From: a virus
Lineage: Duplodnaviria; Caudoviricetes
Virus record (IMG/VR): IMGVR_UViG_3300046528_000074
Coordinates: 1-64,000 of that record
Length of the DNA: 64,000 nucleotides
Strand: one strand, 5' to 3'
In this document: one piece after another, positions 1 to 64,000 of the stretch
Numbering within the stretch: the stretch's first letter is position 1
Layout: each line of letters opens with the position of its first letter
The notes under the pieces: generated by a model
Told to the model about the DNA's origin: nothing
The model's database searches: none
What the model saw: only the letters and a program-made list of their open reading frames with translations
Translations under genes and position numbers: made by a program

Positions 1-881
1 GTCTTGATGCTGTGCTCACCCACCCGGACATAGCTGTTGCAGATGGCGTAGTCACCCTCTTGCAGTTCCGGACTGCCCTTGATGAAGTCACGCAAGGCGT
101 TGTTGTAAGTGATCGCACGGTGGTTGGTGAACGACAGCACCTTCGAGTCGGCATAGTGCCAGTCCGGACGGTTGAACTCGGTCATGACTGCCTGATCGAA
201 TGCCTCCCGGTCCAGATGGATGACGGCTTGGCCATCCGGCTCGAAGGGTGTCCAGATACCAGTAGCAACGGTCTCCCTAAACTGGGTGGCCAGTGCATTG
301 ATCAGACTGCCTGCGGCCTGACGTACCACTTGGGTCAGGGCTGCTTCCGGGAAGGGTGCCTCGAAGACAGGAGCCTTGTTGTGCTTGACCGGCAGTAGCT
401 GCGCCTTGTCACCCATGAACACGATCTTGCAATCCTTGGTTTGCTGGAAGATCAGTCCCAACAATTCCGGATCGATCATGCTGGCTTCGTCGACGAACAG
501 CAGGTAGTCGAACTTGACCGATGCCCGCTTGGCAGGTACCAGTTTCATCTGACCACCGGCATCCCTTACGGGACGTAAGCCAAGGAAGCTGTGGATGGTG
601 GTGACCGTCTTGCCGGTGATGTCATGTAAGGCTTCCGCTGCCTTGTTGGTGGTGGCGGTCAAGGCGACTTCCAGATCGGGACGGTCGCTGGTCAGCAACT
701 CCCACATCTTCATGTAGCCATCCAGACGCTTGAGCAGGATACGCACCAAGGTGGACTTGCCGGTGCCTGCGTAACCGGACAGCCTCATTACAGGCATGTC
801 CGGGTCCATCAGGAACTGGCAAAAGAAATCCAGTGCTACACTCTGCTCGACGGTCAATTCAATGTCGTCGGTATCAGTCAT
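1..881 (-). CDS. Dda/RecD-like SF1B DNA helicase (N4-like phage), truncated at window edge
   Basis: Not in ORF track (no stop in window). ATG at 881 overlaps the upstream stop; translates MTDTDDIELTVEQ...SGYAGTGKST (Walker A), LFVDEASMID (Walker B), KIVFMGDKAQLLPV. Confidence 0.85.
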   Translation of the reverse strand, partial: MTDTDDIELTVEQSVALDFFCQFLMDPDMPVMRLSGYAGTGKSTLVRILLKRLDGYMKMWELLTSDRPDLEVALTATTNKAAEALHDITGKTVTTIHSFLGLRPVRDAGGQMKLVPAKRASVKFDYLLFVDEASMIDPELLGLIFQQTKDCKIVFMGDKAQLLPVKHNKAPVFEAPFPEAALTQVVRQAAGSLINALATQFRETVATGIWTPFEPDGQAVIHLDREAFDQAVMTEFNRPDWHYADSKVLSFTNHRAITYNNALRDFIKGSPELQEGDYAICNSYVRVGEHSIK

Positions 882-1993
882 TATCGGGTCTCGTAGTGGA
901 TGGCCTTGCCGAAGCGAGGCTCGAAATGGGGATTGTCGTTGATGATCCAGACGACCTCTCGTGACAGGGTGTCCCGCTGCCAGTCGAACTCACCATCGGT
1001 GAAGATGATGGAAGCATCAGGCTTGTGTTCCTCGATCCAGTTGAAGATGCACTCCGGATCGGTACCACCTCGTCCACGGAACTCGACTTGCTTCAGTTCA
1101 GCAATCGACTTGATGTGGTGCACACCCGTGATCACGGTGTTGAAGGTCACGAGGGTGATCTTTGGCTTGAAGCGTTTAAATACGCCAGACAGTTCCGACA
1201 CCATGGCATTGAACTGGAAGTCTTCGACCGAACAAGACACATCCATGAACACGACCAGATCCTTTAGCCCCTTGCTCGACCTACTGGGCAGGTACATGTC
1301 CGGCAGATAGCGGCGGTTCGGCTTGGAGTAGTCGTAACCAGTCCGGATACGGGCATTCAGCCAGCGATGCAGGATCGTGGTCCATGGCAGCTTGGGATCA
1401 AGCAGCGCATCGAGCATAATCTGGATATCACTGGGGATCAGGCCAGCACCACGGCTCGACATCTTGGCTACGGTAGTAGCTCGCAAGAGCATGTCCTGTA
1501 CTTCCAGTTGATGGGTAGCCGCGTCCTGTTCAGGCTGGCGCAGGTCTTCCATCATGTCCGGTGGCGGCTGGTAGTTCTCCTTCACCAACAGGGTGTAGAT
1601 GTCGTCTGCACTCATGCCTCTGAAGCGGGCATCATACAGACCGACCTTCGGCATCTTGAAGCCATAGTCCACCAGCGTGCTGTTGATGGCGAAGTCGCAT
1701 GCAGCCTGCCAGATGCGCAGGACTTTGCCTTGCCAGCGTGCCGGTAGCAGGTGCTTCCAGATGACGTGCAGGGCTTCGTGGCACAGTACGAATACCCGTT
1801 CCTCACGGTCGAGGGACAGGTAGAAGCCAGAGTTCCAGCCAACCACACGGCCATTCACATAGGCGGTGGGCTGACTGTCATCCCAGACGGTTTTCAGTCC
1901 GAGGACGAGGGTGGAGAAGAAGACTGCGTTCGGCTTCGACATCAGCAGTACCTTGGTCTTCCCCATTTCACGGTTCAGTTTTGTGGTATCCAT
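881..1993 (-). CDS. N4 gp25-like protein: HExxH metallopeptidase-like domain + VWA-like domain
   Basis: HEALH motif; DVSCS MIDAS-like, GRGGTD and IIFTDGE motifs; usual partner of the AAA ATPase at the other end of the window. Confidence 0.85.
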   Translation of the reverse strand: MDTTKLNREMGKTKVLLMSKPNAVFFSTLVLGLKTVWDDSQPTAYVNGRVVGWNSGFYLSLDREERVFVLCHEALHVIWKHLLPARWQGKVLRIWQAACDFAINSTLVDYGFKMPKVGLYDARFRGMSADDIYTLLVKENYQPPPDMMEDLRQPEQDAATHQLEVQDMLLRATTVAKMSSRGAGLIPSDIQIMLDALLDPKLPWTTILHRWLNARIRTGYDYSKPNRRYLPDMYLPSRSSKGLKDLVVFMDVSCSVEDFQFNAMVSELSGVFKRFKPKITLVTFNTVITGVHHIKSIAELKQVEFRGRGGTDPECIFNWIEEHKPDASIIFTDGEFDWQRDTLSREVVWIINDNPHFEPRFGKAIHYETR

Positions 1994-2014
1994 GGGAGCT
2001 TTCAGGTTGACGGT

Positions 2015-2040
2015 TCCAAGACGGCGAGCGGAGCGTCGCC
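2015..2040 (-). promoter_or_regulatory. Candidate N4 virion-RNAP-type hairpin promoter
   Basis: + strand (template for leftward genes) TCC-AAGAC-GGCGAGC-GGA-GCGTCGCC; the GC-GGA-GC triloop matches the N4 P2 promoter as I recall it; spacing is longer than in N4. Confidence 0.4.
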
Positions 2041-2060
2041 TGTGTCCAATGAGGAATGTG

Positions 2061-2084
2061 AAAGGCTCACCTGTCGATGAGCCT
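2061..2084 (-). terminator. Probable intrinsic terminator
   Basis: AGGCTCA-N8-TGAGCCT stem right after the stop of 2089-2427; short T tail. Confidence 0.5.
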
Positions 2085-2088
2085 GTTG

Positions 2089-2427
2089 TTATGGTTTGAT
2101 GGGATCGAGTAGTTTCAGATCGGCGTCGTCTAAGCGGGTGACATACACCCTCTTGGTGGTGTCTTGCTCGAAGACGATCTGGAACTTCTCACCGGGGAAG
2201 TAGGTGGCCACCAGCAGCAACTCACCATACTCTTCGTCATGCACTTCACCGACCACGGCAGCACCCTTGGCTTTGCGGGTCATCCAGCGCACCATGTTGG
2301 CAGCGATCTCTCCGATGTTGCTGCCTCGGTAGCGCATGACGACAGGCTTCTTGCGACCACGGCCCTGTGAAGGGCCGTAGTAGGTGTAGATGAAGGGACG
2401 GTTCGGATTGTACTTCAACTTGTCCAT
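2089..2427 (-). CDS. Hypothetical protein
   Basis: Start moved to MDKLKYN with GAGGGAG RBS. Confidence 0.7.
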   Translation of the reverse strand: MDKLKYNPNRPFIYTYYGPSQGRGRKKPVVMRYRGSNIGEIAANMVRWMTRKAKGAAVVGEVHDEEYGELLLVATYFPGEKFQIVFEQDTTKRVYVTRLDDADLKLLDPIKP

Positions 2428-2429
2428 GG

Positions 2430-2612
2430 TTACTCCCTCTTGATTGGTTTGCCTTTGCAGGTACGGTCGCCTTGGTTGCACGGTCCCTTGCAACCGTATT
2501 GCAGGCACTCGATGTCAGTCTCGCGTCGATCCATGCCAGAGCGACGGTCACCCGTGAATACCCAGCCGACCAGCATCCAGAACCATGTTGGTCCCTTGCG
2601 GCGTTCAGTCAT
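2430..2612 (-). CDS. Small hypothetical protein with CxxxCNQG motif
   Basis: MTERRKGPTW...CKGPCNQGDRTC; tight packing with neighbours. Confidence 0.55.
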   Translation of the reverse strand: MTERRKGPTWFWMLVGWVFTGDRRSGMDRRETDIECLQYGCKGPCNQGDRTCKGKPIKRE

Positions 2613-2796
2613 TCTTCTCACTGTTTGCTCCTTTCGCACCGATGCATTGGTGGGGATGGAAGTCAGTCTGCACCCTGCCACCACGAGATGCACAGGCACG
2701 TACCTTGGCAACAGTGCTGGAAGTGATGTGGTCGTGGTAGACGATAGGAATGGCAACACCCAGTAACAGCACGGCACAGGCTGCTATCAGTTTCAT
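2605..2796 (-). CDS. Small membrane-anchored hypothetical protein
   Basis: N-terminal hydrophobic segment; ATGA overlap with upstream gene. Confidence 0.6.
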   Translation of the reverse strand: MKLIAACAVLLLGVAIPIVYHDHITSSTVAKVRACASRGGRVQTDFHPHQCIGAKGANSEKND

Positions 2797-2996
2797 GGCT
2801 TCTTCTCCTGTGCCGCGCTGGCGGCAATTGCTGCGTCGATTGCATTTGTAGCGGTCCAGTTGGGGCCGTGCGAGGATCGGTCGTAGAACGAGTCATTCCA
2901 TTCGACGCACCACTGATTGTCCATGAGCCAGCGATAGCGCGCCGCGTCCCGCTCATCCACCTGCTCGGTTACGCGCGGCATATTCTGGTTATCCAT
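2793..2996 (-). CDS. Small modular accessory protein (DAARYRWL type)
   Basis: MDNQNMPRVTEQ start and AAIAASAA end shared with 60502-61224. Confidence 0.7.
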   Translation of the reverse strand: MDNQNMPRVTEQVDERDAARYRWLMDNQWCVEWNDSFYDRSSHGPNWTATNAIDAAIAASAAQEKKP

Positions 2997-4449
2997 TGTG
3001 CTGTCCTTTCTCTGCATCGGCAGCAGCTTGAGCTGCGGTGCGGGTGCGCTTCATCATCCTGATTGCACCTGCGCACTCTGCTGGGTGCATGTCACGGTCA
3101 GCGAAGCGGTCGCAGAGTTGCGCCGCTGCCTCAAGTGCTGCATCGATCAACACATCTGAAACGGCTTTTTCATCTGACGCGCTCACGGTGCTGGTAGTAG
3201 GGGCGACATAACCGCTGTGCTTGTCCATGTCGTAGCAGTCGTCCCACAGTTCCGGCCGCTCGGCGCGCTCGCCAATCAGCCAACGCATGAAGTCGGCCTC
3301 GTAGCGCACCCGGTCGGGATACTCGGAGCGTGCGAACTGGAAGCCATCGGTGAACAGATCGAACCCTTTGCTGTCTTTGCGGTGCAGGACGGCGGTGAAG
3401 TTCGACTTGCCGTTCGACTCGGGCATCGCGCTTTCCCATACCGTCAATTCAGGCTTCGCCTGCTCGGCTGTCTCGGCCTTCGCTGCCTGCTGAGTCATTA
3501 GACTGTCCGCAATATCTGCAAAACTATCGTCTTTGGTCAGGTAATAAAGCGCATCAGCAGCCATCCATTGAGCAGAAAGCTGGCCCAGTGCTGGATTCAG
3601 AATCTGCTTAAGGCGCAGTTGAATCATGTGCAGGTCCGGCGCTGCCTGCTGGGTGACTTCCTGTGCGGTAGGAGCGGCGGCAAGCATGTTCCGCCAGTAG
3701 TTGGCCATCAGCAGCTTTTCCGTGTTGCTTCCAGGTGTCGATGTGCGTGCAGCAGCGAACATCTCTTGCGTCGGCTCAATTGGCACCAGTGCGAAGCCTT
3801 CCGGCACTGCTTGCGCCCTGGTTGCCTGTGACTGGCCCGCGAGCTGCCAGCCTTTCCACAGCAATTCGCGTTCGGCATCGGTGTAGACCTCAGGGCAGAC
3901 CGCTTCGAATGCTTCCAAGTCGCTCGGCTGTGCTGCCTGTGACTGACTTGCAAGGTGGGCTGCAATCGCAGCGCGGGCAACTTCGCGGGCGAACTCGTAT
4001 TCCGCGGACCCATTGACCTCAATGATGTCGCCGGACCATTCCCATCCGCGCAATGTGGTCGAATGCTTCTTCGCGATCTCTTCGATCTGCTCATCCGTCA
4101 GATCGCCGCTCGTCTGCGCTGCTGCGGATGCGCTGCCAGTTGCTGTATCGATCAAGTCTTGCAGGCGGTCGCGCTCTTTCATCCATTGCGCAACCTGGCG
4201 CGCGAGAACTTCGGATTGATCGCCGGTCGGCCGCCCTGCTGCATGCGGTTCGACGAGGTCGGCCAGCGTGCGCGCCAGGTAGTCGGGCTGGCCCGCCATG
4301 ATGTAATTTCCCGATGCCGGGATCTGGAGCGCCAGGCCGGCGCTTTTCGTGCGGCGCATGAGCACCAGCACGCGCTCGATCAATTCGTCTTGCAGGACGC
4401 GGCGAATGTCTTCCGCGCCGTCCGGGGTTGTGGATTCAGTCTTGTGCAT
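2989..4449 (-). CDS. Modular accessory protein, contains left repeat copy
   Basis: Likely start MHKTEST at 4449 (track start 5055 overlaps a real gene); about 220 aa identical to 61519-62571. Confidence 0.75.
   Translation of the reverse strand: MHKTESTTPDGAEDIRRVLQDELIERVLVLMRRTKSAGLALQIPASGNYIMAGQPDYLARTLADLVEPHAAGRPTGDQSEVLARQVAQWMKERDRLQDLIDTATGSASAAAQTSGDLTDEQIEEIAKKHSTTLRGWEWSGDIIEVNGSAEYEFAREVARAAIAAHLASQSQAAQPSDLEAFEAVCPEVYTDAERELLWKGWQLAGQSQATRAQAVPEGFALVPIEPTQEMFAAARTSTPGSNTEKLLMANYWRNMLAAAPTAQEVTQQAAPDLHMIQLRLKQILNPALGQLSAQWMAADALYYLTKDDSFADIADSLMTQQAAKAETAEQAKPELTVWESAMPESNGKSNFTAVLHRKDSKGFDLFTDGFQFARSEYPDRVRYEADFMRWLIGERAERPELWDDCYDMDKHSGYVAPTTSTVSASDEKAVSDVLIDAALEAAAQLCDRFADRDMHPAECAGAIRMMKRTRTAAQAAADAEKGQHNG
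3170..3843. repeat. Left copy of ~674 bp direct repeat
   Basis: Matches 61700-62373 at offset 58530; core 3178-3817 identical by eye, mismatches at 3177, 3818, 3832. Confidence 0.95.
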
Positions 4450-4460
4450 GATTTTTCTCG

Positions 4461-4961
4461 TTATCCGTTCTTGCCGATACCGGCGGGCGCCGCGCGCACA
4501 GTGATTTCGATCTGCTCGCCGTAGTACTGGGCGATCGCGCGCGCCTGCTCCCGTGCCATGCCCACCATCGTCATCAGCCTGCCGTCGCCCATGTCCAGGC
4601 TGAAGTCGATGTCCGGGTCTTCGCCCAGGTTGCCGATCTCGACCAGTTGCCCCTGCAGCCGCGCCAGGTGCGGGCGCATGTCCGGCTCGGGCAGGGTCTT
4701 GACGGTCATGTGGATGCTGCCGTCCAGGTCGAAGCGCTGGAGCATCACGACGCGCATCGGGTCCACGCCCATCGTCTTGATGTACTGTTCCAGCATCGCG
4801 CGCGTGCCCTGCTGGACGCGCTGGCGCATCGCTTCCAGCGCCTCGTCGGTCGCCTTCATTTCGTCTAGCGTCGGCGTCTCGTCCCAGTTCAGCGGGGCCA
4901 GGGGATGCTGATCGTCCTTTCGGCGCGCGAACTGGCGCGCTTCGGTGTTCTTCGTGTCCAT
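4461..4961 (-). CDS. Hypothetical protein
   Basis: MDTKNTEARQ start with GAGAG RBS; operon packing. Confidence 0.7.
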   Translation of the reverse strand: MDTKNTEARQFARRKDDQHPLAPLNWDETPTLDEMKATDEALEAMRQRVQQGTRAMLEQYIKTMGVDPMRVVMLQRFDLDGSIHMTVKTLPEPDMRPHLARLQGQLVEIGNLGEDPDIDFSLDMGDGRLMTMVGMAREQARAIAQYYGEQIEITVRAAPAGIGKNG

Positions 4962-5002
4962 TGGGTTCTCTCGTGTGGTGGCGACCGCGGCCGCCGGGTT
5001 GA

Positions 5003-5215
5003 TCAAATCGAGCGCGCAAGCGCCAGCGCGGCGCGTACCTGCTCGATGGCTTCATAGCTTACGGCCCCGTGACGCTCGATGTCACTATCAACGGCGCGCA
5101 ATGCCGCCTTCATGGCCCGGCAGACGGACGCGGGCGGCGTGATGGCGATGCGGGGAACCGAGCGGCGCATCCAGTTGAAGGGCGGCCGGGCGCTGCGGAC
5201 AGGCGTGAATGGCAT
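5003..5215 (-). CDS. Hypothetical protein
   Basis: AAGGGGG RBS; operon position. Confidence 0.55.
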   Translation of the reverse strand: MPFTPVRSARPPFNWMRRSVPRIAITPPASVCRAMKAALRAVDSDIERHGAVSYEAIEQVRAALALARSI

Positions 5216-5225
5216 GGCGCCCCCC

Positions 5226-5345
5226 TTACCAGATGAAGGGTAAATTGGAGCCCTGCACGGCCGCGCTGGCCAGCACGCAGGCGGCCAGGCCGATCCATGG
5301 CGCCCATGGGCGCGTGTCGAGAAAATGGAAAAACGGTTGCATCAT
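5226..5345 (-). CDS. 39-aa hydrophobic peptide (not in track)
   Basis: MMQPFFHFLDTRPWAPWIGLAACVLASAAVQGSNLPFIW; GGAGAGGG RBS; first ORF after promoter 5382-5410. Confidence 0.6.
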   Translation of the reverse strand: MMQPFFHFLDTRPWAPWIGLAACVLASAAVQGSNLPFIW

Positions 5346-5381
5346 GCTGCCCTCTCCGTGTTATTGGTTGGAAACAACAGG

Positions 5382-5410
5382 AGTATATGAGCAGATGCTC
5401 TATCGTGCAA
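5382..5410 (-). promoter_or_regulatory. Sigma70-type promoter with palindromic spacer
   Basis: TTGCAC-17bp-TATACT; spacer contains GAGCA-NN-TGCTC. Confidence 0.7.
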
Positions 5411-5415
5411 CACCT

Positions 5416-5967
5416 TTATGCATCATCGGGGCCGCATAGGTCGGCCAGCAGGTCGCCCATCATGGCCTGGGCGTTTTTGTTCAGGGTGGCCAGGTGCGGC
5501 CAGATCTTGTTCTTCTGGTCCAGCACGGTGCGGGCCGGCATGCCGATGCTCTTGGCCAGCTTGGTCATGCTTTCCTTGCGGTCGAAGAACGAGCGCACGA
5601 TGCCAAAGCGCAGGCGCTGCGAATCGACCTCATCGCGGATCAGGGTGCGCGCCCATTCCGACAGCGCCAGCAGCGCGGTTTTATATTCGTCGGTCAGGCG
5701 CGTGCCAAAGCAGCATGGGCATTCATCGGTGCGCGTCACGAACGTGGCGACCACGCAGGCCCGTTGTAGATCGTCCAGCCGCGCCAGGCGCGCGCGGATC
5801 ATGCCGGCCTGGGCTGCGCCATCCAGCGCGACCAGGCCCTTGCCCTGGCCGATGTGCGTCGCCCCCACCCGCTGCATCTGTTTTGACATCGGCGACTGGG
5901 CATATTGCTGACTCGAATAGCGCAGCGCGAACATCGCAGCATGGTCGGGGGTTTTGAATAATTCCAT
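5416..5967 (-). CDS. Putative late transcription regulator / Q-like antiterminator
   Basis: CPCC motif, C-terminal HTH-like SMTKLAKSIGMPARTV; lies after a DUF1064 nuclease and just upstream of a promoter. Confidence 0.55.
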   Translation of the reverse strand: MELFKTPDHAAMFALRYSSQQYAQSPMSKQMQRVGATHIGQGKGLVALDGAAQAGMIRARLARLDDLQRACVVATFVTRTDECPCCFGTRLTDEYKTALLALSEWARTLIRDEVDSQRLRFGIVRSFFDRKESMTKLAKSIGMPARTVLDQKNKIWPHLATLNKNAQAMMGDLLADLCGPDDA

Positions 5968-6034
5968 CGTCTGGTTCTCTCGTGCGTTATTATTGGGGCT
6001 CGCGCCGTTCGGGGCGGGAAAATTCAGTCTTGAC

Positions 6035-6059
6035 GGGCCGCTTCGCGCGGCCCTTTTTT
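6035..6059 (+). terminator. Intrinsic terminator oriented on + strand
   Basis: GGGCCGC-TTCGC-GCGGCCC-TTTTTT. Confidence 0.6.
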
Positions 6060-6098
6060 ATTGCTGCAAGGATAGCGAAAAAGATGCCTTTAGGCATT

Positions 6099-6722
6099 CT
6101 ATTTTTGCGCCACCGTTTCATATTCGCGCTCGAGCCGCGCCAATTCCCCCTGCACCTCGTCGTGCACCTCCATGATCAGCTTGCGCGGCACCAGTTCCAG
6201 CTGGGCCTCGTGCACGCCCAGCGCCTCGCCGATGGCGCGCAGGGTCGGGCCGTCGAGGCGCCAATTATCGGTGCGCACGCCGCGGTCCTGCATGCGCAAC
6301 ATGCCGTCCAGCGCCTGGTCGAACAGGCCCTCATACTCCTGGCCGTAACCGCGCAGCGCCAGCGCCTTGCCCATGTACATGTTCAGCACGATGCAGCACC
6401 ACGATTCGTGGCTGGCGCTGCCGCGCGCCATGTTCTCGTAGGCCAGGAATGCATACGACAGGATCGTGCCGAGATCGTCCGGCGTCATCGGCAAGCCGGG
6501 CCGCTGCAATGCGTTCCACAGTTGCATGCAGATGTCGCCCCAGGCGCTGGCGGGCTCGGGCCGGGCCAGCGGCACGAACACAGGCTTGCGGCCATGCAGG
6601 CGCGTCTCGAGCATGCGCCACCAGGTCGAGCCAGGCAGGGCCGGGCGAATCGCCAACGTGAAATTCTCCATCGTGGACATGCCGACAGCATGCCCTTTCA
6701 TCGCTACCATTTCCATTTTCAT
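6099..6722 (-). CDS. Hypothetical protein
   Basis: ATGA-coupled to upstream gene. Confidence 0.7.
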   Translation of the reverse strand: MKMEMVAMKGHAVGMSTMENFTLAIRPALPGSTWWRMLETRLHGRKPVFVPLARPEPASAWGDICMQLWNALQRPGLPMTPDDLGTILSYAFLAYENMARGSASHESWCCIVLNMYMGKALALRGYGQEYEGLFDQALDGMLRMQDRGVRTDNWRLDGPTLRAIGEALGVHEAQLELVPRKLIMEVHDEVQGELARLEREYETVAQK

Positions 6723-7144
6723 ACTTCCTTGATGTGAATGCCGTGCACCGTCGCCATGAGATGCTTCTTAATGCGATAGGCGGCCAGCTTGCGCGTTGGC
6801 CGGCTTTTCGTGTCTTCGACCACCAGCTGGCCATCCTGCAGGTAGGTGAAGTCCGCAAAGTAGCGCAGCGCCGGCTTTTTCTTCGCCTCGCCCGCCAGGT
6901 GCACCGCCGGCGCCAGCACGAAACTGACCTGGCGGCGCAGGTCGGTGATCTTGCCGGCCGCCTGCATTATCTGCAGCGTGTCCCAACGGCGCGCCTCCTT
7001 CCCGCTGTCGTGCACGATGCCGTCCTGCTCGACTTTCGTGTTGCGGTACTTGCTGGGCGCGGGCGCCGCCGGGGCGGACGGGGCTGCGCGCCGGGCCTGC
7101 GCCTCCAGGTGCTGCGCCAGGACCTTGTCGCCCCAGCGCGTCAT
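6719..7144 (-). CDS. DUF1064-like PD-(D/E)XK nuclease
   Basis: SKYRNTKV...DSGKEARR...YFADFTY...VVEDTKS; start MTRWGDK at 7144. Confidence 0.8.
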   Translation of the reverse strand: MTRWGDKVLAQHLEAQARRAAPSAPAAPAPSKYRNTKVEQDGIVHDSGKEARRWDTLQIMQAAGKITDLRRQVSFVLAPAVHLAGEAKKKPALRYFADFTYLQDGQLVVEDTKSRPTRKLAAYRIKKHLMATVHGIHIKEV

Positions 7145-7398
7145 TTCCCGGACGCCTTGCGCGCCGCGGCCTTCGCGACGGCCGCGCCCGCGTTCATGAT
7201 GCTGATGGTGATGCCGTCGACCTGGCCGTGCAGCATCATGGTCGGCATGCCGTCGAATGCGGCGCTGAACGCCTGGACATCCTCGGGCGTGATCTTGATG
7301 GGCTGGCCGCCGTTGACCTTCCACAGCGCGATCATCAGCAATTTGTCGCGCTCGGCGTGGCCGCCGTTTGTCAGCGGGTGATTGTTCAGTTTTTGCAT
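7141..7398 (-). CDS. Hypothetical protein
   Basis: AGGA RBS; coupled to downstream gene. Confidence 0.65.
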   Translation of the reverse strand: MQKLNNHPLTNGGHAERDKLLMIALWKVNGGQPIKITPEDVQAFSAAFDGMPTMMLHGQVDGITISIMNAGAAVAKAAARKASGK

Positions 7399-7441
7399 GT
7401 TCAGTCCTGTGCGCGGGCGCGCGCGGCGCCCGCTGTCGTTG

Positions 7442-7996
7442 TTATTCGGCGCCCTTGTTGCGCTGCTCGCGCATGCGCATCAGTGCATACCCCTCAAATT
7501 CCCACAGCAGGGCCTCGGCTTTTCGCATCGCATCCTCGCTGGCATATTGGACGCTTTTCGCCGCGTCGAAGCTGGCCGGGTCCACGCACGCGGAAAAGCC
7601 CTGGCCGACGACAAAGCCGTTGGGCAATGCCGCCAGCGCCACCGTGCTGGTCGTGCCCGGGAAGCGCTGGCAGGTAATCGTCACGCTGGCCAGCAGTGCC
7701 TCGATGCGCTCGGCCGGTACGCGGTTTTCCGCCAGCGGCGGCAGGGCCGGCTTGTGCATGCCATCGAACACGATGGCGGCCATCGGATAGCCATGCGGCA
7801 GCGGGTTGAAGCGCGACGGCTGCGTGCGCACGTAGTAGTCGCCGACGCGCGCGGTCTTGAACAGGCTGGCCGGCTCGTAGACCTGGAAGCCATCGTCCAG
7901 CGTGATCTCGTAGTAGCCGTCGTCGTGGTCGGTCATCATGCGCAGCGCCGTGATCTTTGCGGCCCTTACTTGCTGGGTGGGGTCGTACAGTTTCAT
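7442..7996 (-). CDS. Fusion: uncharacterised N-domain + N4 gp49/Sf6 gp66 (Acb4-like) domain
   Basis: C-terminal TVALAALPNGFVV...SACVDPASFD...LWEFEGYAL is the gp49/66 signature. Confidence 0.75.
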   Translation of the reverse strand: MKLYDPTQQVRAAKITALRMMTDHDDGYYEITLDDGFQVYEPASLFKTARVGDYYVRTQPSRFNPLPHGYPMAAIVFDGMHKPALPPLAENRVPAERIEALLASVTITCQRFPGTTSTVALAALPNGFVVGQGFSACVDPASFDAAKSVQYASEDAMRKAEALLWEFEGYALMRMREQRNKGAE

Positions 7997-8053
7997 TTCA
8001 GGTTATCCCGTGTCGTTGTTGTTGCCGCCCGGCGGGCGGGCGGGGTGGTGCGG

Positions 8054-8545
8054 TCAGGCTGCGGTGGCCGACGCAAACGCGGCGATGCGGTCGCCGAGGA
8101 TGTCCGAGTACATCGCCATCGTCGCGGCCTGCTGGTCGAGGCGATTGCGCTCCTCGGCATCAAGGCCGGCGAAGATCGACGTACGGGTGAAGTCGACGAG
8201 CTTCGCCAGGCGCTCGTCCAGTTCGGCCTTCTCGTCGACGACACGCTGCTGGTGCGGCTGCATCGAGCTGTAGCCGGGATGCGCGGCGCCCAGTGCCGGC
8301 CGCTGGTCTGCCGGGTCGTACGTCGCCGCGAAGATGTCCGGCTTGCACGGGTAGTGCTCGCCTTTCACGCCGGTGATGATCCAGTCGCCCGGGGACACGC
8401 GCAGTTCTCCTTCGAGCGTGTCGATCAGCGGCGTGCCGTTGGGGTAGACGTGACCACCCTTGTCCCAAGCGCGAACGGCGGGATGGTCGCCGTCCTTGAA
8501 CCACTGCGTTGCCTCGATCACTACCGGCTTTTTGCGAAATTTCAT
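8054..8545 (-). CDS. Fusion: KKPVVIEA/YPCKPDIF domain + crAss001_48-like (Sequestin-like) helical domain
   Basis: N-part FRKKPVVIEATQW...TLEG...GDWII...YPCKPDIF; C-part PHQQRVVDEKAELDERLAKL...QAATMAMYSDILGDRIAAF. Confidence 0.75.
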   Translation of the reverse strand: MKFRKKPVVIEATQWFKDGDHPAVRAWDKGGHVYPNGTPLIDTLEGELRVSPGDWIITGVKGEHYPCKPDIFAATYDPADQRPALGAAHPGYSSMQPHQQRVVDEKAELDERLAKLVDFTRTSIFAGLDAEERNRLDQQAATMAMYSDILGDRIAAFASATAA

Positions 8546-8554
8546 GTCTGCCTT

Positions 8555-8917
8555 TCAGGTTGGTGCTGCGGGTGGTGCGCTCGCGCGCGAAATGGTCTCG
8601 TTGGCCTTGCGGCTGGCCATCATCTGGTCCGCGTAATGCCAGCGCCAGGAAAAATATTTCTTCTCGCGCTGGCGGTCCCGCCACGCGGCATGCTTGCCCT
8701 TTGCGTCGAGCCAGATTGAGTAGAATTCCGCGACTTCCCGTGATGCGTTGGCGATCATGCTGATGCCCTCCTTGAGGTCGGAGAACTGGGCCGATTGCAA
8801 TGCACTCCAGTGCGCCGGGACGTCGGGAATGGCCGGCATGTCCCCGCTGTACTCGCCCTTGAACCAGTCAGGGATTGGCAGCGGCGCGTGCGCGGCAAAG
8901 TAGTCGCGATCATTCAT
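8555..8917 (-). CDS. Conserved phage protein (RDYFAA family)
   Basis: DRDYFAAHAP...YADQMM motifs. Confidence 0.75.
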   Translation of the reverse strand: MNDRDYFAAHAPLPIPDWFKGEYSGDMPAIPDVPAHWSALQSAQFSDLKEGISMIANASREVAEFYSIWLDAKGKHAAWRDRQREKKYFSWRWHYADQMMASRKANETISRASAPPAAPT

Positions 8918-8929
8918 CGGATGCCCTGG

Positions 8930-9412
8930 TCAGTTCGGCAGTGGCGCCGTCTCGATCAGCGCGTACACGAGAAAGTCCGCGTAGCGCTCGAATTCCGCCT
9001 TGGTCGGGAACTCTCCTTCCTGTGGGTTGCCTTCCTCGTACTGCTGCATCATCCCGTTGATGCGTTCGAAGCGCTCGACGTCCGTTTGCGGCATCAAGGC
9101 GAATTCGCGCAGGGCGTCGAAGCGCTGCCCGTCGGTCGGCTCGCCCTTGACGCGGCGCATCAGGTTGTCGAAGTCGGCCAGGATCGCGTCGACCAGGGCG
9201 TGGGACGCGACAGTCTCGGGCTGGAACTCGCCGCTGGCGACGATGGGGCGCATGACGATCGGGCCGCCCGCGTTGCTGATGACCAGCACGGCGTCGGCCT
9301 TGGCCAGCTCGGCCAGGAATGCCGGCGGCAGCTGGCCGGCGGGGGCCTGCTCGCGGACGATGACGCCGCCGTCGGGCGTGACGAACTTGATGGGTTGGTT
9401 CTGGTCTTGCAT
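8930..9412 (-). CDS. Hypothetical protein
   Basis: AAGGAG RBS; operon packing. Confidence 0.7.
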   Translation of the reverse strand: MQDQNQPIKFVTPDGGVIVREQAPAGQLPPAFLAELAKADAVLVISNAGGPIVMRPIVASGEFQPETVASHALVDAILADFDNLMRRVKGEPTDGQRFDALREFALMPQTDVERFERINGMMQQYEEGNPQEGEFPTKAEFERYADFLVYALIETAPLPN

Positions 9413-9452
9413 GCTGCGGTTCTCCTTCGGTTGGGGGTGGGTAAAGCGGTAA

Positions 9453-9638
9453 TTACGCGCCCGGCTTGGGCGGCTCCATGCCCAGCGCCTGATAGGCGAA
9501 CTGGATTTGAATCATGGTCAGGTCGCGGTCCTTGTTCTGGTGGCGCCATACGATGCGCTTGGCCCATGCCCGCAGGTCGCGCCCGGCGGCGGTGACGATC
9601 GGGTGCAGCGCGGCGGCCTGGTCTTCGAGGTGGCGCAT
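9453..9638 (-). CDS. Hypothetical protein
   Basis: Operon packing after replication genes. Confidence 0.6.
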   Translation of the reverse strand: MRHLEDQAAALHPIVTAAGRDLRAWAKRIVWRHQNKDRDLTMIQIQFAYQALGMEPPKPGA

Positions 9639-9640
9639 GG

Positions 9641-10402
9641 TTATGCCTTGTCAGGATTGAAATAGATCGACTTGCGCCCGTTCGGATTGGCGCGGGCTTC
9701 GTAATCGCGCACCTTCTGGGCCGCCTCTTCGCGCAGGCGCTCGTCGCGCTCATCCACCTGCGGCGCCACCTCGTCGGCATTTCCGTACGGGTTAAGAATC
9801 GATTTGCAGGCGTCCAGCAGGCGCACCAGGCCGTCCGGGCGCCCTTCCTGCTGCGCTCCCTCAAACCCGAGCGCCAAATGCGCTGGCGGGCCTGCAATCA
9901 AGCCGGCATGCACGGCGCGCGCCACGACCAGCTGGCGCCGCTCGACATCCCAGCCCTCGGAGATCGACCAGGCCGCCGGCCGGTTGTTGATGCGCGCCGC
10001 CTGCACCAGCCGGGCATAGGCATCCTTGAACGCCATGCGCGCGCCGATCTCGTCGCCGGAATCGAATACCGGGCGGCACAGGTTGAACGCCTCCTGGATC
10101 TCGCCGGTCCACATCACGCTGTCGCGCTCGTCGCGGCTGGACAGGGCGATGGCCCAGGCTTCGTTCTCGTCGGGGCGGCCGTCCAGCAGGCGGCAGCGGG
10201 CGGCGATGCTGTTGGGGACTGGCGCGAAGTCGGGGCGCTCGGTCGCGTAGGCAGCAAACGCCTGGCCGATGGTGGCCGGCGAGAACGGCGCCAGCGCCTT
10301 GAACCAGAACGCCGTCGTGTCCGTGTCGGGCCGGGGCTTGCCGTAGCCCATCAGGAAGTCGCCCAGCAACTTGGCAAATTCAGGGAGGTCATTGCTGCGC
10401 AT
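9641..10402 (-). CDS. Replication accessory protein (helicase-loader / P-like position)
   Basis: Directly follows the initiator; FWFKAL...FAPVP...DGRPDENEAWAIA pattern. Confidence 0.6.
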   Translation of the reverse strand: MRSNDLPEFAKLLGDFLMGYGKPRPDTDTTAFWFKALAPFSPATIGQAFAAYATERPDFAPVPNSIAARCRLLDGRPDENEAWAIALSSRDERDSVMWTGEIQEAFNLCRPVFDSGDEIGARMAFKDAYARLVQAARINNRPAAWSISEGWDVERRQLVVARAVHAGLIAGPPAHLALGFEGAQQEGRPDGLVRLLDACKSILNPYGNADEVAPQVDERDERLREEAAQKVRDYEARANPNGRKSIYFNPDKA

Positions 10403-10403
10403 C

Positions 10404-11354
10404 TCATTGCTCCATGTCGATGGTGTTGGGGTCGTCGTCGGCCCGGGCGCCGCCGTGGCCGTTCAGCTTGTCGAGCGCGGCCTGCACGTCGGCCAGGTAC
10501 TGTTCTTCCGTTTGCGGCACGCCCACGACTTGCGCGCCCGGCTTGGCGCGGGCCGTGTTGATGAAGCGGTCGATCTGGTCGGCGTTGCGCAAGATGACGT
10601 TCAAGCCGTTGTACTTTTGATTATTTTCGTTGGCGCCCATGTTGTGCGGCGTCAGCGAACAGCCCTTGATCGCCTCGCAGATTTCGCGCGGCGAATAGTT
10701 CTTCAAGGCGTTTTCGATCAGCTTGCGGCGCGACTTGTCCAGCTTGCTGCCTGGCGAACTCATGCGCTTGCACCAGTAGTCGAAAACTTCCTGGATCGGG
10801 TCGACCTTGAAAGGCGTGTCGGGCTTTAGCTCGACAAGTGTTTTTGGTTCTGGTTCTGGCTCTGGTTTAGGTTCTGGCTTGGTTCTGGTTTTCGTACTGA
10901 GTGCGAAAGGGTTCTCGAAGGGTTCCGGACTGCTTTCAAAAGCGTCAAGTATTTTTGCCGGAAATTTTGGCGAAAAATCCCGCAAAGCCGCTGCCAGTGC
11001 GGCTTTCACCATGTCCGGACAGTTCAATGAACTGAACATTTTGCCAGCAGCCAACCCCACATTCGGGTTCTCGAACTGGTTCCACTTCAAGTAGTGCCGA
11101 ATCAGCACCCAAAACGTCCTTTCGCAACGGTATGCGAAACCCTTTGCGAATAGTTCCTCAAACCCTTTGCGGACCCTTTCGGGCTTCCATTGAAGATCAT
11201 CAGCAGCATAGGCATCGGTCAGCCGGAAGCATCCAAGCATGTTGCCATGCGGGCAGGTCATCAGATACAGCGCCAGCGTGCGCCCATCCTCCGACATGCC
11301 GCGCGCATCCTCGCTTGTCCAGAATGCGGTGTAGACTTTTCCGTAGTCACGCAT
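10404..11354 (-). CDS. Phage replication initiator (lambda O-like replisome organiser)
   Basis: MRDYGKVYTAFW...LALYLMTCPH N-terminus, internal iteron-like repeats, PEPEPE linker. Confidence 0.8.
   Translation of the reverse strand: MRDYGKVYTAFWTSEDARGMSEDGRTLALYLMTCPHGNMLGCFRLTDAYAADDLQWKPERVRKGFEELFAKGFAYRCERTFWVLIRHYLKWNQFENPNVGLAAGKMFSSLNCPDMVKAALAAALRDFSPKFPAKILDAFESSPEPFENPFALSTKTRTKPEPKPEPEPEPKTLVELKPDTPFKVDPIQEVFDYWCKRMSSPGSKLDKSRRKLIENALKNYSPREICEAIKGCSLTPHNMGANENNQKYNGLNVILRNADQIDRFINTARAKPGAQVVGVPQTEEQYLADVQAALDKLNGHGGARADDDPNTIDMEQ
10904..11181. repeat. Iteron-like repeats, probable replication origin
   Basis: AAACCCTTTGCG at 11137 and 11160, ACCCTTTCG at 11173, inverted CGAAAGGGTT at 10904 and CGAAGGGTT at 10916, in an AT-richer patch. 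Confidence 0.6.
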
Positions 11355-11378
11355 TTATTCGTCCACCCTGGTCATGGG

Positions 11379-11756
11379 TTACGCTCCCGGTGCAAGTTCC
11401 ACATGCTTTTGCTTGCGGCCTGGCATCTTGTTTTTGGCGGCCGGCGGCGCTGGCGCGGCCTCCTGGCCGGTGATGTACAGGTACAGCGCGCGGTCCTGCT
11501 CGAACGTCATCAGGTCGATCGCGCGGATCGGCATGTCGCTCGGCTTCTGCGCACGCTCGAGGCGGCAGGCATATTCGAACGTGATCGGCATGCGCCCCCT
11601 TTTGATCTTGGAAATCAGGGGTGCCGTCAGCAAGGGGTCCACCTTGCCGAAATACGCGGCGCGGCCGATGCCGGATTCCAGCCACTTGACGAAGTAGGTA
11701 GGCGGGACGTGGCAGTAATGATCCCCCGCCTTTCTTTTGTTTGTGCTTTTCGCCAT
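11379..11756 (-). CDS. Cro-like HTH transcriptional regulator
   Basis: LTAPLISKIKRGRMPITFEYACRLE; GGAG RBS before ATG 11756. Confidence 0.65.
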   Translation of the reverse strand: MAKSTNKRKAGDHYCHVPPTYFVKWLESGIGRAAYFGKVDPLLTAPLISKIKRGRMPITFEYACRLERAQKPSDMPIRAIDLMTFEQDRALYLYITGQEAAPAPPAAKNKMPGRKQKHVELAPGA

Positions 11757-11792
11757 TATGTTTTCTCCAATAGGTAAGTTAATGCAGGCCGA

Positions 11793-11821
11793 AGGATAGC
11801 ACCAACATTCGCCAATGGCAA
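11793..11821 (-). promoter_or_regulatory. Sigma70-type promoter for the replication operon
   Basis: TTGCCA-17bp-TATCCT with extended TG. Confidence 0.6.
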
Positions 11822-11823
11822 AC

Positions 11824-12294
11824 TTATTTTCGTTTGGCGATAATTTCATCGCGCACCGGGCGCCAGGCGGCAAAGGCCCGGTCCCAGATGGCGAACTTCT
11901 CGGCGCGGTCGAACTGCGCGCCCTGGTCCAGCTCGTTGTGGCAGGAGCGGCAGCCGGGCACCGTGTAGACGTCGTGCGCCTTGATGCCCTTGCCTTTCCC
12001 GTGGATGGCCTGGTTGCTGTGGCAGGGATCGTGCGCCTGGCCGGTGCAGATGCCAGGGATGCGCAGATAGCACGGCTGGCCGCGGCATAGCTGGGCCTCG
12101 CCCGTCGCCGGGCGCGGGTTGCTGTTGGTCTTGCTGCGCGCGCGCAGCGGCGCCGCCTGGCGGGCCAGCTGGCCGTCGCCGCGCGCCAGCGGCGCCTTGC
12201 GCTTGAACTCCGTGCGCGCTAGCCCTTTCGTCCCTTGTTTCATGGGCGTGGTGCGCTTCAGTTCGCCGCGCTTCATGGGGTTAGAAGCCGCCAT
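11824..12294 (-). CDS. DUF1364/DUF968-like Zn-binding putative nuclease
   Basis: CYLRIPGIC...CHSN...GKGKGIKAHD...GCRSCHNELD. Confidence 0.75.
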   Translation of the reverse strand: MAASNPMKRGELKRTTPMKQGTKGLARTEFKRKAPLARGDGQLARQAAPLRARSKTNSNPRPATGEAQLCRGQPCYLRIPGICTGQAHDPCHSNQAIHGKGKGIKAHDVYTVPGCRSCHNELDQGAQFDRAEKFAIWDRAFAAWRPVRDEIIAKRK

Positions 12295-13007
12295 GCTGCT
12301 GCTGCCACTCTTGGAACTTGTGCATTTCCAAGGGCTCGATTGCGCTCCAGCCGGAAGGAAATCCCATCAGCCACTCGCTCCACGTTGGGTTCACGCGGCC
12401 AGTCGAGGTTGTCGATAACCCTTCGACTTCTGCTAACCGGCTTGCCAGCGTGTCGGTCTTCCCCTTGTGTCGGCCGCCGCATTTCTTCCCGATCGATGCC
12501 GTCAGCGTAGGCCAGAATCCAGATCCTTTCCCTCTCGTGCGGAGCATCGGTATGGTGCGCTCCGACGACGCCCCATTCAGCATTGAACCCCAGCGCGGCC
12601 AGGTCGCCCAGGACTCGGCCAAGTCCTCGAGTAGTGAGCATTGGACTGTTCTCCACGTAGACGAAGCGTGGTCGTACCTCGCGAATGATCCGTTCTTGAT
12701 GCGCCCATAGTCCGCTTCGCTCGCCACTAATTCCCGCCCCCCCGCCGGCGGCGCTGATGTCCTGGCAGGGAAAGCCGCCAGATACGACGTCAACACGACC
12801 GCGCCATGGTCTTCCGTCAAAAGTCGTGACGTCAGACCAAATCGGGAAAGGTCGTAAGATTCCGTCATTTTGTCGTTGCGCCAAAACGGTTGCGGCGTAG
12901 GCATCACGTTCAACTGCGCACACGGTTCGCCATCCAAGGAGGTGCCCGCCGAGTATTCCTCCACCAGCGCCCGCGAAAAGAGCCAGCTCATTCAATTTCT
13001 TCCCCAT
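12273..13007 (-). CDS. C5 DNA cytosine methyltransferase, catalytic chain
   Basis: Motifs I FAGAGG, IV GGFPCQ, VI ENSP, VIII RERIW, X ALGNAQVP; motif IX not evident. Confidence 0.9.
   Translation of the reverse strand: MGKKLNELALFAGAGGGILGGHLLGWRTVCAVERDAYAATVLAQRQNDGILRPFPIWSDVTTFDGRPWRGRVDVVSGGFPCQDISAAGGGAGISGERSGLWAHQERIIREVRPRFVYVENSPMLTTRGLGRVLGDLAALGFNAEWGVVGAHHTDAPHERERIWILAYADGIDREEMRRPTQGEDRHAGKPVSRSRRVIDNLDWPREPNVERVADGISFRLERNRALGNAQVPRVAAAAWRLLTP
12281..12991 (-). CDS. Alternative-frame partner chain of the C5 MTase
   Basis: 236-aa open frame nested on the same strand; ends NPTWSEWLMGFPSGW (motif IX-like); ATG coupled to the stop of 12988-13455. Confidence 0.65.
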   Translation of the reverse strand: MSWLFSRALVEEYSAGTSLDGEPCAQLNVMPTPQPFWRNDKMTESYDLSRFGLTSRLLTEDHGAVVLTSYLAAFPARTSAPPAGGRELVASEADYGRIKNGSFARYDHASSTWRTVQCSLLEDLAESWATWPRWGSMLNGASSERTIPMLRTRGKGSGFWPTLTASIGKKCGGRHKGKTDTLASRLAEVEGLSTTSTGRVNPTWSEWLMGFPSGWSAIEPLEMHKFQEWQQQHGGF

Positions 13008-13455
13008 GTTTTATGTTCAGGTACTGCAGTGCGCGGGCGCGCCAATCGATGTCATCCCATCCACCCAGCCGGATATTGCAGCGGTGGCATAGCAGGCCGC
13101 GCACTGCGCCGGTGTTGTGGTCATGGTCGACGTGGAATTTTTCCAGCGGCTCGGGGCACAGCGCGCAAGTGCCGCCCTGTTTGGCGCGCAACTTGTCGAC
13201 AGCTTCGGGCGTCAACTTGTAACGGGTTTTCAGTTGCCATCTGCGCTTGTTCTCGGCGCTATATGTGCGCTTGCGTCCGATGCGAGTTATGGAATTCCCA
13301 CACGATTTGCACCAGGACGCCCTGCCATCTCGCGCCTTGGCCGACCGATGGAACTGTTCCAATGGTTTGCTCTCCTTGCACTTCGAGCATGGCTTGCTCG
13401 CCGCTTCAATGCCGCTGCACACCGAACCGAACATGATGGGCTCGTTCATCTTCAT
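12988..13455 (-). CDS. Endonuclease VII-family (homing-type) nuclease with MTase-derived N-terminus
   Basis: CSKC...WCKSC...QGGTCALC...HVDHDHNTGAVRGLLCHRCN. Confidence 0.85.
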   Translation of the reverse strand: MKMNEPIMFGSVCSGIEAASKPCSKCKESKPLEQFHRSAKARDGRASWCKSCGNSITRIGRKRTYSAENKRRWQLKTRYKLTPEAVDKLRAKQGGTCALCPEPLEKFHVDHDHNTGAVRGLLCHRCNIRLGGWDDIDWRARALQYLNIKHGEEIE

Positions 13456-13664
13456 GCCGTTGCTCGCTCCGCAAGCCGGTCGTTGTCGCGCACGGCCAGG
13501 CGCGTGTCGGCATAGAAGTTCGCCCCCAGGTAGCCGTTGACGCGGCCATCGACATAGGCCGTTTCGATCAGGTCATGGCTGCGGCCGGCGAGCACGCGCA
13601 CGCGGTGGCCGTTGACGGTCTTCCAGACTTCACCCGGCTGGGGGCGCTTCTTGATCTCTTGCAT
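13452..13664 (-). CDS. Hypothetical protein
   Basis: Start MQEIKKRPQPGEVW. Confidence 0.6.
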   Translation of the reverse strand: MQEIKKRPQPGEVWKTVNGHRVRVLAGRSHDLIETAYVDGRVNGYLGANFYADTRLAVRDNDRLAERATA

Positions 13665-13869
13665 GTTTTTCTTTCTCCAGGATGATTTCGATCCACCGCC
13701 CGCGCGTGCGCAGGTTGGGGCGGTCGCGCTCGTACAGAACGCAGAATTTTTCATTCCACGCATACAAACGGCCGAACCATTTGCATGTCGCGGTGCCATC
13801 GCCCTCTGCCGCGCGCTCCAGCGGGAATGCCGTGCAGGTGGCGCAGGTTTCGGACCGGGCGTGACTCAC
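13630..13869 (-). CDS. Cys-rich hypothetical protein
   Basis: CATC...C...C; GTGA coupling. Confidence 0.6.
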   Translation of the reverse strand: MSHARSETCATCTAFPLERAAEGDGTATCKWFGRLYAWNEKFCVLYERDRPNLRTRGRWIEIILEKEKHARDQEAPPAG

Positions 13870-14099
13870 GGGCTCTTGCGGCGGTCGGCGACCGGCATCT
13901 TGTTGAGCGTGCGGTACAGCTCGAACACCGTGCTATAGCGCGGATCGCGCCCTTCTTCCATCACCGCGTAGATCGTGCGCAGGTGCAGGCCGGCGTCGGC
14001 CGCAATGCGCATGAAGTCAGAACGCGGCACCTTGCCAAGCTGGTCACGAACTGCCTTCAGGTAGTCGGTCGGCTCGGCCTTGGTTGCTGTTTTTTTCAT
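13866..14099 (-). CDS. Small HTH regulator (Cro-like)
   Basis: FMRIAADAGLHLRTIYAVMEEGRDPRYSTV; GGAGGA RBS. Confidence 0.75.
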   Translation of the reverse strand: MKKTATKAEPTDYLKAVRDQLGKVPRSDFMRIAADAGLHLRTIYAVMEEGRDPRYSTVFELYRTLNKMPVADRRKSP

Positions 14100-14126
14100 G
14101 GATTCCTCCGTTGTCATCGAGCCCGC

Positions 14127-14154
14127 ATCATAGCACGCGGCGTGCACAATGAAA
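14127..14154 (-). promoter_or_regulatory. Leftward early promoter
   Basis: TTTCAT-16bp-TATGAT with extended TG. Confidence 0.65.
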
Positions 14155-14177
14155 CACGCAACGCGAACAAAAAGTTG

Positions 14178-14206
14178 TTGCATTGTGCAAAATGCGGCGC
14201 TATGAT
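14178..14206 (+). promoter_or_regulatory. Rightward early promoter
   Basis: TTGCAT-17bp-TATGAT. Confidence 0.75.
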
Positions 14207-14257
14207 GGCGGCTCACTTCAACCAGGCCGGGCATAGTCTCCGGTGAGAAAGGAAGCC

Positions 14258-15151
14258 ATGAAAGACATTCAAGTCGACGAGCGCGGCAATCCCGTGTCGC
14301 CCGAACCGCAGCCGGCGCGCCTGCCGGCCAGGCGCCAGCCGAAACAGCAGATGGCCGTCATCCCCACCACGCCGGCCGAGATGCTGGGCCTGGCGGTCCA
14401 GAACGGCGCCAGCGTCGAGCAACTGGACAAGCTGATCAGCCTGATGGAGCGCACCCGTGCCATCGAGGCGCGCCAGGCGTACGTCACGGCCATGGCGCAG
14501 TTCAAGCAAGACCCGCCGACCATCATCAAGAACAAAACCGCCAAGATGCAGAAGGATGGGCGCGACCTGTACAGCTACGGCTTTGCCGACCTGGCGGCCG
14601 TGTGCGGCGGCATCGTCGAGGCGCTGGCCAAGGTCGACATCAGCCACGCATGGACCACGACGCAGGCCAATGGCCTGATCACCGTCACCTGCACGCTGAC
14701 GCATGCCATGGGCCACAGCGAAAGCACGGCGCTGTCCGCCGGCGCCGACCAGTCCGGCGGCAAGAATTCCGTGCAGGCGATCGGCTCGACGGTCAAGTAC
14801 CTGGAGCGCTATACGCTCCTGGCCATCACCGGCATCGCCGTGCAGGACAATGAGGACGACGACGGCGCCGGCGCCAGCCCGGTCGAGCGCGCCGAGATGC
14901 GCCAGGCCGCGCGCGACATGAAAAGCAACCGCAACCCGCGCCCGGCCGACGTCGCCGCGCAGCGCCAGCAGGCCCCTAAAGCCGCCGATCCGCAGCTGCT
15001 GGCCGACGCGCGCTTCGCTGCCGATCATGGCCGCGGCGCGTTTGAAACGTTCTGGAAGGGTATCAACGGCGAGAAGCGCACGGCGCTGGGCCCGGAGCTG
15101 GATAACCTGCAACAGCGCTGCGATGCGGCCGACGCGCAAGGGGCGAAGTAA
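14258..15151 (+). CDS. erf: ERF-family ssDNA-annealing recombinase
   Basis: FADLAAV...VTCTLTH.MGHSES...QAIGSTVKYLERYTL...DDDG. Confidence 0.9.
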   Translation: MKDIQVDERGNPVSPEPQPARLPARRQPKQQMAVIPTTPAEMLGLAVQNGASVEQLDKLISLMERTRAIEARQAYVTAMAQFKQDPPTIIKNKTAKMQKDGRDLYSYGFADLAAVCGGIVEALAKVDISHAWTTTQANGLITVTCTLTHAMGHSESTALSAGADQSGGKNSVQAIGSTVKYLERYTLLAITGIAVQDNEDDDGAGASPVERAEMRQAARDMKSNRNPRPADVAAQRQQAPKAADPQLLADARFAADHGRGAFETFWKGINGEKRTALGPELDNLQQRCDAADAQGAK

Positions 15152-15774
15152 TGGCGCGCTTCCTGGATTGCGTGCAGGGATCGGAGGAGTGGCATACATA
15201 CAGATGTGGCCACGCCACCGCCAGCCGGTTCGGCGACATCCTGTCCGGCAAGGGTGCGCGCGAGGCGTATCTGTGGGAACTGGTCGCCGAACGCCTGATT
15301 GGCGGCCCGATGCGCGATACCGGCGGCATGGCAAAAAGCTGGGGAACGGATGCGGAAGACCTCGCGCGCCGGGCCTACATGGTGCGTACCGGCCGCATGG
15401 TCAAGCAGGTGGGGTTCGCGATCCACGACCGGATCAAATGGTGCGGCGCCAGCAGCGACGGCCTGGTATTGAGCGAGCGCGGCGCGATCGAAATCAAGAG
15501 CCCGTTCAACAGCGGCATCCACGTGCGCACGCTGGCCAACGGCATGCCGGACATTCACGCCGCGCAGACGCAGGGCAATCTGTGGGTGCTGGATCTGGAC
15601 TGGATCGATTTCATTTCGTACGACCCTGCGCTGCCAGATCCGCTCGACCTGTACGTGCAGCGCATCGAGCGCCGCGCAAACGAAATCAAGTATCTGGAAA
15701 CCGAAGTCAAGAAATTCCTGGCGGAAGTGAATATCGCCTACCAGGACATCCGCAGCAACAACAAAAACCATTGA
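15151..15774 (+). CDS. YqaJ/lambda-type exonuclease
   Basis: QGSEEWHTYRCGHATAS...GASSDGL...IEIKSP...QTQGNLWV. Confidence 0.9.
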   Translation: MARFLDCVQGSEEWHTYRCGHATASRFGDILSGKGAREAYLWELVAERLIGGPMRDTGGMAKSWGTDAEDLARRAYMVRTGRMVKQVGFAIHDRIKWCGASSDGLVLSERGAIEIKSPFNSGIHVRTLANGMPDIHAAQTQGNLWVLDLDWIDFISYDPALPDPLDLYVQRIERRANEIKYLETEVKKFLAEVNIAYQDIRSNNKNH

Positions 15775-15787
15775 GAGGACTGAACCC

Positions 15788-17164
15788 ATGAACACGACCG
15801 ACACCACGAACGACAACATCATCGACGGCCAGATCACCGAAGTTGCGAAGCCGGACAATGCGCTGGTAATCCTGAACCCGGTACAGTTCGCGACCGAACT
15901 GTTCAAGCCGTTCGAGGATCAGCTTGCCAGCGCCAAGCGCGCCGCCAGCCGCACCAAGTACGACGTCACGACGAAGGACGGCATGACCAAGGCGAAGGAA
16001 CTGCGCGCCACGTTCGTGACGATCCGCACGACAGCAGACAAGGCCAAGGTTGCAGCGAAGCGCCCTATCGATGAATCGGGCAAGCTGATTCTGGCGCACT
16101 TCAACAAGTTGGCCGAGGCGGCAAAGGCCGAAGAAGCCAAGCACGACCAGGCCATCAAGGACGAAGAAGCGCGCATCGAGGCCGAGAAGCAGCGCAAGCT
16201 GGCCGAGGAGCGCGCCCGCATCGAAGCGATCGAGGGCCGTATCGCGCACATCCGTTCGCTGGCCTCGCAACTGATGCAGGCCGATTCGGCCACGCTGGCG
16301 GCCAAGGTCGAGGAGCTGGCCACGAAGCGCCTGGAACCGGCCCTGTACGACGAGCACCTGGAAGATGCCGTCAACGCGTTGAACACGGCCGTCGACGACC
16401 TGCGCACGCTGCACCAGGCCGCGCTGGCACGCGAGGCGGAAGCCCGCCGCGTGGCCGCCGAGCGCGAGGAGCTGGCACGCCTGCGCGCCGAACAGGAGCG
16501 CCGCGACGCCGAGGAGCGCCAGCGCCAGGCCGAAGCGGAAGCCGCCGCCGCCGAGCAGCAGCGCAAGATGGAGGCGCAGCAGGCCGAGATCGCGCGCCAG
16601 AACCGCATCATGCAGGACATCCAGTCCATCCAGCAGATCGGCATGCGCGAAGGGGACGCGCGCGCGCTGCTGGACAACCTGGAGTATGCACAGGCGATCA
16701 TCGTCGACGCGGACCGCTTCAACGGCATGGCGCCCATGGCGCAGATGGCCAAGGACATGGCGATCGCGTCGCTGACGTCGAAGTACAACGCGCAGCTGGC
16801 GCTCGAACTGCCGCTGGCGCACGAGGAGGCGCTGGCCAAGCACGAGGAGCTGGTAGCGATCGAGCGCCAGCGTAATGAGCGGACCCCGATGCGCCTGGTG
16901 GAAGTCCCTGACGAGAACTTTGGCCGCGCCTACGCTTTCGCACCAGCCGAAACCATCGAGGCGCAGGCGACGCCAGACGCCGTGCCGACCGAGCCGACGC
17001 CCGAACCACTGGCGCCAAGCACCATCGACATCGTCGATAAGCTGACCGATGCCTACCGCGAGCCGCGCGCGACGATCGCCACCTGGTTGCTGGGCCTGGA
17101 TCAGGCGCTGCTGAACCGCATCATCGATGAGAGGAACCGCAACATCGTGGAGAGCCTGAAGTAA
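15788..17164 (+). CDS. Coiled-coil phage protein
   Basis: YDVTTKDGM N-terminus and long E/A/R-rich coiled coil, typical next to recombination genes. Confidence 0.8.
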   Translation: MNTTDTTNDNIIDGQITEVAKPDNALVILNPVQFATELFKPFEDQLASAKRAASRTKYDVTTKDGMTKAKELRATFVTIRTTADKAKVAAKRPIDESGKLILAHFNKLAEAAKAEEAKHDQAIKDEEARIEAEKQRKLAEERARIEAIEGRIAHIRSLASQLMQADSATLAAKVEELATKRLEPALYDEHLEDAVNALNTAVDDLRTLHQAALAREAEARRVAAEREELARLRAEQERRDAEERQRQAEAEAAAAEQQRKMEAQQAEIARQNRIMQDIQSIQQIGMREGDARALLDNLEYAQAIIVDADRFNGMAPMAQMAKDMAIASLTSKYNAQLALELPLAHEEALAKHEELVAIERQRNERTPMRLVEVPDENFGRAYAFAPAETIEAQATPDAVPTEPTPEPLAPSTIDIVDKLTDAYREPRATIATWLLGLDQALLNRIIDERNRNIVESLK

Positions 17165-17742
17165 TGGCCGGCGCCGCTACCAAGAAGAACGCGGCGCCAG
17201 CGCGGGCGGCCAAACCGCCCGCCGTGTGCACCGTCGAAGACTGCAGCCGCAAGCCAATCGCCCGCGGCCTCTGTGGTTGCCATTATCGGCACTGGGCCAT
17301 CCTGAACCCGAACGTGCGCCAGGCAACGACCATCCCGGCCATCGTCGAATCGCACCTGCCAGGGACGCAGGAAAAGCTGATCGAGGCCACCGGCTATTCG
17401 TCGGAGACGGTGCGCCGCGCGCTGACGCTGCTGCGCCGCGAGGAGCGCGCCCACATCGGCGACTACCAGCCGCCGGGCCGCGTGGGAACGCGGTTCATGC
17501 CGATCTTCCACAAGGGGCCGGGCGAGGACGCGAAGGTGACAAGCCAGATGCGCCACGAGCAAAAGAACCGCACGGCGCGCAACGCGCACAGCCGGCGCCG
17601 CATCAAGCAGGAGGTGACGACGCTGCCGCCGTCCGCCGGCTGGGCCGCGGCGCTCCTGATCCGCCCGGACCTGTCATGGAAGAAGAACCCCATGCGCCTG
17701 AAGGCCGCCCACCAGGAAACAGAGGGCGGCAATGCGGATTGA
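17164..17742 (+). CDS. Putative DNA-binding protein (Zn finger + HTH)
   Basis: CTVEDC...ARGLCGCHY; LIEATGYSSETVRRAL. Confidence 0.65.
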   Translation: MAGAATKKNAAPARAAKPPAVCTVEDCSRKPIARGLCGCHYRHWAILNPNVRQATTIPAIVESHLPGTQEKLIEATGYSSETVRRALTLLRREERAHIGDYQPPGRVGTRFMPIFHKGPGEDAKVTSQMRHEQKNRTARNAHSRRRIKQEVTTLPPSAGWAAALLIRPDLSWKKNPMRLKAAHQETEGGNAD

Positions 17743-17839
17743 TGGCCGCCCTGACGCCACGCGCATCGTGGCCTATGTCGTGATCGGCCTGCTGCTGCTG
17801 TTGTGGCTGCTGGCCTATGTAATGGAAGGAATGCAATGA
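17732..17839 (+). CDS. 35-aa membrane peptide (not in track)
   Basis: MRIDGRPDATRIVAYVVIGLLLLLWLLAYVMEGMQ; GAGGG RBS; ATGA coupling. Confidence 0.55.
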   Translation: MRIDGRPDATRIVAYVVIGLLLLLWLLAYVMEGMQ

Positions 17840-18306
17840 TCAAACGAAGCCGACGCGACGATGTGCTTGCCGCGCTGCCCTTCCCGGGCGACATCGACCT
17901 GCCGCAATCTGTCACCGGCAGGCTGTGGACATACGAACACATCGCCGAACTGATTGGCGTCACCCAGCACTGCGCGCGCATGCACCTGGATAAACTGGAC
18001 TTCGACGACCTTGCCTTCATCGTCGGCTGGACAGAAGCACCGTTCCCGATCGCGATCTGGGCGCGCGGCAGCGGCATCAATGTGCGCAAGCCGACGGGCA
18101 TCACGCGCGAGCGGGCCCTGCAGCGCAAGCGCGAGGCGTCCGCAGTCACCCCGATCAATACGGGCCAGAAGGAAGACCATGCCATGATCAGCCGCGGGCG
18201 GGCCATTACCGAAAAGACCATCGAGGAGGCGCGCGCGGGCCGTCGCCAGTCGTGGTTCTCGGCGCTGGGTAGCCTACCCGCCAACACCGAAGCCGATGCC
18301 GCATGA
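17836..18306 (+). CDS. Putative HTH protein
   Basis: TYEHIAELIGVTQHCARMHL. Confidence 0.65.
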   Translation: MIKRSRRDDVLAALPFPGDIDLPQSVTGRLWTYEHIAELIGVTQHCARMHLDKLDFDDLAFIVGWTEAPFPIAIWARGSGINVRKPTGITRERALQRKREASAVTPINTGQKEDHAMISRGRAITEKTIEEARAGRRQSWFSALGSLPANTEADAA

Positions 18307-18572
18307 TGGACCCGAGAAAAACCCAGTTCAGGCAGGAGGCGCGCCGACTGGTCGATGACCCGGAGGAACGCGGCCTGAACTGCCGCGGCTGCCTGTTCGC
18401 GCGCCAGCGGGCCTCCGTCTGCCGGGCGGCGAGCGAGGAGGCGATCAAGCGCGGTATGCGCGATTGCGATGCGGTCGACCAGTTCGGCGACGTGGTGATC
18501 TACGTGCCGACCGAAACCGACCCGCGACAAATGAACCTGATTGGAGATGACCATGACCTGGATGAAGACTGA
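18303..18572 (+). CDS. Cys-containing hypothetical protein
   Basis: CRGCLF...C...C; ATGA coupling. Confidence 0.65.
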   Translation: MMDPRKTQFRQEARRLVDDPEERGLNCRGCLFARQRASVCRAASEEAIKRGMRDCDAVDQFGDVVIYVPTETDPRQMNLIGDDHDLDED

Positions 18573-18879
18573 ATTTTCACCGCCACTGCAAAAGGCCGGC
18601 ACCCCGCAGGAGATGCGCGCCGCGATCGAGCGCGCTTACATGACGAACCCGATCGTGCGCCAGGTGCTCGAGCTCGGCCGGCGCCAAGGGCTGTCCGCCG
18701 AAGATACCTATTCGATGCTGGCCTATCACGCGCTGGGCCAACTGGCGGAAGCGAACCGGATCATGCACGAGCTGGCCAGCATGGCGCCGCCGCTGCCTGT
18801 TCTGGTCGACGTCGTCGATCCGCTGGACCTGAAGCTGGACGGCGATCTGCCGCCATACCGGAGCGAAAAGACATGCTGA
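18553..18879 (+). CDS. Hypothetical protein
   Basis: GGAG RBS; operon packing. Confidence 0.65.
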   Translation: MTWMKTEFSPPLQKAGTPQEMRAAIERAYMTNPIVRQVLELGRRQGLSAEDTYSMLAYHALGQLAEANRIMHELASMAPPLPVLVDVVDPLDLKLDGDLPPYRSEKTC

Positions 18880-19364
18880 AGCGCCGCGAATTCTACATTG
18901 GTAAAAACCAGCGCAAGGGCCTGATGCAGTTGATGATGGACGTCATCGGCACGTACCCGGATGGCACGAAGTTGATCATCGAGGAGGCCGGAAAGTCACG
19001 CATGGCCGAAAAGAAGTACCACGCGATGATCGGCGACATCGCGCTCCAGTGCCGGTTCAACGGCGAACTGTATTCGGCGCAGAGTTGGAAGCGCCTTCTG
19101 GTCGAGGCGTTCGCAAACCTGATGCGTATCGACGCCGAGGCGCGCGGCCTGCCCGATCCATTCCCGGAAGACGTCGAGCTGATCGATGGCCTGGATCACG
19201 AAATCATCGCGCTGGGCACGCAGACTCGGAAGTTTACGCGCGAGCAGGCCGACAATTTTATCGAGTATCTTTTTGCCTATGGCGCGGATCGTGGCGTCGC
19301 CTGGCGCGAGCCGGCCCAGCGCGTCATTCGCGAAATGCTCGACAGAAAGACGGCGTCATCGTAA
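18873..19364 (+). CDS. ninB: NinB/Orf-family recombination protein
   Basis: KYHAMIGDIA...SWKRLLV...LGTQTRKF...FIEYLFAYGA.RGVAW. Confidence 0.85.
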   Translation: MLKRREFYIGKNQRKGLMQLMMDVIGTYPDGTKLIIEEAGKSRMAEKKYHAMIGDIALQCRFNGELYSAQSWKRLLVEAFANLMRIDAEARGLPDPFPEDVELIDGLDHEIIALGTQTRKFTREQADNFIEYLFAYGADRGVAWREPAQRVIREMLDRKTASS

Positions 19365-19380
19365 ACTGCGCATGCGTGAT

Positions 19381-19421
19381 GCCTCGTGTCCCGGCGACGA
19401 GGTTGCGTAAAACAGCCGGGA
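19381..19421 (+). ncRNA. Candidate H-type pseudoknot RNA element
   Basis: S1 CCTCGT/ACGAGG, S2 TCCCGGC/GCCGGGA, 1-nt L1 and L2, A-rich L3. Confidence 0.45.
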
Positions 19422-19425
19422 AGAC

Positions 19426-19468
19426 AAAGGCCTGACACTTTCGCAAGAAGTGTCGGGCCTTTCCTTTT
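19426..19468. terminator. Bidirectional terminator between convergent arms
   Basis: AAAGGCCTGACACTT-N7-AAGTGTCGGGCCTTT followed by CCTTTT. Confidence 0.8.
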
Positions 19469-22400
19469 ATTGGCCGGCGCGTGCGCGCATGCGCTCGATG
19501 CGGGCGCGCTCCTCCTCGCTGGCGTGCTGGTTGAACTTGCGGCGCTGCGACGCGCTCACATGGTCCGGGCTGTCGATCTGGTTCAGGATGCGCATGGCCT
19601 CCCTCGGCGTCTGCCCGGCGTCTTCCAGCATCTGCTGCGCCTTGTCGGTGTCACCGCGGCGCACCGCCTCGCGCGCGTCCGGCAGCACGTCGCGCAGCCT
19701 GGCCTGCTGCTCGCGGTTCTGGTAGCGCATTTCCGCCACCTCGTCGCCGCCCGCCAGGCGCCCGACGGACAGGCCCGTGGCCATGCCCATCAGCTTGAGC
19801 TTGTCCATGTGGTCCGCCGTGCCGCCGACCAGGTGCGCCGCCGATTTCATTTCCTCGACCGGCAGTTGCGATTTCACCCAGTACGCAGCGAACGCCGCGG
19901 CCTGCTTCACGATGTTGTCGTCCGGGTTGATGATGCGCTTTCCGGTGAAATCCTCGTTGGCCGTCAGGTCGGCGATCGGGCGCAGGAAGGTCGACATCTT
20001 GTTGTGCGCCAGGTGCATGCCAGTGGTCAGGTTGCCATACTGTTTGATCTCCTCGCCGACCTTGCCGACCGGTAGGCGCATGTAATAGCTGTTGCCCTGT
20101 TCGTCCTCGCCCACACGGACGCGGTCTTCCTTGCCGTGCGGGTTGTCGGCCGTCTGCGACAGGCTGCCCAGCGAATCGAGCGGGTGCATCAGTACCGACA
20201 GCGGATCATCCTTCAGGTGCATGCCCAGCTTCGCCAGGCGCTCCTTGAAGTCGTCCGTGATCTGTTGGCCGGTCTGCCCTTGCCACAGCGATTGCGCGAT
20301 CGATGCCACCGTCGTCATGGCGGCCACGTCCAGCACCAGCACCGACAGCGCCTTCTTGCGCGCGATGACCTGCGCCTGCGACAGCGCCGCCTGCGCCGCA
20401 TCGTTCGCCTCGCTTTCGCTCTTGCCCAGCGCGCGCTGGAGCTCGAACGCCCGCGTCTGGATCTGCGCGCGCGCATCCTTCGGCAGCCCGGCAACAACGT
20501 CCTTGTACGCGCCCAGGTTGGTCATCGTGAACGATTTCGAGAACAGCGACAGGTTCAGCAGCATGTGCGCGCCCTGGCTCATCGATTCGCCCGGGATCAT
20601 GCCGGCATAGCGGTTCGCGAAGTGCGTAGCGATCCGGTTCGCGGCATACTGGTCGATGCCCTTGTCCATCAGCGACGTGCGCATCATGACGGCCATGCCA
20701 GCCTGCAGGTCGGCCACGCGATTCCACAGCAGTTTCTCGTGCCATACCTCGCCGGCCTTGTCCACGGCGCGCCGCGCCGCGTCGCCGGCCTTCGGGCTGG
20801 CCACGTCGAACACGGCGCCCAGCGCCTTGGCCGTCATGCTACGGCCCGGCTCGATGCCGTTATGGATCGCGGCGGCGTCCTCGGTCATGCCGCGCCCGGA
20901 CACGGGCACCAGGCCGGCCTCGATCAGCTCGTTCATCAGCGCATGGTCTTGGCGCGCGCGGTTGCCGATGACATAGCCATGGATGCCGAAGAACGAATTT
21001 TTCAGGTTGTTCTTCCAGCCCATGGTCGAAATCATGGTCGGCATCGCCTTGCCCCAGATGACCAGGTTGTGCGTCAGCGGCGAGAGCATGATGACGCTGG
21101 TAACTGCGCCCTTGAGGTTCATAAGGCCACGATAGATCGTGTTTTGCTCGCCCGTGAACACGGCCTTGAGCGGGCCAGCGAAATCCTTGCGGATGTACAG
21201 CGGGCTCGACTCCATGACCGGTTTGCCATCGCTATCGACCAGCGGCTGCAGCTTCTGCACCTCGCCGTCCTTGATGCGGTAGCTGGCCAGGCGCTCGCCG
21301 TCGCGGTAGACGCCGTCGGCGCGCACGTCGTAGCCACGGCTGGCCATCATGCCCGTGTCGGCCGGCTGCCAGTCCATGCGCGGGCGCCACTGCTTCAGCG
21401 CCGGATGGTCGATCGTCACGAACGCCGGGCCTGCCTCGGTGCTGACCAGTTCGTCGCCGGCCAGCTTGCCGTGCGCGCGGATCTGGTTGACCAGCGTGCG
21501 GCCGGCGATCGCCTTTTCTAGCTGCGCCATCGCCATCGGCATCACGCGGATGTTCTTCACGTATGCAAAGTCGTCGCCGTGCTTTGCCTTGCCGGCCGCC
21601 TCCGATTCTGCAGTTGTTTCATATTTGCGATGCTTCATGCTCGACGCGCTCGTGCGCAGGTTCTTGGCGTCCTTCGAGAACTCGCCGCTGGCCTGGCGGA
21701 TCGATTCGGCGGAGCCATCCTCGGCGATGCGGGCAGCCACGCGCGGGGTCCAGAAGGCCACGCCATCGCCATCGACGAGCCCGGCGGCGCGCGCCTTGTT
21801 CCACAATTCCTGGCCATAGGCATGCAGCAGCTCGACCGTCTTGCGCTCGCCCGCCGACAGCGACGCCAGGCCCAGCGTGCCCGACGTGCGGCCATCGCGG
21901 CGCAGGTCGTTTTCCTGGTCGGCTGCCACCCACATCTTTTCCAGTTGCCCGTCGGTGTAGTTGTCGCGCAGGACCTTGTCGAACGCTTTCCACTGCGCGG
22001 CTGCGCGGCGGTTCTGGTTGGCGAAATCCTTGCCCATCGAGATCGCCTTGACGTCGCCCGCATCCATCGGGATTGCCGTCATGCGCAGGTGGAATACGGC
22101 CGATTGCAGCATCGATTTCGGCGTGTGCAGCAGGCGCGCCAGGCGGCCCTTGCGGGCTTCGACTTCTTCGGCGTCCGGCTCGCCGTTCAGGTCGGTTTCG
22201 GCGTGGCGGCTGTGCATGATGTTCGGGTCGTTCGGGTCGAACGTGCCGCGGTTGCCGGTGGCGCTCTTGATCTGCTCGGGACGGAAGACGATGTATGAAA
22301 CGCCGTCGCCCTCTTGAGTGTTGCCATAAACAACGCCATCAAACCCAGCTTTTTCCAGCGCTGTCTTGATTTCTTCAATCTTCTGGGCCTCACGCTTACC

Positions 22401-25400
22401 GGAGAAATTCATGCCCTTAGACTCTGGCGCAAAGTCTTTCGGCAATAGCCCTTGTTCTTTCAACTGCGGCACGATGTCAGCAGAAAGGAAACTACCGGCA
22501 TCATTCAGTCGAACTGGGTTTTCGATCTTGATATAAGCCGGAATAACGCGCGTGCCAACAGAGTCGGCGAAGTAATTTGCATGATCGGAATTTCCGAAGT
22601 GCGCCCCCAGTTCACTATCGGTCTTAAACACATCAAAGTCTGCTCTGCTGCCGGTGCCGTGGTAGACCACCAGCGGCTGCCCATTTTCATCGACCACTTT
22701 ACTATCGCCGAACCATCGCTTGAACTCTGGGCTTTCCACCTGCGCCCGCGAATGCGAATCGAACACTTCGCCGCGCGCATTGCGCATATCGGCCGCATCG
22801 CCGCGCATCGCGCCCGTCAGGTCGTGCGACGCGGCCAGCGCGGCATCGAGCCACGACGGCGACACGCCGCTCTTTTCGCGGCCGAACAAGCTGGTCTGCA
22901 CCCAGTCCTTGAAGCGCGCCCAGAGCGTGCGGCCCTGGTAGCGCTTGCTGGCCATGTACTGCTGCAGCACGGGATCGGTCAGCGTGCGCACGAAGAATTC
23001 GTCAGGGCTGCGGCGGGCCTCGGCCAGCATCATGCGCGCGTCGGCGTTCGTCAGCTTGTCGCTGGCGCTGGCGTCACGGAACTCGTTCCAGACATCGTGG
23101 AACTGGGCGATGGCATGCGCGGCGGCGGGCGCCGACAGGCCTAACGCCTCGCCGCCGTCTTCCACGGCGCGCGCCAGCGAGTGATAGCGCGCCGCGACGG
23201 CGACGTGCATGGATTCGTGCAGCACGGTTTCATACGTCAGGCCCGTGCGCCCGTCGGCCGTGTACAGGCGCATGTGCGGAACGTCGGTCAGGTCGACCAT
23301 GCCGTTCGCCGGCGAATTAGCCGTGTCGTCGATGGTCAGGCGCATGTCGCCCTCCATCGGCAGCAATCGCTCGGTCTGCATCGCCAGCTCGCGCAGCTCC
23401 TTCGGACCGCTCAGGCTGATTTCCTGAAGCGCGCGGCGCAGGGTCGGCAGGCCATTATCAGCCGCCTCGCCGCTGGCGCGGCCATCGCGCAGGATCTTCT
23501 CGACGCGCGGCGCGACTGGTTCGGACAGGACGGCGGGATCGATCGGTTCGGCGCGGCCCAGATGCGCACCCGTGCCGGCGTCACGCGGCGCCAGCGCGGC
23601 GGCAGCAGCGGCAGCCAGCAGCTGGCGGCGCTGCGGATTGAAGCGCGAGAACAGCGGCATACCCTCGAGCGCCTTTTCGCGTAGTCCTGGCGTGATGTCG
23701 AATCCGACTTGCTGGGTATGCAATGCATTTTGCTGCGCATCGCCATATACCAACTGGCCGCCATCGTTTTCAGGTTCGGGCGCTCCCATGTCGATCATGC
23801 CGGCCCGGCCGCCGCCCAACTTCTTCAGCACGTCATTGACGGTTTGCGGGACGATCTTATCGTAGAAGGATTTCATGCCCTCGCCGCCGACCTTGAGGCC
23901 ATCGCCCGACACGACATGATACTGCGCCTTGCCGCCCAGGCTCTTGGGCTCAGTCGCCAGCAGCCGCTCGGCCATTTCTTTGCCGATGATGTCGGGTAGC
24001 TCGGCAGGCGTGGCATTCCGGTTGATCAGTTCTTCATTCCCCTTGCCGTAGACGGTAAGGGCGCGCGCGCCAGATCCTGCGGATGCTTCCGATGCATATT
24101 CGATCTTCGAAACCTTCTTGGACAGGTCATAACGATCCGCTGACTGCTCGCCGTTCACGAACGCCACGCGGTCGTAACCGTTTTCCGCGGCGTAACGGAT
24201 CATGCGCTTGATGCCAAGCGACAGCCATGCCTTCGTGTCGCCCACGAACGGCGCATTGGGGACCCCGTAGTCCGCCCGGTCATGGAATGCTTCGTTCAGG
24301 TCAATGCCCGATCCTGCTGTCGCATCGATCAGGCGGCGCCATTGCGGGCTTCGGTCCACGCTGTCCGTGCTGGTGGGCTGCTCCATCAAGTCCCTGATGT
24401 CAGAGCGTGCTTGCGACTCGCTCATGCCGCCCTTGACGGCAGCAGCCAGGACATCGTTCGGGAATGCGCCGGCAATTCCATGCTTCAGCCCATCCTGGCC
24501 CCAGTCCGATTGCAGTTCTTCGATGAACAGGACGCGCTTGCCGTCGGCATCGGTGCGATCATTGAAGCGCACATGCGCGACGACGTTGGGCTCATCCCAA
24601 TGGCTGGACTGGTAGGGCTTCCCGATTGGAGCGCTTGAAATACGGCCATGCTCCTGCGTCAGACGCTCGATCTCGGCGCGGCTCGTAGCCGGCAGCATGT
24701 CAGTCGTACCGTCGTGCGCATCCATGATGGCGCTGTAGCGGTCATTGATCGCATCGAGACGGCGGCGCTGGGCCTTCTCATCGGTCGGCAAAGTCAGCAG
24801 CAGTTCGCGATAGTCACGGCCACCCGGCAGGACGTACTCGGCATATTTGCCGCCGGCACCGATACCCTGGCCAAAGGATAGTTCGTTGACCAGACTCTGG
24901 CGAGCCTGCGCATCGCTGAAATCGAAGCCGTCCAGGTAGTCAGGGCCTTCGCGCTGCTCGGCATACGTGCGCAGCTCGGCATCGCTCATGTCTGCCACCG
25001 GCTTTCCAGCGCCTGCATTACCCTTGAATACTTCTTCGACTTGCACGCCGTTATGCTTGATGAACTGCGCGATCTCGGCCACCGATACGCGGCCGTGCTG
25101 GGCCTTGAGCCAGTCTTCGACGCCCGACCATTGCAGTTCATCGGCCTTGAACTTGCCTTCTTTCTGGCGCGCAGCCAACCACGCCAGCGCCTGGTCGGCC
25201 TTGACCGTTCCATCTTTGCCGGCGATCTTTTCCATGCCCGGCACGGTACGCGCGAGCGCGGAATAAAAGCCGGGCGCGATGGAGAACAACTGGTTGCCAG
25301 TGTGCTCCAGGTACTTCACGACGGACGACTGCGCCACATCGGCATTACCCATGACATCCAGCCAGTGCGCCAGCGGCTCGGCGCCGGGCGCGTCCTGCTC

Positions 25401-25970
25401 GCGCACCCACGTGGCCAGGTCGGCCGCTTTTACCATGCCGCGGCTGTCCTTGATCTCATCCATGTAGTCCAGCAGCTTCGACTGGATGCCGAGATCGTCG
25501 GCCGCGCGGCTCATGAAAATGTCGCGCTGGCCGGATAGGGCATCGTCGGCCGACTGGCCCAACTGGAAATGCTCGGCGCTGTCGTCCATGCGGGCGGCCA
25601 CGTCCTTGCGCTCCTTGCGCGCGCGCTCGTCACGCTCGGCCTGGGCGCGCTCCGTTTCGCGCTGCTTGGCCGCATTCTGCTGCTCATCCTGGCGCTGGCG
25701 CACGTCGTCGGCGCTGTACTGGTTCAACAACTGCTTGCCATCGTCCAGTTCCGGCAGGGTGCCGCCGGCCGCGACGTACTGCTGGCGCACATGGGCGATC
25801 AGCTTGGCCTGCTCGCGGCGGGCTTGCTCCAGGTGCTCCTCGACGGCGCGCGCCATCGCAGCGGACGGGTCCATGCCCTCGGCACGGTATTGGTCGGCGG
25901 CTTCGCGGATGTCGTCGACGGGAATTTTATCCTGCATATGCAGGAGCGATAGACAATGTTCAAAGGACAT
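19467..25970 (-). CDS. Giant polyvalent (probably ejected) protein with metallopeptidase and ART-PolyVal-like domains
   Basis: HESMH zincin motif (23205-23219); FKRWFGDSKVVDENGQPLVVYHGT...GFDGV...VFRPEQIKSATGNRGTF; last gene of the virion arm. Confidence 0.85.
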   Translation of the reverse strand: MSFEHCLSLLHMQDKIPVDDIREAADQYRAEGMDPSAAMARAVEEHLEQARREQAKLIAHVRQQYVAAGGTLPELDDGKQLLNQYSADDVRQRQDEQQNAAKQRETERAQAERDERARKERKDVAARMDDSAEHFQLGQSADDALSGQRDIFMSRAADDLGIQSKLLDYMDEIKDSRGMVKAADLATWVREQDAPGAEPLAHWLDVMGNADVAQSSVVKYLEHTGNQLFSIAPGFYSALARTVPGMEKIAGKDGTVKADQALAWLAARQKEGKFKADELQWSGVEDWLKAQHGRVSVAEIAQFIKHNGVQVEEVFKGNAGAGKPVADMSDAELRTYAEQREGPDYLDGFDFSDAQARQSLVNELSFGQGIGAGGKYAEYVLPGGRDYRELLLTLPTDEKAQRRRLDAINDRYSAIMDAHDGTTDMLPATSRAEIERLTQEHGRISSAPIGKPYQSSHWDEPNVVAHVRFNDRTDADGKRVLFIEELQSDWGQDGLKHGIAGAFPNDVLAAAVKGGMSESQARSDIRDLMEQPTSTDSVDRSPQWRRLIDATAGSGIDLNEAFHDRADYGVPNAPFVGDTKAWLSLGIKRMIRYAAENGYDRVAFVNGEQSADRYDLSKKVSKIEYASEASAGSGARALTVYGKGNEELINRNATPAELPDIIGKEMAERLLATEPKSLGGKAQYHVVSGDGLKVGGEGMKSFYDKIVPQTVNDVLKKLGGGRAGMIDMGAPEPENDGGQLVYGDAQQNALHTQQVGFDITPGLREKALEGMPLFSRFNPQRRQLLAAAAAAALAPRDAGTGAHLGRAEPIDPAVLSEPVAPRVEKILRDGRASGEAADNGLPTLRRALQEISLSGPKELRELAMQTERLLPMEGDMRLTIDDTANSPANGMVDLTDVPHMRLYTADGRTGLTYETVLHESMHVAVAARYHSLARAVEDGGEALGLSAPAAAHAIAQFHDVWNEFRDASASDKLTNADARMMLAEARRSPDEFFVRTLTDPVLQQYMASKRYQGRTLWARFKDWVQTSLFGREKSGVSPSWLDAALAASHDLTGAMRGDAADMRNARGEVFDSHSRAQVESPEFKRWFGDSKVVDENGQPLVVYHGTGSRADFDVFKTDSELGAHFGNSDHANYFADSVGTRVIPAYIKIENPVRLNDAGSFLSADIVPQLKEQGLLPKDFAPESKGMNFSGKREAQKIEEIKTALEKAGFDGVVYGNTQEGDGVSYIVFRPEQIKSATGNRGTFDPNDPNIMHSRHAETDLNGEPDAEEVEARKGRLARLLHTPKSMLQSAVFHLRMTAIPMDAGDVKAISMGKDFANQNRRAAAQWKAFDKVLRDNYTDGQLEKMWVAADQENDLRRDGRTSGTLGLASLSAGERKTVELLHAYGQELWNKARAAGLVDGDGVAFWTPRVAARIAEDGSAESIRQASGEFSKDAKNLRTSASSMKHRKYETTAESEAAGKAKHGDDFAYVKNIRVMPMAMAQLEKAIAGRTLVNQIRAHGKLAGDELVSTEAGPAFVTIDHPALKQWRPRMDWQPADTGMMASRGYDVRADGVYRDGERLASYRIKDGEVQKLQPLVDSDGKPVMESSPLYIRKDFAGPLKAVFTGEQNTIYRGLMNLKGAVTSVIMLSPLTHNLVIWGKAMPTMISTMGWKNNLKNSFFGIHGYVIGNRARQDHALMNELIEAGLVPVSGRGMTEDAAAIHNGIEPGRSMTAKALGAVFDVASPKAGDAARRAVDKAGEVWHEKLLWNRVADLQAGMAVMMRTSLMDKGIDQYAANRIATHFANRYAGMIPGESMSQGAHMLLNLSLFSKSFTMTNLGAYKDVVAGLPKDARAQIQTRAFELQRALGKSESEANDAAQAALSQAQVIARKKALSVLVLDVAAMTTVASIAQSLWQGQTGQQITDDFKERLAKLGMHLKDDPLSVLMHPLDSLGSLSQTADNPHGKEDRVRVGEDEQGNSYYMRLPVGKVGEEIKQYGNLTTGMHLAHNKMSTFLRPIADLTANEDFTGKRIINPDDNIVKQAAAFAAYWVKSQLPVEEMKSAAHLVGGTADHMDKLKLMGMATGLSVGRLAGGDEVAEMRYQNREQQARLRDVLPDAREAVRRGDTDKAQQMLEDAGQTPREAMRILNQIDSPDHVSASQRRKFNQHASEEERARIERMRARAGQ

Positions 25971-26232
25971 GGCGGGCGAGTTTAATCAGTATGGTTATGA
26001 TGACGTCGTCTTCTTCGTCCAGGTCGACGTCGACGGGGATTTCATATTTTTTATTTACATCATCATAATAGCTGGACAGCAGGCGCCCCGGCGAATACAC
26101 GGCCGGGCCGACCGAGCCCGATGGCTTTATGACGACGGGCGGCGCCGATGCGGCTGGCGACAGGCCCATCATGGCGATGGACCGCGCCGGGCCGCCGATG
26201 CCTTGCATGGCCACCAGGCGCGCGTCGATCAT
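25960..26232 (-). CDS. Small hypothetical protein
   Basis: Coupled on both sides; acidic then hydrophobic C-terminus. Confidence 0.65.
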   Translation of the reverse strand: MIDARLVAMQGIGGPARSIAMMGLSPAASAPPVVIKPSGSVGPAVYSPGRLLSSYYDDVNKKYEIPVDVDLDEEDDVIITILIKLARHVL

Positions 26233-26738
26233 TGCAGGGCCACCGTCACCACGCCGTTATTTTCCGTCACGGACTGCACCAGCGTGCCGGCGGCGCGCTG
26301 GCTCGGGCCGACGACGAGTGGCACGCCCGGCAGCAGGCCGTGGATCTGCGCCAGCGCCGTCAGCAGCGCGTCCTGCGTCACCGTCAGCCCCGTGCTGGAA
26401 CTGCCGCCGCCGGCGCCCGCGCTCGTGGTCGCGAACGCCAGCGCCTTGGTCTGCTGGATGAACACGCCGGCCACCGGCACGATCTCGGCCGTGATGTTGC
26501 CGGTGATCGTGTAGTTGCCGGCCATCGGGAAGCGCAGGCGCCAGCTGTTGAGGAAATCGACCGCATAGAAGTGGCCGCCGTTGCCGATGTCCAGCGCCCG
26601 GTAAGTGTGGATCGCCGGGTAGAGCATGCCGACCGGCGACGCCTCCAGCACGCGCAGCGCCTGATGGAAGGCCACGATGTCCGTAATGCTGTCGGACGAA
26701 TCGATGATCTTGTTGTTCCAGTCGGGGGTCAGGGTCAT
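26229..26738 (-). CDS. Putative virion fibre-associated protein
   Basis: Operon packing, beta-rich. Confidence 0.7.
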   Translation of the reverse strand: MTLTPDWNNKIIDSSDSITDIVAFHQALRVLEASPVGMLYPAIHTYRALDIGNGGHFYAVDFLNSWRLRFPMAGNYTITGNITAEIVPVAGVFIQQTKALAFATTSAGAGGGSSSTGLTVTQDALLTALAQIHGLLPGVPLVVGPSQRAAGTLVQSVTENNGVVTVALQ

Positions 26739-26741
26739 GGC

Positions 26742-28172
26742 TTACTGGTCGCTGGTACGGATGACGGTCAGCGATCCACCGCTGGCGCCCACGGCAAACG
26801 TCGATTCGAACGGCTGGATCACAGCGCTGTTATTGCGCACGATGACGCGCGCCGTGAACGCGGCATTGTAGAGGAACGTCACCGACTCGGACGTTGCTGC
26901 CGCCGTCTTGAACAGGAACGGCGCGAAGGCCGGCGCATTGGCCGCCAGGGCGACACCGGTAGCAGTGCCCAGCGTGAACACGCTGCCGGCCCGGCTCGTG
27001 TAGGCGAATGCATTGCCGGCCACGATGATCGTGCCAGACGAGGGCGTATCGGGGGAAATCGTCTGGTTGATCGAAATCGTCGTGGCGCTCGAGCTGTGCG
27101 CGCCGTTCAGCGTGTATTCGGCCTGGTTGATGCCGGTCCCCGTATCGCGCCCGACCACGAGCGAGTCGCCGGCCACCAGGTTCGAGATCGTGATGCCGAT
27201 GATGTTCGGCGGCGTCTGCGTCGAGCCGTCGGCGGCCGTCAGCTGGTAGTTCTGCGATTCGGCCGGCAGCACGCCGGTCAGCTTCCAGCCGCGGGCCAGG
27301 ATCCACTTGCCCGCCGAGAACGTGCCCATCGGCGCCGCATCGTTTGGCGTGTAGGCATTCAGCGCGCGGAAGCGCCAGCCCTCGATGCCGTTGATCGTGA
27401 CGCCCGATGATTCGGAACAAATCGCCTGGCAATACTGGTAAGCCTCCTGCAGCGTGCACCCGTTCTGCAGCGCAATGGTAGCGTCGTAATTCTTCGAGCC
27501 GTTGCCGTTGCCCAGGTCCAGCGTGGTCGCGCCCACCGTGATGACGACCTTGGGCGTGCCACCGGTGCCCAGCGCGAGCGCATTGGCCAGCGTCAGCGCG
27601 ATGGCGCTATCGGAAGCCACCGATAATGCGGCCGGGTTCTCGCCGCCGGCGGTCAGGTCGACGTCGAACGCGGAGAAGGAATTACCCCACTGGCGCGAAA
27701 ACACGGTGGCCGTGCCGCCACCGATGAAGGCGCCCGCATCCTTGGCCTTGACCATGATCTGGATGTGGCCGTTGGCCCAATACTTGGACAGCTTGGCACT
27801 GTTCTGCACCACGTAAATCGAACTGCCGGCGATGATCGAGCCGATCGACTTGATGCCGGCATACATCGTGTTGCCGCTGGACTGCTTGATCGAACCCTTG
27901 TTGATGAACTGGACGACGGTGTCATCGATGTTGAAACCGTTGATCAGGTTCAGGCGCGAGGCGATGGCGGCATCGCGTGGCCCATCCAGCTTGGATGGGT
28001 TGCTCGACAGGATGGACACGAGGTCATCGCTGCTTTGCGCCAGGTTGTCGGCCAGGTCCTGCAGCCAGGTGTGCAGGTCGAGGACCGGATATACGTTCGT
28101 CGTGGCCGGCGAAGCTGCCCGCCGGATGTTGCCAGATGCATCGATCTGGAAGTCTGCCGCATTAATCGTCAT
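26742..28172 (-). CDS. Putative virion structural/fibre protein
   Basis: G/T/S/A-rich beta protein; YPVLDLHTWLQDLAD N-terminus. Confidence 0.75.
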   Translation of the reverse strand: MTINAADFQIDASGNIRRAASPATTNVYPVLDLHTWLQDLADNLAQSSDDLVSILSSNPSKLDGPRDAAIASRLNLINGFNIDDTVVQFINKGSIKQSSGNTMYAGIKSIGSIIAGSSIYVVQNSAKLSKYWANGHIQIMVKAKDAGAFIGGGTATVFSRQWGNSFSAFDVDLTAGGENPAALSVASDSAIALTLANALALGTGGTPKVVITVGATTLDLGNGNGSKNYDATIALQNGCTLQEAYQYCQAICSESSGVTINGIEGWRFRALNAYTPNDAAPMGTFSAGKWILARGWKLTGVLPAESQNYQLTAADGSTQTPPNIIGITISNLVAGDSLVVGRDTGTGINQAEYTLNGAHSSSATTISINQTISPDTPSSGTIIVAGNAFAYTSRAGSVFTLGTATGVALAANAPAFAPFLFKTAAATSESVTFLYNAAFTARVIVRNNSAVIQPFESTFAVGASGGSLTVIRTSDQ

Positions 28173-28174
28173 GC

Positions 28175-28579
28175 TTATTCGTCGGAGAGTTGGTTAATAA
28201 ACAAGGATTGCGGGCTGAGTGATGCGCTGGCCTGCGTCTCGTAGGGCTGGTAATACGGCGATGCGCTGCCCTTGCGCACCTTGATCTTGAGCGCGTTGCG
28301 CGGGTTGCCGGACTGGTAGACCGGGATCGACATGCTGACGGTGGACGAACTGGCCGTGCCCGATGCGGCCACGTCGCCGACACCGTTTTCGACGTCATAG
28401 GTCGAGCCCACTACCACGTTGGTGAGGGTCAGCGTCATGCTGCCGATCGGGTCGGTGGGCAACGCCTGGCGCTCGATCGCATGGCCGAAGTGGACTGACA
28501 TCCTGGCATTGCTGGACGAGACTTCAATCGTCCCGCCGCTGACGCCGCGCGCGTTGAGGAACATGGCGCTGGCCATCAA
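28175..28579 (-). CDS. Small beta-sandwich virion protein
   Basis: LTLTNVVVGS...IKVRKGS..PYYQP resembles the C-terminus of 26742-28172. Confidence 0.7.
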   Translation of the reverse strand: MMASAMFLNARGVSGGTIEVSSSNARMSVHFGHAIERQALPTDPIGSMTLTLTNVVVGSTYDVENGVGDVAASGTASSSTVSMSIPVYQSGNPRNALKIKVRKGSASPYYQPYETQASASLSPQSLFINQLSDE

Positions 28580-30564
28580 ATGACCTTCAATTCTGGATCG
28601 ATGAGCGTGCCCAGCGTCGTGTTCGCCACGGCCGTGTGCATGCGCACATAGATCGACACTTCGCAGCCGCTGGCCATGTCCGGGCAGGTGAGGCTGATCT
28701 GTTTCTTGGTGAAGTTCTGGCCGCTATAGGTCACAAAACCGCCCGACTCGCTCGACCAGGTGGAAGTCGTATCGGCCGTCAGACTGGCCGTGTTCGACGG
28801 ATCGAGCGAGTCGACATAGCGCTGCGCGCCCGTGCTGTCCAGGTAAGTGACCATGAAGCTGATGTCGCCCAGCGTCCAGGACAGGGTCGATTCGATCGCC
28901 ATGTTCAGCGTGACGGTGCGGTCGGCCGTGGCCAGCGTGTTGATCTTGTTGATGGCGGGCAGTTCGAACGGCGATGACTTGGACAGCATGGCGCTGCTGT
29001 TGGCCGGGATGGCGTAGATCGACCAGGGCGTCGTGCCGTCATACAGGCGCGCCGATGCTGTTGGGTAGCCCTTGGCCGAATTCCACTCGCAAAAGCCGTT
29101 GCGCCGGTCGACGAAGAAGTCGCGCGCGCCGTACTTGGTTTCGGCGGTAAAGCAATCGACGTTGATCAGGTTGCTGCCGGCCGTGGCCAGGTTCGGGCCG
29201 CGGTTCTTGATCAGGCCGAAATCGCAGTTCCTGAAGGACAGGTCGCCGCCGGCCACGATATTGCCCGACGCCAGCAGCGTCGACGTGGAAGTAAAGCCGA
29301 TGAATTTGCAGTCGCTGAACTTGGCCACGATGTTGCTGCCGCCGGCCGATGGCAGCAGCACCTGCGTCATCGCGGTAGTGCAATCGTTCACCACGAAATC
29401 GTGCGCCTCGAGGCTGTAGTAGGCCGAGCCGTTGACGTTGGCATAGACGAAGGCGGCGCTGCCGCTGTTGTTGTCGCGGGCATAGACCTGGCGGCAGCCG
29501 ACCAGGCGCGTGCGCACCTGGGCATTCGTGCCCGTCTTCACGGCCAGCACGCTGATGCAAGTGGACGTCAGCGAATTGCCTGGACAATCCATCAGCAGGG
29601 CTTCCCACGTCATCGGCGTGTTGCCGATGAATACCTGGAAACCCGCCAGCGACGTGCCCGTGGCGCTGCCTTCCATCACCAGGTTGCGCTGGCCTGACGC
29701 ATAACGCTTGCCCCGGATATGGGCATACGTTGTGGTCAGCCCGGCAAACATGATGTTGGAGTTGTTACCCGTCCAGGTGCACGCCATCTTGAATACGGGC
29801 GTCGTGCCATCGGCGGGCCATACCGTGCCATCGTCGATCTCGAACATGACCGGCTGCGTGGCCGAGCCCATGGCCGCCAGCGTGATGGTCGTGTTGGTAT
29901 TGCCTGCGAACTGCAAGGTCTTGGCCGAACGCACCTTGACGCGGTCGCCCAGGTCCATGAGGCCGGCCATCGGCTTGTTGGCGCCCCAGCAGCCATATTG
30001 ACCGATGCCGAAGGCGGAACGCCCGAAGGTCGCCAGATGATTGACCAGGTAGCCCCAGGCGCCGCCCGCGCCGCCCGTGAACTGGTTGTTCAGGGTACCG
30101 CCCGTCAGGCCGCTGGAGACGACGGCGAAAAACGATGTGCTGTTGAAAGCGGCCGAGCCCGCGCGCGTCTGGATGTTCAGGGTTGCGCCGCTGGACGTTG
30201 CGTACAGCAGGTCCTGCAGCTTCGATGCCACCCAGCCCAGCAGCGGATTCGATGCGCCCGTGGTCGTGATCGTATTCGTGTTCGTGGTCTGGTTGATCGC
30301 GCTGGCCAGGTTGGCGGCCAGGGTCGCGCCGCTGCCGGCGTTGAACTGGTTCGCGCCCGCGCCGGACGCCACGCAGGTCAGCAGGGCGCCGCCGATCGTC
30401 ACCGTGTTGCCGGCCGCCGCCGTGTAGGCGGTCAGGTCGATGGCGACGGTGGCGACTGTCGCCGCGCCGATGGCGCTGCCGTCGCCTTCCTGGCAGACGC
30501 CTGCGCCGGGCGTGGCGCTCCATGCCGCATACAGGCCATGATCGAGGTATTTAGTTGCCGCCAT
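28576..30564 (-). CDS. Putative fibre/spike protein with beta-helix-like region
   Basis: G/A/T/S-rich; FSDCKF and FRNCDF turns. Confidence 0.7.
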   Translation of the reverse strand: MAATKYLDHGLYAAWSATPGAGVCQEGDGSAIGAATVATVAIDLTAYTAAAGNTVTIGGALLTCVASGAGANQFNAGSGATLAANLASAINQTTNTNTITTTGASNPLLGWVASKLQDLLYATSSGATLNIQTRAGSAAFNSTSFFAVVSSGLTGGTLNNQFTGGAGGAWGYLVNHLATFGRSAFGIGQYGCWGANKPMAGLMDLGDRVKVRSAKTLQFAGNTNTTITLAAMGSATQPVMFEIDDGTVWPADGTTPVFKMACTWTGNNSNIMFAGLTTTYAHIRGKRYASGQRNLVMEGSATGTSLAGFQVFIGNTPMTWEALLMDCPGNSLTSTCISVLAVKTGTNAQVRTRLVGCRQVYARDNNSGSAAFVYANVNGSAYYSLEAHDFVVNDCTTAMTQVLLPSAGGSNIVAKFSDCKFIGFTSTSTLLASGNIVAGGDLSFRNCDFGLIKNRGPNLATAGSNLINVDCFTAETKYGARDFFVDRRNGFCEWNSAKGYPTASARLYDGTTPWSIYAIPANSSAMLSKSSPFELPAINKINTLATADRTVTLNMAIESTLSWTLGDISFMVTYLDSTGAQRYVDSLDPSNTASLTADTTSTWSSESGGFVTYSGQNFTKKQISLTCPDMASGCEVSIYVRMHTAVANTTLGTLIDPELKVI

Positions 30565-30997
30565 TAATCGCTGCTCCGTACGTCACCATCAGGGCGACTT
30601 GCTCCATGTGGGACACTGGCGTGCCGAGGATGCCGGCCTTCAGTTGGTCCGTGCACAAGCCCTTGCCGATCAGGGCGTCGATCGCCTTGCCCACATCGGA
30701 GCGGCGCAGGTCCACCCATTTGCGCGACTGCACATCCTTGACAATGGCCGTCACGGTCGAATCAGCGCTGGCCAGGATCGGCAGCTTGTAGGTATCGAAG
30801 CGGTCGAAGAACGGCCCGATGTCCATCAGCCATTTCGTGGCGAGGTCGCCCGCCTGCGGCAGCGTCGGATCGAGCTGGCTCTGCGCCACGTGGTCGTACC
30901 GGTCCAGCGGATAGGCTTCGGTGTTGGATACCTGGATGGCGCCGTAGGCATACACCTGGGCGCCGGTTGTTTTGTCGTAGACGTAGTAAGTTGTCAT
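30551..30997 (-). CDS. Putative fibre assembly chaperone
   Basis: FFDRF...WVDL...L..KGL...IL pattern seen in tail-fibre-adjacent proteins. Confidence 0.55.
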   Translation of the reverse strand: MTTYYVYDKTTGAQVYAYGAIQVSNTEAYPLDRYDHVAQSQLDPTLPQAGDLATKWLMDIGPFFDRFDTYKLPILASADSTVTAIVKDVQSRKWVDLRRSDVGKAIDALIGKGLCTDQLKAGILGTPVSHMEQVALMVTYGAAINGGN

Positions 30998-30998
30998 G

Positions 30999-31496
30999 TT
31001 ATTTTCTGACTTGCAGGCGAAGCGGGCCGACCATCGTGGTCAGTTCGCCGGGGGAGATCATGCGGCTGTGCTCTGGCCAGCCGGCCATCTCGTAAATCTC
31101 GACCGAGCCGCCGGAACAAACGATGATCTGGCGCCAGTGGATGAACGACTTGATGCCAAGGAAGCACTTCAGGCCGATCACAAGGAAGGCCAGGAACCCG
31201 TAGCTGATCGGGCTTGCGAGCCAGTCGAAGATGGCGCCTTCGATCCGTTCGGGCGCCACGCCCGGCGGCGCCTCGAACACATCGAAATTTTTCAGTTGCG
31301 ACATGGCGTGCAGGGCATTGCGCCCGGAATTCAGGTCGGCCATGAACAGGCGTTCGCCCAGCCATATCGCCACGCCCGTGTGCGTGTACGGGCTGCGAGT
31401 AAAAAACCGCGTCATCGTGCCCAGGATGTTGTGCACATCCCGTACGGCGATCAGGTCGCCAGTCTTGACCTGGCCGCGTGCCGCTGCATAATCCAT
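30999..31496 (-). CDS. Permuted papain-like NlpC/P60 (YiiX-like) hydrolase
   Basis: TGDLI...TRSPYTHTGV...YGF...VCSG...P; His precedes Cys. Confidence 0.75.
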   Translation of the reverse strand: MDYAAARGQVKTGDLIAVRDVHNILGTMTRFFTRSPYTHTGVAIWLGERLFMADLNSGRNALHAMSQLKNFDVFEAPPGVAPERIEGAIFDWLASPISYGFLAFLVIGLKCFLGIKSFIHWRQIIVCSGGSVEIYEMAGWPEHSRMISPGELTTMVGPLRLQVRK

Positions 31497-31526
31497 GCGT
31501 TGATCTTCCCTTCGTGTGATGATTCG

Positions 31527-31555
31527 ATCCTATCAGTTAGCTTGACTGATGGAAA
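31527..31555 (-). promoter_or_regulatory. Candidate internal promoter with operator
   Basis: TTTCCA-17bp-TAGGAT with extended TG; ATCAGT-N7-ACTGAT palindrome in an AT-rich gap. Confidence 0.5.
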
Positions 31556-31576
31556 TTGTTTTGATGCAATTGCGGC

Positions 31577-31861
31577 CTACTCGTCACTGGTGACGGTGAT
31601 GACGATGCGGGTCGCGCGGCCGGCCTCGTCGCGCAGGATGTCGGCTTCCATCGTGCGCGGGCGCTGCTGGATGGCCCGCAGGATGGCCGCGTTGCTGTCG
31701 CGCTGTTGGGCGGCGATCTCGAGCACGGCCTGGGCCAGCTTGCTGACGTCGACCTGCGGCACGACGGGCATCGACGACACGGGCGCGGGCGGCGCGGCGG
31801 GGCGCGCGCGGCGCTCGCCGGTCAGGTCGCCCAGCTGATCGGAATTTTTGACTTTCAGCAT
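31577..31861 (-). CDS. Hypothetical protein
   Basis: AAGG RBS; follows large ejection gene. Confidence 0.65.
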   Translation of the reverse strand: MLKVKNSDQLGDLTGERRARPAAPPAPVSSMPVVPQVDVSKLAQAVLEIAAQQRDSNAAILRAIQQRPRTMEADILRDEAGRATRIVITVTSDE

Positions 31862-31865
31862 GGGG

Positions 31866-34800
31866 TCAGCCTTTCATGCACTTGAGCATGGCTTCGAGGT
31901 TCGAGATGTCGTCGCGCAGCGAGCGCAGAGCCTTGTCGGCGGGGACCTTGACGGTTTCCCAGCGGCCCTCATCCTCGACGAACACTTCGTGGTCGACCTT
32001 CAGCTTCTTGAGGAAGGTATGCGGCACGCCCTCGGCCAGCGGGGCCGGCTTGGGTTTGCGCTTCGCCTCCAGCTTGGCCTTGTCGGAATTGAGGGCAGCA
32101 TCGCCGTTGACCTGCTTGCCTTCCTCTTCCCAGTCCCAGCCGCGGCGATCCGCGATGCGGCGCGCGGCCTGCGTGCTTTCCAGGTCCGGGTGTCCGTTGG
32201 CGCGGGCAATCGTTTGCTCGCGGGATGATGGCGGGCGGATCTCGCCGGCGGCCACCTTGGCGGCGTACTCCTCGCGCAACTGCGTGCGGCGCTGCGCCAG
32301 CGCGGAATCCTTGGCGGATTGCGCTTCGATCGATCGCTTCTTGTGCGCTGCGCTGACGTTCGACGAGGACATATGCAGCGTCGCATCGCCGAAGTCCTGG
32401 CGGCTTGCGCCATTCCTGGCCAGGTAGGATTCCTCGTCCATCACGACGGGTTCACGCTTCGCGCCGTGCGCGACGCGTTCATCGCCAGGGTTCGGGTCTT
32501 CGCCGCGCTCCAGGGCCTCGCGCGCCTGGCGCGACTTGACCTCTGCCCAGCGCTGGCCATCGCGTGACAGCTTCCAGGCGTCACCCTCCTTGCGGTACTC
32601 GATGCCGCGGAACGTCAGGCTGCTGCCTGCTCCTTCGCCCGCTCCTGCAGTTCCTTCAGCACCTTGGCGCGCATGGCTGGCGGCAGCGCCTTCAGTTTCG
32701 CCGCGATCTGCTCGCGCGCCTTCTGCTTGTCGGATTCCGAAAATTGCATCTATGTCCTCATCGGTCAGGTGGCCATCGGGCGCGCGGCCGTCCAGCGGGA
32801 TGTCGGCGTCGATGTCGCCGACGGCTTTTACTTCCTCGGGCGTGAACTCGTCGGCGTGGCGCGCGACCTGCTCCTGCTCGATGATGCTGTCCGCGCCCGT
32901 GCGCGCGCGGCGCTCCTCCTCGGCGCGGTGCGCTACTGCTACCTCATCATATAACTGGTCCTGGCTCTTGCCGTCGGCATCGATCCCCAGTCGCGCGGCC
33001 TCGGCCTGCAGGCGCTGCTCGGCGCCCGGCTGCGCATGCTCGACGTCCTGCGGGTGCGCGATGACTTCCTTGCGCGCGAGCGCGCGCTGGATCATCTCGG
33101 CCAGCTTGCGCGTGCCGCCGGTATCCGTCGAACTCTCGATGTCATGGTCGGTCAGGAAGCCACGATCGCGCGCCAGCAGCGCCAGCTCGTCCAGGCGCTT
33201 GCCGGACTTGCGCAGCACGGGACCGAAGCCGGGCACCATGCGATTTCCATTGCGACCTTCTTCCAGGCCGACGTCGGCGCGGTCGGCGGGCGACACGCCA
33301 TGATCCGCCAGGAAGTGCAGGAACGGGTCGGCAGCCTTGACGCGCTCGCGCATGCGCTGGCCCTGGCTCGACTTGGCCGTGGCGGCTGGGTCCTTCGTCG
33401 GCGCCTGTGCGGCGGCTTCCTTCTCGGCTTGCCGGCGCGCGATGTTCTCGGCGGCCTGGCGCACAGCCTCGTCCTGGCGCTGGTGCTTTTCACGCGCGGC
33501 GTCCAGGTGATTCTCCGGGGGTGCTGACGTCCCTTCCGGCTTCCATCCGTTTTCAGTTTCAGCATCAAAATGAACGGCATAGGTCTTGCTGTCGCCCGGG
33601 AATCGTGCGCGTCCCAGCTTGCCATCAGGAGACACAGAGTCAATCGTATAGCTGCCTTTGCCGTCCTTGCTGACCCATTTTTCCCCGGTCTTAAATCCAG
33701 TTGGCGCAGCGGGGGCGGCGGGTTCTGCGGGGGCGGCCGGCTCGGGGGCGCCCTCGGCGGTCGTCGCGCTCGGGAACTCCTTCACGGTGCCCAGCAGATC
33801 GCGGATCGGCGCGTTCAGGCGGATCGCTTTCACGGGTTCGCCCTTCTCGACAGCTGCCAGCCACTGGTGATGCCCGTCCAGCACATGGCCATCGCTCGAC
33901 ACGAGAATGGAGCGCTCGCCGCCGTCATGCTCGTGCGCCTTCTGCACCTTGTCCATGCTGAATTCGGCCTGCGTCGGCTTCAGGCTGGCGGCCGGGACCT
34001 CAACGTGCTCGTGCGCGATGCCGCGCGCATTCAGGAAGTTGACAAGCGCACCACGATGTTCGGCCTTGATCTGCGGCATCTCGGCGCGCGGGATGCCCAG
34101 CGTGTTCGTCTCGTGCGGGAACGTGTACCAGTTGCCGCTCTTGTCGGTCGGGCGCGAGAACTCGTCGGTCAGCGTCGGAATGTCCGTGCGCAGATGGTCG
34201 ACAGGGTCCGTCAGCGTCGGGATGGTCGGATCATTCGCGCGGCGCCAGGCGCTTTCGACCTGCCGCATATCGGGCGCCATCGCGAACCGAGTTTCGCCAT
34301 CAGGGCCCGTGACGCGCCGGTACTCGGCGCCCAGTTGCGTCGGCGCGCCGTCGGTGGGCACGCTAGGGATACCATCATTGGCCAGCGCAAAGCCGGTCGT
34401 GCCGTCGGGGTTCGTGACGCGCGCATACTTGGCACCCACCTGGGCGAGCTCGCCGGTGGCCGGCGAATCCAGCATGCCGGACGATTGCTCGAGCGGGCGG
34501 ATGCCTTGCAGGATGCTGGCAACGTCAGCGCCGCCGGTCGGCGCACTCACGGCAGCCGATGCCGCGGCGATCGCATCATCGACGTTGGCGGCTTTGCTGA
34601 TCTGCTCGACCAGTTGCTGCTGACGGCGCTCCTGCGCGGCGTGGTCCAGCACGGCAGCGCCGGCGCCGGCAACCATGTGGGCGCCGCGCATGGCGCCGAA
34701 GCCGGCCGCCTGCACGGCCATGTCTTCCGCATCCAGCCATGGCCGGTCGTTCTTGTAGCCGAAGGCGGCATCCGTGCCCTTGTCCAGCACGCTGTTCGCC

Positions 34801-36035
34801 GCGGAGAATCCAACGCCCTCGGCCGCCGCTTGGCCCAGTCCCAGCGCCGCGCCGCGTACGCCGGCAGCACCTTCCGCCGCGCGGCCCAGCAGCGCGCCGG
34901 CGCCCTTCTGCATGACGGTCGGCGCCACGAGGTTCAGGCCGAACGCCTCGGCCGCATGCGTGAGTGCGGCGGCGCGCGATTCGCCTTGCGCCAGCTTCGC
35001 CTTCAGCGTGTCCTGGAAGGCGGGCAGCGCGAACAGGCCGGTATTCGCAATAGCCTGTTCCAGCACGCCCTCGGGCGCGCCCAGCGCCGGCACGATGCCG
35101 CCGACCAGGCTGGATACCTTGCCGGCGAACGTGTCGCCGCCCAACTCCTTCTGGCGGGCCTGCAGCTGCGCGCGGCCGACATCGATCTCGTCGGCATAGT
35201 CGTCGGCGCCGAACAGACGCGCGCCAGCGGACAGCGCACCCATCGACGTGCCGAAGGCGCCGCCGACCGCGTTGCCGGCCACCGTGTCGAACATCGACGG
35301 CCTGGCCGGCGTACTCACGTCCTGCAACTGGTCAGGCTGCTGGCGACCCGGCAATTGCGGCACGACGCCGTTACGCTTGCCTTGCAGGCGCTCGTTGAGG
35401 CGCCGATTGAACATCGCTTCGGGCGTGTCCTCGTACTGCGCGGCCTGCTGGTCATGCAACAGCTTGGCATAGGCAGTCGCCTCCTCCTCGGTCTTGAAGA
35501 TGCCAAGGTGGCGGCCGGTGTCCTTGAACTGCTTCTGCGCCTCGGCATTGCTCATGATGCGCCCGTCATCGCTGACGGTCGGGATCAGCGCTTCGCCGTT
35601 GTCGGTGCCGACAGAAATGGATCGCACCGTGCTGATCGATCCGTCCTTGTTGCGCACCATCGGGCGCGCGCCAAGGTCGATATTGCCCGGAACGATCGCG
35701 CCCTTGTTCGTCGCGTCGTACTGCGCCATCACGGCGCTGAGTGCGTCACCGGACGCCTGCGGATTCGTGGCCAGGAACTGGCGCTGGTAGTCGTCGCGCG
35801 ACATGCCGGACGTAAAATGGTTGGCTGCCGGCGAGGCGGCGGCATCTTCCAGTTCCCGCTTGCCGGCCGTGAATGCCGGATGCTTGGCCAGCTCGTCGAC
35901 GACTTCCGCAGGGGAATACCCGGCCTGGATGGCGCCGGCCACGTCGAACTTCGTGCCGCCATCTTTCGCCAGGAACTCGGCGATTTCCTCATCCGAATAG
36001 CCGGCCTTGCGCGCGCCGATGATGTCAAAGCTCAT
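31866..36035 (-). CDS. Large DNA-ejection/polyvalent protein with ParB/Srx-like domain
   Basis: Two GYSxxE(I/V) N-terminal repeats; LKPTQAEF...[18 protein letters not shown]. Confidence 0.8.
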
Positions 36036-36038
36036 GGA

Positions 36039-37166
36039 TTACTTTCGGAAGCTGGAAAGGGGCGGACGGCTTGCCGACGTCCCGCCAGGCGAGGCTGCGG
36101 GCGGCGTCATGCCGGCGCCTGCTGGCGCGCCACCGCGCAGGTTTTGCGCCTGCGTCAGTGCGTCCATGGCCATCTTCATCGCCTTGCCGGACACAGTCGT
36201 GCCGGGCGGATCGTCCTTCGTAACGCGCACGGCGCCGCTGGCGATCATGTTCGACGCCATCGACGAGGCGAGCGCGACCGGGTCCTTGCGTGCACCTTCA
36301 CCGTTGCCCAGCACCAGGTCGCGCGCGTTCTCGAATGACATGCCGTTGCCAGTCAGGTACTTGATCGTCGCAACGTCGGACGGGTCCTTCGCGGCGCCGG
36401 CGCCGTCCGGTCCCAGCTTGGCCAGGATGTCGCGATAGCGTGCGTCCTCGCGCTGTTGCGCCAGCCGCTCCTGCCGGTCGCCCGCCTCGCGTGCCAGCTT
36501 GCCCTGCTGGTCCAGGCGCTTCTGCGCCAGGTCATCCTTGTTGGCGTTGTTGTATGCGGTCGTGCCGGCGACGTACGCTTCCGGGTCGTTCATCAGGGCG
36601 TAATTGTTGGCGGCGTCGACGGCTTCTTCCGTCGTGCGCGGGCGCGTCTTGCCATCGACGGCATCGGCATTGACTTCCTTCTGCGCGTCGACCTGCTTGC
36701 CGAGCTGGGCAATCAGCGCCTGCGCGTCGGCCTTCTGCTGGTCGGTCGCCGATGGATTCTTGAGCGTGGCCTGGGCAACGGCCAGGATGCCGTTGATCTT
36801 GTCCATGCCGCCCGTGAACCCGGTAAAGTTGGCGGGCAGGGTCTTGCCACCGTCGTCGTCCAGCATGCCCTTCGCGGACTCGGGCGTGAGCCCGGTCTGC
36901 TGCACGGGCGCTGCTTCCTGCGGCGCGGGCTCGCCGGCCTTCTGCTTGACGATGCCGGCGTAGCGCTGCAGCGCCGCGTTCTTCATCATCTGGTCAGCCG
37001 CGGCCAGGCGCGTGGCCGTGTCGACCTTGATGTCGGCGGCCTGCTGCTCCAGCTGCTGCTGCATCTGGATAGTCTGACTGTTCTTGATCTGGTCGCCGAT
37101 GATGGCAGCGCCGGTATTGGCCGCGGCGCCGACACCTTGCGACAGTGCGTATGCCCAGTCCGCCAT
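36039..37166 (-). CDS. DNA-ejection (internal virion) protein
   Basis: Helical, A/Q-rich; position in ejection cluster. Confidence 0.7.
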   Translation of the reverse strand: MADWAYALSQGVGAAANTGAAIIGDQIKNSQTIQMQQQLEQQAADIKVDTATRLAAADQMMKNAALQRYAGIVKQKAGEPAPQEAAPVQQTGLTPESAKGMLDDDGGKTLPANFTGFTGGMDKINGILAVAQATLKNPSATDQQKADAQALIAQLGKQVDAQKEVNADAVDGKTRPRTTEEAVDAANNYALMNDPEAYVAGTTAYNNANKDDLAQKRLDQQGKLAREAGDRQERLAQQREDARYRDILAKLGPDGAGAAKDPSDVATIKYLTGNGMSFENARDLVLGNGEGARKDPVALASSMASNMIASGAVRVTKDDPPGTTVSGKAMKMAMDALTQAQNLRGGAPAGAGMTPPAASPGGTSASRPPLSSFRK

Positions 37167-37167
37167 G

Positions 37168-37698
37168 TTACTGACCTCCTGCGGAATCGAGCATGCCGCC
37201 GCCAGTCGGCGCGGCGGCCGGTGCGCTGGGCGCCGCCGGATCGGCGCCAGCCTGCGCGCCGCCGTCCTGCATGCCCTTCACGCCGAATCGCGCCATGATG
37301 CCCTCGACGGCCTGCTGCGTGGCGTCGCCCAGCGCCTGCTTGTCTGCATCAGGCTCGCCCGACTCTTGCAGGAACTGGAACGCCTTCAAGGTCAGCGTCA
37401 GCGTGACGGGGACGATGATCTGCGGAGGCAGCGTCTTGTTCGATTGCGTCCACAGCAAATACATCAGCTGGATGATGCCGTTGCTGATGCGCGTGGCCAG
37501 CGGGCCGGGCGCGTCGAGCGCGTCCAGCATCATGTGATGGCTTTGGCGGTCGAACATGATGCGCATGCCCGACAGCACGGCCTTGTCGTAAATATCCTTC
37601 AGTTGCGCCGGGATGCTCTGCTGCACCTTGGCGATGATCGGATCGATGTCGATCTTGTCCTGGCTGCCCTGTGCCGGGCCGGCGAGATTGTTCTGCAT
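37168..37698 (-). CDS. Virion-associated hypothetical protein
   Basis: Operon packing. Confidence 0.7.
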   Translation of the reverse strand: MQNNLAGPAQGSQDKIDIDPIIAKVQQSIPAQLKDIYDKAVLSGMRIMFDRQSHHMMLDALDAPGPLATRISNGIIQLMYLLWTQSNKTLPPQIIVPVTLTLTLKAFQFLQESGEPDADKQALGDATQQAVEGIMARFGVKGMQDGGAQAGADPAAPSAPAAAPTGGGMLDSAGGQ

Positions 37699-37710
37699 GG
37701 TCTTCCCCGA

Positions 37711-38646
37711 TTACGAGATACGGCCCGAGCCCCAGAGGGCGCGGCGGTTCGTGGCGGCGGTTTGCGCCTTGTAGGCGTCCATCATTGCCTTGTCCTTTGC
37801 GCTCGGCACCAGATTGCCGGCGACGGCGCCCACGCCATTCAATGCGGCCTTTGCAAGCTCAGGATTGGCTTTCGCCCATGCCTGCACCTGGTCGAGCGTT
37901 GCGCCGATGCCGCTGGCGGAGCTTGCGCCCGCGCCGGCCGCATCGATCGCGCCCGGATACGCCTCGACCGAATCGAGCATGCCGCCGGCCGTCGGCGCCT
38001 TGAATGCGTTCGCGCTGGCCGCCTGGCCGGCTGCCGTGCTGTTCGCATTGAAGGCATTGCCGACGTTCTGGCCCGCGCCGCTGCCGGCCGCGTTGAATGT
38101 GCTGGTGGGGTCGGCGATGGCCTGCTGCAGCGTATTGCTGGCGCTGGCGCCGCCCATGCTGGCGGGCGTGGCCGAAGTGGCGACGTCAAGCATGCCGCCG
38201 CCCGTTCCGGCCGTGCTGCCCGTGCTGCCGACAGCAGAGTCCAGCGACGGGTTCGCGCTCAGGGATGACCCGAGCGTGTCGCCCGTTCCGGGGGTGTAGA
38301 CGGGCGCGGTTTGCAGCGCGCTGGCCGCATCGGTGGCCGCGCCTGCTGCGCCGCCGGCGGCGTCGGTGGCCGCGCTCGTGCCGGCCTCGGCCGTGCTGCC
38401 CGCCGCGGCGCCGGCCGCGTCGGTGGCGCTCGAGGCCAGAGCCGAGCCGATGCCGCCGGCGATGCCGACGATGGCGCCGATCTTGGTCAACTTCGCGTTG
38501 CCAGTGACGGTGCCCACGATCGTGAGTGCGGCGCCGACCATCGTGGCACCAGCGGCGACGGTAGCCGCGAGCGTAGTGGCGGCGGCAAAGGCGGTGGCGC
38601 CAGCGGCGAACGATCCGGCGGCGAGGGCAACTACTGCGACTGGCAT
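37711..38646 (-). CDS. DNA-ejection (pilot-like) protein
   Basis: Hydrophobic N-terminus, A/G/T-rich; AAAGGA RBS. Confidence 0.7.
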   Translation of the reverse strand: MPVAVVALAAGSFAAGATAFAAATTLAATVAAGATMVGAALTIVGTVTGNAKLTKIGAIVGIAGGIGSALASSATDAAGAAAGSTAEAGTSAATDAAGGAAGAATDAASALQTAPVYTPGTGDTLGSSLSANPSLDSAVGSTGSTAGTGGGMLDVATSATPASMGGASASNTLQQAIADPTSTFNAAGSGAGQNVGNAFNANSTAAGQAASANAFKAPTAGGMLDSVEAYPGAIDAAGAGASSASGIGATLDQVQAWAKANPELAKAALNGVGAVAGNLVPSAKDKAMMDAYKAQTAATNRRALWGSGRIS

Positions 38647-39002
38647 TGTGGTGTTCCTTTCTGATAGGGCAGGCGCATCAGCACCCAATAGCTGAAATGG
38701 TCATCGGACCAGGTGCGCGAGAACCCGAGCGCTTCGCGCAGGCGGTGATCCGTCTCGGACAGCGGCACGCGCGTGGTGCAATAGCCGAACTTGTCCAGCA
38801 GCGGAGCGACGAACTGGGCAATGTTGCGCCGGCTCATCGCGCGCCGCTCGGCGATCGACAGCATGTGAATTTCCGGGCCGCGCGTGATGACGAAGGCGAC
38901 GTCGACGCCCGCGCGCTGCGCCACGCATACTGTCCATCCTTCGAGCGAATCCGCTGGCGCGCCGATGCTGGCCAAATAGTCGACCAGTCGCGGGTCCATC
39001 AA
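38631..39002 (-). CDS. GNAT-like virion assembly protein
   Basis: EIH...TTRVP...LREALGF pattern; usual position before ejection genes. Confidence 0.55.
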   Translation of the reverse strand: MMDPRLVDYLASIGAPADSLEGWTVCVAQRAGVDVAFVITRGPEIHMLSIAERRAMSRRNIAQFVAPLLDKFGYCTTRVPLSETDHRLREALGFSRTWSDDHFSYWVLMRLPYQKGTPQCQSQ

Positions 39003-40009
39003 AGAACCTCGTTGTTGTAATAATTGGAGTACGGGGCCGTCAGCATAGTGCCGGCGCCGTTGCTGCCATAGTCGGTCTGCGCGGCCGCGGAGCTGGATTG
39101 CGACGATGCTGGATTCAGGTCGGCGCTGGTCGAGCCGATGACATACACGGCGCCGGCCAGGCCGCTGCCGCCGCCCGCGCTGGATGCGCTGGTACCCATG
39201 CCGAGCGCTTCCAGCATGGCCGCCTTGCGGTCAGGCGACAGGTCCATGTTCTGGATGATGTTGTTGGCCAGGGATGTCTTTTGGCTGTCCATCTGCTGGC
39301 GGTAGGACGAGTCGGTGTTGTACCGGCTCGTGTTGGCCGACATCTCGGCCTGGTAGCGCGTCGTCGCGTTTTGCATCTGCGCCACCGACAGCGATTGCGC
39401 CCGGCTCGCGGCCGAGTCCTGCAACTGCAGGTCCAGGCGTTGCAACTGCGATGCCTGGTCAGCGTTCCACATCGTCGCCTGATTCTTGGCCGCGGCGTTG
39501 TAATCGGCCGCGCTCTTGTAGGTCGCCGCGTCCGCGTTCGCGATGTTGGTGGCCTGGCCGATGACGGCGCTTTCGCCGGCCGATGCCGCCATGGCCGAAT
39601 TGAGCATGCCGCGCCCGGCAGCCGTGCGCATGGCCTGCGCCTGCGCCTGCTGGAGAACCGGGCTATTCTCGGCCGTCAGCTTGTTCACCTGGCCGGCGAC
39701 CGTCTCGGTGCCCGGATCGACCGTGCGCGTCGCGATGCTTGACGGCGCGATGGCGACGGCGTTCGTGGCCGATACGCTCGACAGGCCGGCAGGCGTCGAT
39801 GCTGCGGTACTGGTCGCGGGCGCCACGCTGCTGGACGTGGTCGGCGCTGCTGCCGTCGTCCATGGCGAAACGCCGGTAGGAGCCGCCGAGGACGAGCCAA
39901 GCATGCCCGTGGGGCTCGACGCCGACGATGCCGACGCCGTCGGGACGGGCGTGCCGTACGTGCTCGCCGCCCAGTTGGAAATCTGATCTTCCGCCGACGT
40001 GGTACTCAT
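38999..40009 (-). CDS. Internal virion/ejection protein
   Basis: ETVAGQV...SPVLQQA...RGMLNSAMA motif; S/T/A-rich. Confidence 0.7.
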   Translation of the reverse strand: MSTTSAEDQISNWAASTYGTPVPTASASSASSPTGMLGSSSAAPTGVSPWTTAAAPTTSSSVAPATSTAASTPAGLSSVSATNAVAIAPSSIATRTVDPGTETVAGQVNKLTAENSPVLQQAQAQAMRTAAGRGMLNSAMAASAGESAVIGQATNIANADAATYKSAADYNAAAKNQATMWNADQASQLQRLDLQLQDSAASRAQSLSVAQMQNATTRYQAEMSANTSRYNTDSSYRQQMDSQKTSLANNIIQNMDLSPDRKAAMLEALGMGTSASSAGGGSGLAGAVYVIGSTSADLNPASSQSSSAAAQTDYGSNGAGTMLTAPYSNYYNNEVL

Positions 40010-40653
40010 TGCGCTTCGCCCCTGCTGTCTTGATTCCCGATAGCATCAATTCTACCAAGCAATTCATGCCAGGCGGAATTTTGCGGCCCATAAAACCCGT
40101 TTGCCAGAATCCAGCCCTGGCAGGCGCGCAGCTGGGCGCTCACTTCGTCGGCGTCGTCAGCGATAACCCAAAGGTCGTTTTCAACCTGTTGCGGAAGGCG
40201 GACGGTGCCGGGCCCGGCCGCATCACGTCCGCCGGCGCTTGCGGCTTCGGTTCCGGCGACAGTGCTACCGGCCGGGCAGGCTGGGGCTGGGATGCGCAGC
40301 CCGCCAGCAGCATCAGCGCGGCGACGGTCGGCATCGCGCTCGCGGCGCAGTTGCGCCAGTTCCTGTTCGTGTTTTTCACTGGTAGTCCTTTCGATCTGTT
40401 GGTGTTTGTCCTCGATGGCGCGCATGTCGGCGTCGTGCCGGGCGACCAGGGCGGCGTCGGCCTGTTGCTCCCTGACCTGCTTGGCCAGCCAGTCGGCGCG
40501 CTCCAGGGCCCGGCCCTTGGCCTCGAAGTGGTTGGCGCCATAGGCGGCCAGAGCGCCCAGCGCCAGCACGACAGCCAGGACGATGATCAGCCTGGTGCGG
40601 ATGTCCATGCCAGCCTGCGCGACGCCCTCGATGTCCTTGATGATGTCCATCAC
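40006..40653 (-). CDS. Rz: i-spanin
   Basis: N-terminal TM, coiled coil, GGLRIP...C...ADEV..QLRACQ. Confidence 0.85.
   Translation of the reverse strand: MMDIIKDIEGVAQAGMDIRTRLIIVLAVVLALGALAAYGANHFEAKGRALERADWLAKQVREQQADAALVARHDADMRAIEDKHQQIERTTSEKHEQELAQLRRERDADRRRADAAGGLRIPAPACPAGSTVAGTEAASAGGRDAAGPGTVRLPQQVENDLWVIADDADEVSAQLRACQGWILANGFYGPQNSAWHELLGRIDAIGNQDSRGEAQ
40140..40379 (-). CDS. Rz1: o-spanin lipoprotein nested in Rz
   Basis: GTG start with AAAGGA RBS, lipobox LAGC, Pro-rich mature part. Confidence 0.8.
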   Translation of the reverse strand: MKNTNRNWRNCAASAMPTVAALMLLAGCASQPQPARPVALSPEPKPQAPADVMRPGPAPSAFRNRLKTTFGLSLTTPTK

Positions 40654-41294
40654 GCCACCCCCAGCACGGCATAGGCCCGGTTGCGAAACGCCAGGCGCTC
40701 GCGGTAGCCGTTGGCATCGCCGACGGCCGTGGTGCGGTGCCCGAGGTTGATCACGTCGCTGATGCCGTCCGTGTTGCCGGCATCGGCCAGGGCGTTACAG
40801 CCATGCTCGAAAAAGTAGAGGCCCGCGCCGAGCGCCGCGCCCTCGTGCGTGTTCAGCCAGTCGCCGACCTGGTCGACCGGGATCCCGAACTGGCGCCCGA
40901 TCGCGGCATGGTTCGCGCGGAACGTGTGCTGCAGGTAGCCGGCGCCGCGGAATCTCCAGCCGTCGCCGCTGGCCGTGTCGCCGTTGCCGTACAGGCCGGC
41001 ATAGACGAAGTTGGCCAGCTTCTCAGGCTGGTGCGCGTAGCCGATCGCCACAGCGTCGGTCGGGAAGCGCTTCGGCCACACGGTGCGCAGGCGCCCGAAG
41101 CTGTAGTCGAGGTCTTCACGCAGGCGCATGAGCTGGCCGCTTTCATGCGCCACCTGGGCGATGAATTCGGCGGCGCGGCGCGCCGTGTCGATCTTGAAGC
41201 GCATCATGGCCACGTTCAGCGGGCCGGCGCACAGGGTCGCGCGCATGCCCAGCGCGGGCATGATGCGCTGGAGTTGTTCAGCAGTTATGATCAT
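40650..41294 (-). CDS. GH19-family endolysin
   Basis: FIAQVAHESG...GNGD.ASGDGWRFRGAGYLQHTFRAN...IN. Confidence 0.9.
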   Translation of the reverse strand: MIITAEQLQRIMPALGMRATLCAGPLNVAMMRFKIDTARRAAEFIAQVAHESGQLMRLREDLDYSFGRLRTVWPKRFPTDAVAIGYAHQPEKLANFVYAGLYGNGDTASGDGWRFRGAGYLQHTFRANHAAIGRQFGIPVDQVGDWLNTHEGAALGAGLYFFEHGCNALADAGNTDGISDVINLGHRTTAVGDANGYRERLAFRNRAYAVLGVA

Positions 41295-41710
41295 CGGGTT
41301 GGCTCCGGGGCGTATTTATTGGCGAAGAACTGCAGCGCGCGCTCGATCGACCATGTGCCGCCGAAAGCGGACAGCATGATGGCAGCGGCCTTGTAGGCGT
41401 TGTCCATGCCCCACGCCTCGCCGGCGAAGAACATCAACAGGCCGGCCGCGTTCGAGGACAGCATGCGGGAGCAGATGAACAGCCACAGGCGCGGGATCAC
41501 CGCGGCCTTTTCGTATTCCTGTTTCATCGCGTGCAGGAGCGAGGTAGCGCCCATGAGCGTGGACAGGATGACCGTCATCAGGACGGACAGCATCGGGATC
41601 TGCGCCAGCTGCGCGCCGAATGCGATGTTGGCCGCCATGGCGGAGGCGGGCCACAGTACGAGCAGCGTGGCGTGCACGGCGCCGAGCGTTTGCGTCAGTT
41701 CTTTTTTCAT
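41291..41710 (-). CDS. Holin-like membrane protein
   Basis: Several TM segments directly upstream of the endolysin. Confidence 0.65.
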   Translation of the reverse strand: MKKELTQTLGAVHATLLVLWPASAMAANIAFGAQLAQIPMLSVLMTVILSTLMGATSLLHAMKQEYEKAAVIPRLWLFICSRMLSSNAAGLLMFFAGEAWGMDNAYKAAAIMLSAFGGTWSIERALQFFANKYAPEPTR

Positions 41711-42123
41711 TGGCAAGCCTTGTTGTTTTTGTAGCGTTTCCGCACGTCGACAAAGGCCGATACAGGAACGATCAGCACATAGACGGCATAGAACGGAAGG
41801 ATCGCGTACGGCATTTCGTACCGCACGCATGTGGACATCTGAACTGCGAAGCACCCGGCGATCGACATGCTGACCAGGTGCCGGTCGTGCAGGGCCCGCG
41901 AGAGCACGAACTGGTCCGGCAGCACGTCATTGATGAACAGGTCGATCATCCCCAGCACGACGAAGACGGCTAGACCGTACATCGTCATTTGCGCGAAGCG
42001 ATCGGCATGCGCCACCGCATAGGCCAGCGTATCGCGGCGGTAAAGCGCCGTGTACGAGTACAGGGCGGAGATGGTCATGGTGTAGAGGCGCAGGAGCACG
42101 CCGCATTCAAGAATGCGTTTCAT
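41707..42123 (-). CDS. Membrane protein (holin/antiholin-associated)
   Basis: About four TM segments, basic C-terminus. Confidence 0.65.
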   Translation of the reverse strand: MKRILECGVLLRLYTMTISALYSYTALYRRDTLAYAVAHADRFAQMTMYGLAVFVVLGMIDLFINDVLPDQFVLSRALHDRHLVSMSIAGCFAVQMSTCVRYEMPYAILPFYAVYVLIVPVSAFVDVRKRYKNNKACQ

Positions 42124-44642
42124 GCGCCGCCCCCTGCCTCAATGGCGGCCAGCCTAAGCACAAGCAATTCGTCGTAACGCACGCCGTAGCGATTCCCAGC
42201 AGCTTTTACAAGGCGCTTTTCGCCGGTGTCGTACTGCTGGATCATCTCGGTGCCGTCGTCCGCATGGACGACACGCTCACCGAAAACCGGCTCGAATTCG
42301 TCGGTCCATTCGTCGTAGCACAGCACCCCGTAATCGAATGCATCCAGGCCTTCCGCTTCAAACGCGGCCTTCACCTGCTGCGCGATCACGCCGAAGTGCC
42401 AGCGCGCGCCATTGCCCTTTGCCTCTACCGCATCATTGAACTTGAACTGCACCAGGTTCACACGGCGAATTGCTCGAATTGCTGCCGGATTGATGCTCTC
42501 GATCTGCTGCTTCTCGCGCTCGTCCGACGTGTTGATAGTCCCGGTGCCGGCATATATAACCGACCATCGGAAGCTTGCGCTGCCATTGGTAGTAGCGTTG
42601 TCGGTCGGGGGGACGAAGAACGTGGCGCCCCACTTGAACACCGTGCTGCCCGCTGCGACCAGCATCCGGAAAGTGTCGTCGGTGAAGTTGTAGAAAAATT
42701 TAGCCTGAGTTGTTACGCTAGGCTTGGACCAGAGCATGCCGGCCTCGGTCGTTCCTGGCGACCCAAACGACAGATATGGGCTCGTCGTGGATTCGATAGC
42801 CACGACGGTGGATGATGCATACGATGGGCTGGCATCGCCATCCTTGACGTGAAGTCTTCCAGCTGGGGCGGCGTAGGATGTTGACGACCCGATGCGTATG
42901 CGCCCGGTCGCCTGGTCGTAGAAGACGTTGCCGTTGTTGCTCCAGTCGAGCGAAAATCCGAGCAGGACAATGCTCTTGATCGTGGCGGCATTGAACGTGT
43001 TGCTGACGTTGTCGATGTAGGTCGAGCCGATCGAGCAGCTGACGTTGTAGTAGTTGGGCGTACCCGCACCAAACACGCAATAGTTCAAGTCGACGCGCGA
43101 CATGTTCACCAGGCCGACTGCTCCGCCCGAGCCGCCACAGCCGTACAAGTCGGTATAGTCGATGTGTCCTTGCGAGTAGTCACTAAGCAGGATGCCAGAA
43201 CCGCCTGCAGTGGTGCCAGTAATCTGCGGCCGGCCAGCGGTGGCGCCGTTATAGCCGATGGAGACGGTGCAGTGGTACGTCGCGCGAATGCCGTACATCG
43301 CGTTGTTATGGACACCGCCAGACAGGATGAGTTGCGAACGGTCCTCGACGTCGACACCACCGTAAGAGCAGTTCTGCGTGTGAACGTTGACCGTGTACAG
43401 CTTCGACGCCTCAAGGACTGTGATGCCATGCGAATAGGCTTTCGTCGTCCAGTTCTGGAACTTGATGTCCTGAACTTTCAGCGTCATGTTCGTCTGGAAG
43501 TACCAGCCGTGATCTGCTGCGCTGCTGGTGCCGTCGACGATAGCGGTAGGAACGTTTGGATGGCCGCCGACGTCCGGGCCATAGAACGCCAGATAGTTTC
43601 GGCTGCGCAGGCCCGTCATCGTATTGCCGCCGGCGTACGTTCCAGCTGCCAGGCGGATATTCCACTGACCCTCAAGTATCGGGCCGTAGTTGGGCAGCAC
43701 AGCAAATACGCGCACATCCGACATCGGCATCGCTGCAGTCAGGCCATCGTTGGTCGATAGTCCGGTGGGCGAGATGTACAGGGTGTTAGTGTCCGACGCG
43801 CCAGGAACGGGCGCAAACATATCCGTGCCGCGCTTGATGTAGCCCGGCCCCGCGTACTTGACGTCGTGCAGGCTTGGGATATTGGCGGTCACGAGATAGG
43901 TAGCGCCATTCAAATTCAGGCGCTTGCCGCTCGTGCTTGCATACGTGATAGCTGCGAGTACCGCAGCCGTGTCATCAGTGACACCGTCGCCTACGGCGCC
44001 GAAGTCCTGCATGCTGACGCTCTCGCGCAGCTTGTCGCGTACCGTGCGCAAGACTGCGCCCGTACCTGCCTGAAAAAAGCTGATGACGGTAGAAGCCGCC
44101 CCCGTCAGGAAACTGGTGACTTGCTGAAGATAGGACTGCGCCGATGCCGCCGATGCCGCCGCAGCTGACGCGCTTGCCTGTGCAGACGCCCCCGACCCGA
44201 TAGCCTGAATGACCTGCGACGACACGACAGACGGCAGGCGGAACACATTGGCGCCCGCCTGATAGGTCAGAGGGATGACCGCATTGGCCGGCAGGTCGCT
44301 TGCCTGCGGGTCTGAGCCATCCGATCGTTTGATCGGGATATTCCCCAGTCCGTTGACGTTCAGCGTGCAGGCGCCGGTATTGGCGCGCGTAGGCAGCAGC
44401 TTGACTTCGAGGCCATCGACATAGCCGATCGCCGTGATCTTCGGGTCCATCAATACCACATAGGCATTGTCAGTCGTCCCAAGGTTCGGCGCATAGTTGA
44501 CGAAGCCGCCCTTCAGCGCGGACTCGCCCGGCAGGCGGTCGAATGCCGAGTTGATGGCCTGGCTGATGGCGTTGATGTCGGTAGCGCGCGCCTTCGTGCC
44601 TGGGGCCATCTGCGGTGGCGGCGAGAAAAAGCTGTTTGTCAT
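42120..44642 (-). CDS. Tailspike with beta-helix and C-terminal intramolecular chaperone (peptidase S74)
   Basis: RTVRDKLRESVSMQDFGAVGDGVTDDTAA; TSDEREKQ...HFGVIAQ...YGVRYDEL. Confidence 0.9.
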   Translation of the reverse strand: MTNSFFSPPPQMAPGTKARATDINAISQAINSAFDRLPGESALKGGFVNYAPNLGTTDNAYVVLMDPKITAIGYVDGLEVKLLPTRANTGACTLNVNGLGNIPIKRSDGSDPQASDLPANAVIPLTYQAGANVFRLPSVVSSQVIQAIGSGASAQASASAAAASAASAQSYLQQVTSFLTGAASTVISFFQAGTGAVLRTVRDKLRESVSMQDFGAVGDGVTDDTAAVLAAITYASTSGKRLNLNGATYLVTANIPSLHDVKYAGPGYIKRGTDMFAPVPGASDTNTLYISPTGLSTNDGLTAAMPMSDVRVFAVLPNYGPILEGQWNIRLAAGTYAGGNTMTGLRSRNYLAFYGPDVGGHPNVPTAIVDGTSSAADHGWYFQTNMTLKVQDIKFQNWTTKAYSHGITVLEASKLYTVNVHTQNCSYGGVDVEDRSQLILSGGVHNNAMYGIRATYHCTVSIGYNGATAGRPQITGTTAGGSGILLSDYSQGHIDYTDLYGCGGSGGAVGLVNMSRVDLNYCVFGAGTPNYYNVSCSIGSTYIDNVSNTFNAATIKSIVLLGFSLDWSNNGNVFYDQATGRIRIGSSTSYAAPAGRLHVKDGDASPSYASSTVVAIESTTSPYLSFGSPGTTEAGMLWSKPSVTTQAKFFYNFTDDTFRMLVAAGSTVFKWGATFFVPPTDNATTNGSASFRWSVIYAGTGTINTSDEREKQQIESINPAAIRAIRRVNLVQFKFNDAVEAKGNGARWHFGVIAQQVKAAFEAEGLDAFDYGVLCYDEWTDEFEPVFGERVVHADDGTEMIQQYDTGEKRLVKAAGNRYGVRYDELLVLRLAAIEAGGGA

Positions 44643-46930
44643 CGGGAAAGTCTCAGGTTGGAAAAGTGGACGAGCAGGCCCTGCAGCACGTGGCCCATGT
44701 CGATGTTCGAGTTGCTGTAAAACTGGGCGCTCATGTTCAGCCCCTTGCCCTCGATGCTGAATTCAGGCGCTGTCACGACCTGCGCGTCATAGAAGAACGC
44801 GTCCCAGTTGTCCGTGTCCCAGTAACCGCCATTGCCGCCGATGCTTGCCGTCTGCAGTCGGTGTGTGCCGATGTCTGGATCGCCGTACGAGAATTCAGGC
44901 TGGAAGCGGATGGACGAATAGGCGGTCGCGCTCATTTCCATGACGGCCTTGCGGAAGCGCTTGCGCTGGCGCGGGCTGCCGAAATTGTCGAAAGGCAGGT
45001 GCAGATACGCCTCGATGGCCTGGCCGTCGAAGCTGGAGCCGACGTCGGCCTGGTACACGTAACCATTCACGTCGCCGAACAGGACGACATTGCCGCCGGT
45101 CGCGTCCTCGCAGCTTGCGAAGCATGCCGGCGTGGTCGGGTATTGCAGGCGCGTGATACCGACCAGGTTGCCGTCGTTGAACGTGACGATCACGCCGCTG
45201 CCGTCGGCGGCGAAGATGCGGTACTGGTTGCGGTTGCGGTACACGACCGAGCCGATGGCGTTCGCGCGCAGCTTGTCGACGATGGGCTGCACGTATTGGC
45301 TGATCGTCGATTGCACGAAGTTGCCATACGCCTGCGTGCGGTCGGTGCTGACGATGCCGCGGTCGGCCAGCGCCAGCGTCTTGCCGATGGCCTGCACGGT
45401 GTAGGCGATGGCGCCGATCTTGTCGGAGATGGGCAGCAACTGGAAATCGTCGTTCGTCGAGCCGTTCAGCTGGTAGCTGCTGTTGCGCGCAAAGATCGCG
45501 AGCGTGTCGCCGGCCTGCACTTCCATGCCGGTCACGACGTCGCCGATGCCGATCTCGTCGGCGCCGGCCAGGATGGTCCAGGCATACGGCGCACCATCGC
45601 CAGAATGCTGCACGGAGCCCTTGAAGGACAGGAACAGCTTCTGCTTGTGCGCACGGATGAACTGCGGCGTGTCGGCCGCCATGCCGGTGCGGATCGGCGC
45701 CAGCGTCGTGCCGTCGAACTCGAATGCCGGATTGACGCCGTCGCAGAAGTACATGCGGCGCGTTGCCAGCGAACCGGTGAAGTTGTACGTGACAAACTCG
45801 AAGCGCCCGCCGGGCAGCAGGGTGATCGGCGCGTTCGCCGCCACTGCGTTTGCCATCGGCGCGCCGGCCACGCGCAGCAGTTCGCCCGCCTGGAACGTGC
45901 CGCTGGACGACGACAGCACGATGGTGGCCGTGACGCCGAAGCTGGCCCATGCGCCCGTACGCACGCCGGCGCGGGCCACGACGCCAGTGGCGCCGGACGT
46001 GGCACCCGTGACCGTCGTGCCCTCGACGAGTTGCTGGGCCTGCGGGTAGCACGTCAGGCCGGCGGCCACGTCGCCCAGCACAATCGCCGCGCCGCCTGCC
46101 GTCAGCGATACCTGGAATGTGTTCGCCGTCGTGGCGACGACGTAATAGCTGGTGTTGGCGCTGGCGCCGCTGGGGATCGTGCCGCCGAACTGGACGAGCG
46201 CGCCGACCGATAGCCCGTGCGCGGCCCAGTTCACGGCGCCGCTCGATGTCGTAACGGCCTGGCTTGGCTGCTTGACCTGCAACTCCTGGCCGAACGTGAC
46301 GGCCGCCCAGCCGGCACTGGTCGACTTGTACATCTTGCATTGCGTGCCGTCGTAGTCGCGGAACGCGTACGTCACGCCGCCAAACATCCAGACGCCGCGG
46401 ATCGGACCGACGCCCGGCACGGCCTGGATGTCGGCGCGGTACAGGTCGGCGGCGGCGGCCAGCGCGGTGGCGTCGCGCAGAGAATCCGGGTAGCCGCGCA
46501 CAATCGCCGTGCCCAATGTGCCAAGCACACTTGCGTCCATGCGCGTGATCGTCTCGCCATCCTGGAACGAGCCCGACACCTTCGAGACGCTGATGCTGCC
46601 CGTGCTGGCGCTCGGCGCCGGCGTGCCGTCGCACATGACGACGATGCCGATGGCCCCCGACGTCGCGCCGCGCACCTGCGTGCCGATGGCGACATAAGGG
46701 AAACTACCCTGCAGGTAGAGGTAGGTGGCCGCCGACGGCGCGGGCCGCCCGTCCAGGCGCTCGTAGCCGTCGATCCGCTTATAGCCGCCCAGCATGCCAG
46801 GCTCGTAGTTGACGGCGACGATGGCGTTCCCTGGCTGGATGTCCAGCGCGGGTGACATCATGTCGAGGCCGCCGATGAAGCGCACGCGCTCGATCTCGAT
46901 GCGTGCTTCGGGGATGCGGACCTGCTTCAT
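44639..46930 (-). CDS. Tail nozzle / DNA stabilisation protein
   Basis: Start MKQVRIPE; F.GGLD N-terminus, beta-rich, RKRFRK C-terminal motif; follows the adaptor. Confidence 0.75.
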   Translation of the reverse strand: MKQVRIPEARIEIERVRFIGGLDMMSPALDIQPGNAIVAVNYEPGMLGGYKRIDGYERLDGRPAPSAATYLYLQGSFPYVAIGTQVRGATSGAIGIVVMCDGTPAPSASTGSISVSKVSGSFQDGETITRMDASVLGTLGTAIVRGYPDSLRDATALAAAADLYRADIQAVPGVGPIRGVWMFGGVTYAFRDYDGTQCKMYKSTSAGWAAVTFGQELQVKQPSQAVTTSSGAVNWAAHGLSVGALVQFGGTIPSGASANTSYYVVATTANTFQVSLTAGGAAIVLGDVAAGLTCYPQAQQLVEGTTVTGATSGATGVVARAGVRTGAWASFGVTATIVLSSSSGTFQAGELLRVAGAPMANAVAANAPITLLPGGRFEFVTYNFTGSLATRRMYFCDGVNPAFEFDGTTLAPIRTGMAADTPQFIRAHKQKLFLSFKGSVQHSGDGAPYAWTILAGADEIGIGDVVTGMEVQAGDTLAIFARNSSYQLNGSTNDDFQLLPISDKIGAIAYTVQAIGKTLALADRGIVSTDRTQAYGNFVQSTISQYVQPIVDKLRANAIGSVVYRNRNQYRIFAADGSGVIVTFNDGNLVGITRLQYPTTPACFASCEDATGGNVVLFGDVNGYVYQADVGSSFDGQAIEAYLHLPFDNFGSPRQRKRFRKAVMEMSATAYSSIRFQPEFSYGDPDIGTHRLQTASIGGNGGYWDTDNWDAFFYDAQVVTAPEFSIEGKGLNMSAQFYSNSNIDMGHVLQGLLVHFSNLRLSR

Positions 46931-47607
46931 ACCAGCGACTCCGAAGCGGACCACTTCGGCAGATACTGGCTCGCCATCTGTGCCAGCATGCGCGCGCATT
47001 CGGACTGCCCGAAGATGAACACGGAGCTGTCGCCCTCGTAGGCGCCATACAACTGCAGGGCGCGGTAGACGATGGCATCATGGAAGCGCGCGGCGAACGG
47101 CGGCGCGTCCTGATTGTTGACCAGGTCGATAGGCGCGCGGTACTGCTGGCCGGTCACGACATAGCTGGCGTCTGGGATCGGCCAGAAAATCAGGGACTGG
47201 TCCGGCGCTTCGGTCACGACAACCGGGCGCCCGGTCTGCAGGCGCTGCGCGCCATACGCGTAGATGCGGCAGAAATCATCGTAGGGGACGAACCCAACGG
47301 GCTGTTCATCCATGGGGCCGATGGCCGCCGCATAGCAGCGCCAATCGTCGCCGCGAAAGCGCCATTCCCCGAACCCGGTCACGCCGGCAGCGGCGGCCGT
47401 GTAGGTGTTATTCGATGCGGTCGTGGTGAAGGTCACGCCGGCGCGCAGAAACTCCCATTCTGGATTGTCCAGTTGGATGTCGCGGTTCGCCTTGATGATC
47501 CAGTTGACGGCGCGCAGGGCCTCGCCAGACTGGCCCTGCACGGAGACGATCGAGCCGGTGATGCCGGCCTGACGCATGAAGTCTTGAACGAGTTCGAGGA
47601 ATGTCAT
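46927..47607 (-). CDS. Head-tail adaptor
   Basis: MTFLELVQ...WEFL...FWPIPD...FHDAIVY. Confidence 0.75.
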   Translation of the reverse strand: MTFLELVQDFMRQAGITGSIVSVQGQSGEALRAVNWIIKANRDIQLDNPEWEFLRAGVTFTTTASNNTYTAAAAGVTGFGEWRFRGDDWRCYAAAIGPMDEQPVGFVPYDDFCRIYAYGAQRLQTGRPVVVTEAPDQSLIFWPIPDASYVVTGQQYRAPIDLVNNQDAPPFAARFHDAIVYRALQLYGAYEGDSSVFIFGQSECARMLAQMASQYLPKWSASESLV

Positions 47608-47619
47608 TGTGGAGATGGA

Positions 47620-48141
47620 TTACGGCTGCGAAAGGATGTTGTTCAGCCAGGCATTGCCGATCGGGTTCTTGTCGCGCATCTCGAAGGGGTAGCGCAGCCC
47701 GTGGTTCAGGTCGATCTTCGTGGTGCGGTCGCCGTTGCCGTCGGTGATCTCGGGCGTGGCCACGCTGAAGGGCTTGGCGCGCGCCAGCACCTCGACATAC
47801 TTGCGACGGGCGATCACCCATTCGCCGCGGATGAAGCGCTGCGGCCTGCCGTTGTTCCAGACTTCGACGATCTTTTCGGCGTTCTGCTCGGAGGACGGCA
47901 GCACGCGTACCAAGACTTGTTCTTCCATGAACGTGGCATCGGCTGCGAAGCGCTGGAAGTGCGGATCGGTAGGGCTCATCGACACGGTGGAATTCAGGCT
48001 GTCGCGCAGGTCTTCCAGCGACATATCCTGGTCCAGCGTGATGCTGCGGTCATGCATGTCCAGATCGGCATCCAGGGTGTCGGCGCCAACGGTGCCGGTC
48101 ATCATGTCGGAGGAAACTGCAGGGGTACGGTTGCGGCTCAT
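47620..48141 (-). CDS. Conserved virion-region protein
   Basis: VWNNGR...IRGE...KYVEVLARAK. Confidence 0.75.
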   Translation of the reverse strand: MSRNRTPAVSSDMMTGTVGADTLDADLDMHDRSITLDQDMSLEDLRDSLNSTVSMSPTDPHFQRFAADATFMEEQVLVRVLPSSEQNAEKIVEVWNNGRPQRFIRGEWVIARRKYVEVLARAKPFSVATPEITDGNGDRTTKIDLNHGLRYPFEMRDKNPIGNAWLNNILSQP

Positions 48142-48153
48142 GGTGGAATCTCC

Positions 48154-48185
48154 AAAAGGAACGGGCCACCAGATGGCGGCCCGTT
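48154..48185 (-). terminator. Terminator after capsid/decoration genes
   Basis: AACGGGCCGCCA-TC-TGGTGGCCCGTT-CCTTTT. Confidence 0.7.
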
Positions 48186-48209
48186 TGGGTTGCTAAGTGC
48201 TGCCGGGGA

Positions 48210-48692
48210 TTACGACGCTTGCGGGCGGTTCGGCACGGCCATGATGTCGCTGGCCGTCACGGTGATGCCGGCCTGGTTCCAGTTCGAGGTGCCAAACGTG
48301 AACAGCGTTCCGGTCGAGACGTTCTTGATCACGGCATACGCGAACGGGACCAGCGTGTCGGGCAGGTTCGCGAACTGCGGCGCGGCGAACTGGAAGGTGC
48401 CCGAAGCGTCCAGCAGTTCGGTCGAGCCCTGCACGACCTTGACGTTACCGGCCGAGTCCAGGCACCAGAGCACGTTCGTGCCATAGCCGGGCTTGACGGT
48501 GATCGCCGCGCCGGTGACAGCGTCGGTGGTCGGCGTCGCGGCGCCGGCGGCAGTGCTCTTGCTATACAGCTTGCCGTACAGGGCATAGGCGATGGCCGTG
48601 CCGAGGGTGTACGTGGTGGCAGCGCCCGACAGGCCCGTCAGGCCGGCCTTGCCCAGCACCAGATTGCCGCCGATGAAATTTTGAGCTTGCAT
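48210..48692 (-). CDS. Putative capsid decoration protein
   Basis: Beta-rich, downstream of the capsid gene. Confidence 0.65.
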   Translation of the reverse strand: MQAQNFIGGNLVLGKAGLTGLSGAATTYTLGTAIAYALYGKLYSKSTAAGAATPTTDAVTGAAITVKPGYGTNVLWCLDSAGNVKVVQGSTELLDASGTFQFAAPQFANLPDTLVPFAYAVIKNVSTGTLFTFGTSNWNQAGITVTASDIMAVPNRPQAS

Positions 48693-48716
48693 GTAAATAT
48701 TCCTTTTCGGAGAGGG

Positions 48717-48962
48717 TTACGACTTCTTGACGTTCAGCGCGGCCTTCGCCACGGCCAGGGTCGCGACGTTGTTGGTGCCCAGGTTGGCGACGGTGCCCGC
48801 CGCGGCGGCATCGAGCTTGGCCAGCGCGGCATTCAGCGACGCGCGCAACTGCTCGATGTCGTCGGTCAGCCCGCTGAACGCAGCCAGCAGCAGGCGCTTG
48901 TCGGACTGGTTGATCGCCATCTTCTGGATTTGCTGCGAGATCGAGACTTGGGGAGATGCCAT
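48717..48962 (-). CDS. Small head-associated protein
   Basis: LNAALAKLDA coiled coil; AAAGGA RBS. Confidence 0.65.
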   Translation of the reverse strand: MASPQVSISQQIQKMAINQSDKRLLLAAFSGLTDDIEQLRASLNAALAKLDAAAAGTVANLGTNNVATLAVAKAALNVKKS

Positions 48963-49014
48963 GTTGATCCTTTCAGGTCAGGCGCCAGGCGCAGGGCCCG
49001 GCGCCGTTATTGGA

Positions 49015-50052
49015 TTACGGCAGGGCCGTGACGCCGACTTCAGCGACAGCCATCCAGCCATTGTTCAGCACGACGGCGGCGAAGTAGTTCTTCGCGCCGA
49101 TGTAGCCGCGCTGGCCCAGCGGGTCGTTCTTGTCCTTCTGGCCCGGCGCGATGTAGGTCACGTCGATGGAGTCCTTGCCGCGCAGTGCGACCTGGCCCCA
49201 TGCGTTCTCCGCGGCCACGATGACCGGGTACACGTCGACGTTTGCGCCAGTGGTCGAGAACAGGCCGGTCGCACCGACAGCCGCGCCCGAGTCCGGGATG
49301 CTTTGCAGTTCCGGCGACAGGATGATGCGGAAGTTCTCGGCGCTGCCTAGCTCCTGCTCGTGCAGGACTTTGCGCTGGCCGTAGATCGCGGTTTCCTTGA
49401 AGCCCGGCAGGTCACGGATGTCCTGTTCGGTGTCGGTGTGCGCGAACACGAGATAGGACGCTTCGACGGCCGCGGTGCCGTAGTTCGGGGTCGGGGCCAG
49501 GATGCCCGTGATGAACTTCGCGTGGTTCGCCTTCAGCGAGCGCGTCATCTTGCGCAGCAGCGACAGGGTGATCTTGCTCGATACCGTGGCGCGTGAGGTG
49601 CCGCCGGCATAGAACTTGTTGGTGCAGCCCTTCAGGGCGCCATAGCGTACCATCTCGCGCACCAGGCCCAGGCGCTCGCCGGTCTGCTTCTTCATCTCGT
49701 CGACGATCTGCGGGCCGTCCTCGTGCATGTCGACCATCTGGTCCGACACGGCGTACAGCACGGCGTACTGCTGCATCTGGACTTCGATGTCCTGCGGGGT
49801 CAGCGTGTCGGCCGCCGGGGTGACGCCTTCCTGCACGATGTGCGCCACGGCGTTCACGTTCCACTGGTTCGGGTTCGACAGGGTCGAGCCGTACGGCAGC
49901 CAGCGGCGGAACGAGATCGTCTTGCTGGCGTTGGCCGGCATCTTCTTCTGCTGGCCGGTGATGCCCAGCACTTCGACGGGCATGGCGTGCGCCAGGATTT
50001 CGCCCTTGAATTTATTAATCCGGGCGCTGGTGTTGAGGGTTTGAATCGTCAT
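49015..50052 (-). CDS. Major capsid protein, N4-gp56 family
   Basis: KTISFRRW...EGVTP...QYA...DPLGQRGYIGAK...ILNNGWM-like end. Confidence 0.9.
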   Translation of the reverse strand: MTIQTLNTSARINKFKGEILAHAMPVEVLGITGQQKKMPANASKTISFRRWLPYGSTLSNPNQWNVNAVAHIVQEGVTPAADTLTPQDIEVQMQQYAVLYAVSDQMVDMHEDGPQIVDEMKKQTGERLGLVREMVRYGALKGCTNKFYAGGTSRATVSSKITLSLLRKMTRSLKANHAKFITGILAPTPNYGTAAVEASYLVFAHTDTEQDIRDLPGFKETAIYGQRKVLHEQELGSAENFRIILSPELQSIPDSGAAVGATGLFSTTGANVDVYPVIVAAENAWGQVALRGKDSIDVTYIAPGQKDKNDPLGQRGYIGAKNYFAAVVLNNGWMAVAEVGVTALP

Positions 50053-50081
50053 TGTGACTTTCCTTCAATGAATGGGTGGGG

Positions 50082-51086
50082 TCAGCGGCTACCCGTGCGC
50101 ACGGCTTTGAAGCCGGCTTCGAATGCCGCATCGTCATCGACTGCGTTAATGCCGGTCGTCGAGCCCCTCGTTGCGGGGATCGCGTTTTCCAGCCGCTTGC
50201 CGCGTTGCTTGTTGGCGTCGGCTTGCGCCGCTGCCTGTTCGTCGCGCTTGTGCTTCCAATCCTTGAATCCCTTGAAAGCATCGACCAGCACTTTTGCATC
50301 CCAGGAGGACGCGAGCAGGTCTTGCGCGGCTTGCGGCAGCTGCGAACGCCATTCGGAAAACTCGGGCGTCTTGCGAAGGTCGCGCCAGTCGGGATGCACT
50401 GCATCGACGATGGCTTGCTCCTTCTGCTTGAGCACCTGCTGGACACGTTCGTCAGCGAGCGGATCGACCATGACGGGATCGGCTTGCGGCGCCGGGGCGT
50501 CGCCTGCGTTGCCCTGTGGGTCGGGGTTCGCTGCTGCCGGCGTTGCGAAGGCATCGGCTAGGTCTTCCTCGAGCATCTGCCCCAGCTCGGGGAATTCCGC
50601 TCGCAGGCGCTTGAGTTGCGCCAGCGCCGGCTTCTGGCCGTCGGCCGCGCGTGCCGCGATCGCCTTTAGCTCCTGCTGGATCGAACCGATCTTGCCGGCC
50701 GTGGTATCACGGGTGCGGCGCAGTTCTTCCTGCAGTTGCGGGATCGTGGCCGCTGCGGCGCGCAGGGCCTCGACCTCGGCTTTCGTCAGCGCGACGGGCG
50801 CATTGGCTTCGGCCTGCGCCTGGGCTTGCGCCGCGGCATCGGCTGCGGCCTGTGCGGCGGCTGCATCCGCTTCGGCTTGCGCGCGGGCGGCTGCATCGTC
50901 TTCGTGTCCATCCTGGCCATTCGATTCGGCGGCATGGCGGTCGGCGTTGTTCGTCGTGTCGGTCGATCCTTCGACGTGCGGCATGGTCTGCTCGCGCGTG
51001 GTGTTGAAGGCGGCCATGAACTCGGCTTCTGCCTGCGCTTCCTGTTCGGGCGTCAGGGTTTCCAACTGGTCATTCTCTGCTGCCAT
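50082..51086 (-). CDS. Scaffold protein
   Basis: Acidic, helical; AFEAGF tail; between portal and capsid. Confidence 0.75.
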   Translation of the reverse strand: MAAENDQLETLTPEQEAQAEAEFMAAFNTTREQTMPHVEGSTDTTNNADRHAAESNGQDGHEDDAAARAQAEADAAAAQAAADAAAQAQAQAEANAPVALTKAEVEALRAAAATIPQLQEELRRTRDTTAGKIGSIQQELKAIAARAADGQKPALAQLKRLRAEFPELGQMLEEDLADAFATPAAANPDPQGNAGDAPAPQADPVMVDPLADERVQQVLKQKEQAIVDAVHPDWRDLRKTPEFSEWRSQLPQAAQDLLASSWDAKVLVDAFKGFKDWKHKRDEQAAAQADANKQRGKRLENAIPATRGSTTGINAVDDDAAFEAGFKAVRTGSR

Positions 51087-51101
51087 GGGGTGCTTCTCCA
51101 C

Positions 51102-51126
51102 AAACAAAAAACCGCCTCGCGGCGGC
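51102..51126 (-). terminator. Terminator upstream of scaffold gene
   Basis: GCCGCC-GCGA-GGCGGT-TTTTTGTTT. Confidence 0.6.
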
Positions 51127-51154
51127 TATTACGACAAGGGGCCGATGGTCCCTG

Positions 51155-51376
51155 TCACTCGTGCCCGTCCTGGCTTTCACCAGCGGCGAGCAATGCTTTC
51201 AATTCCATGATCCGGCCGCGCAGCATGGCGGTCTTGTCTGCGGGCAGGTCGTTGTCGTTCTGGCGCCGGTACATATCGAGCCGGGCCTGCAGGCGCTCGC
51301 GCATGCGCAACCAGACATCGCTGTTGCGGTCCCGCTCGGACAGCGTCAGGTCGGTGGGGTCGATCGGCGGCCTCAT
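51155..51376 (-). CDS. Small conserved protein after portal
   Basis: TAMLRGRIMELKALL motif. Confidence 0.7.
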   Translation of the reverse strand: MRPPIDPTDLTLSERDRNSDVWLRMRERLQARLDMYRRQNDNDLPADKTAMLRGRIMELKALLAAGESQDGHE

Positions 51377-53811
51377 GCCTGGAACGCCTCACCATTCGGC
51401 GCGCGGCCGGCGGGCTCGGTCGGCGGCGCGATGACCTGCGCGGCGGGGTTGTGGTGCTTGTGCAGGTCGGCGGCCGTCGACATCGCCGACAGTTCCTTCT
51501 GCGTCTGCAGTTTCATCGTGGTCTGCGCCAGCTCGGCCTTCACGGCATCGAGCGACATCTGGCGCTTGTTCGCATAGTCGAGCATGGCCAGGTCGCGCTT
51601 CATCTGCAATTCGGCCTGCTGGGACTGGGCGTCGGCCTGCGTGCGCGCGGCCTCGGCTTGCGCGAATACGGCATCGCGGTCCATGTCCGACTTGATGCGC
51701 TGCTGCTGGGTGCCGGCGGCGATCTCGGCGGCCTTTACGCGCGCCTGGGCACCGATCTGGGCCACTTGAATCTTCGGGTCCTGCGGCGGCGGGCTCTGCT
51801 CGGCCTGCTTCTTCTGCTGCGCCATCTCGGCCGGGCTGAACTGGAAGTTGGACGGATCCAGGCGCTGCGCCTTCATGTACTGCTTGATCCAGCGCGTCGG
51901 GTCGATGCCGAATACCGGGTTGCCGATCAACTGGCCCATGGCAATGATGGCCTGGTTCTGGGCGTCGCGTTCGAACAGCGCCGACGAGCCGCGCGCGGCC
52001 ACGATGTATTCGCCCTTTTCGTCCTGCTCGCCGTAGATCAGCAGCCACTCGTAATAGCGCAGCAGGTGCGGCACCGTGATGCGGTCGTCGAACAGCTTGG
52101 CGATCTGGCGCAGCGGCGTGTTCGAGTTGTTCGTCAGCAGCTGCATGCCGCCCACCGTCTCGCTGGCCTGGCCCTGCTGGCCCTGCATCAGCATCGGCAG
52201 GCCGGTGCTGTCCTCGGCCAGCTTCTGCGCATACTGGACGATCTTCAGCAGTTCATCGGTCAGCATCGGGATCGTGATCGCGGCGAATGCCTTGCGCACG
52301 TCGTCGATGTTGGTCGCGTCCTTGAGCATCTTCCACAGCATGCGCGGGCGGATCGTGTAGGGGTCGGCCGAGTTCATCGGCTTGATGGCACCGTCGGCGA
52401 TGACGATCTGCGGGCCGGCGGCAAGGCCTGCGTTGTCCAGCAGGTTGCGCGTGGCGGCCGTCAGCATGCGCTGAGGCGTGCGCACCTGGCGCGCCACACC
52501 GATGCCAGCCCAGTGGCCGTCACGCTCCTGCCACACCATGACGTCGTAGGGGAATTCGCCGCTGTCCAGCGTGCTGCGCGCGGCCTTGATGACGCGGTCG
52601 TTCACCATCGTGATCATGACCGGCAGCACGGTGTTCTGGTCGACGTCCAGGCCGGCGGCGTTCAGGTCGCCAGCCGTGGCCACGCCGTAGAAGTACCAGA
52701 TTTCGAACGTCTCGGCGTCCGGCGCCTGGTAGTTCGTATCTTCCTGATGCTTGCGCTGCGGGCCTTCCGACAGGCATTGCTTGATCGTGTCTTCCAGGTA
52801 GAACGGCTGGCCGTCCTCGCCGCCGGTCCCGATCAGGTCGCGCAGCTCGCGCGCCGTGATCATGTCCTTCTCCCAGGTGTAATTACCGCGATGGATGTCT
52901 TCGCCGCATGCGGGGTCCGGGTAGAAATTCCAGTAGCTGATGCGCTTCGATACGGGCGCCGTCTTGTTCTGGATCGACATGCCGACGATGTTGCCGTTCG
53001 CATCACGCTCGATCGCGCGCGCCACGCTCTTGACCGGGAACGGGCCTTTCAGGATGCCCACGCCCACCTTGGCGGCGTCCTTCAGGACCTTGCGCTGCTC
53101 GGCGCCATATTGGCCTTCTTCCAGCCAATCCTCGATGCGGCGCTTGGCCTTGGCCACCTTGGCGCGCGCGTCGCCTGCCATGGCGGTAGCGGCCTCCCCC
53201 AGCGTGGCGAAGTTGCCGGGCCCGGACCATGGCTTATCACTGTGCATCGCCTCGATGACGTCGGGCATCGGCGTCTCGCGCAGGTCCCAGTTCGGATCAT
53301 CGGTCGGCAGCAGCATGTCGGCCGCGCGGCCGGCGCTGAAGTCCACGTAAGCACGCGTGATGTTCGGGAAGACGTTCGAGCCCGTGCCTGCGGCGGCGCT
53401 GCCGGACAGGCTGGCGCCGCCCGTGCCACCGAAGTCGCGCGGCTTCAGGGTCGCATGCTCGTTGCGGTTGGCGTCGTCGATGCCCTCGTAGAACTCCTCG
53501 TCCTCGCGCCAGATCATTTCGATGTTCGACTGCTGGCGGGCATTGACGGCGGTTTCGCGCTTCTTGGCCAGCGCCGCGGCGAATGCGTCCAGGCGGGCCT
53601 GGCGGTCTTCGGCCTCCTGGCGCTCCTGGTCCGCCATCTTCTCGGCCAGCACCTCGTCGACCTCGTCGCCGGCCGCAATCACGGCATCGGTCTGGTTGTC
53701 TTCCAGGCCCAGCTGGTCGTCGTCCTGGCTGCCAGCCATGGCGCGCGCATCGGCTGGGCGCGGCTGTGCGGCGCGGGCGGCCTTGCGGCGGCGTGCGGTC
53801 TGTTTATCCAT
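51373..53811 (-). CDS. Portal protein (long helical barrel)
   Basis: PNITR...FYPDP...GIGVARQVRTPQ; Q-rich C-terminus; follows terminase. Confidence 0.85.
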   Translation of the reverse strand: MDKQTARRRKAARAAQPRPADARAMAGSQDDDQLGLEDNQTDAVIAAGDEVDEVLAEKMADQERQEAEDRQARLDAFAAALAKKRETAVNARQQSNIEMIWREDEEFYEGIDDANRNEHATLKPRDFGGTGGASLSGSAAAGTGSNVFPNITRAYVDFSAGRAADMLLPTDDPNWDLRETPMPDVIEAMHSDKPWSGPGNFATLGEAATAMAGDARAKVAKAKRRIEDWLEEGQYGAEQRKVLKDAAKVGVGILKGPFPVKSVARAIERDANGNIVGMSIQNKTAPVSKRISYWNFYPDPACGEDIHRGNYTWEKDMITARELRDLIGTGGEDGQPFYLEDTIKQCLSEGPQRKHQEDTNYQAPDAETFEIWYFYGVATAGDLNAAGLDVDQNTVLPVMITMVNDRVIKAARSTLDSGEFPYDVMVWQERDGHWAGIGVARQVRTPQRMLTAATRNLLDNAGLAAGPQIVIADGAIKPMNSADPYTIRPRMLWKMLKDATNIDDVRKAFAAITIPMLTDELLKIVQYAQKLAEDSTGLPMLMQGQQGQASETVGGMQLLTNNSNTPLRQIAKLFDDRITVPHLLRYYEWLLIYGEQDEKGEYIVAARGSSALFERDAQNQAIIAMGQLIGNPVFGIDPTRWIKQYMKAQRLDPSNFQFSPAEMAQQKKQAEQSPPPQDPKIQVAQIGAQARVKAAEIAAGTQQQRIKSDMDRDAVFAQAEAARTQADAQSQQAELQMKRDLAMLDYANKRQMSLDAVKAELAQTTMKLQTQKELSAMSTAADLHKHHNPAAQVIAPPTEPAGRAPNGEAFQA

Positions 53812-53822
53812 GCGTTGCTTTC

Positions 53823-55355
53823 TCAGTATCCTGCGCCCGGGTCATGCGGGCGGAATGGTTCGACGTTGACAGGCGTGTTGTCGACCGGGCGGAACGGCTC
53901 GGCGAAGGTGATCGACAGCGCATCGGCAATGTCAGGGGACAGGCCGCCGCGCTTCTTGATGTTTTCCTTGCTCTCGATCTTGATGCGGCCCTTGCTGTCG
54001 TACGTGTAGCCGGGCTCGACCAGGTCGGCCTGCAGTTCGTCATCATCCGGGATGCGTGCGGGCTTCTCAGCAAACCAGTTGCGCATGCGGCACCACATTT
54101 CGGCGCGCTTGTTCACGTACAGATCGTCCTCGTCCGCGCTTTCGCTGGCCTGCACCGGCACGACGATGTCGCCGTAGTTCAGTTCTTCCAGGCGGTCATA
54201 GACGCCCACGCCCAGCCCGATGATGTCGATGAACACCTTCTGCGGCTTCTCGTCCTCGATCAGCTTGGCCAGGATGCCGGCCACCTGCATCGTGTTGCGC
54301 TTGGCCAGCGTGCGGATCTTCGTGACCACGCGGCCGCGGCGCCACACGATCGCCGTGCGGTCGTCGCCGTAGCGGGCCGGGTCGCAGCCAATGACCAGCG
54401 GGACGTGCGCCTGCGGACCGATGCCCTTTTCCTTGCGCGCGGCCAGGATGTTTGGGATCGGGATCAGGCTGTCGCGCTTGGCCGATACGAACGCCTCGGC
54501 GGCCGTGTTCGGATACTCCTGCTGGAACCGCGTCTCGTCGCCCTTGAAGTCGTCCGCGATCTTGCGGCGCCGGAAGTACAACTGCCCGTCGGTCAGGCCG
54601 AACAGGTGGCGCAGCTCGTCTTCCTCGTCGGTGCTTTGAAAGTCGGCGGGCGGCTCCTTCGTGTATTCCTCTTGCCAGAACCAGGGCACGAAGATGGCCT
54701 GATATTCGGATTCGCCGCGCTCGGCCATGCGCCAGCGCGTATGGAAGTCGCCGCCGACGCCGTTGGCGGTCGACTCCAGGATGATCTCGGTGTCGTCCAT
54801 ATCTGCAATCGCCTGGCCAAGACCTGGCCAAATGGTGTCTGGGTTCGGCCAGAAGCCGATCTCCGAACCGTGGAACAGTTGCAGCGCCTTGCCGCGGCCG
54901 ACCTGCTTGCTGCCGGCCGTCGCGACCGAGTAGCGGCAGTCGAGCCGGTCGAAATACAGTTCCTTGTCGTTCGAGCGGCCCGCGCTGGGCTGCACGAACG
55001 CCGGCAGGTGCTCGTGAAAGCGCTTGGTCATGTTGAACAGCGTGTCGGTCGAGTCCGACAGGTGCGTCAGGATGAAGGCTGACAGACCCTTGCGAAACGA
55101 CAGCTTGTGCATGTAACGCCCTTGCACGTAGGTGCTGATGCCCTGCTGGCGGCCCTTCAGCACCAGCGCGCGGACCTTGCCCTTTTCGCGCAACTGCTTC
55201 TCGATGCGGCGGTGCACGTAGCGCTGGGCCGCGTTCAGTTCGAACGGGACCATCTTGCCGGCCTTGTTCAGCACCTTCAGGCAGCGCGGCGCATAGTATT
55301 CGAAGTCGTCCTTCAGCAGTCGCAGCTTCTCGGCGCGGTCGGCCGCGATCGTCAT
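53823..55355 (-). CDS. terL: Terminase large subunit
   Basis: LKGRQQGIST, FHGSE, ILESTANG, GCDPARYGDD, SPDIADA. Confidence 0.95.
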   Translation of the reverse strand: MTIAADRAEKLRLLKDDFEYYAPRCLKVLNKAGKMVPFELNAAQRYVHRRIEKQLREKGKVRALVLKGRQQGISTYVQGRYMHKLSFRKGLSAFILTHLSDSTDTLFNMTKRFHEHLPAFVQPSAGRSNDKELYFDRLDCRYSVATAGSKQVGRGKALQLFHGSEIGFWPNPDTIWPGLGQAIADMDDTEIILESTANGVGGDFHTRWRMAERGESEYQAIFVPWFWQEEYTKEPPADFQSTDEEDELRHLFGLTDGQLYFRRRKIADDFKGDETRFQQEYPNTAAEAFVSAKRDSLIPIPNILAARKEKGIGPQAHVPLVIGCDPARYGDDRTAIVWRRGRVVTKIRTLAKRNTMQVAGILAKLIEDEKPQKVFIDIIGLGVGVYDRLEELNYGDIVVPVQASESADEDDLYVNKRAEMWCRMRNWFAEKPARIPDDDELQADLVEPGYTYDSKGRIKIESKENIKKRGGLSPDIADALSITFAEPFRPVDNTPVNVEPFRPHDPGAGY

Positions 55356-55984
55356 AGCGAGTCGAGCCAGTCCTCGAGCGTGCCGGCCCCCTTGTTCTTG
55401 CCATCGTCCGACAGGCCGTATGCCTCGCGCTCGAGTGCCACCAGCGTCTTGAGGGTGTCGGCCAGCTTCTTCATGCTGTCCACGCGCGATGGCAGGCTCA
55501 TCGTCTTGTCGAACGCTTCCAGCATCTGCTGGCGGCGACGCTCGGCTGCTTTGTCCACCGGATCGGTGCCCACGATGGGCGGCCCGGCGACCAGGTCGGC
55601 CAACTGCTCGAACAGGTCCTGGTTGAACGTGCCGCGCTCCAGTTCCTCCAGCAGCGCCATGCCCAGCGAGCGCGAGCGCTGGATGTCCTTGCGGTGCGAC
55701 ATCATGACCATGGCCACGACGTCCGCATTGGCCTCGATGATCGCCGACTCCGGTACGCGGCTTTGTTCGCGTACCTCTTTGCGTACCGCTTCGTTGCGTA
55801 CCAGCGCTTCCGCCTTCGCTCTTACCTTTTCGGCAAGATCGCGCTCCCAGTCTTCTTTCTTGGCGCGCTTCCTGATTGCGCCTTCCGACAGCCCATGATC
55901 AGCAGCTATCTGGCGCAAGGACTTCACGCCCGCACGATAGTCGGCCTCGACCTTTGGCCAGTCGATTTGTTTCTGATCGGACAT
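55352..55984 (-). CDS. terS: Terminase small subunit
   Basis: DW..VEADYRAG.KSLRQIA..HGLSEGAIRKRAKKEDW; LEREAYGL. Confidence 0.85.
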   Translation of the reverse strand: MSDQKQIDWPKVEADYRAGVKSLRQIAADHGLSEGAIRKRAKKEDWERDLAEKVRAKAEALVRNEAVRKEVREQSRVPESAIIEANADVVAMVMMSHRKDIQRSRSLGMALLEELERGTFNQDLFEQLADLVAGPPIVGTDPVDKAAERRRQQMLEAFDKTMSLPSRVDSMKKLADTLKTLVALEREAYGLSDDGKNKGAGTLEDWLDSL

Positions 55985-55988
55985 CTTT

Positions 55989-56168
55989 CTACTTAGAAAT
56001 AACGAGGCAGCAGATCAGGAAGGCGGCGCACAGCAGCGAACCGCCGATGAACAGGCTGCCGGCGGCCAATTCGGCGCCGGGCACTTCCATGTGCGCGACG
56101 ATGCCGCAAATCAGTACCAGGGCGAACCAGACGCCGCACGGGATCACCCACCAGTCGAGCGAGATCAC
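55989..56168 (-). CDS. Small membrane protein
   Basis: GTGA coupling; two TM segments. Confidence 0.55.
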   Translation of the reverse strand: MISLDWWVIPCGVWFALVLICGIVAHMEVPGAELAAGSLFIGGSLLCAAFLICCLVISK

Positions 56169-56398
56169 GGGCGCACCTTGTCGGGCCAATACGCGTGATA
56201 ACCGGTCGGGTTGTTCAACCCGGCCATGACTGCGGCGTTGCGGTCGCGATGGATCGTGACCAGCTTCAGGTGTTCGGGCAGCGGCATAAAGCCGCACGCC
56301 TCGATACTCGTGCTGCTGAAGACCTTCGTGATGATGGCGGGGCGGTCGCCGCCGGCTTCTGCCAGCAGGATCATCAAACCGAGCGCGGGGGTGTTCAT
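56165..56398 (-). CDS. Hypothetical protein
   Basis: Start MNTPALG; RPAIITKV motif. Confidence 0.6.
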   Translation of the reverse strand: MNTPALGLMILLAEAGGDRPAIITKVFSSTSIEACGFMPLPEHLKLVTIHRDRNAAVMAGLNNPTGYHAYWPDKVRP

Positions 56399-56402
56399 CG
56401 CG

Positions 56403-56714
56403 TCAGTTCCCCAGCATCCCGCCGCGCACGCCCTTGAATCCGCTCTGGAACAGGGATTCGGCCGCGTTGTCAGCGTCGCCATCGGGCGCGCCGCCGGCGT
56501 CGTCGGCATCCGGCTCGCCGTCAAGCATCTGCTTGGCCAGCGCCAGCGCGCCGTCGACATCCTTGGCGGGCTGGCCGCCGTCCGGGCCTTGATCGTCGGA
56601 ATAGACCAGATACGTACCATCCGGCTGCATCTGGATGCAGATCGCCGGGGCTTCCTGCGGGGCGGCATCGCCCTGCTGCGGCATCGGCGCCGCGGGTTGG
56701 TTCGGTTGCATCAT
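56403..56714 (-). CDS. Acidic hypothetical protein
   Basis: AAGGA RBS. Confidence 0.65.
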   Translation of the reverse strand: MMQPNQPAAPMPQQGDAAPQEAPAICIQMQPDGTYLVYSDDQGPDGGQPAKDVDGALALAKQMLDGEPDADDAGGAPDGDADNAAESLFQSGFKGVRGGMLGN

Positions 56715-56740
56715 GGTCTATTCCTTACTGCGGGGCGCGC

Positions 56741-57178
56741 TTACTCGGCGGCCGGGGTGGCGGCCGGCTGCTCGGTAGCGGCCGGGGTTTCTGCTGCGGG
56801 GGCGGGTGCGGGCTCGGCCGGCGCATCAACTGCGGCGGCATCGGCCGCGGTATCGGCGGCGACAGCGGCGCGCAGCTGGTTCAGGTCGACCTCGACGCGG
56901 GTTTCGCCCAGCCGCGCCACGTCATCAGCGCCAGGCGCCTGCGGTGCGGGGCCGACCGGCGCCCAGTTCTGCGCGTCATCCACGCCAGCGAGGAAGTTTT
57001 CAGCGCCAGCCTGGTCGTCGAACGTGCACACCTGGCCCGTCAGGACGTGCGCCAGGTGAAACTTGCCCTCGACGTAATCGATGGCCTTCTTGACCTCGTC
57101 TTCAATGGCGGCAGCGCCAGCGCTGAACATCGCGCCGAAGGCCGTCATCAGGAAAAAGTGAGTCCGCTTGATCTTCAT
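56741..57178 (-). CDS. First late-operon protein, unknown function
   Basis: GGAG RBS; signal-like N-terminus, A/P-rich tail. Confidence 0.65.
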   Translation of the reverse strand: MKIKRTHFFLMTAFGAMFSAGAAAIEDEVKKAIDYVEGKFHLAHVLTGQVCTFDDQAGAENFLAGVDDAQNWAPVGPAPQAPGADDVARLGETRVEVDLNQLRAAVAADTAADAAAVDAPAEPAPAPAAETPAATEQPAATPAAE

Positions 57179-57314
57179 AGGGTGCTCCAGTGGTTAAGGG
57201 AATTGGCCGGGCCCGCTCTGTCCGCGGCGGAGTCCGCGCCAGGTTCCGCATCGTCCCGACCTGCGGCCCTTACGCGCTGACCAGGCGCACGGGAGTGTGC
57301 CGCGCGCCCGATTC

Positions 57315-57345
57315 AAATAAAAACGGCCGCACGAGGCGGCTAAAA
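57315..57345 (-). terminator. Second leader terminator
   Basis: GCCGC-CTCGT-GCGGC-CGTTTTTATTT. Confidence 0.55.
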
Positions 57346-57396
57346 CTTGCGGAGGACCACAAGCGAGAGAGTCGGTAGTTTGGGTTTTACCAGCCG

Positions 57397-57430
57397 GAAA
57401 AAGAAAAGCCGCACAGCGGCGGCTTTTTCT
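57397..57430 (-). terminator. First leader terminator (tR'-like)
   Basis: AAAAGCCGC-N6-GCGGCTTTT-CTTTTT. Confidence 0.75.
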
Positions 57431-57461
57431 AGTGGCAATTATTCAATGTATCGAGGCAACC

Positions 57462-57490
57462 ATTCTGCCGCGCAAAATTCTCCTAGTCAA
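57462..57490 (-). promoter_or_regulatory. Candidate late promoter (pR'-like)
   Basis: TTGACT-17bp-CAGAAT about 30 bp upstream of a strong terminator. Confidence 0.6.
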
Positions 57491-58184
57491 CAAAAAAGTG
57501 TCCATCAGGAAAGCGGTTACTTTTGCTGCGGTTTTCCGATGCCGGCACCACTCGCATGTTGAAATGAACATGCAGCCCGCATACAACATGGCTGACGATA
57601 GGATAAATATGGTCGACATCATGAGGAACCCCAGTTTCCTCAGCGATTCGGTCGCGCTCTTTGTATATTGCAATGACCGCATCCTGGTCCGACCATCGCG
57701 GTGTGGCCAGACGAACAAGTATTAACCGCCGCTCCCGTGCTCCGCAGTTAGCCAGTTCGCTCGCCCATCTCGCTTTTGCTTCTGGGTTCGTCCATGGGTT
57801 GCGCTGCACCAGATATTCAATGCGATGCTGGGTCCACGCCAACTGTGACATGCCAGTCCGAAGATTTGCAAAATCATCAGATGAAATCAATATTTCCATA
57901 AGGAAATTATCAATATCGTCGCCTGTCGTTGCTTCATACCATGCGCGGAAGTCAGTAGAGCGAATCCTTGCATGGACTTCCTGCAAGGCGGCCTTTGCCT
58001 GTTCGGCTGCCTTTTCGTATTGTTGGCTGATGCACGCCAATTCGCTCGCCTCGATCCTTGCTTTGATATCATAACGTTCCTGATTTTCATTGCGCAATTG
58101 AGCCCGTCGCTTCCGCCGGTGCTCATTTCTCTCTGCGGCCTTGTCGCGCGGCATAGTATTTATTGTCGGCCAAATTGCGATCAT
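57483..58184 (-). CDS. HNH endonuclease (homing-type)
   Basis: ATPRW...HDVDHIYP...VCGLHV..NMRVV...NRSKSN; lower GC than neighbours. Confidence 0.85.
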   Translation of the reverse strand: MIAIWPTINTMPRDKAAERNEHRRKRRAQLRNENQERYDIKARIEASELACISQQYEKAAEQAKAALQEVHARIRSTDFRAWYEATTGDDIDNFLMEILISSDDFANLRTGMSQLAWTQHRIEYLVQRNPWTNPEAKARWASELANCGARERRLILVRLATPRWSDQDAVIAIYKERDRIAEETGVPHDVDHIYPIVSHVVCGLHVHFNMRVVPASENRSKSNRFPDGHFFVD

Positions 58185-58393
58185 GGCTTGCTCTGCTTAT
58201 CTTTCTGCGTCGAGCAGGTGCAGAAGTCGCCCTGACTGCAGCTCTGGGTGCACGCGCTATCGGGCAGCATCGACTGCGTGATGTCGCCGATCATCAGCGC
58301 GACCGCCACAATGGCGAGCCCAATGGCCGCCAGGTCAAGGTCAAAGCCGGTGGCGAGCGCCGCCAGCAGCAGGATGGACAGAATCGTTTTCAT
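58181..58393 (-). CDS. Small membrane protein with CxxxCSQG tail
   Basis: Start MKTILS with AAAGGA RBS. Confidence 0.6.
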   Translation of the reverse strand: MKTILSILLLAALATGFDLDLAAIGLAIVAVALMIGDITQSMLPDSACTQSCSQGDFCTCSTQKDKQSKP

Positions 58394-58551
58394 GATTTCC
58401 TTTCTGACTTTTGTTTTCTTTCCTTGGCGACGATGGCGAAACAAATGTCAATACACTTGTCGCAGATCGCAGTGTCCCGGCTTCTTACCAGATGCTCGAC
58501 CTGGTGCTGGGTTTTGCGGCAGAAGTCGCAGGCCAGGACTTCGACTTTCAT
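58390..58551 (-). CDS. Stand-alone ClpX C4-type zinc-finger protein (not in track)
   Basis: MKVEVLACDFCRKTQHQVEHLVRSRDTAICDKCIDICFAIV; AAGGAG RBS. Confidence 0.75.
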   Translation of the reverse strand: MKVEVLACDFCRKTQHQVEHLVRSRDTAICDKCIDICFAIVAKERKQKSERKS

Positions 58552-58553
58552 GC

Positions 58554-59009
58554 TTACTCCTTACCGGCTTTGGTGTGCGCCCTGAGATCGTCCAGAGATG
58601 CAGCCAATGCCTTGTAGTTCAGCTCGGTGTGATAGCGGCCCTTGGCCTTCACCAGCTTGCGCGCTGCGTCGACGACCGCATCCTTCTCCACCGTTCCCGC
58701 TGCGGGAGCCGAGCAAACCTCGCACGTTTCGCTTTCGGCGTGGATGTTAAGTAATCCGTCATCGCGCTCGCAGCCGACTTGGCTAGTATTGCCGCCCTGG
58801 CGCGCGGCACCGGCAGCCAACTCAGCGCTCAGGCGCTCGACTTCGGCGATCAGTTCAAGCACAGCAGCGGCAGAGCAATCCGCAATGAAGTTCACCGCAG
58901 GGTCGTAGGTGATGCCATCGGCGAGTTGACCTACGCTATACCAGTGATCGCCGTCTTCGTACACATACGCCAATGCCAGCGCCTTCAGTTTTTCGATGTC
59001 CACGGTCAT
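58554..59009 (-). CDS. Ead/Ea22-like modular protein
   Basis: DIEKLKALA...FIA.CS..AVLELIAEVERL. Confidence 0.7.
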   Translation of the reverse strand: MTVDIEKLKALALAYVYEDGDHWYSVGQLADGITYDPAVNFIADCSAAAVLELIAEVERLSAELAAGAARQGGNTSQVGCERDDGLLNIHAESETCEVCSAPAAGTVEKDAVVDAARKLVKAKGRYHTELNYKALAASLDDLRAHTKAGKE

Positions 59010-59698
59010 GCTGCCTGCTCCAGAAACAGTTGTTGTTGTTGTGATGCCGGGCGGATTTCCTCGACCAGTCTGCCGAGACTGCCCCACTGGTCAGCCATTG
59101 CGCGGGCGATGCCGTCATAAGTACGGCTGCGGTCCTTCCAGCGATCCGGGCCGGGCGAAGCCAGGTGAACCTTGCTCCACGCCTTGTGCTCGGGCGTTCC
59201 AGTCTTCGGCGGCGTGAGCTTGTTGGTTGCTTGCAGCGGCGGCAGGCCAATCAGTTCCAAACCGGTTGCCTTAAATGCTTCTTCGCCGAACCACCACGGC
59301 TGCACGACCTGGCGATTCCCGATCTGGCTACGCTTGCGGGCGTAGCAGTGCATAATCGGGTTCTCGATGGCCTTACGCGGGATCGGGGCATCACGCAGCA
59401 GCTTGTAGAACTCGGCCGCCGCTTCGAGGTCCATCCACATTTCTTCCAGCGTCTTGCCCGGTGGCGGCACCTTAAGCCATCGCACGCCGCTGTTCGTCAG
59501 CCTGGTGCAGGGCGGGTGCGCTACCATCAGATCCCATCCGTCATACAGCACATCGCGGATGTCGCCCTTGTAATGAGCGCCGGGGGCTTCGGTGTCGAGC
59601 ATGTCGCAGCTCATCGCAAGATGGCCCGCGCGGGAAAAGGCATCACGTACGCGGCCGGAATATTCACAGGCGACGAGAACACGCATCGGCTTCCTCAT
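59006..59698 (-). CDS. Phage DNA cytosine methyltransferase (HPPC type)
   Basis: VLVACEYSG, SCD, DLMVAHPPCT, IENP, RSRTY.GIA.AMADQW. Confidence 0.8.
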   Translation of the reverse strand: MRKPMRVLVACEYSGRVRDAFSRAGHLAMSCDMLDTEAPGAHYKGDIRDVLYDGWDLMVAHPPCTRLTNSGVRWLKVPPPGKTLEEMWMDLEAAAEFYKLLRDAPIPRKAIENPIMHCYARKRSQIGNRQVVQPWWFGEEAFKATGLELIGLPPLQATNKLTPPKTGTPEHKAWSKVHLASPGPDRWKDRSRTYDGIARAMADQWGSLGRLVEEIRPASQQQQLFLEQAA

Positions 59699-60330
59699 TT
59701 GGCTTCCTCCATCCCACTGTTCAGTGGTGAAGGGGCGGCAGCGAGCTCCATGACTTTGCGCGCCACGCCGAGTTCCTTGCCGATGGCGACAGGCGGCTTT
59801 TCCTGGCTGCGATTCCAGCTCAGGAATCGCTGGCCTGCAAACGGATCAGCGGGCGATGCTCCAGCGGTGCGACCATCGATGTAGGCGATGAGGGCGCGTA
59901 AAGCCTCTCGATCATCGCCAATGAACAGGGCTCGCACGTCGTACAGCAATTCGCGGAACTTCGGATCGTCGCCGATACTCGCCGTCTTCCGTTCTGCCAG
60001 CTCGCGCTCAAGCTGGCGGATTGCCGCGATCAACTTCAATACGCCGCTCCCCTTGAGGAAGCACTCATCAGGCATTTCTTTGGCCATCGCCTCCAGCTTG
60101 TTGGCGTCAATCCCTCCGGTGGTAAGAGGCGGCAGTTCTTCCCCAATAGGGGCGGAGACAGGAGCGGTGCGGCGGGCGCGCTCCTGCCACGCAGCATGTG
60201 CGGCGTTCTCAGTGATTAGGCTGTGCTCGGGACATGCCTGTACCCGATTCCACCATTCAGTGAAGGCGGCGTTTTCACGCTGGACGCGTTCGCGCTCTGC
60301 GTCCATGTTTTGTTCAGATACTGGTTTCAC
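59695..60330 (-). CDS. Modular accessory protein
   Basis: FTEWW...AHAAWQER module; operon packing. Confidence 0.7.
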   Translation of the reverse strand: MKPVSEQNMDAERERVQRENAAFTEWWNRVQACPEHSLITENAAHAAWQERARRTAPVSAPIGEELPPLTTGGIDANKLEAMAKEMPDECFLKGSGVLKLIAAIRQLERELAERKTASIGDDPKFRELLYDVRALFIGDDREALRALIAYIDGRTAGASPADPFAGQRFLSWNRSQEKPPVAIGKELGVARKVMELAAAPSPLNSGMEEAK

Positions 60331-60505
60331 TGATTACCTCGCCATCCAAAGTGAGTCTGATCGTGTGGCTGTTGCTGTACAGGCTGCCGCTGCCGTCCAT
60401 GTCGCCGGTGTAGTTGCTCTCGGTTTCAACCTCGATGCGCAGCTTCTCGCGCAGGAACTCGACGACCATCTGCATGTCGATCGGGCGGATTTCGCGCGTG
60501 CTCAT
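60314..60505 (-). CDS. Hypothetical protein
   Basis: AAAGGA RBS; ATGA coupling. Confidence 0.65.
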   Translation of the reverse strand: MSTREIRPIDMQMVVEFLREKLRIEVETESNYTGDMDGSGSLYSNSHTIRLTLDGEVISETSI

Positions 60506-61224
60506 TGCGGTCCTTTCTGTTCTGCCGCGCTGGCGGCGATTGCTGCGTCGATATCGCGAGTGATGGCGAAGTAGCTGCTGGTGCCAAGCCGCCGGGCGAG
60601 GTCGCGCGCCTTTTCTCGCGTTTCTGCGTCAGCGTGGTCCTCGTTAAGCCAGCGGAATCGAATCGCATCCCGCTCGGTATCCTCGCCAGCATTCGCTGCA
60701 TGGGCTTCGCCCTGCTGGGCGAGTGCTACGCGAAGGTCGGAGATTTCGGCATGCTTGTACTGATCCAAGCAACCGACCTGCTGCCATTCGTCGCCAAACA
60801 TGAATTGTGCGCGTTCCTGCCACGTCTTGATGCCCGGCGCAGCTTCCCGGCTGGGTGCTGGGGCGCGGCCTAACACTACATCCATTTGCGCCATTACTTT
60901 CGCATGGCCTTCGGGATCGGCGCGACGAGACACAGCTTCGTAAATTTCGCCGTCGCTTGGCTCGCTCGCGCTTGCCGTGGTGGCCTCGCAGCCCTTGCAC
61001 AGCGGGTTGTAACCCCTTTGCGGGCATGCGACGTGATGCGGGACCGGGGCGCTTGCAGTGGTGGCCGCCGGGTCCTTGTAGATGCTGAGCGGGTCGATGC
61101 GCTCGATGGTGCCGTCCGCGTGCGTGCGCATGATGCCGGTGCCGTGCTGAATTGCATCCTTGGCGATTTTATCGACAGCCGCTCCTGCCTGCTCGGTTAC
61201 GCGCGGCATGTTCTGGTTATCCAT
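60502..61224 (-). CDS. Modular accessory protein
   Basis: MDNQNMPRVTEQ start, repeated ATTASA linkers, DAIRFRWL module. Confidence 0.75.
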   Translation of the reverse strand: MDNQNMPRVTEQAGAAVDKIAKDAIQHGTGIMRTHADGTIERIDPLSIYKDPAATTASAPVPHHVACPQRGYNPLCKGCEATTASASEPSDGEIYEAVSRRADPEGHAKVMAQMDVVLGRAPAPSREAAPGIKTWQERAQFMFGDEWQQVGCLDQYKHAEISDLRVALAQQGEAHAANAGEDTERDAIRFRWLNEDHADAETREKARDLARRLGTSSYFAITRDIDAAIAASAAEQKGPQ

Positions 61225-61522
61225 GGTTCTGTCCTTTCTCTGCATCGGTAGCAGCGCACGCTGCGGTGCGGCGGTAGTCCTTGATGACCTTGCCATCGGC
61301 GTCGAAGTAGCGCGTTTCCCAGGTAGGATGGCAGTTGTGCGTGCCCTTGCCCCACTTGAGCTGGTTCACGAACACCACGTCGAGGTTCGCGCTGCTGTTC
61401 ATGCCGACGATGGTTCCGAGGTGGCCGTCCGACTCGACCATCATCCCGAGCGATACCCATCCCATGCCCCGGCAGCGTTCCATGTCGGCCTTGAACTGCT
61501 CGGCTTTCGATATGCGCTTCAT
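61217..61522 (-). CDS. Hypothetical protein
   Basis: GMMVE...GTIVG...NLDV...NCHPTW. Confidence 0.7.
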   Translation of the reverse strand: MKRISKAEQFKADMERCRGMGWVSLGMMVESDGHLGTIVGMNSSANLDVVFVNQLKWGKGTHNCHPTWETRYFDADGKVIKDYRRTAACAATDAEKGQNHG

Positions 61523-62571
61523 GCTGCACCGCCTTTCTCATCTGCGCTGCCCGACGCGCTCACGGTGCGCAGGAATCGGATGCGGTTGATGATGCTGAAT
61601 GCAGCCGAGGATTGCGGCGGATTGCTCATCAACGCATTGGTGTTCGACAGCTCGCTTTCGGCAATCTCGATGCACTTGGCATACGCCTGATTGCGAATCT
61701 CATCTGGCGCGCTCACGGTGCTGGTAGTAGGGGCGACATAACCGCTGTGCTTGTCCATGTCGTAGCAGTCGTCCCACAGTTCCGGCCGCTCGGCGCGCTC
61801 GCCAATCAGCCAACGCATGAAGTCGGCCTCGTAGCGCACCCGGTCGGGATACTCGGAGCGTGCGAACTGGAAGCCATCGGTGAACAGATCGAACCCTTTG
61901 CTGTCTTTGCGGTGCAGGACGGCGGTGAAGTTCGACTTGCCGTTCGACTCGGGCATCGCGCTTTCCCATACCGTCAATTCAGGCTTCGCCTGCTCGGCTG
62001 TCTCGGCCTTCGCTGCCTGCTGAGTCATTAGACTGTCCGCAATATCTGCAAAACTATCGTCTTTGGTCAGGTAATAAAGCGCATCAGCAGCCATCCATTG
62101 AGCAGAAAGCTGGCCCAGTGCTGGATTCAGAATCTGCTTAAGGCGCAGTTGAATCATGTGCAGGTCCGGCGCTGCCTGCTGGGTGACTTCCTGTGCGGTA
62201 GGAGCGGCGGCAAGCATGTTCCGCCAGTAGTTGGCCATCAGCAGCTTTTCCGTGTTGCTTCCAGGTGTCGATGTGCGTGCAGCAGCGAACATCTCTTGCG
62301 TCGGCTCAATTGGCACCAGTGCGAAGCCTTCCGGCACTGCTTGCGCCTTGGTTGCCTGTGAGTGGCCCGCGAGGTGGACGAACCTGTGCAGTCCTTCTTT
62401 GGCGTCGTGCTCAACGATGGCGTTAAAAATGCGCTCGCGGTAGTGCCGGTTCGTTTCCATCATTTGCAGGTGGTTGTCGATAACGGCGCGGCCTCGGCGT
62501 TCGCCCTCTCGCGCAGCTTCTTTGATTCGCTCATCCGTCAGATCGCCGGTCGGCTGTGTATCCTTGTTCAT
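61519..62571 (-). CDS. Modular accessory protein, contains right repeat copy
   Basis: GGAG RBS; middle identical to 2989-4449. Confidence 0.8.
   Translation of the reverse strand: MNKDTQPTGDLTDERIKEAAREGERRGRAVIDNHLQMMETNRHYRERIFNAIVEHDAKEGLHRFVHLAGHSQATKAQAVPEGFALVPIEPTQEMFAAARTSTPGSNTEKLLMANYWRNMLAAAPTAQEVTQQAAPDLHMIQLRLKQILNPALGQLSAQWMAADALYYLTKDDSFADIADSLMTQQAAKAETAEQAKPELTVWESAMPESNGKSNFTAVLHRKDSKGFDLFTDGFQFARSEYPDRVRYEADFMRWLIGERAERPELWDDCYDMDKHSGYVAPTTSTVSAPDEIRNQAYAKCIEIAESELSNTNALMSNPPQSSAAFSIINRIRFLRTVSASGSADEKGGAA
61700..62373. repeat. Right copy of ~674 bp direct repeat
   Basis: Matches 3170-3843. Confidence 0.95.
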
Positions 62572-62573
62572 GT

Positions 62574-62951
62574 CTACTCCGTGATGGTCATGATGGTGGC
62601 GATCATGTAAGCCATGCCTGCCATCTTGTGTTGATGTTCAGGCTCTACCGAACGCAGGTGTGCGGTCAACAGACGCTCCACACCTTCACCGGTAAAGCCT
62701 TCCTTAAATTCGATATCACCCATGGGAGGTTCCTCTCCCACGTACATGGCATCTGCAATACGGAAGTACACATTGCCTGCACCATAGCCCTTGAATGGAC
62801 CGAAGTACACATCAGGGATGTCATCGACAGGGGGCAGCAACCGGGTTGTGCCACGCGCATACTCAGCATCGGTGATGGAATCGATGTCTGCCTGTGTCAG
62901 TGACCATGGCTTCGGTTCTTCCACAATAAGTACTGGCGTCTTCTTGGCCAT
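62574..62951 (-). CDS. Hypothetical protein (N4-like flank)
   Basis: Start MAKKTPV with AAGGA RBS. Confidence 0.7.
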   Translation of the reverse strand: MAKKTPVLIVEEPKPWSLTQADIDSITDAEYARGTTRLLPPVDDIPDVYFGPFKGYGAGNVYFRIADAMYVGEEPPMGDIEFKEGFTGEGVERLLTAHLRSVEPEHQHKMAGMAYMIATIMTITE

Positions 62952-63027
62952 AAGGTTTCCTTGTGAGGTTGGTGGGAGATGCGCTGCCCATCTCCCGGCG
63001 ACGTATGGGAGGATACGTCGCGTCGTG

Positions 63028-64000
63028 TCAGAACAACTCGTGGCCGTTCTGCATGGCCCACGAGCGAATCTGGCTGTTCTGCTTGAGCGTCTGGTCACGC
63101 TTGATGGCATCGATCATGGTGACGATCATGAACTCGGGGGGCAGGCGCTTGATGTAAGCCATCAGCTTGTCCGCGTTACTCGTATTCATGGCCGCAGCCA
63201 GATTGCCGCACAGGGCGAAGATCGAAGACAAGCCATCGGGAACAGGTGCCCAGTCCGGACCTTGCAGGATCGTGTCGATCTTCGGCAGTGTACTGTAGAC
63301 GGTGCAGAACTGCATGAACTCTGCGGCCACACCGGGACTGACCACGCCTGCCAGCGACGGGTAGATGTCCTGGTCATCGAAGCCATGGACCTTGATGTAC
63401 TTGTCTGCGAATTCCCAGGTACGGGGCGACGCGAAGGTCTTGTCGGTGTGATCTGGCTTGAAGGTGTAGAGCTTCTCGCCACGGGTGAAGTTCAGATAGT
63501 CACGGATGCGCTGGTCGATCTGGTTCTCGATGGCCCACGACATCCACGTCTTGAAGTCCAGTTCGATGTCGATGTGCAGTAGACGCGACTGCATGGCCGT
63601 GCCCAGTTCGTTGGCCATGGCACCGTGCTCGATACCGTTACCGGCACAGACGATGGCCACGTTCGGGTGCAGGTTACGCTGGCCCACCTTGCGGTCGAGG
63701 ATCAGCTTGTATGCAGCCTTGCGTACGTCATCGTCGGCATTGGTCAGTTCGTCGAGGAACAGCAGCCAGCCCTCGTAGGGATGCTTCGTGCCTGCGATGA
63801 AGGGTAACGGGTCACCTTCGAGCGGGAAGGTCTCCATGGGCCTGTAGAAGCCCTTGCCGGTCTTGTCGTTGACCGAAGGGTAGCCCTTCAAGTCCGTGGG
63901 ATCACAGTCCGACAGGCGCTCATCGATCAGGAACAGCTTGTTCTCTTGGGCGATCTGGTGCGTGATCGCACTCTTGCCGATGGCAGGCGGTCCCCACAGC
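63028..64000 (-). CDS. AAA+ ATPase, N4 gp24-like; 5' end outside window
   Basis: Frame open to the edge: LWGPPAIGKS (Walker A), LLFLDE (Walker B), CAGN, SRL, FASPRTW. Confidence 0.9.
   Translation of the reverse strand, partial: LWGPPAIGKSAITHQIAQENKLFLIDERLSDCDPTDLKGYPSVNDKTGKGFYRPMETFPLEGDPLPFIAGTKHPYEGWLLFLDELTNADDDVRKAAYKLILDRKVGQRNLHPNVAIVCAGNGIEHGAMANELGTAMQSRLLHIDIELDFKTWMSWAIENQIDQRIRDYLNFTRGEKLYTFKPDHTDKTFASPRTWEFADKYIKVHGFDDQDIYPSLAGVVSPGVAAEFMQFCTVYSTLPKIDTILQGPDWAPVPDGLSSIFALCGNLAAAMNTSNADKLMAYIKRLPPEFMIVTMIDAIKRDQTLKQNSQIRSWAMQNGHELF

What the first reader, a model, noticed from the sequence alone, without database searches (positions are those of the whole stretch)
3170..62373. 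A whole podovirus genome nested inside an N4-like phage, bounded by a 674 bp direct repeat
Seen: N4-type ATPase (right edge) and gp25-like/helicase genes (left edge) are separated by a GC-richer, complete second phage, flanked by two near-identical copies of part of an accessory gene (offset 58530 bp). Removing one unit leaves a compact ATPase-small genes-gp25-helicase run and a circle whose leftward operon reads uninterrupted into the late promoter. Known: this ATPase and VWA-like gene are near neighbours in N4-like phages. Inference: either a single-crossover co-integrate made by homologous recombination (the inner phage has ERF/YqaJ/NinB but no visible integrase), or an assembler loop joining two co-occurring phages at a shared repeat. 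The artefact is at least as likely. Either way, two unrelated phage groups share 640 identical bp, implying very recent exchange and probably a shared host.
Basis: partly seen in the sequence, partly recalled or inferred. Interest (0 to 1): 0.8.

Follow-up and report, generated by a model that had tools for sequence, protein, structure and literature searches.

The report
Two phages joined by assembly error
The repeat is real, but the "phage inside a phage" is almost certainly an assembly error that threaded two separate soil phages together through a 640-base stretch they share, and that stretch is an ordinary trace of recent gene exchange.

Summary
Window 3170-3843 and 61700-62373 are a 674-bp direct repeat with 3 mismatches and a 640-bp exact core. 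It brackets a GC-richer, gene-complete 58,530-bp podovirus-like genome (B) inside a partial N4-like phage (A).

The nesting is most likely not a real molecule.
- In the probable source run, B contigs have k-mer depth 50-59 and A contigs 115-150.
- Those contigs stop exactly 30 nt past the SNPs that bound the exact core. That is a four-armed graph node.
- In a second run, one 32,961-bp contig reads A-left, one repeat copy, then A-right, with no B inside.
- The closest relatives of B are stand-alone contigs of 58-60 kb. Two of them have matching ends, and one is collinear with B across the supposed junction.
- The record holds no integrase.

What remains real is that a virulent-type N4-like phage and a phage with a lambdoid-type early region (Erf, exonuclease, NinB) share 640 identical bases. 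The patch lies in an accessory gene of unknown function, within a loosely homologous module. This is ordinary phage mosaicism. A shared host is plausible but untested. The record's 100% completeness estimate is misleading.

The parts
1..3169 (-). A1: left segment of the outer N4-like phage A. It holds the gp37/Dda-like helicase (3-881, cut by the record's start), the N4 gp25-like VWA/metallopeptidase gene (881-1993), and small ORFs 2089-2508 and 2793-3017.
   Evidence: phrog_325 at E 1e-74 and phrog_1314 at E 7e-105. tblastn of the gp25-like protein hits 677 phage records, and the 25 listed are ~68-80 kb phages annotated metallopeptidase / VWA / HNH. DNA hits to N4 gp37-like helicases of Pseudomonas phages.
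3170..3843 (.). Left copy of the 674-bp repeat R (exact core 3178-3817).
2989..4446 (-). Left hybrid gene, 485 aa. It has a B-type N-terminal domain (4446-3844), then R, then an A-side C-terminus (3169-2989). The 688-aa ORF reaching 5055 is spurious upstream of 4446 by third-position GC.
   Evidence: Frame and GC3 analysis. Alignment of the two copies. The N-terminal residues 3-94 have 49-53% homologues in 3 of 5 close B relatives.
3844..61699 (.). Unique part of phage B, 57,856 bp. With one R copy it makes a 58,530-bp unit.
   Evidence: GC 0.61-0.68. Full gene set. 49 of 69 ORFs have hits in collinear order in the 59,691-bp relative G003, which has matching ends.
14243..19364 (+). B rightward early operon: Erf (14243-15151), exonuclease (15151-15774) and NinB/Orf (18873-19364).
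   Evidence: phrog_155, phrog_149 and phrog_72.
10404..11354 (-). B replication protein (DnaD-like loader / initiator).
   Evidence: phrog_1701 at E 4e-36 and phrog_16167.
40006..55984 (-). B late genes: small terminase 55352-55984, large terminase 53823-55355, portal 51373-53811, major head protein 49015-50052, tailspike 42120-44642, endolysin 40650-41294, spanin 40006-40653.
61700..62373 (.). Right copy of R.
61519..62571 (-). Right hybrid gene, 350 aa. It has an A-side N-terminus (62571-62374), then R, then a B-side C-terminus (61699-61519).
   Evidence: Only unknown-function PHROGs match (5913, 12449, 7138).
61188..61271 (.). A 90%-identical patch, also present at 2960-3043. It covers the gene junction downstream of the R gene, where the next gene starts MQRKD..MDNQNMPRVTEQ in both phages.
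62374..64000 (-). A2: start of the right segment of phage A. It holds a 178-aa ORF (62574-63110) and the gp24-type ATPase (63028-64074, running past the window).
   Evidence: phrog_1297 at E 3e-116.

Best explanation
The record is a chimeric contig. Two separate phages co-occur in one rhizosphere sample. Phage A is N4-like (Schitoviridae-type), and about 43.2 kb of it is present here. Phage B is a 58,530-bp circularly assembling podovirus-like phage with a lambdoid-type early region.

Both carry an accessory gene of unknown function that contains the same 640-bp stretch. In a short-read assembly graph this stretch collapses to one node with four arms. B then forms a loop hanging on A's path. 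The assembler walked A-left, R, all of B, R again, then A-right. That walk yields exactly one B unit flanked by two R copies.

Shown: the repeat, the depth step, the contig breaks at the core edges, the resolved A form, and free-standing B relatives. Inferred: the assembler's loop traversal itself (I recall this behaviour of SPAdes-type path extension; no call tested it), and that the source library was short-read.

The shared patch itself is real biology: a recently exchanged mosaic segment. It probably moved by homology-assisted recombination in a co-infected cell, or through a third phage or prophage.
For: (1) Depth in the probable source run X1 (table 8). All pieces below match the record with 0 other letters.
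- B contigs: 59.1 (a 51,684-bp contig), 49.9 and 53.5.
- A2 contigs: 123.5, 119.7, 115.2 and 133.5.
- The contig carrying the A1-to-R joint: depth 150.

(2) X1 contigs end exactly 30 nt past the SNPs that bound the exact core, as k=31 contigs do at a graph branch.
- The B-end contig stops at locus 9737, which is 61737 (SNP 61707 + 30).
- The A2 contig starts at locus 10318, which is 62318 (SNP 62348 - 30).
- The 51,684-bp B contig running down from 55471 has just the length to end at 3788 (SNP 3818 - 30).

(3) The resolved form of A is directly bridged in run X2, from a different sample and study, by one 32,961-bp contig at depth 14.3.
- It lies on locus 8523-8552 and 9188-9255, the two patches that A1 shares with B's end.
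- It then carries 142 letters not in the locus. A1 3028-3169 is exactly 142 nt.
- It then reads R and A2 through to locus 20000 with 1 mismatch.
- Its loose end before 8523 equals window 2781-2810 letter for letter.
- In X1, the loose end of the contig with the same joint equals window 2930-2959.
- 11,351 nt of the X2 contig lie left of R. The record has only 3,169 nt there.

(4) Run X3 holds B pieces at 0-1 other letters (8 listed pieces).

(5) Of the 6 closest viral contigs by B's large terminase (73-85% identity), 4 are 58,072-59,691 bp long. The other two are fragments of 40,048 and 4,111 bp. Two of the four are classed as having direct terminal repeats, and I found 127 identical end bases in both. 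G003 is collinear with B, and it links the homologues of B's start (4461-5006 and the N-terminus of the R gene) to those of B's end (55352-57378) on one molecule.

(6) Without B, the ATPase and the gp25-like gene of A lie 2,504 bp apart. With B they lie 61,034 bp apart. In Achromobacter phage JWAlpha the same two genes are about 550 bp apart with two small genes between them.

(7) No PF00589 or PF00239 recombinase is found in the record.

Against: No read or read pair spanning R was available, because all four runs are kept as k=31 contigs. Those contigs give the same graph for resolved and co-integrated forms. A minority of real co-integrates in X1 is therefore not excluded.

The depths are per-contig k-mer means, not read mapping. 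X1 also holds a minor A haplotype at depth 38-51 (table 3). That is close to B's depth, so depth alone cannot rule out that this haplotype carries B.

B encodes Erf, an exonuclease and NinB. These could catalyse a single crossover at 640 bp of identity.

No contig was seen closing B across R in this data set.

That the source library is short-read is inferred only from the mean Logan contig length: 18.46 million contigs totalling 2,570 Mb.
Confidence: 0.9

Rival explanations
1. A real co-integrate. During co-infection of one cell, a single crossover within the 640-bp identity fused circular or concatemeric B into A's genome, perhaps helped by B's Erf, exonuclease and NinB. The contig then reports a true but probably unpackageable replicative intermediate.
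For: The structure is exactly what a single crossover would give, with hybrid alleles at the three edge SNPs. B encodes Erf, an exonuclease and NinB. A and B are both abundant in X1. A minor A haplotype (depth 38-51) is close to B's depth of 50-59.
Against: An assembler loop gives the same structure. Contig depth outside is more than twice that inside, so most A copies cannot carry B. A exists resolved in X2. B's relatives are stand-alone genomes of 58-60 kb. A full N4-type genome plus B would be about 130 kb, against about 72-75 kb for the N4-like records hit here, so it could not be packaged (inference). No spanning evidence exists.
Confidence: 0.06
2. B is an integrative element, like a prophage or satellite, that inserts site-specifically into N4-like phage genomes. 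R would be its duplicated attachment site.
For: A complete unit is flanked by direct repeats.
Against: No tyrosine or serine recombinase is found in the record, while the same searches hit 14 of 14 and 12 of 14 control genomes. A 674-bp coding repeat with divergent homologous flanks is unlike an att site. The depth step and the resolved forms argue against it as above.
Confidence: 0.01
3. The repeat is itself an artefact. R would belong to only one of the two phages and would have been copied into the other by mis-assembly.
For: Exact searches for the R core in the viral and metagenome contig collections found no other copy.
Against: In X1 both B arms run 38 and 56 nt into R, with B-side alleles, at B depth and with 0 mismatches. 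Both A arms do the same at A depth. The X2 contig carries R inside A. Homologous but diverged patches flank R in both phages.
Confidence: 0.03

Closest known systems
Chimeric contigs in viral metagenome assemblies, caused by regions shared between co-existing viruses (PMC5610896, passages read; PMC3901335, search listing only)
   Same: Two distinct genomes are joined at a highly similar region. The parts differ in depth. The contig is longer than either genome, and a completeness tool is fooled.
   Different: This is the special loop case: a whole circular genome is traversed once inside another phage's path, which mimics an insertion with flanking direct repeats. The benchmarks describe chimeras in general. 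I did not find this configuration described in the passages I read.
Phage mosaicism by relaxed homologous recombination driven by Rad52-like recombinases (De Paepe et al. 2014, PMC3945230, abstract read)
   Same: A recently exchanged, near-identical fragment is bordered by diverged homologous sequence. It lies in an accessory region of a phage that encodes an Erf-type annealing protein and an Orf/NinB mediator.
   Different: One partner here is an N4-like, virulent-type phage. [quoted passage not shown] B's lifestyle is unknown, since no integrase was found.
Schitoviridae (N4-like phages), for example Achromobacter phage JWAlpha
   Same: A has the virion RNA polymerase, two small RNA polymerase subunits, the gp24-type ATPase, a gp25-like gene, a gp37-like helicase, and the N4-type portal and terminase. 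The ATPase-to-gp25 neighbourhood is restored once B is removed.
   Different: Only about 43 kb is present, and the region between the helicase and the virion RNA polymerase is missing. The major head gene is only about 74% identical in DNA to the nearest records. The ATPase-gp25 interval carries about 2.5 kb of extra accessory genes, including the R gene.

Membership tests
Assembly chimera through a shared repeat (graph loop) | The two parts have different sequencing depth, changing at the repeat. | tested here: met
   X1 contig k-mer depths are 49.9-59.1 for B and 115.2-150 for A. Caveat: these are per-contig means of Logan contigs, not mapped reads.
Assembly chimera through a shared repeat (graph loop) | Independent contigs break at the borders of the exact repeat. 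| tested here: met
   Breaks fall at 61737, 62318 and (by length) 3788. Each is 30 nt beyond a bounding SNP.
Assembly chimera through a shared repeat (graph loop) | Each partner exists on its own in resolved form. | tested here: met
   For A, a 32,961-bp X2 contig bridges A1-R-A2. For B the evidence is indirect: X3 holds B pieces, and relatives are stand-alone genomes of 58-60 kb, two with matching ends and one collinear across the junction.
Assembly chimera through a shared repeat (graph loop) | No read or pair supports the chimeric junction combination. | not testable with these tools
   All four runs are held as contigs only, and a 640-bp exact core cannot be spanned by k=31 contigs.
Homologous-recombination co-integrate | Equal copy number of inner and outer parts in the sample. 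| tested here: not met
   The contig depth difference is more than two-fold. A minority co-integrate is not excluded.
Integrated prophage-like element | A site-specific recombinase is encoded by the element. | tested here: not met
   PF00589 and PF00239 give 0 matches in the 101,705-bp record. Controls were positive in 14 of 14 and 12 of 14 genomes.
Schitoviridae (outer phage A) | A giant virion-packaged RNA polymerase. | tested here: met
   The 2701-aa ORF at record 93517-101622 matches phrog_2206 at 1592 bits, over profile positions 794-3397 of 3406.
Schitoviridae (outer phage A) | A two-subunit N4 RNAPII-type polymerase and an N4 gp24/gp25-type gene pair. | tested here: met
   phrog_2051 (E 6e-144), phrog_2166 (E 3e-99), phrog_1297 (E 3e-116) and phrog_1314 (E 7e-105).
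Schitoviridae (outer phage A) | A complete genome of about 70-75 kb with the N4-type replication module. | not testable with these tools
   The record stops inside the helicase and 83 nt after the virion RNA polymerase gene. The region between them is absent from the record.
DUF551 (PF04448), for the shared gene | A match to the Pfam model. | tested here: not met
   No Pfam family matches either copy at E <= 0.01. There are only leads. One is a tblastn hit of 58.5% over residues 197-278 to a phage gene annotated DUF551. The other is Atlas feature scores of 0.78-0.79.

The most novel reading that the evidence does not exclude
A minority of molecules in the source sample really are A::B co-integrates. 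They would be made by Erf/exonuclease/NinB-assisted single crossover at the 640-bp identity in cells co-infected by an N4-like phage and phage B. That would be a snapshot of the intermediate through which virulent-type and lambdoid-type phages exchange modules.
Probability: 0.05. Interest if true: 0.5.

Novelty: not a real feature. Interest (0 to 1): 0.15.

Why it matters
The practical point is for databases. A 101.7-kb viral record rated 100% complete is in fact a fragment of about 43 kb from one phage plus a whole 58.5-kb second phage. It should be split at the repeat.

The biological point is modest. A 640-bp identical patch links an N4-like phage to a phage with a lambdoid-type recombination module. 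This shows very recent exchange across very different phage types in a rhizosphere community. Such exchange is considered rare between virulent and temperate phages (PMC3945230, abstract), but it belongs to the known kind of phage mosaicism.

Tried and rejected
- An exact 52-nt R-core search found 0 hits in viral contigs and 0 in metagenome contigs.
- The R peptide searched in genome contigs gave 45 pattern matches, none of them a relative.
- The R peptide searched in viral contigs gave 4 loci, each matching only part of R (residues 127-222, 133-218, 1-129 and 1-62, at 72-92%). In 3 of the 4 loci the neighbours are B-type genes (exonuclease, NinB, methyltransferase), and none has an N4-type gene. 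This hints at transfer from the B side to A but does not prove it.
- The A ATPase found nothing in viral contigs, so no close A relative was available to show the ancestral state.
- Megablast of the interior against phage records matched about 240 nt in 4 records, under features annotated as DNA methyltransferase in two of them.
- Pfam found nothing for the R genes, their neighbours or ten other B ORFs. PDB sequence searches found nothing for the 2167-aa protein or the R gene. The Atlas gave only low scores.
- Host inference failed. B's large terminase in bacterial genomes reaches at most 52% identity, scattered over many taxa.
- An X1 loose end behind locus 10556 matches nothing in the window at up to 2 mismatches, and I left it unexplained.
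- Parts without cover were seen: the B part is hardly covered in X2, and the A2 part is hardly covered in X3 and X4.
- Earlier notes of this scan held nothing for this genome.
- Supplements of the cited papers were not seen.
Full report
**The observation.** The window is the first 64,000 bases of a single 101,705-bp virus record.
- A self-comparison finds one long repeat. Window 3170-3843 matches 61700-62373 over 674 bp with no gaps, at offset 58,530.
- The 3 mismatches are at 3177, 3818 and 3832, so 3178-3817 is a 640-bp exact core.
- All three mismatches lie within 26 nt of the repeat's edges, and all three change an amino acid.
- Short, more diverged collinear patches lie on both sides: 2960-3043 ~ 61188-61271 at 90%, 2811-2840 ~ 60523-60552, and 4071-4116 ~ 62509-62556 at 83%.
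- GC is about 0.56 left of the repeat, 0.61-0.68 over most of the interior, and 0.49-0.58 from 62.5 kb to the record's end.

**The outer phage (A).**
- The left 3.2 kb holds a Dda/gp37-like helicase, cut by the record's start, and an N4 gp25-like gene.
- Right of the second repeat copy come a gp24-type ATPase, two N4-type RNA polymerase subunit genes with an HNH gene between them, terminase and portal.
- Further on come a structural protein at the place where phage records annotate the major head gene, and a 2701-aa virion RNA polymerase ending 83 nt before the record's end.
- A is therefore N4-like. Only 43,175 bp of it is here (3,169 + 674 + 39,332), and the part between the helicase and the virion polymerase is missing.
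- In Achromobacter phage JWAlpha the ATPase and the gp25-like gene are about 550 bp apart. In this record they are 61,034 bp apart, or 2,504 bp if one repeat unit is removed.

**The inner phage (B).** One unit is 58,530 bp.
- It has small and large terminase, portal, major head protein, tailspike, endolysin, spanin, two giant proteins (2167 and 1389 aa), a DnaD-like replication protein and two methyltransferases.
- It also has a rightward operon with Erf, an exonuclease and NinB.
- No tyrosine or serine recombinase is found anywhere in the record, with positive controls.
- Apart from the repeat gene, only 2 of 45 A ORFs have a blastp match (E <= 1e-3) among 69 B ORFs. These are the first 19 residues of the gene downstream of R, and 70 N-terminal residues of the virion polymerase ORF against B's 2167-aa protein.
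- These ORF sets come from my own crude GC3-based gene calls.

**The repeat gene.** Both copies lie in frame in leftward genes.
- The left gene is 485 aa (2989-4446). The 688-aa ORF that reaches 5055 is spurious upstream of 4446 by GC3.
- The right gene is 350 aa (61519-62571).
- Each is a hybrid: its N-terminus comes from one phage's side and its C-terminus from the other's.
- Only unknown-function PHROGs match. Pfam gives nothing at E <= 0.01.
- A DUF551 relationship for residues 197-293 is only a lead.

**The test with public runs.** Four rhizosphere-metagenome runs hold words of record 57001-67000: X1 (share 1.00, possibly the source), X2 (0.53), X3 (0.39) and X4 (0.10). All are kept as k=31 Logan contigs. 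I laid them on record 52001-72000.

In X1:
- Pieces identical to the record have per-contig depth 59.1, 49.9 and 53.5 on the B side.
- On the A side the depths are 123.5, 119.7, 115.2 and 133.5. The contig that carries the A1-to-R joint has depth 150.
- Contigs end at 61737 and start at 62318. The 51,684-bp B contig running down from 55471 has the exact length to end at 3788.
- Each of these three points is 30 nt beyond a bounding SNP. That is the signature of a branch node in a k=31 graph.

In X2:
- One 32,961-bp contig (depth 14.3) lies on the two small patches that A1 shares with B's end.
- It then has 142 letters foreign to the laid stretch, the exact length of A1 3028-3169.
- It then reads R and 9.6 kb of A2 with one mismatch.
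- Its loose end equals window 2781-2810. The loose end of the X1 contig with the same joint equals window 2930-2959.
- This contig is phage A with its flanks joined across a single R copy. It extends 8.2 kb further left than the record does.

X3 holds B pieces at 0-1 other letters.

**Relatives of B.**
- The six viral contigs with the most similar large terminase (73-85%) measure 58,840, 40,048, 59,691, 4,111, 58,072 and 59,103 bp.
- Two of them are classed as having direct terminal repeats. I found 127 identical end bases in both.
- In the 59,691-bp relative, 49 of 69 B ORFs have hits in collinear order. The homologues of B's start (4461-5006 and the N-terminus of the R gene) and of B's end (55352-57378) sit on one molecule, separated by an approximately 8-kb variable accessory region.
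- Three of five relatives have the N-terminal domain of the 485-aa gene, but none has the R part.
- Parts of R occur separately in four other viral contigs. In three of them the neighbours are B-type early genes, and none has an N4-type gene.

**Reading.** The depth step, the contig breaks, the bridged resolved form of A and the free-standing 58-60 kb relatives of B all fit two separate phages whose shared 640-bp stretch collapsed in the assembly graph.
- B then forms a loop on A's path, and one traversal of the loop gives the record as it stands. That SPAdes-type path extension traverses such loops once is recalled, not tested.
- The mean Logan contig length in X1 is about 139 nt (18.46 million contigs, 2,570 Mb). 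This suggests short reads, which cannot span 640 bp.
- Published benchmarks report chimeric contigs where co-existing viruses share highly similar regions (PMC5610896, passages read).

**What stays open.**
- k=31 contigs give the same graph for resolved and co-integrated forms, so a minority of real co-integrates is not excluded.
- X1 also has a minor A haplotype at depth 38-51, near B's depth (table 3).
- B encodes a recombination module that could make such a crossover.
- A co-integrate would be about 130 kb if A is the size of the N4-like records hit here (71.7-75.3 kb among the listed hits). That is too large for either capsid (inference).
- I put the real co-integrate at about 6%.

**What is real.** Two very different phages share a freshly exchanged patch inside a looser homologous accessory module.
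- This is the known pattern of mosaicism promoted by Rad52-like recombinases (PMC3945230, abstract read).
- One partner is of virulent type, and that abstract reports no such exchange for E. coli phages.
- The direction of transfer is suggested only by the neighbours. It may run from the lambdoid-type side to A, possibly through a third phage.
- A shared host is not shown.

Noticed in passing
record 65711-65882 and 69010-69079 (L004 13711-13882, 17010-17079): Phage A has two haplotypes in run X1. Alternative letters are carried by contigs of depth 38.6-50.6, against a total depth of 123-149 (table 3). This microdiversity may be why A's assembly broke at both ends.
   Followed up: no
window 19467-25970 (-), 49015-50052 (-), 51373-53811 (-); G003 24009-27020: B's virion module shows distant kinship with N4-like phages. 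B's portal and A's portal both hit phrog_1216. B's head protein has weak tblastn hits in records whose organism names (Achromobacter, Vibrio, Escherichia) overlap those of the N4-like hits, though I did not check that they are N4-like. The first 70 residues of B's 2167-aa protein are 36% identical to the start of A's virion polymerase ORF. The B relative G003 has homologues (37-55%) of three A virion genes, at record 89939-93147.
   Followed up: partly
record 93517-101622 (L002 11517-19622) and 91513-93147: The 2701-aa virion RNA polymerase ORF covers only profile positions 794-3397 of 3406. The first ~790 positions are unaccounted for. They might lie in the upstream 544-aa ORF, which would mean a split gene or a frameshift.
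   Followed up: no
L001 3678-6553 (record 65678-68553): An HNH endonuclease gene (230 aa, phrog_374) sits between the two N4-type RNA polymerase subunit genes of phage A. This is reminiscent of the endonuclease inside RNAP2 of JWAlpha.
   Followed up: no
window 2793-3017 (-) and 60502-61296 (-): The gene downstream of the R gene is 74 aa in A and 247-264 aa in B. The two share the first 19 residues (18 of 19 identical) and visibly similar C-terminal residues (seen by eye in the printed sequences, not aligned). It looks as if one is an internal deletion or insertion version of the other. B also has an extra 101-aa gene (61217-61522) whose last 17 residues match the C-terminus of the left R-gene copy.
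   Followed up: partly
L004 9736-9988 (record 61736-61988, inside R): In X3 and X4, a contig of depth 11.4 and 12.6 respectively joins 9736 to 9988, skipping 251 nt of R (table 5). This may be a third R variant in another phage of those samples.
   Followed up: no
record 71253 (L004 19253): One base of the record is absent from the contigs of both X1 and X2, at full depth (table 4). This is probably a single-base error in the record or a fixed indel.
   Followed up: no
whole record: The record is classed as linear with an estimated completeness of 100. It is actually a partial phage plus a whole second one.
   Followed up: yes

Follow-up and report, generated by a model that had tools for sequence, protein, structure and literature searches.

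A phage protein joining a Sequestin domain to a widespread PGDYG-like domain, a candidate second counter-defence module

The ORF studied here lies on the minus strand of the window, by which we mean the whole 64,000-nucleotide stretch of viral DNA that was analysed, and derives from a 101,705-base virus record rated complete by CheckV. Its coordinates and those of the features around it are collected in Table 1. The frame showed the bias expected of coding DNA (GC3 0.84 vs GC2 0.46), and the Shine-Dalgarno-like sequence ahead of the ATG shares bases with the stop of the upstream gene. The gene belongs to a closely packed leftward series, a replication/accessory operon, with three small unlabelled genes separating it from the phrog_6028 gene. 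The replication/accessory region is where temperate phages keep early accessory genes. Elsewhere on the record, PHROGs annotation identified the two terminase genes together with portal, major head protein, tailspike and endolysin genes; two giant proteins (2167 and 1389 aa) and a rightward Erf/exonuclease/NinB recombination block are also present. A scan for promoters and terminators gave signals that were not above its shuffled controls.

Table 1. Positions of the features discussed in the text, counted from the first nucleotide of the window
Feature	Position	Strand	Basis or remark
Whole ORF: PGDYG-like N-terminal domain, linker and Sequestin domain	8054..8545	minus	163 aa + stop; ATG start
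Shine-Dalgarno-like AAAGG	8551..8555	minus	5 nt ahead of the ATG
N-terminal small beta domain, aa 1-80	8306..8545	minus	phrog_419 match and AlphaFold2 model
Flexible inter-domain linker, aa 81-94	8264..8305	minus	pLDDT <50 at aa 81-92
Sequestin (PF21825) domain, aa 95-163, two-helix hairpin	8057..8263	minus	profile match, model and pocket residues
PF21825 match in second profile search of the genome	8081-8257		64.3 bits
Upstream gene	8555..8917		stop codon overlaps AAAGG
Next gene downstream, 184 aa: unlabelled N-terminal domain (aa 1-90) and Acb4	7442..7996	minus	Pfam
DUF1064/resolvase-type gene	6719-7324		comes after gene 7442-7996
phrog_6028 gene	9641-10402		leftward run
DnaD-like helicase loader gene	10404-11354		leftward run
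YbcO/HNH-type nuclease gene	11824-12294		leftward run
Large terminase gene	53823-55355		PHROGs
Small terminase gene	55352-55984		PHROGs

The initial annotation had read the ORF as a two-domain protein with a short linker and an internal Met. Every string that it quoted is present in the translation (KKPVVIEA at aa 5-12, TLEG at 43-46, GDWII at 53-57 and YPCKPDIF at 65-72), the linker string being PADQRPALGAAHPGYSS at aa 78-94. An AlphaFold2 model built on an alignment of 34 orthologues of the 163-aa protein (A1) bore out the architecture, with a beta domain at aa 1-76 and a helical hairpin at aa 97-162 on either side of the low-scoring stretch. The pTM of the full-length model was 0.45, which fits two independently folding modules, and the segment from Y76 to Q99 varied from 7 to 32 residues among the orthologues. 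Neither NCBIfam nor PADLOC gave a match for the whole protein.

The internal Met is present as Met95, but it does not appear meaningful. Of the 34 orthologues, 12 have Met in this column and 20 have Leu, Ile, Val or Ala, and no Shine-Dalgarno-like motif was found upstream of its codon; on both grounds an internal start was rejected. That the ORF yields two products, the full-length protein and a free Sequestin started at Met95, is therefore very improbable, even though this residue lies exactly where the Sequestin homology begins and aligns with Met1 of T4 DenB.1.

The C-terminal domain had been likened to the crAss001_48 or T4 Y16Q type, reported as Sequestin. A profile comparison gave a clear match to PF21825 (crAss001_48), with residues 97-155 covering profile positions 2-60 of 61 (E=4.6e-17) and scoring 62.1 bits against a gathering cut-off of 24.8; T4 DenB.1/Y16Q itself scored 68.6 bits. 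The Y16Q gene of T4 was located as denB.1, the first residues agreeing with the published primer. The AlphaFold2 model contains helices at 97-120 and 130-162 (pLDDT 96-98), which form a two-helix hairpin. With a profile made from A1, T4 DenB.1 aligned without gaps to aa 95-157, so that its residues R7, E11, Q45 and R59 fell on R101, E105, Q139 and R153; these four pocket residues are identically spaced in the two proteins and were invariant in all 34 orthologues. The C-terminal 69 residues share with SequestinA, SequestinB and T4 DenB.1/Y16Q the profile, the hairpin and the start motif Q-x-R-V-x-x-E. Pairwise BLASTP of the domain against T4 DenB.1 gave no match, so the relationship rests at the profile level, and a search of PDB sequences returned no solved relative of the domain. 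Taken together, the profile score, the predicted fold and the pocket residues confirm the earlier assignment, and aa 95-163 are a member of the Sequestin family.

The available part of the preprint by Tal et al. (bioRxiv 10.1101/2025.07.12.664507) named PF21825 Sequestin and described it as a sponge for 3'cADPR, the signal of type I Thoeris, which agrees with the sponge for Thoeris signals named in the initial annotation. According to the same part of that source, 10 of 13 tested PF21825 proteins blocked type I Thoeris, whereas four other systems were unaffected by them, T4 Y16Q being an active member, and purified Sequestin depleted 3'cADPR, which was released intact on denaturation (bioRxiv 10.1101/2025.07.12.664507). 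The models presented there are antiparallel homodimers with two interface pockets; alanine mutants of SequestinA at E12, Q47 and R61 (E11, Q45 and R59 in SequestinB) were inactive, and mutants of the first Arg (R8 in SequestinA, R7 in SequestinB) kept their activity (bioRxiv 10.1101/2025.07.12.664507). Most described Sequestins are stand-alone proteins of 60-80 aa, whereas here the domain forms the C-terminal third of a 163-aa protein; like the gene studied here, members of the family are phage genes of an early region. In the part of the literature available to us, the Acb4-Sequestin protein gp59 of phage Ab09 was a tight binder of gcADPR, and crystals of its Sequestin domain showed an antiparallel dimer, which indicates that fused Sequestins are functional.

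Judging from its family, the Sequestin domain of the 163-aa protein probably binds 3'cADPR. It is distinctly unlikely that it is a family member without action on type I Thoeris, having another ligand or having lost its activity. The 3 of 13 tested PF21825 proteins that did not inhibit Thoeris in the available part of the preprint (bioRxiv 10.1101/2025.07.12.664507) were counted against Sequestin activity here, and the record of this phage is a virus contig. Against this stand the invariance of the four pocket residues in 34 orthologues, their presence in T4 DenB.1, and a profile score comparable to that of the T4 protein.

The N-terminal domain (N-domain) consists of a conserved RKKPVVIEAxQW strand, a variable insert (aa 16-40) and a core, TLEG...PGDWIITGxxGExYPCKPDIFxxTY. 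It matched phrog_419, a PHROGs family whose function label is none (E=1.1e-32), and has no Pfam family of its own; in the ESM Atlas (Pfam 38.1) there was likewise none over the aligned part. The Pfam profile PGDYG (PF14083) fell short of its cut-off of 27 with 18.3 bits and was matched only at positions 3-39 of 102, the PGD(W/Y) turn and the G-x-x-Y-P strand matching the first half of that profile. A phmmer search with aa 1-83 retrieved multi-copy proteins that score between E=5e-94 and 3.5e-23 against PGDYG, and the core of about 45 residues is repeated up to 16 times in giant relatives (16 stretches in P0121; also P0123 and P0125), which makes PGDYG two such cores in tandem. The N-domain differs from it in having one core copy, placed after its own N-terminal strands and variable insert. 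No match to Tad2 (PF11195), Acb4 (PF13876) or the Acb2/Tad1 hairpin (PF24729) was found anywhere in the 163-aa protein at E up to 1; in relatives these domains lie next to the N-domain and do not replace it.

The initial annotation had called this domain widespread, and its distribution is indeed very broad. A HMMER search of 1.84 billion cluster representatives gave 17,793 relatives at E<=0.001, of which 6,150 passed E<=1e-10, and by tblastn 870 of the 50,697 cultured-phage records searched proved to carry the domain. The hosts included Mycobacterium (105), Bacillus (104), Staphylococcus (83), Gordonia (81), Streptococcus (76), Acinetobacter (54) and Enterococcus (41), among others; two BASEL coliphages and one haloarchaeal virus carry it as well. 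Residues T43, E45, D54, I57, G59, G62, E63, Y65, F72 and Y76 were invariant both in the fused set (A1) and in an alignment of 77 stand-alone N-domain proteins (A2), and K5, K6, P7, W15, W55, C67, K68 and D70 were nearly so. Between the first strands and the core, the 34 orthologues carry a hypervariable insert of 20-68 residues.

Modelled alone, the N-domain was predicted with a pLDDT of 89 and a pTM of 0.76 as six strands and one short helix. A predicted complex of two N-domain copies scored 0.30 against a mark of 0.42, a value from which we conclude nothing about pairing. Foldseek against the PDB, run with both the full model and the N-domain model, returned no match at E<=0.001. In a VIA-align comparison with 48,161 chains the top match reached a Z of 2.9; Z>=2 was attained by 18 chains and Z>=5 by none. 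These matches were generic small barrels, among them a phage L decoration protein, HypC and Tudor-like domains. Among PDB sequences, a profile search found only pyocin tube proteins (E=1.3), and in BFVD there were 36 matches at E<=0.001, every one uncharacterised or labelled 'PGDYG protein'. The solved sponges Tad1, Tad2, Acb2, Acb4, Lockin and TadIV-1 were absent from the structural matches, a null result that does not exclude a shared fold; TadIV-1, for one, is described in the available literature as two antiparallel helices, unlike the beta structure predicted here. These searches do not show the fold of the N-domain to be new.

Evidence bearing on function came from the proteins to which the domain is joined. 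We scanned with Pfam the best 120 N-domain proteins of at least 147 aa, drawn from 1,983 hits (2,038 candidates). Nine of them carried Sequestin (one together with Acb4), four Tad2, two the Acb2/Tad1 hairpin, one Acb4 alone and one a dATP/dGTP pyrophosphohydrolase; two bore other labels that a recheck did not confirm, three had the PGDYG label only, and 98 had no Pfam label. A sponge domain was thus present in 16 of these best 120 proteins, that is, in 16 of the 19 with a label other than PGDYG. Eight proteins, at least one per partner family, were rechecked, and the labels of six were confirmed above the cut-offs (two Acb2/Tad1 hairpins, Acb4, two Tad2 and the pyrophosphohydrolase), those of two not. 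Three-domain proteins were also found, in the order N-domain-Tad2-Sequestin (P0031, P0033, P0034, P0035 and P0107) or N-domain-Sequestin-Acb4 (P0017). A structure search of the ESM Atlas placed the N-domain at the N-terminus of Tad2-like (432 members) and Sequestin (332 members) clusters, and further of WDGH (91), Acb2_Tad1_hairpin (55) and DUF551 (54) clusters; a literature search on WDGH and DUF551 yielded only work on lambda Ea22. Wherever the N-domain and Sequestin occurred together, the N-domain came first (42 of 42 cases).

Near relatives carry the same modules in other combinations. In P0013 an N-domain 91% identical to ours is joined to Tad2 in place of Sequestin, and Sequestin modules 70-90% identical to ours are joined to Acb4 in P0027, P0032 and P0085 or stand behind two other unlabelled N-terminal domains (P0036/P0059 and P0049/P0052/P0076). 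The linker motif ...GAAHAGYS(T)MQPHQQ... is common to the Acb4-fused forms and many N-domain orthologues. The shuffling of modules seen in these sequences is recent.

A less biased sample gave another view of the partners. It comprised 112 of the best 150 representatives at 50% identity, 36 short proteins and two already scanned having been left out. Sequestin was found in two only, and Tad2, Acb4 and Acb2 in none of the 112 scanned with Pfam; other labels were N6_N4 methylase, PP-binding (acyl-carrier), HTH_8 and DUF3553, with annexin and zeta-kinase labels in giant relatives. Among 340 N-domain proteins, 207 were stand-alone forms, and the 139 extensions of at least 50 aa fell into 104 BLAST clusters, 94 of them singletons.

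The genomic neighbours were taken from 80 IMG/VR loci, the best 80 of 567 confirmed (576 pattern matches), and 150 of their 152 immediate neighbours were scanned with Pfam. One of these 150 was a known sponge (Acb4, at L068), and a local Sequestin HMM gave no match within 4 kb of the N-domain genes of the 80 loci. Among the 150 neighbours, a large terminase lay directly downstream of the N-domain gene in eight cases and directly upstream in one; two small terminases of the Sf6 type were also directly upstream. The neighbours further included methylases and several nucleotide enzymes, namely PhoH, ThyX, a dUTPase-like protein and a dGTP/dATP diphosphohydrolase. A QueE-like fusion and a MazG-annotated gene were likewise seen among partners and neighbours of the domain.

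SBSphiJ offers a further observation, since it carries an intact stand-alone N-domain copy of 86 aa in which all invariant residues are kept; the BASEL phages ChristophMerian and FritzHoffmann likewise have stand-alone orthologues. The available part of the preprint describes this phage as 'naturally blocked by Thoeris', and it was also used there against type II Thoeris (bioRxiv 10.1101/2025.07.12.664507). SBSphiJ is blocked despite its own copy, so at its native level this orthologue does not work effectively as a sponge for gcADPR or His-ADPR; the sensitivity of SBSphiJ fits a complementary activity of the N-domain, or none. The conserved residues of the N-domain are mainly acidic or aromatic (E45, D54, E63, D70, Y65 and Y76) and the median pI of its stand-alone forms is 5.7, unlike the sponge pockets, which are described as positively charged in the available part of the same source (bioRxiv 10.1101/2025.07.12.664507). 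The cluster of conserved acidic residues might be catalytic.

The suggestion of the initial annotation that the N-domain is a candidate anti-defence module has thus been only partly sustained. [quoted passage not shown] Because its relatives are fused to Sequestin, Tad2, Acb4 and Acb2/Tad1, we consider the N-domain a credible anti-defence candidate, as a hypothesis.

One other reading takes the N-domain as an accessory domain of phages with a general link to nucleotides or nucleic acids, used in metabolism, in DNA modification or in packaging and having no role in immunity, so that its fusions to sponges reflect only the frequent shuffling of small accessory genes and the 163-aa protein is a Sequestin with an unrelated passenger. 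We regard this reading as rather unlikely. Consistent with it, the methylases, the dATP/dGTP pyrophosphohydrolase, the MazG-annotated gene, the QueE-like fusion, PhoH, ThyX and the dUTPase-like protein occur as partners or neighbours, small or large terminase genes flank the domain in at least 11 of the 80 loci, the partners form 104 clusters, and SBSphiJ is Thoeris-sensitive with its N-domain in place. However, four unrelated sponge families recur as partners, two of the architectures form clusters of hundreds, the N-domain always precedes Sequestin, and three-domain forms link it to two sponges. Moreover, adjacency by chance should be rare, given that the N-domain was found in 870 of 50,697 records and relatives of the Sequestin module in 98.

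It is quite improbable that the N-domain serves the sponge itself as an oligomerising, stabilising, localising or regulatory module with no target of its own. The sponges to which it is fused all act as homo-oligomers, and PGDYG proper, as a tandem core pair, hints that single copies may pair. Against such a helper role, 207 of the 340 family members stand alone, the T4 Sequestin works as a bare 64-aa protein according to the available part of the preprint (bioRxiv 10.1101/2025.07.12.664507), and the disordered linker differs in length between orthologues. That polar residues are very strongly conserved in phages whose hosts are distant also speaks for a conserved ligand or partner and against a mere scaffold.

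The gene next downstream (7442-7996) carries a second fused sponge. Its Acb4 domain matched PF13876 at aa 96-173 (E=3.2e-10; 40.8 bits, cut-off 27), and the gene matched phrog_322 (E=7.8e-24). Whether its N-terminal domain is also PGDYG-like was examined by BLASTP and hhalign, and both rejected this. In the ESM Atlas structure search that domain appeared in a 278-member cluster of viral stand-alone proteins and in a 70-member cluster of Tad2 fusions, and in a two-sequence test only it showed a weak similarity (E=5.5e-5) to the first domain of gp52 of Klebsiella phage LASTA. LASTA gp52 (291 aa) is a cultured-phage relative of the 163-aa protein, annotated as hypothetical, which has the PGDYG-like domain (aa 113-207) and Sequestin (aa 231-291) but differs in beginning with this third, unrelated small domain. 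A second cultured-phage relative annotated as hypothetical, WBF05205 of Burkholderia phage CSP3 (141 aa), has the same first domain followed by Sequestin, without the PGDYG-like domain. The architectures of LASTA gp52, the CSP3 protein and gene 7442-7996 suggest that Sequestin, Acb4 and Tad2 are hubs for several unlabelled small domains. Taken by their domains, the 163-aa gene and gene 7442-7996 would form a putative small anti-signalling pair.

That sponge families are often fused to each other, as the initial annotation stated, agrees with the available part of the literature, in which Acb4-Sequestin (Pseudomonas phages Ab09 gp59 and YH6), Tad2-Sequestin (a Comamonas element) and Acb4-Tad2 (Pasteurella phage Pm86) fusions are described. 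The 163-aa protein follows the same design, a Sequestin hairpin linked to another small module, and P0027, P0032 and P0085, whose Sequestin modules are about 70% identical to ours, are Acb4-Sequestin fusions with the same linker motif. The difference is that the partner in those fusions is a known sponge, whereas the protein described here contains neither PF13876 nor PF11195. In the available parts of the literature searched, fusions were between Pfam-labelled families only, and the N-domain was not described in the parts of the sponge and anti-Thoeris literature covered, which included the Brussow editorial and the Hadary preprint. A full-text search of our literature library found no paper on PGDYG or PF14083, and no paper appeared under the name crAss001_48 in the literature searched. 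Table S1 of Tal et al. comprises 3,244 Sequestin homologues, and the available part of their Methods mentions clusters 'containing an additional domain' (bioRxiv 10.1101/2025.07.12.664507), wording which suggests that this table may already include the N-domain-Sequestin architecture. The 163-aa protein is a Sequestin in an architecture not described in the literature searched, an earlier supplementary listing being possible.

Taken as a whole, we lean towards reading the 163-aa protein as a two-module phage counter-defence protein, a Sequestin sponge with an independent second activity on the PGDYG-like domain. The protein would be produced early in infection from the replication/accessory operon. 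By homology, two Sequestin hairpins would associate in antiparallel orientation, and the two pockets at the interface of this dimer would bind and hold 3'cADPR (1''-3' gcADPR), the signal from ThsB; with the signal held, ThsA of type I Thoeris would never be switched on. The N-domain, in which all the invariant residues of its very large family are intact, and autonomous on its flexible tether of 7-32 residues, would contribute a second activity outside the Sequestin pocket. We tentatively suggest, at somewhat short of an even chance, that its role is to engage another small nucleotide-type ligand or a host immune component; an activity of the N-domain in counter-defence against something other than gcADPR or His-ADPR is to the same degree possible rather than probable. 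One polypeptide would in this way cover more than one threat, like the Acb4-Tad2 and Acb4-Sequestin fusions, and with the adjacent Acb4 fusion gene it would make up a compact anti-Thoeris and anti-CBASS locus.

Sequestin itself was discovered through its fusion to known sponges, and the same logic now points to the far commoner N-domain, whose carriers include SBSphiJ, the BASEL coliphages, and Staphylococcus, Enterococcus, Mycobacterium and Acinetobacter phages. If the N-domain does not act in counter-defence, the protein is still a clean new Sequestin architecture beside a second fused sponge gene. If it does, this would explain part of the escape of phages from signalling immunity, and screens of fusions limited to Pfam would be missing the commonest partners. 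A bolder and rather doubtful proposal is that the N-domain founds an eighth, very large anti-signalling family, a sponge or inhibitor of a signal other than gcADPR or His-ADPR, which the Pfam-based 'guilt by fusion' screen would have missed because the domain has no Pfam family. Were that true, at least two more unlabelled partners, the N-terminus of gene 7442-7996 and the first domain of LASTA gp52 and the CSP3 protein, would be alike, and sponge domains would be hubs marking a much wider set of undiscovered counter-defence modules.

Sequestin modules sharing 70–90% identity with that of the 163-aa protein encoded at 8054..8545 were compared among related proteins from the cluster-representative searches (P0027, P0032, P0085, P0036, P0059, P0049, P0052 and P0076), and four different N-terminal partners were observed: the PGDYG-like domain, the Acb4 sponge domain, a helical domain with the motif FAFAHLP...KLLEAKD, and a domain with the motif RFIGTK...GYLVEY...SWSP. 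Since a linker motif was common to the Acb4-fused Sequestin forms and to many orthologues carrying the PGDYG-like N-domain, the linker and Sequestin seem to travel together as if they were a cassette. Related architectures were also present in cultured phages, where LASTA gp52 and the CSP3 protein had the same unlabelled first domain. The CSP3 gene lay between those for portal and capsid and was adjoined by a CsrA-like gene.

The N-terminal domain of the adjoining Acb4 fusion in the window was found by ESM Atlas structure search as a stand-alone viral protein (278-member cluster) and joined to Tad2, another sponge family (70-member cluster). The three small genes immediately upstream in the operon, none of which matched in Pfam or PHROGs, could be additional accessory or counter-defence genes. 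Elsewhere, the two giant ORFs matched only PHROGs without an assigned function, together with an endolysin-like stretch, and may be ejected internal virion proteins. The PHROGs family label of the 370-aa protein, HNH endonuclease, was in conflict with its Pfam assignment.

Location of the related architectures, neighbouring genes and stand-alone domain
Feature	Location	Strand	Remarks
Klebsiella phage LASTA gp52	L085:1811-2686		Three domains: unlabelled, PGDYG-like, Sequestin
Burkholderia phage CSP3 protein	L086:2267-2692		Unlabelled first domain, Sequestin
370-aa protein	window 881..1993	-	Pfam: PF13203 and PF09967, a DUF2201 putative metallopeptidase domain and a VWA-like one
Acb4 fusion gene	window 7442..7996	-	Unlabelled N-terminal domain (~90 aa), Acb4 (PF13876) sponge domain; adjoins 8054..8545
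Small gene, 120 aa	window 8555..8917	-	Same operon, upstream of 8054..8545
Small gene, 160 aa	window 8930..9412	-	Same operon, upstream
Small gene, 61 aa	window 9453..9638	-	Same operon, upstream
Giant ORF, 2167 aa	window 19467..25970	-	Structural region
Giant ORF, 1389 aa	window 31866..36035	-	Structural region
Bacillus phage SBSphiJ	L087:301-558 = LT960608 97542-97802		Intact stand-alone PGDYG-like domain

The PGDYG core was also found in 4–16 copies per protein in the giant relatives P0121 (3743 aa), P0123 (892 aa) and P0125 (1452 aa), with annexin repeats in P0121 and P0125 and an AAA_33/zeta-toxin-like kinase domain in P0121. Further matches lay inside genes annotated as nicotinate ribosyltransferase (Curtobacterium phage Yotsuba gp62), MazG-like pyrophosphohydrolase (Gordonia phage DatBoi gp51) and QueE-like (A0A8S5S940), which hints that the domain is tied to NAD and nucleotide metabolism.

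When the PGDYG-like gene stood alone, the large terminase gene lay directly downstream in at least 8 of the 80 IMG/VR loci (L011, L021, L029, L031, L032, L037, L040 and L055; also L033, L052 and L070), and on its other side these loci often had a small terminase or LexA-DNA-binding-like gene. Such a terminase-side placement is unexpected for an early counter-defence gene. SBSphiJ, whose record carries no annotation, and its relatives SBSphiJ1-7 likewise encode an intact stand-alone copy, and that of SBSphiJ is a convenient knockout target.
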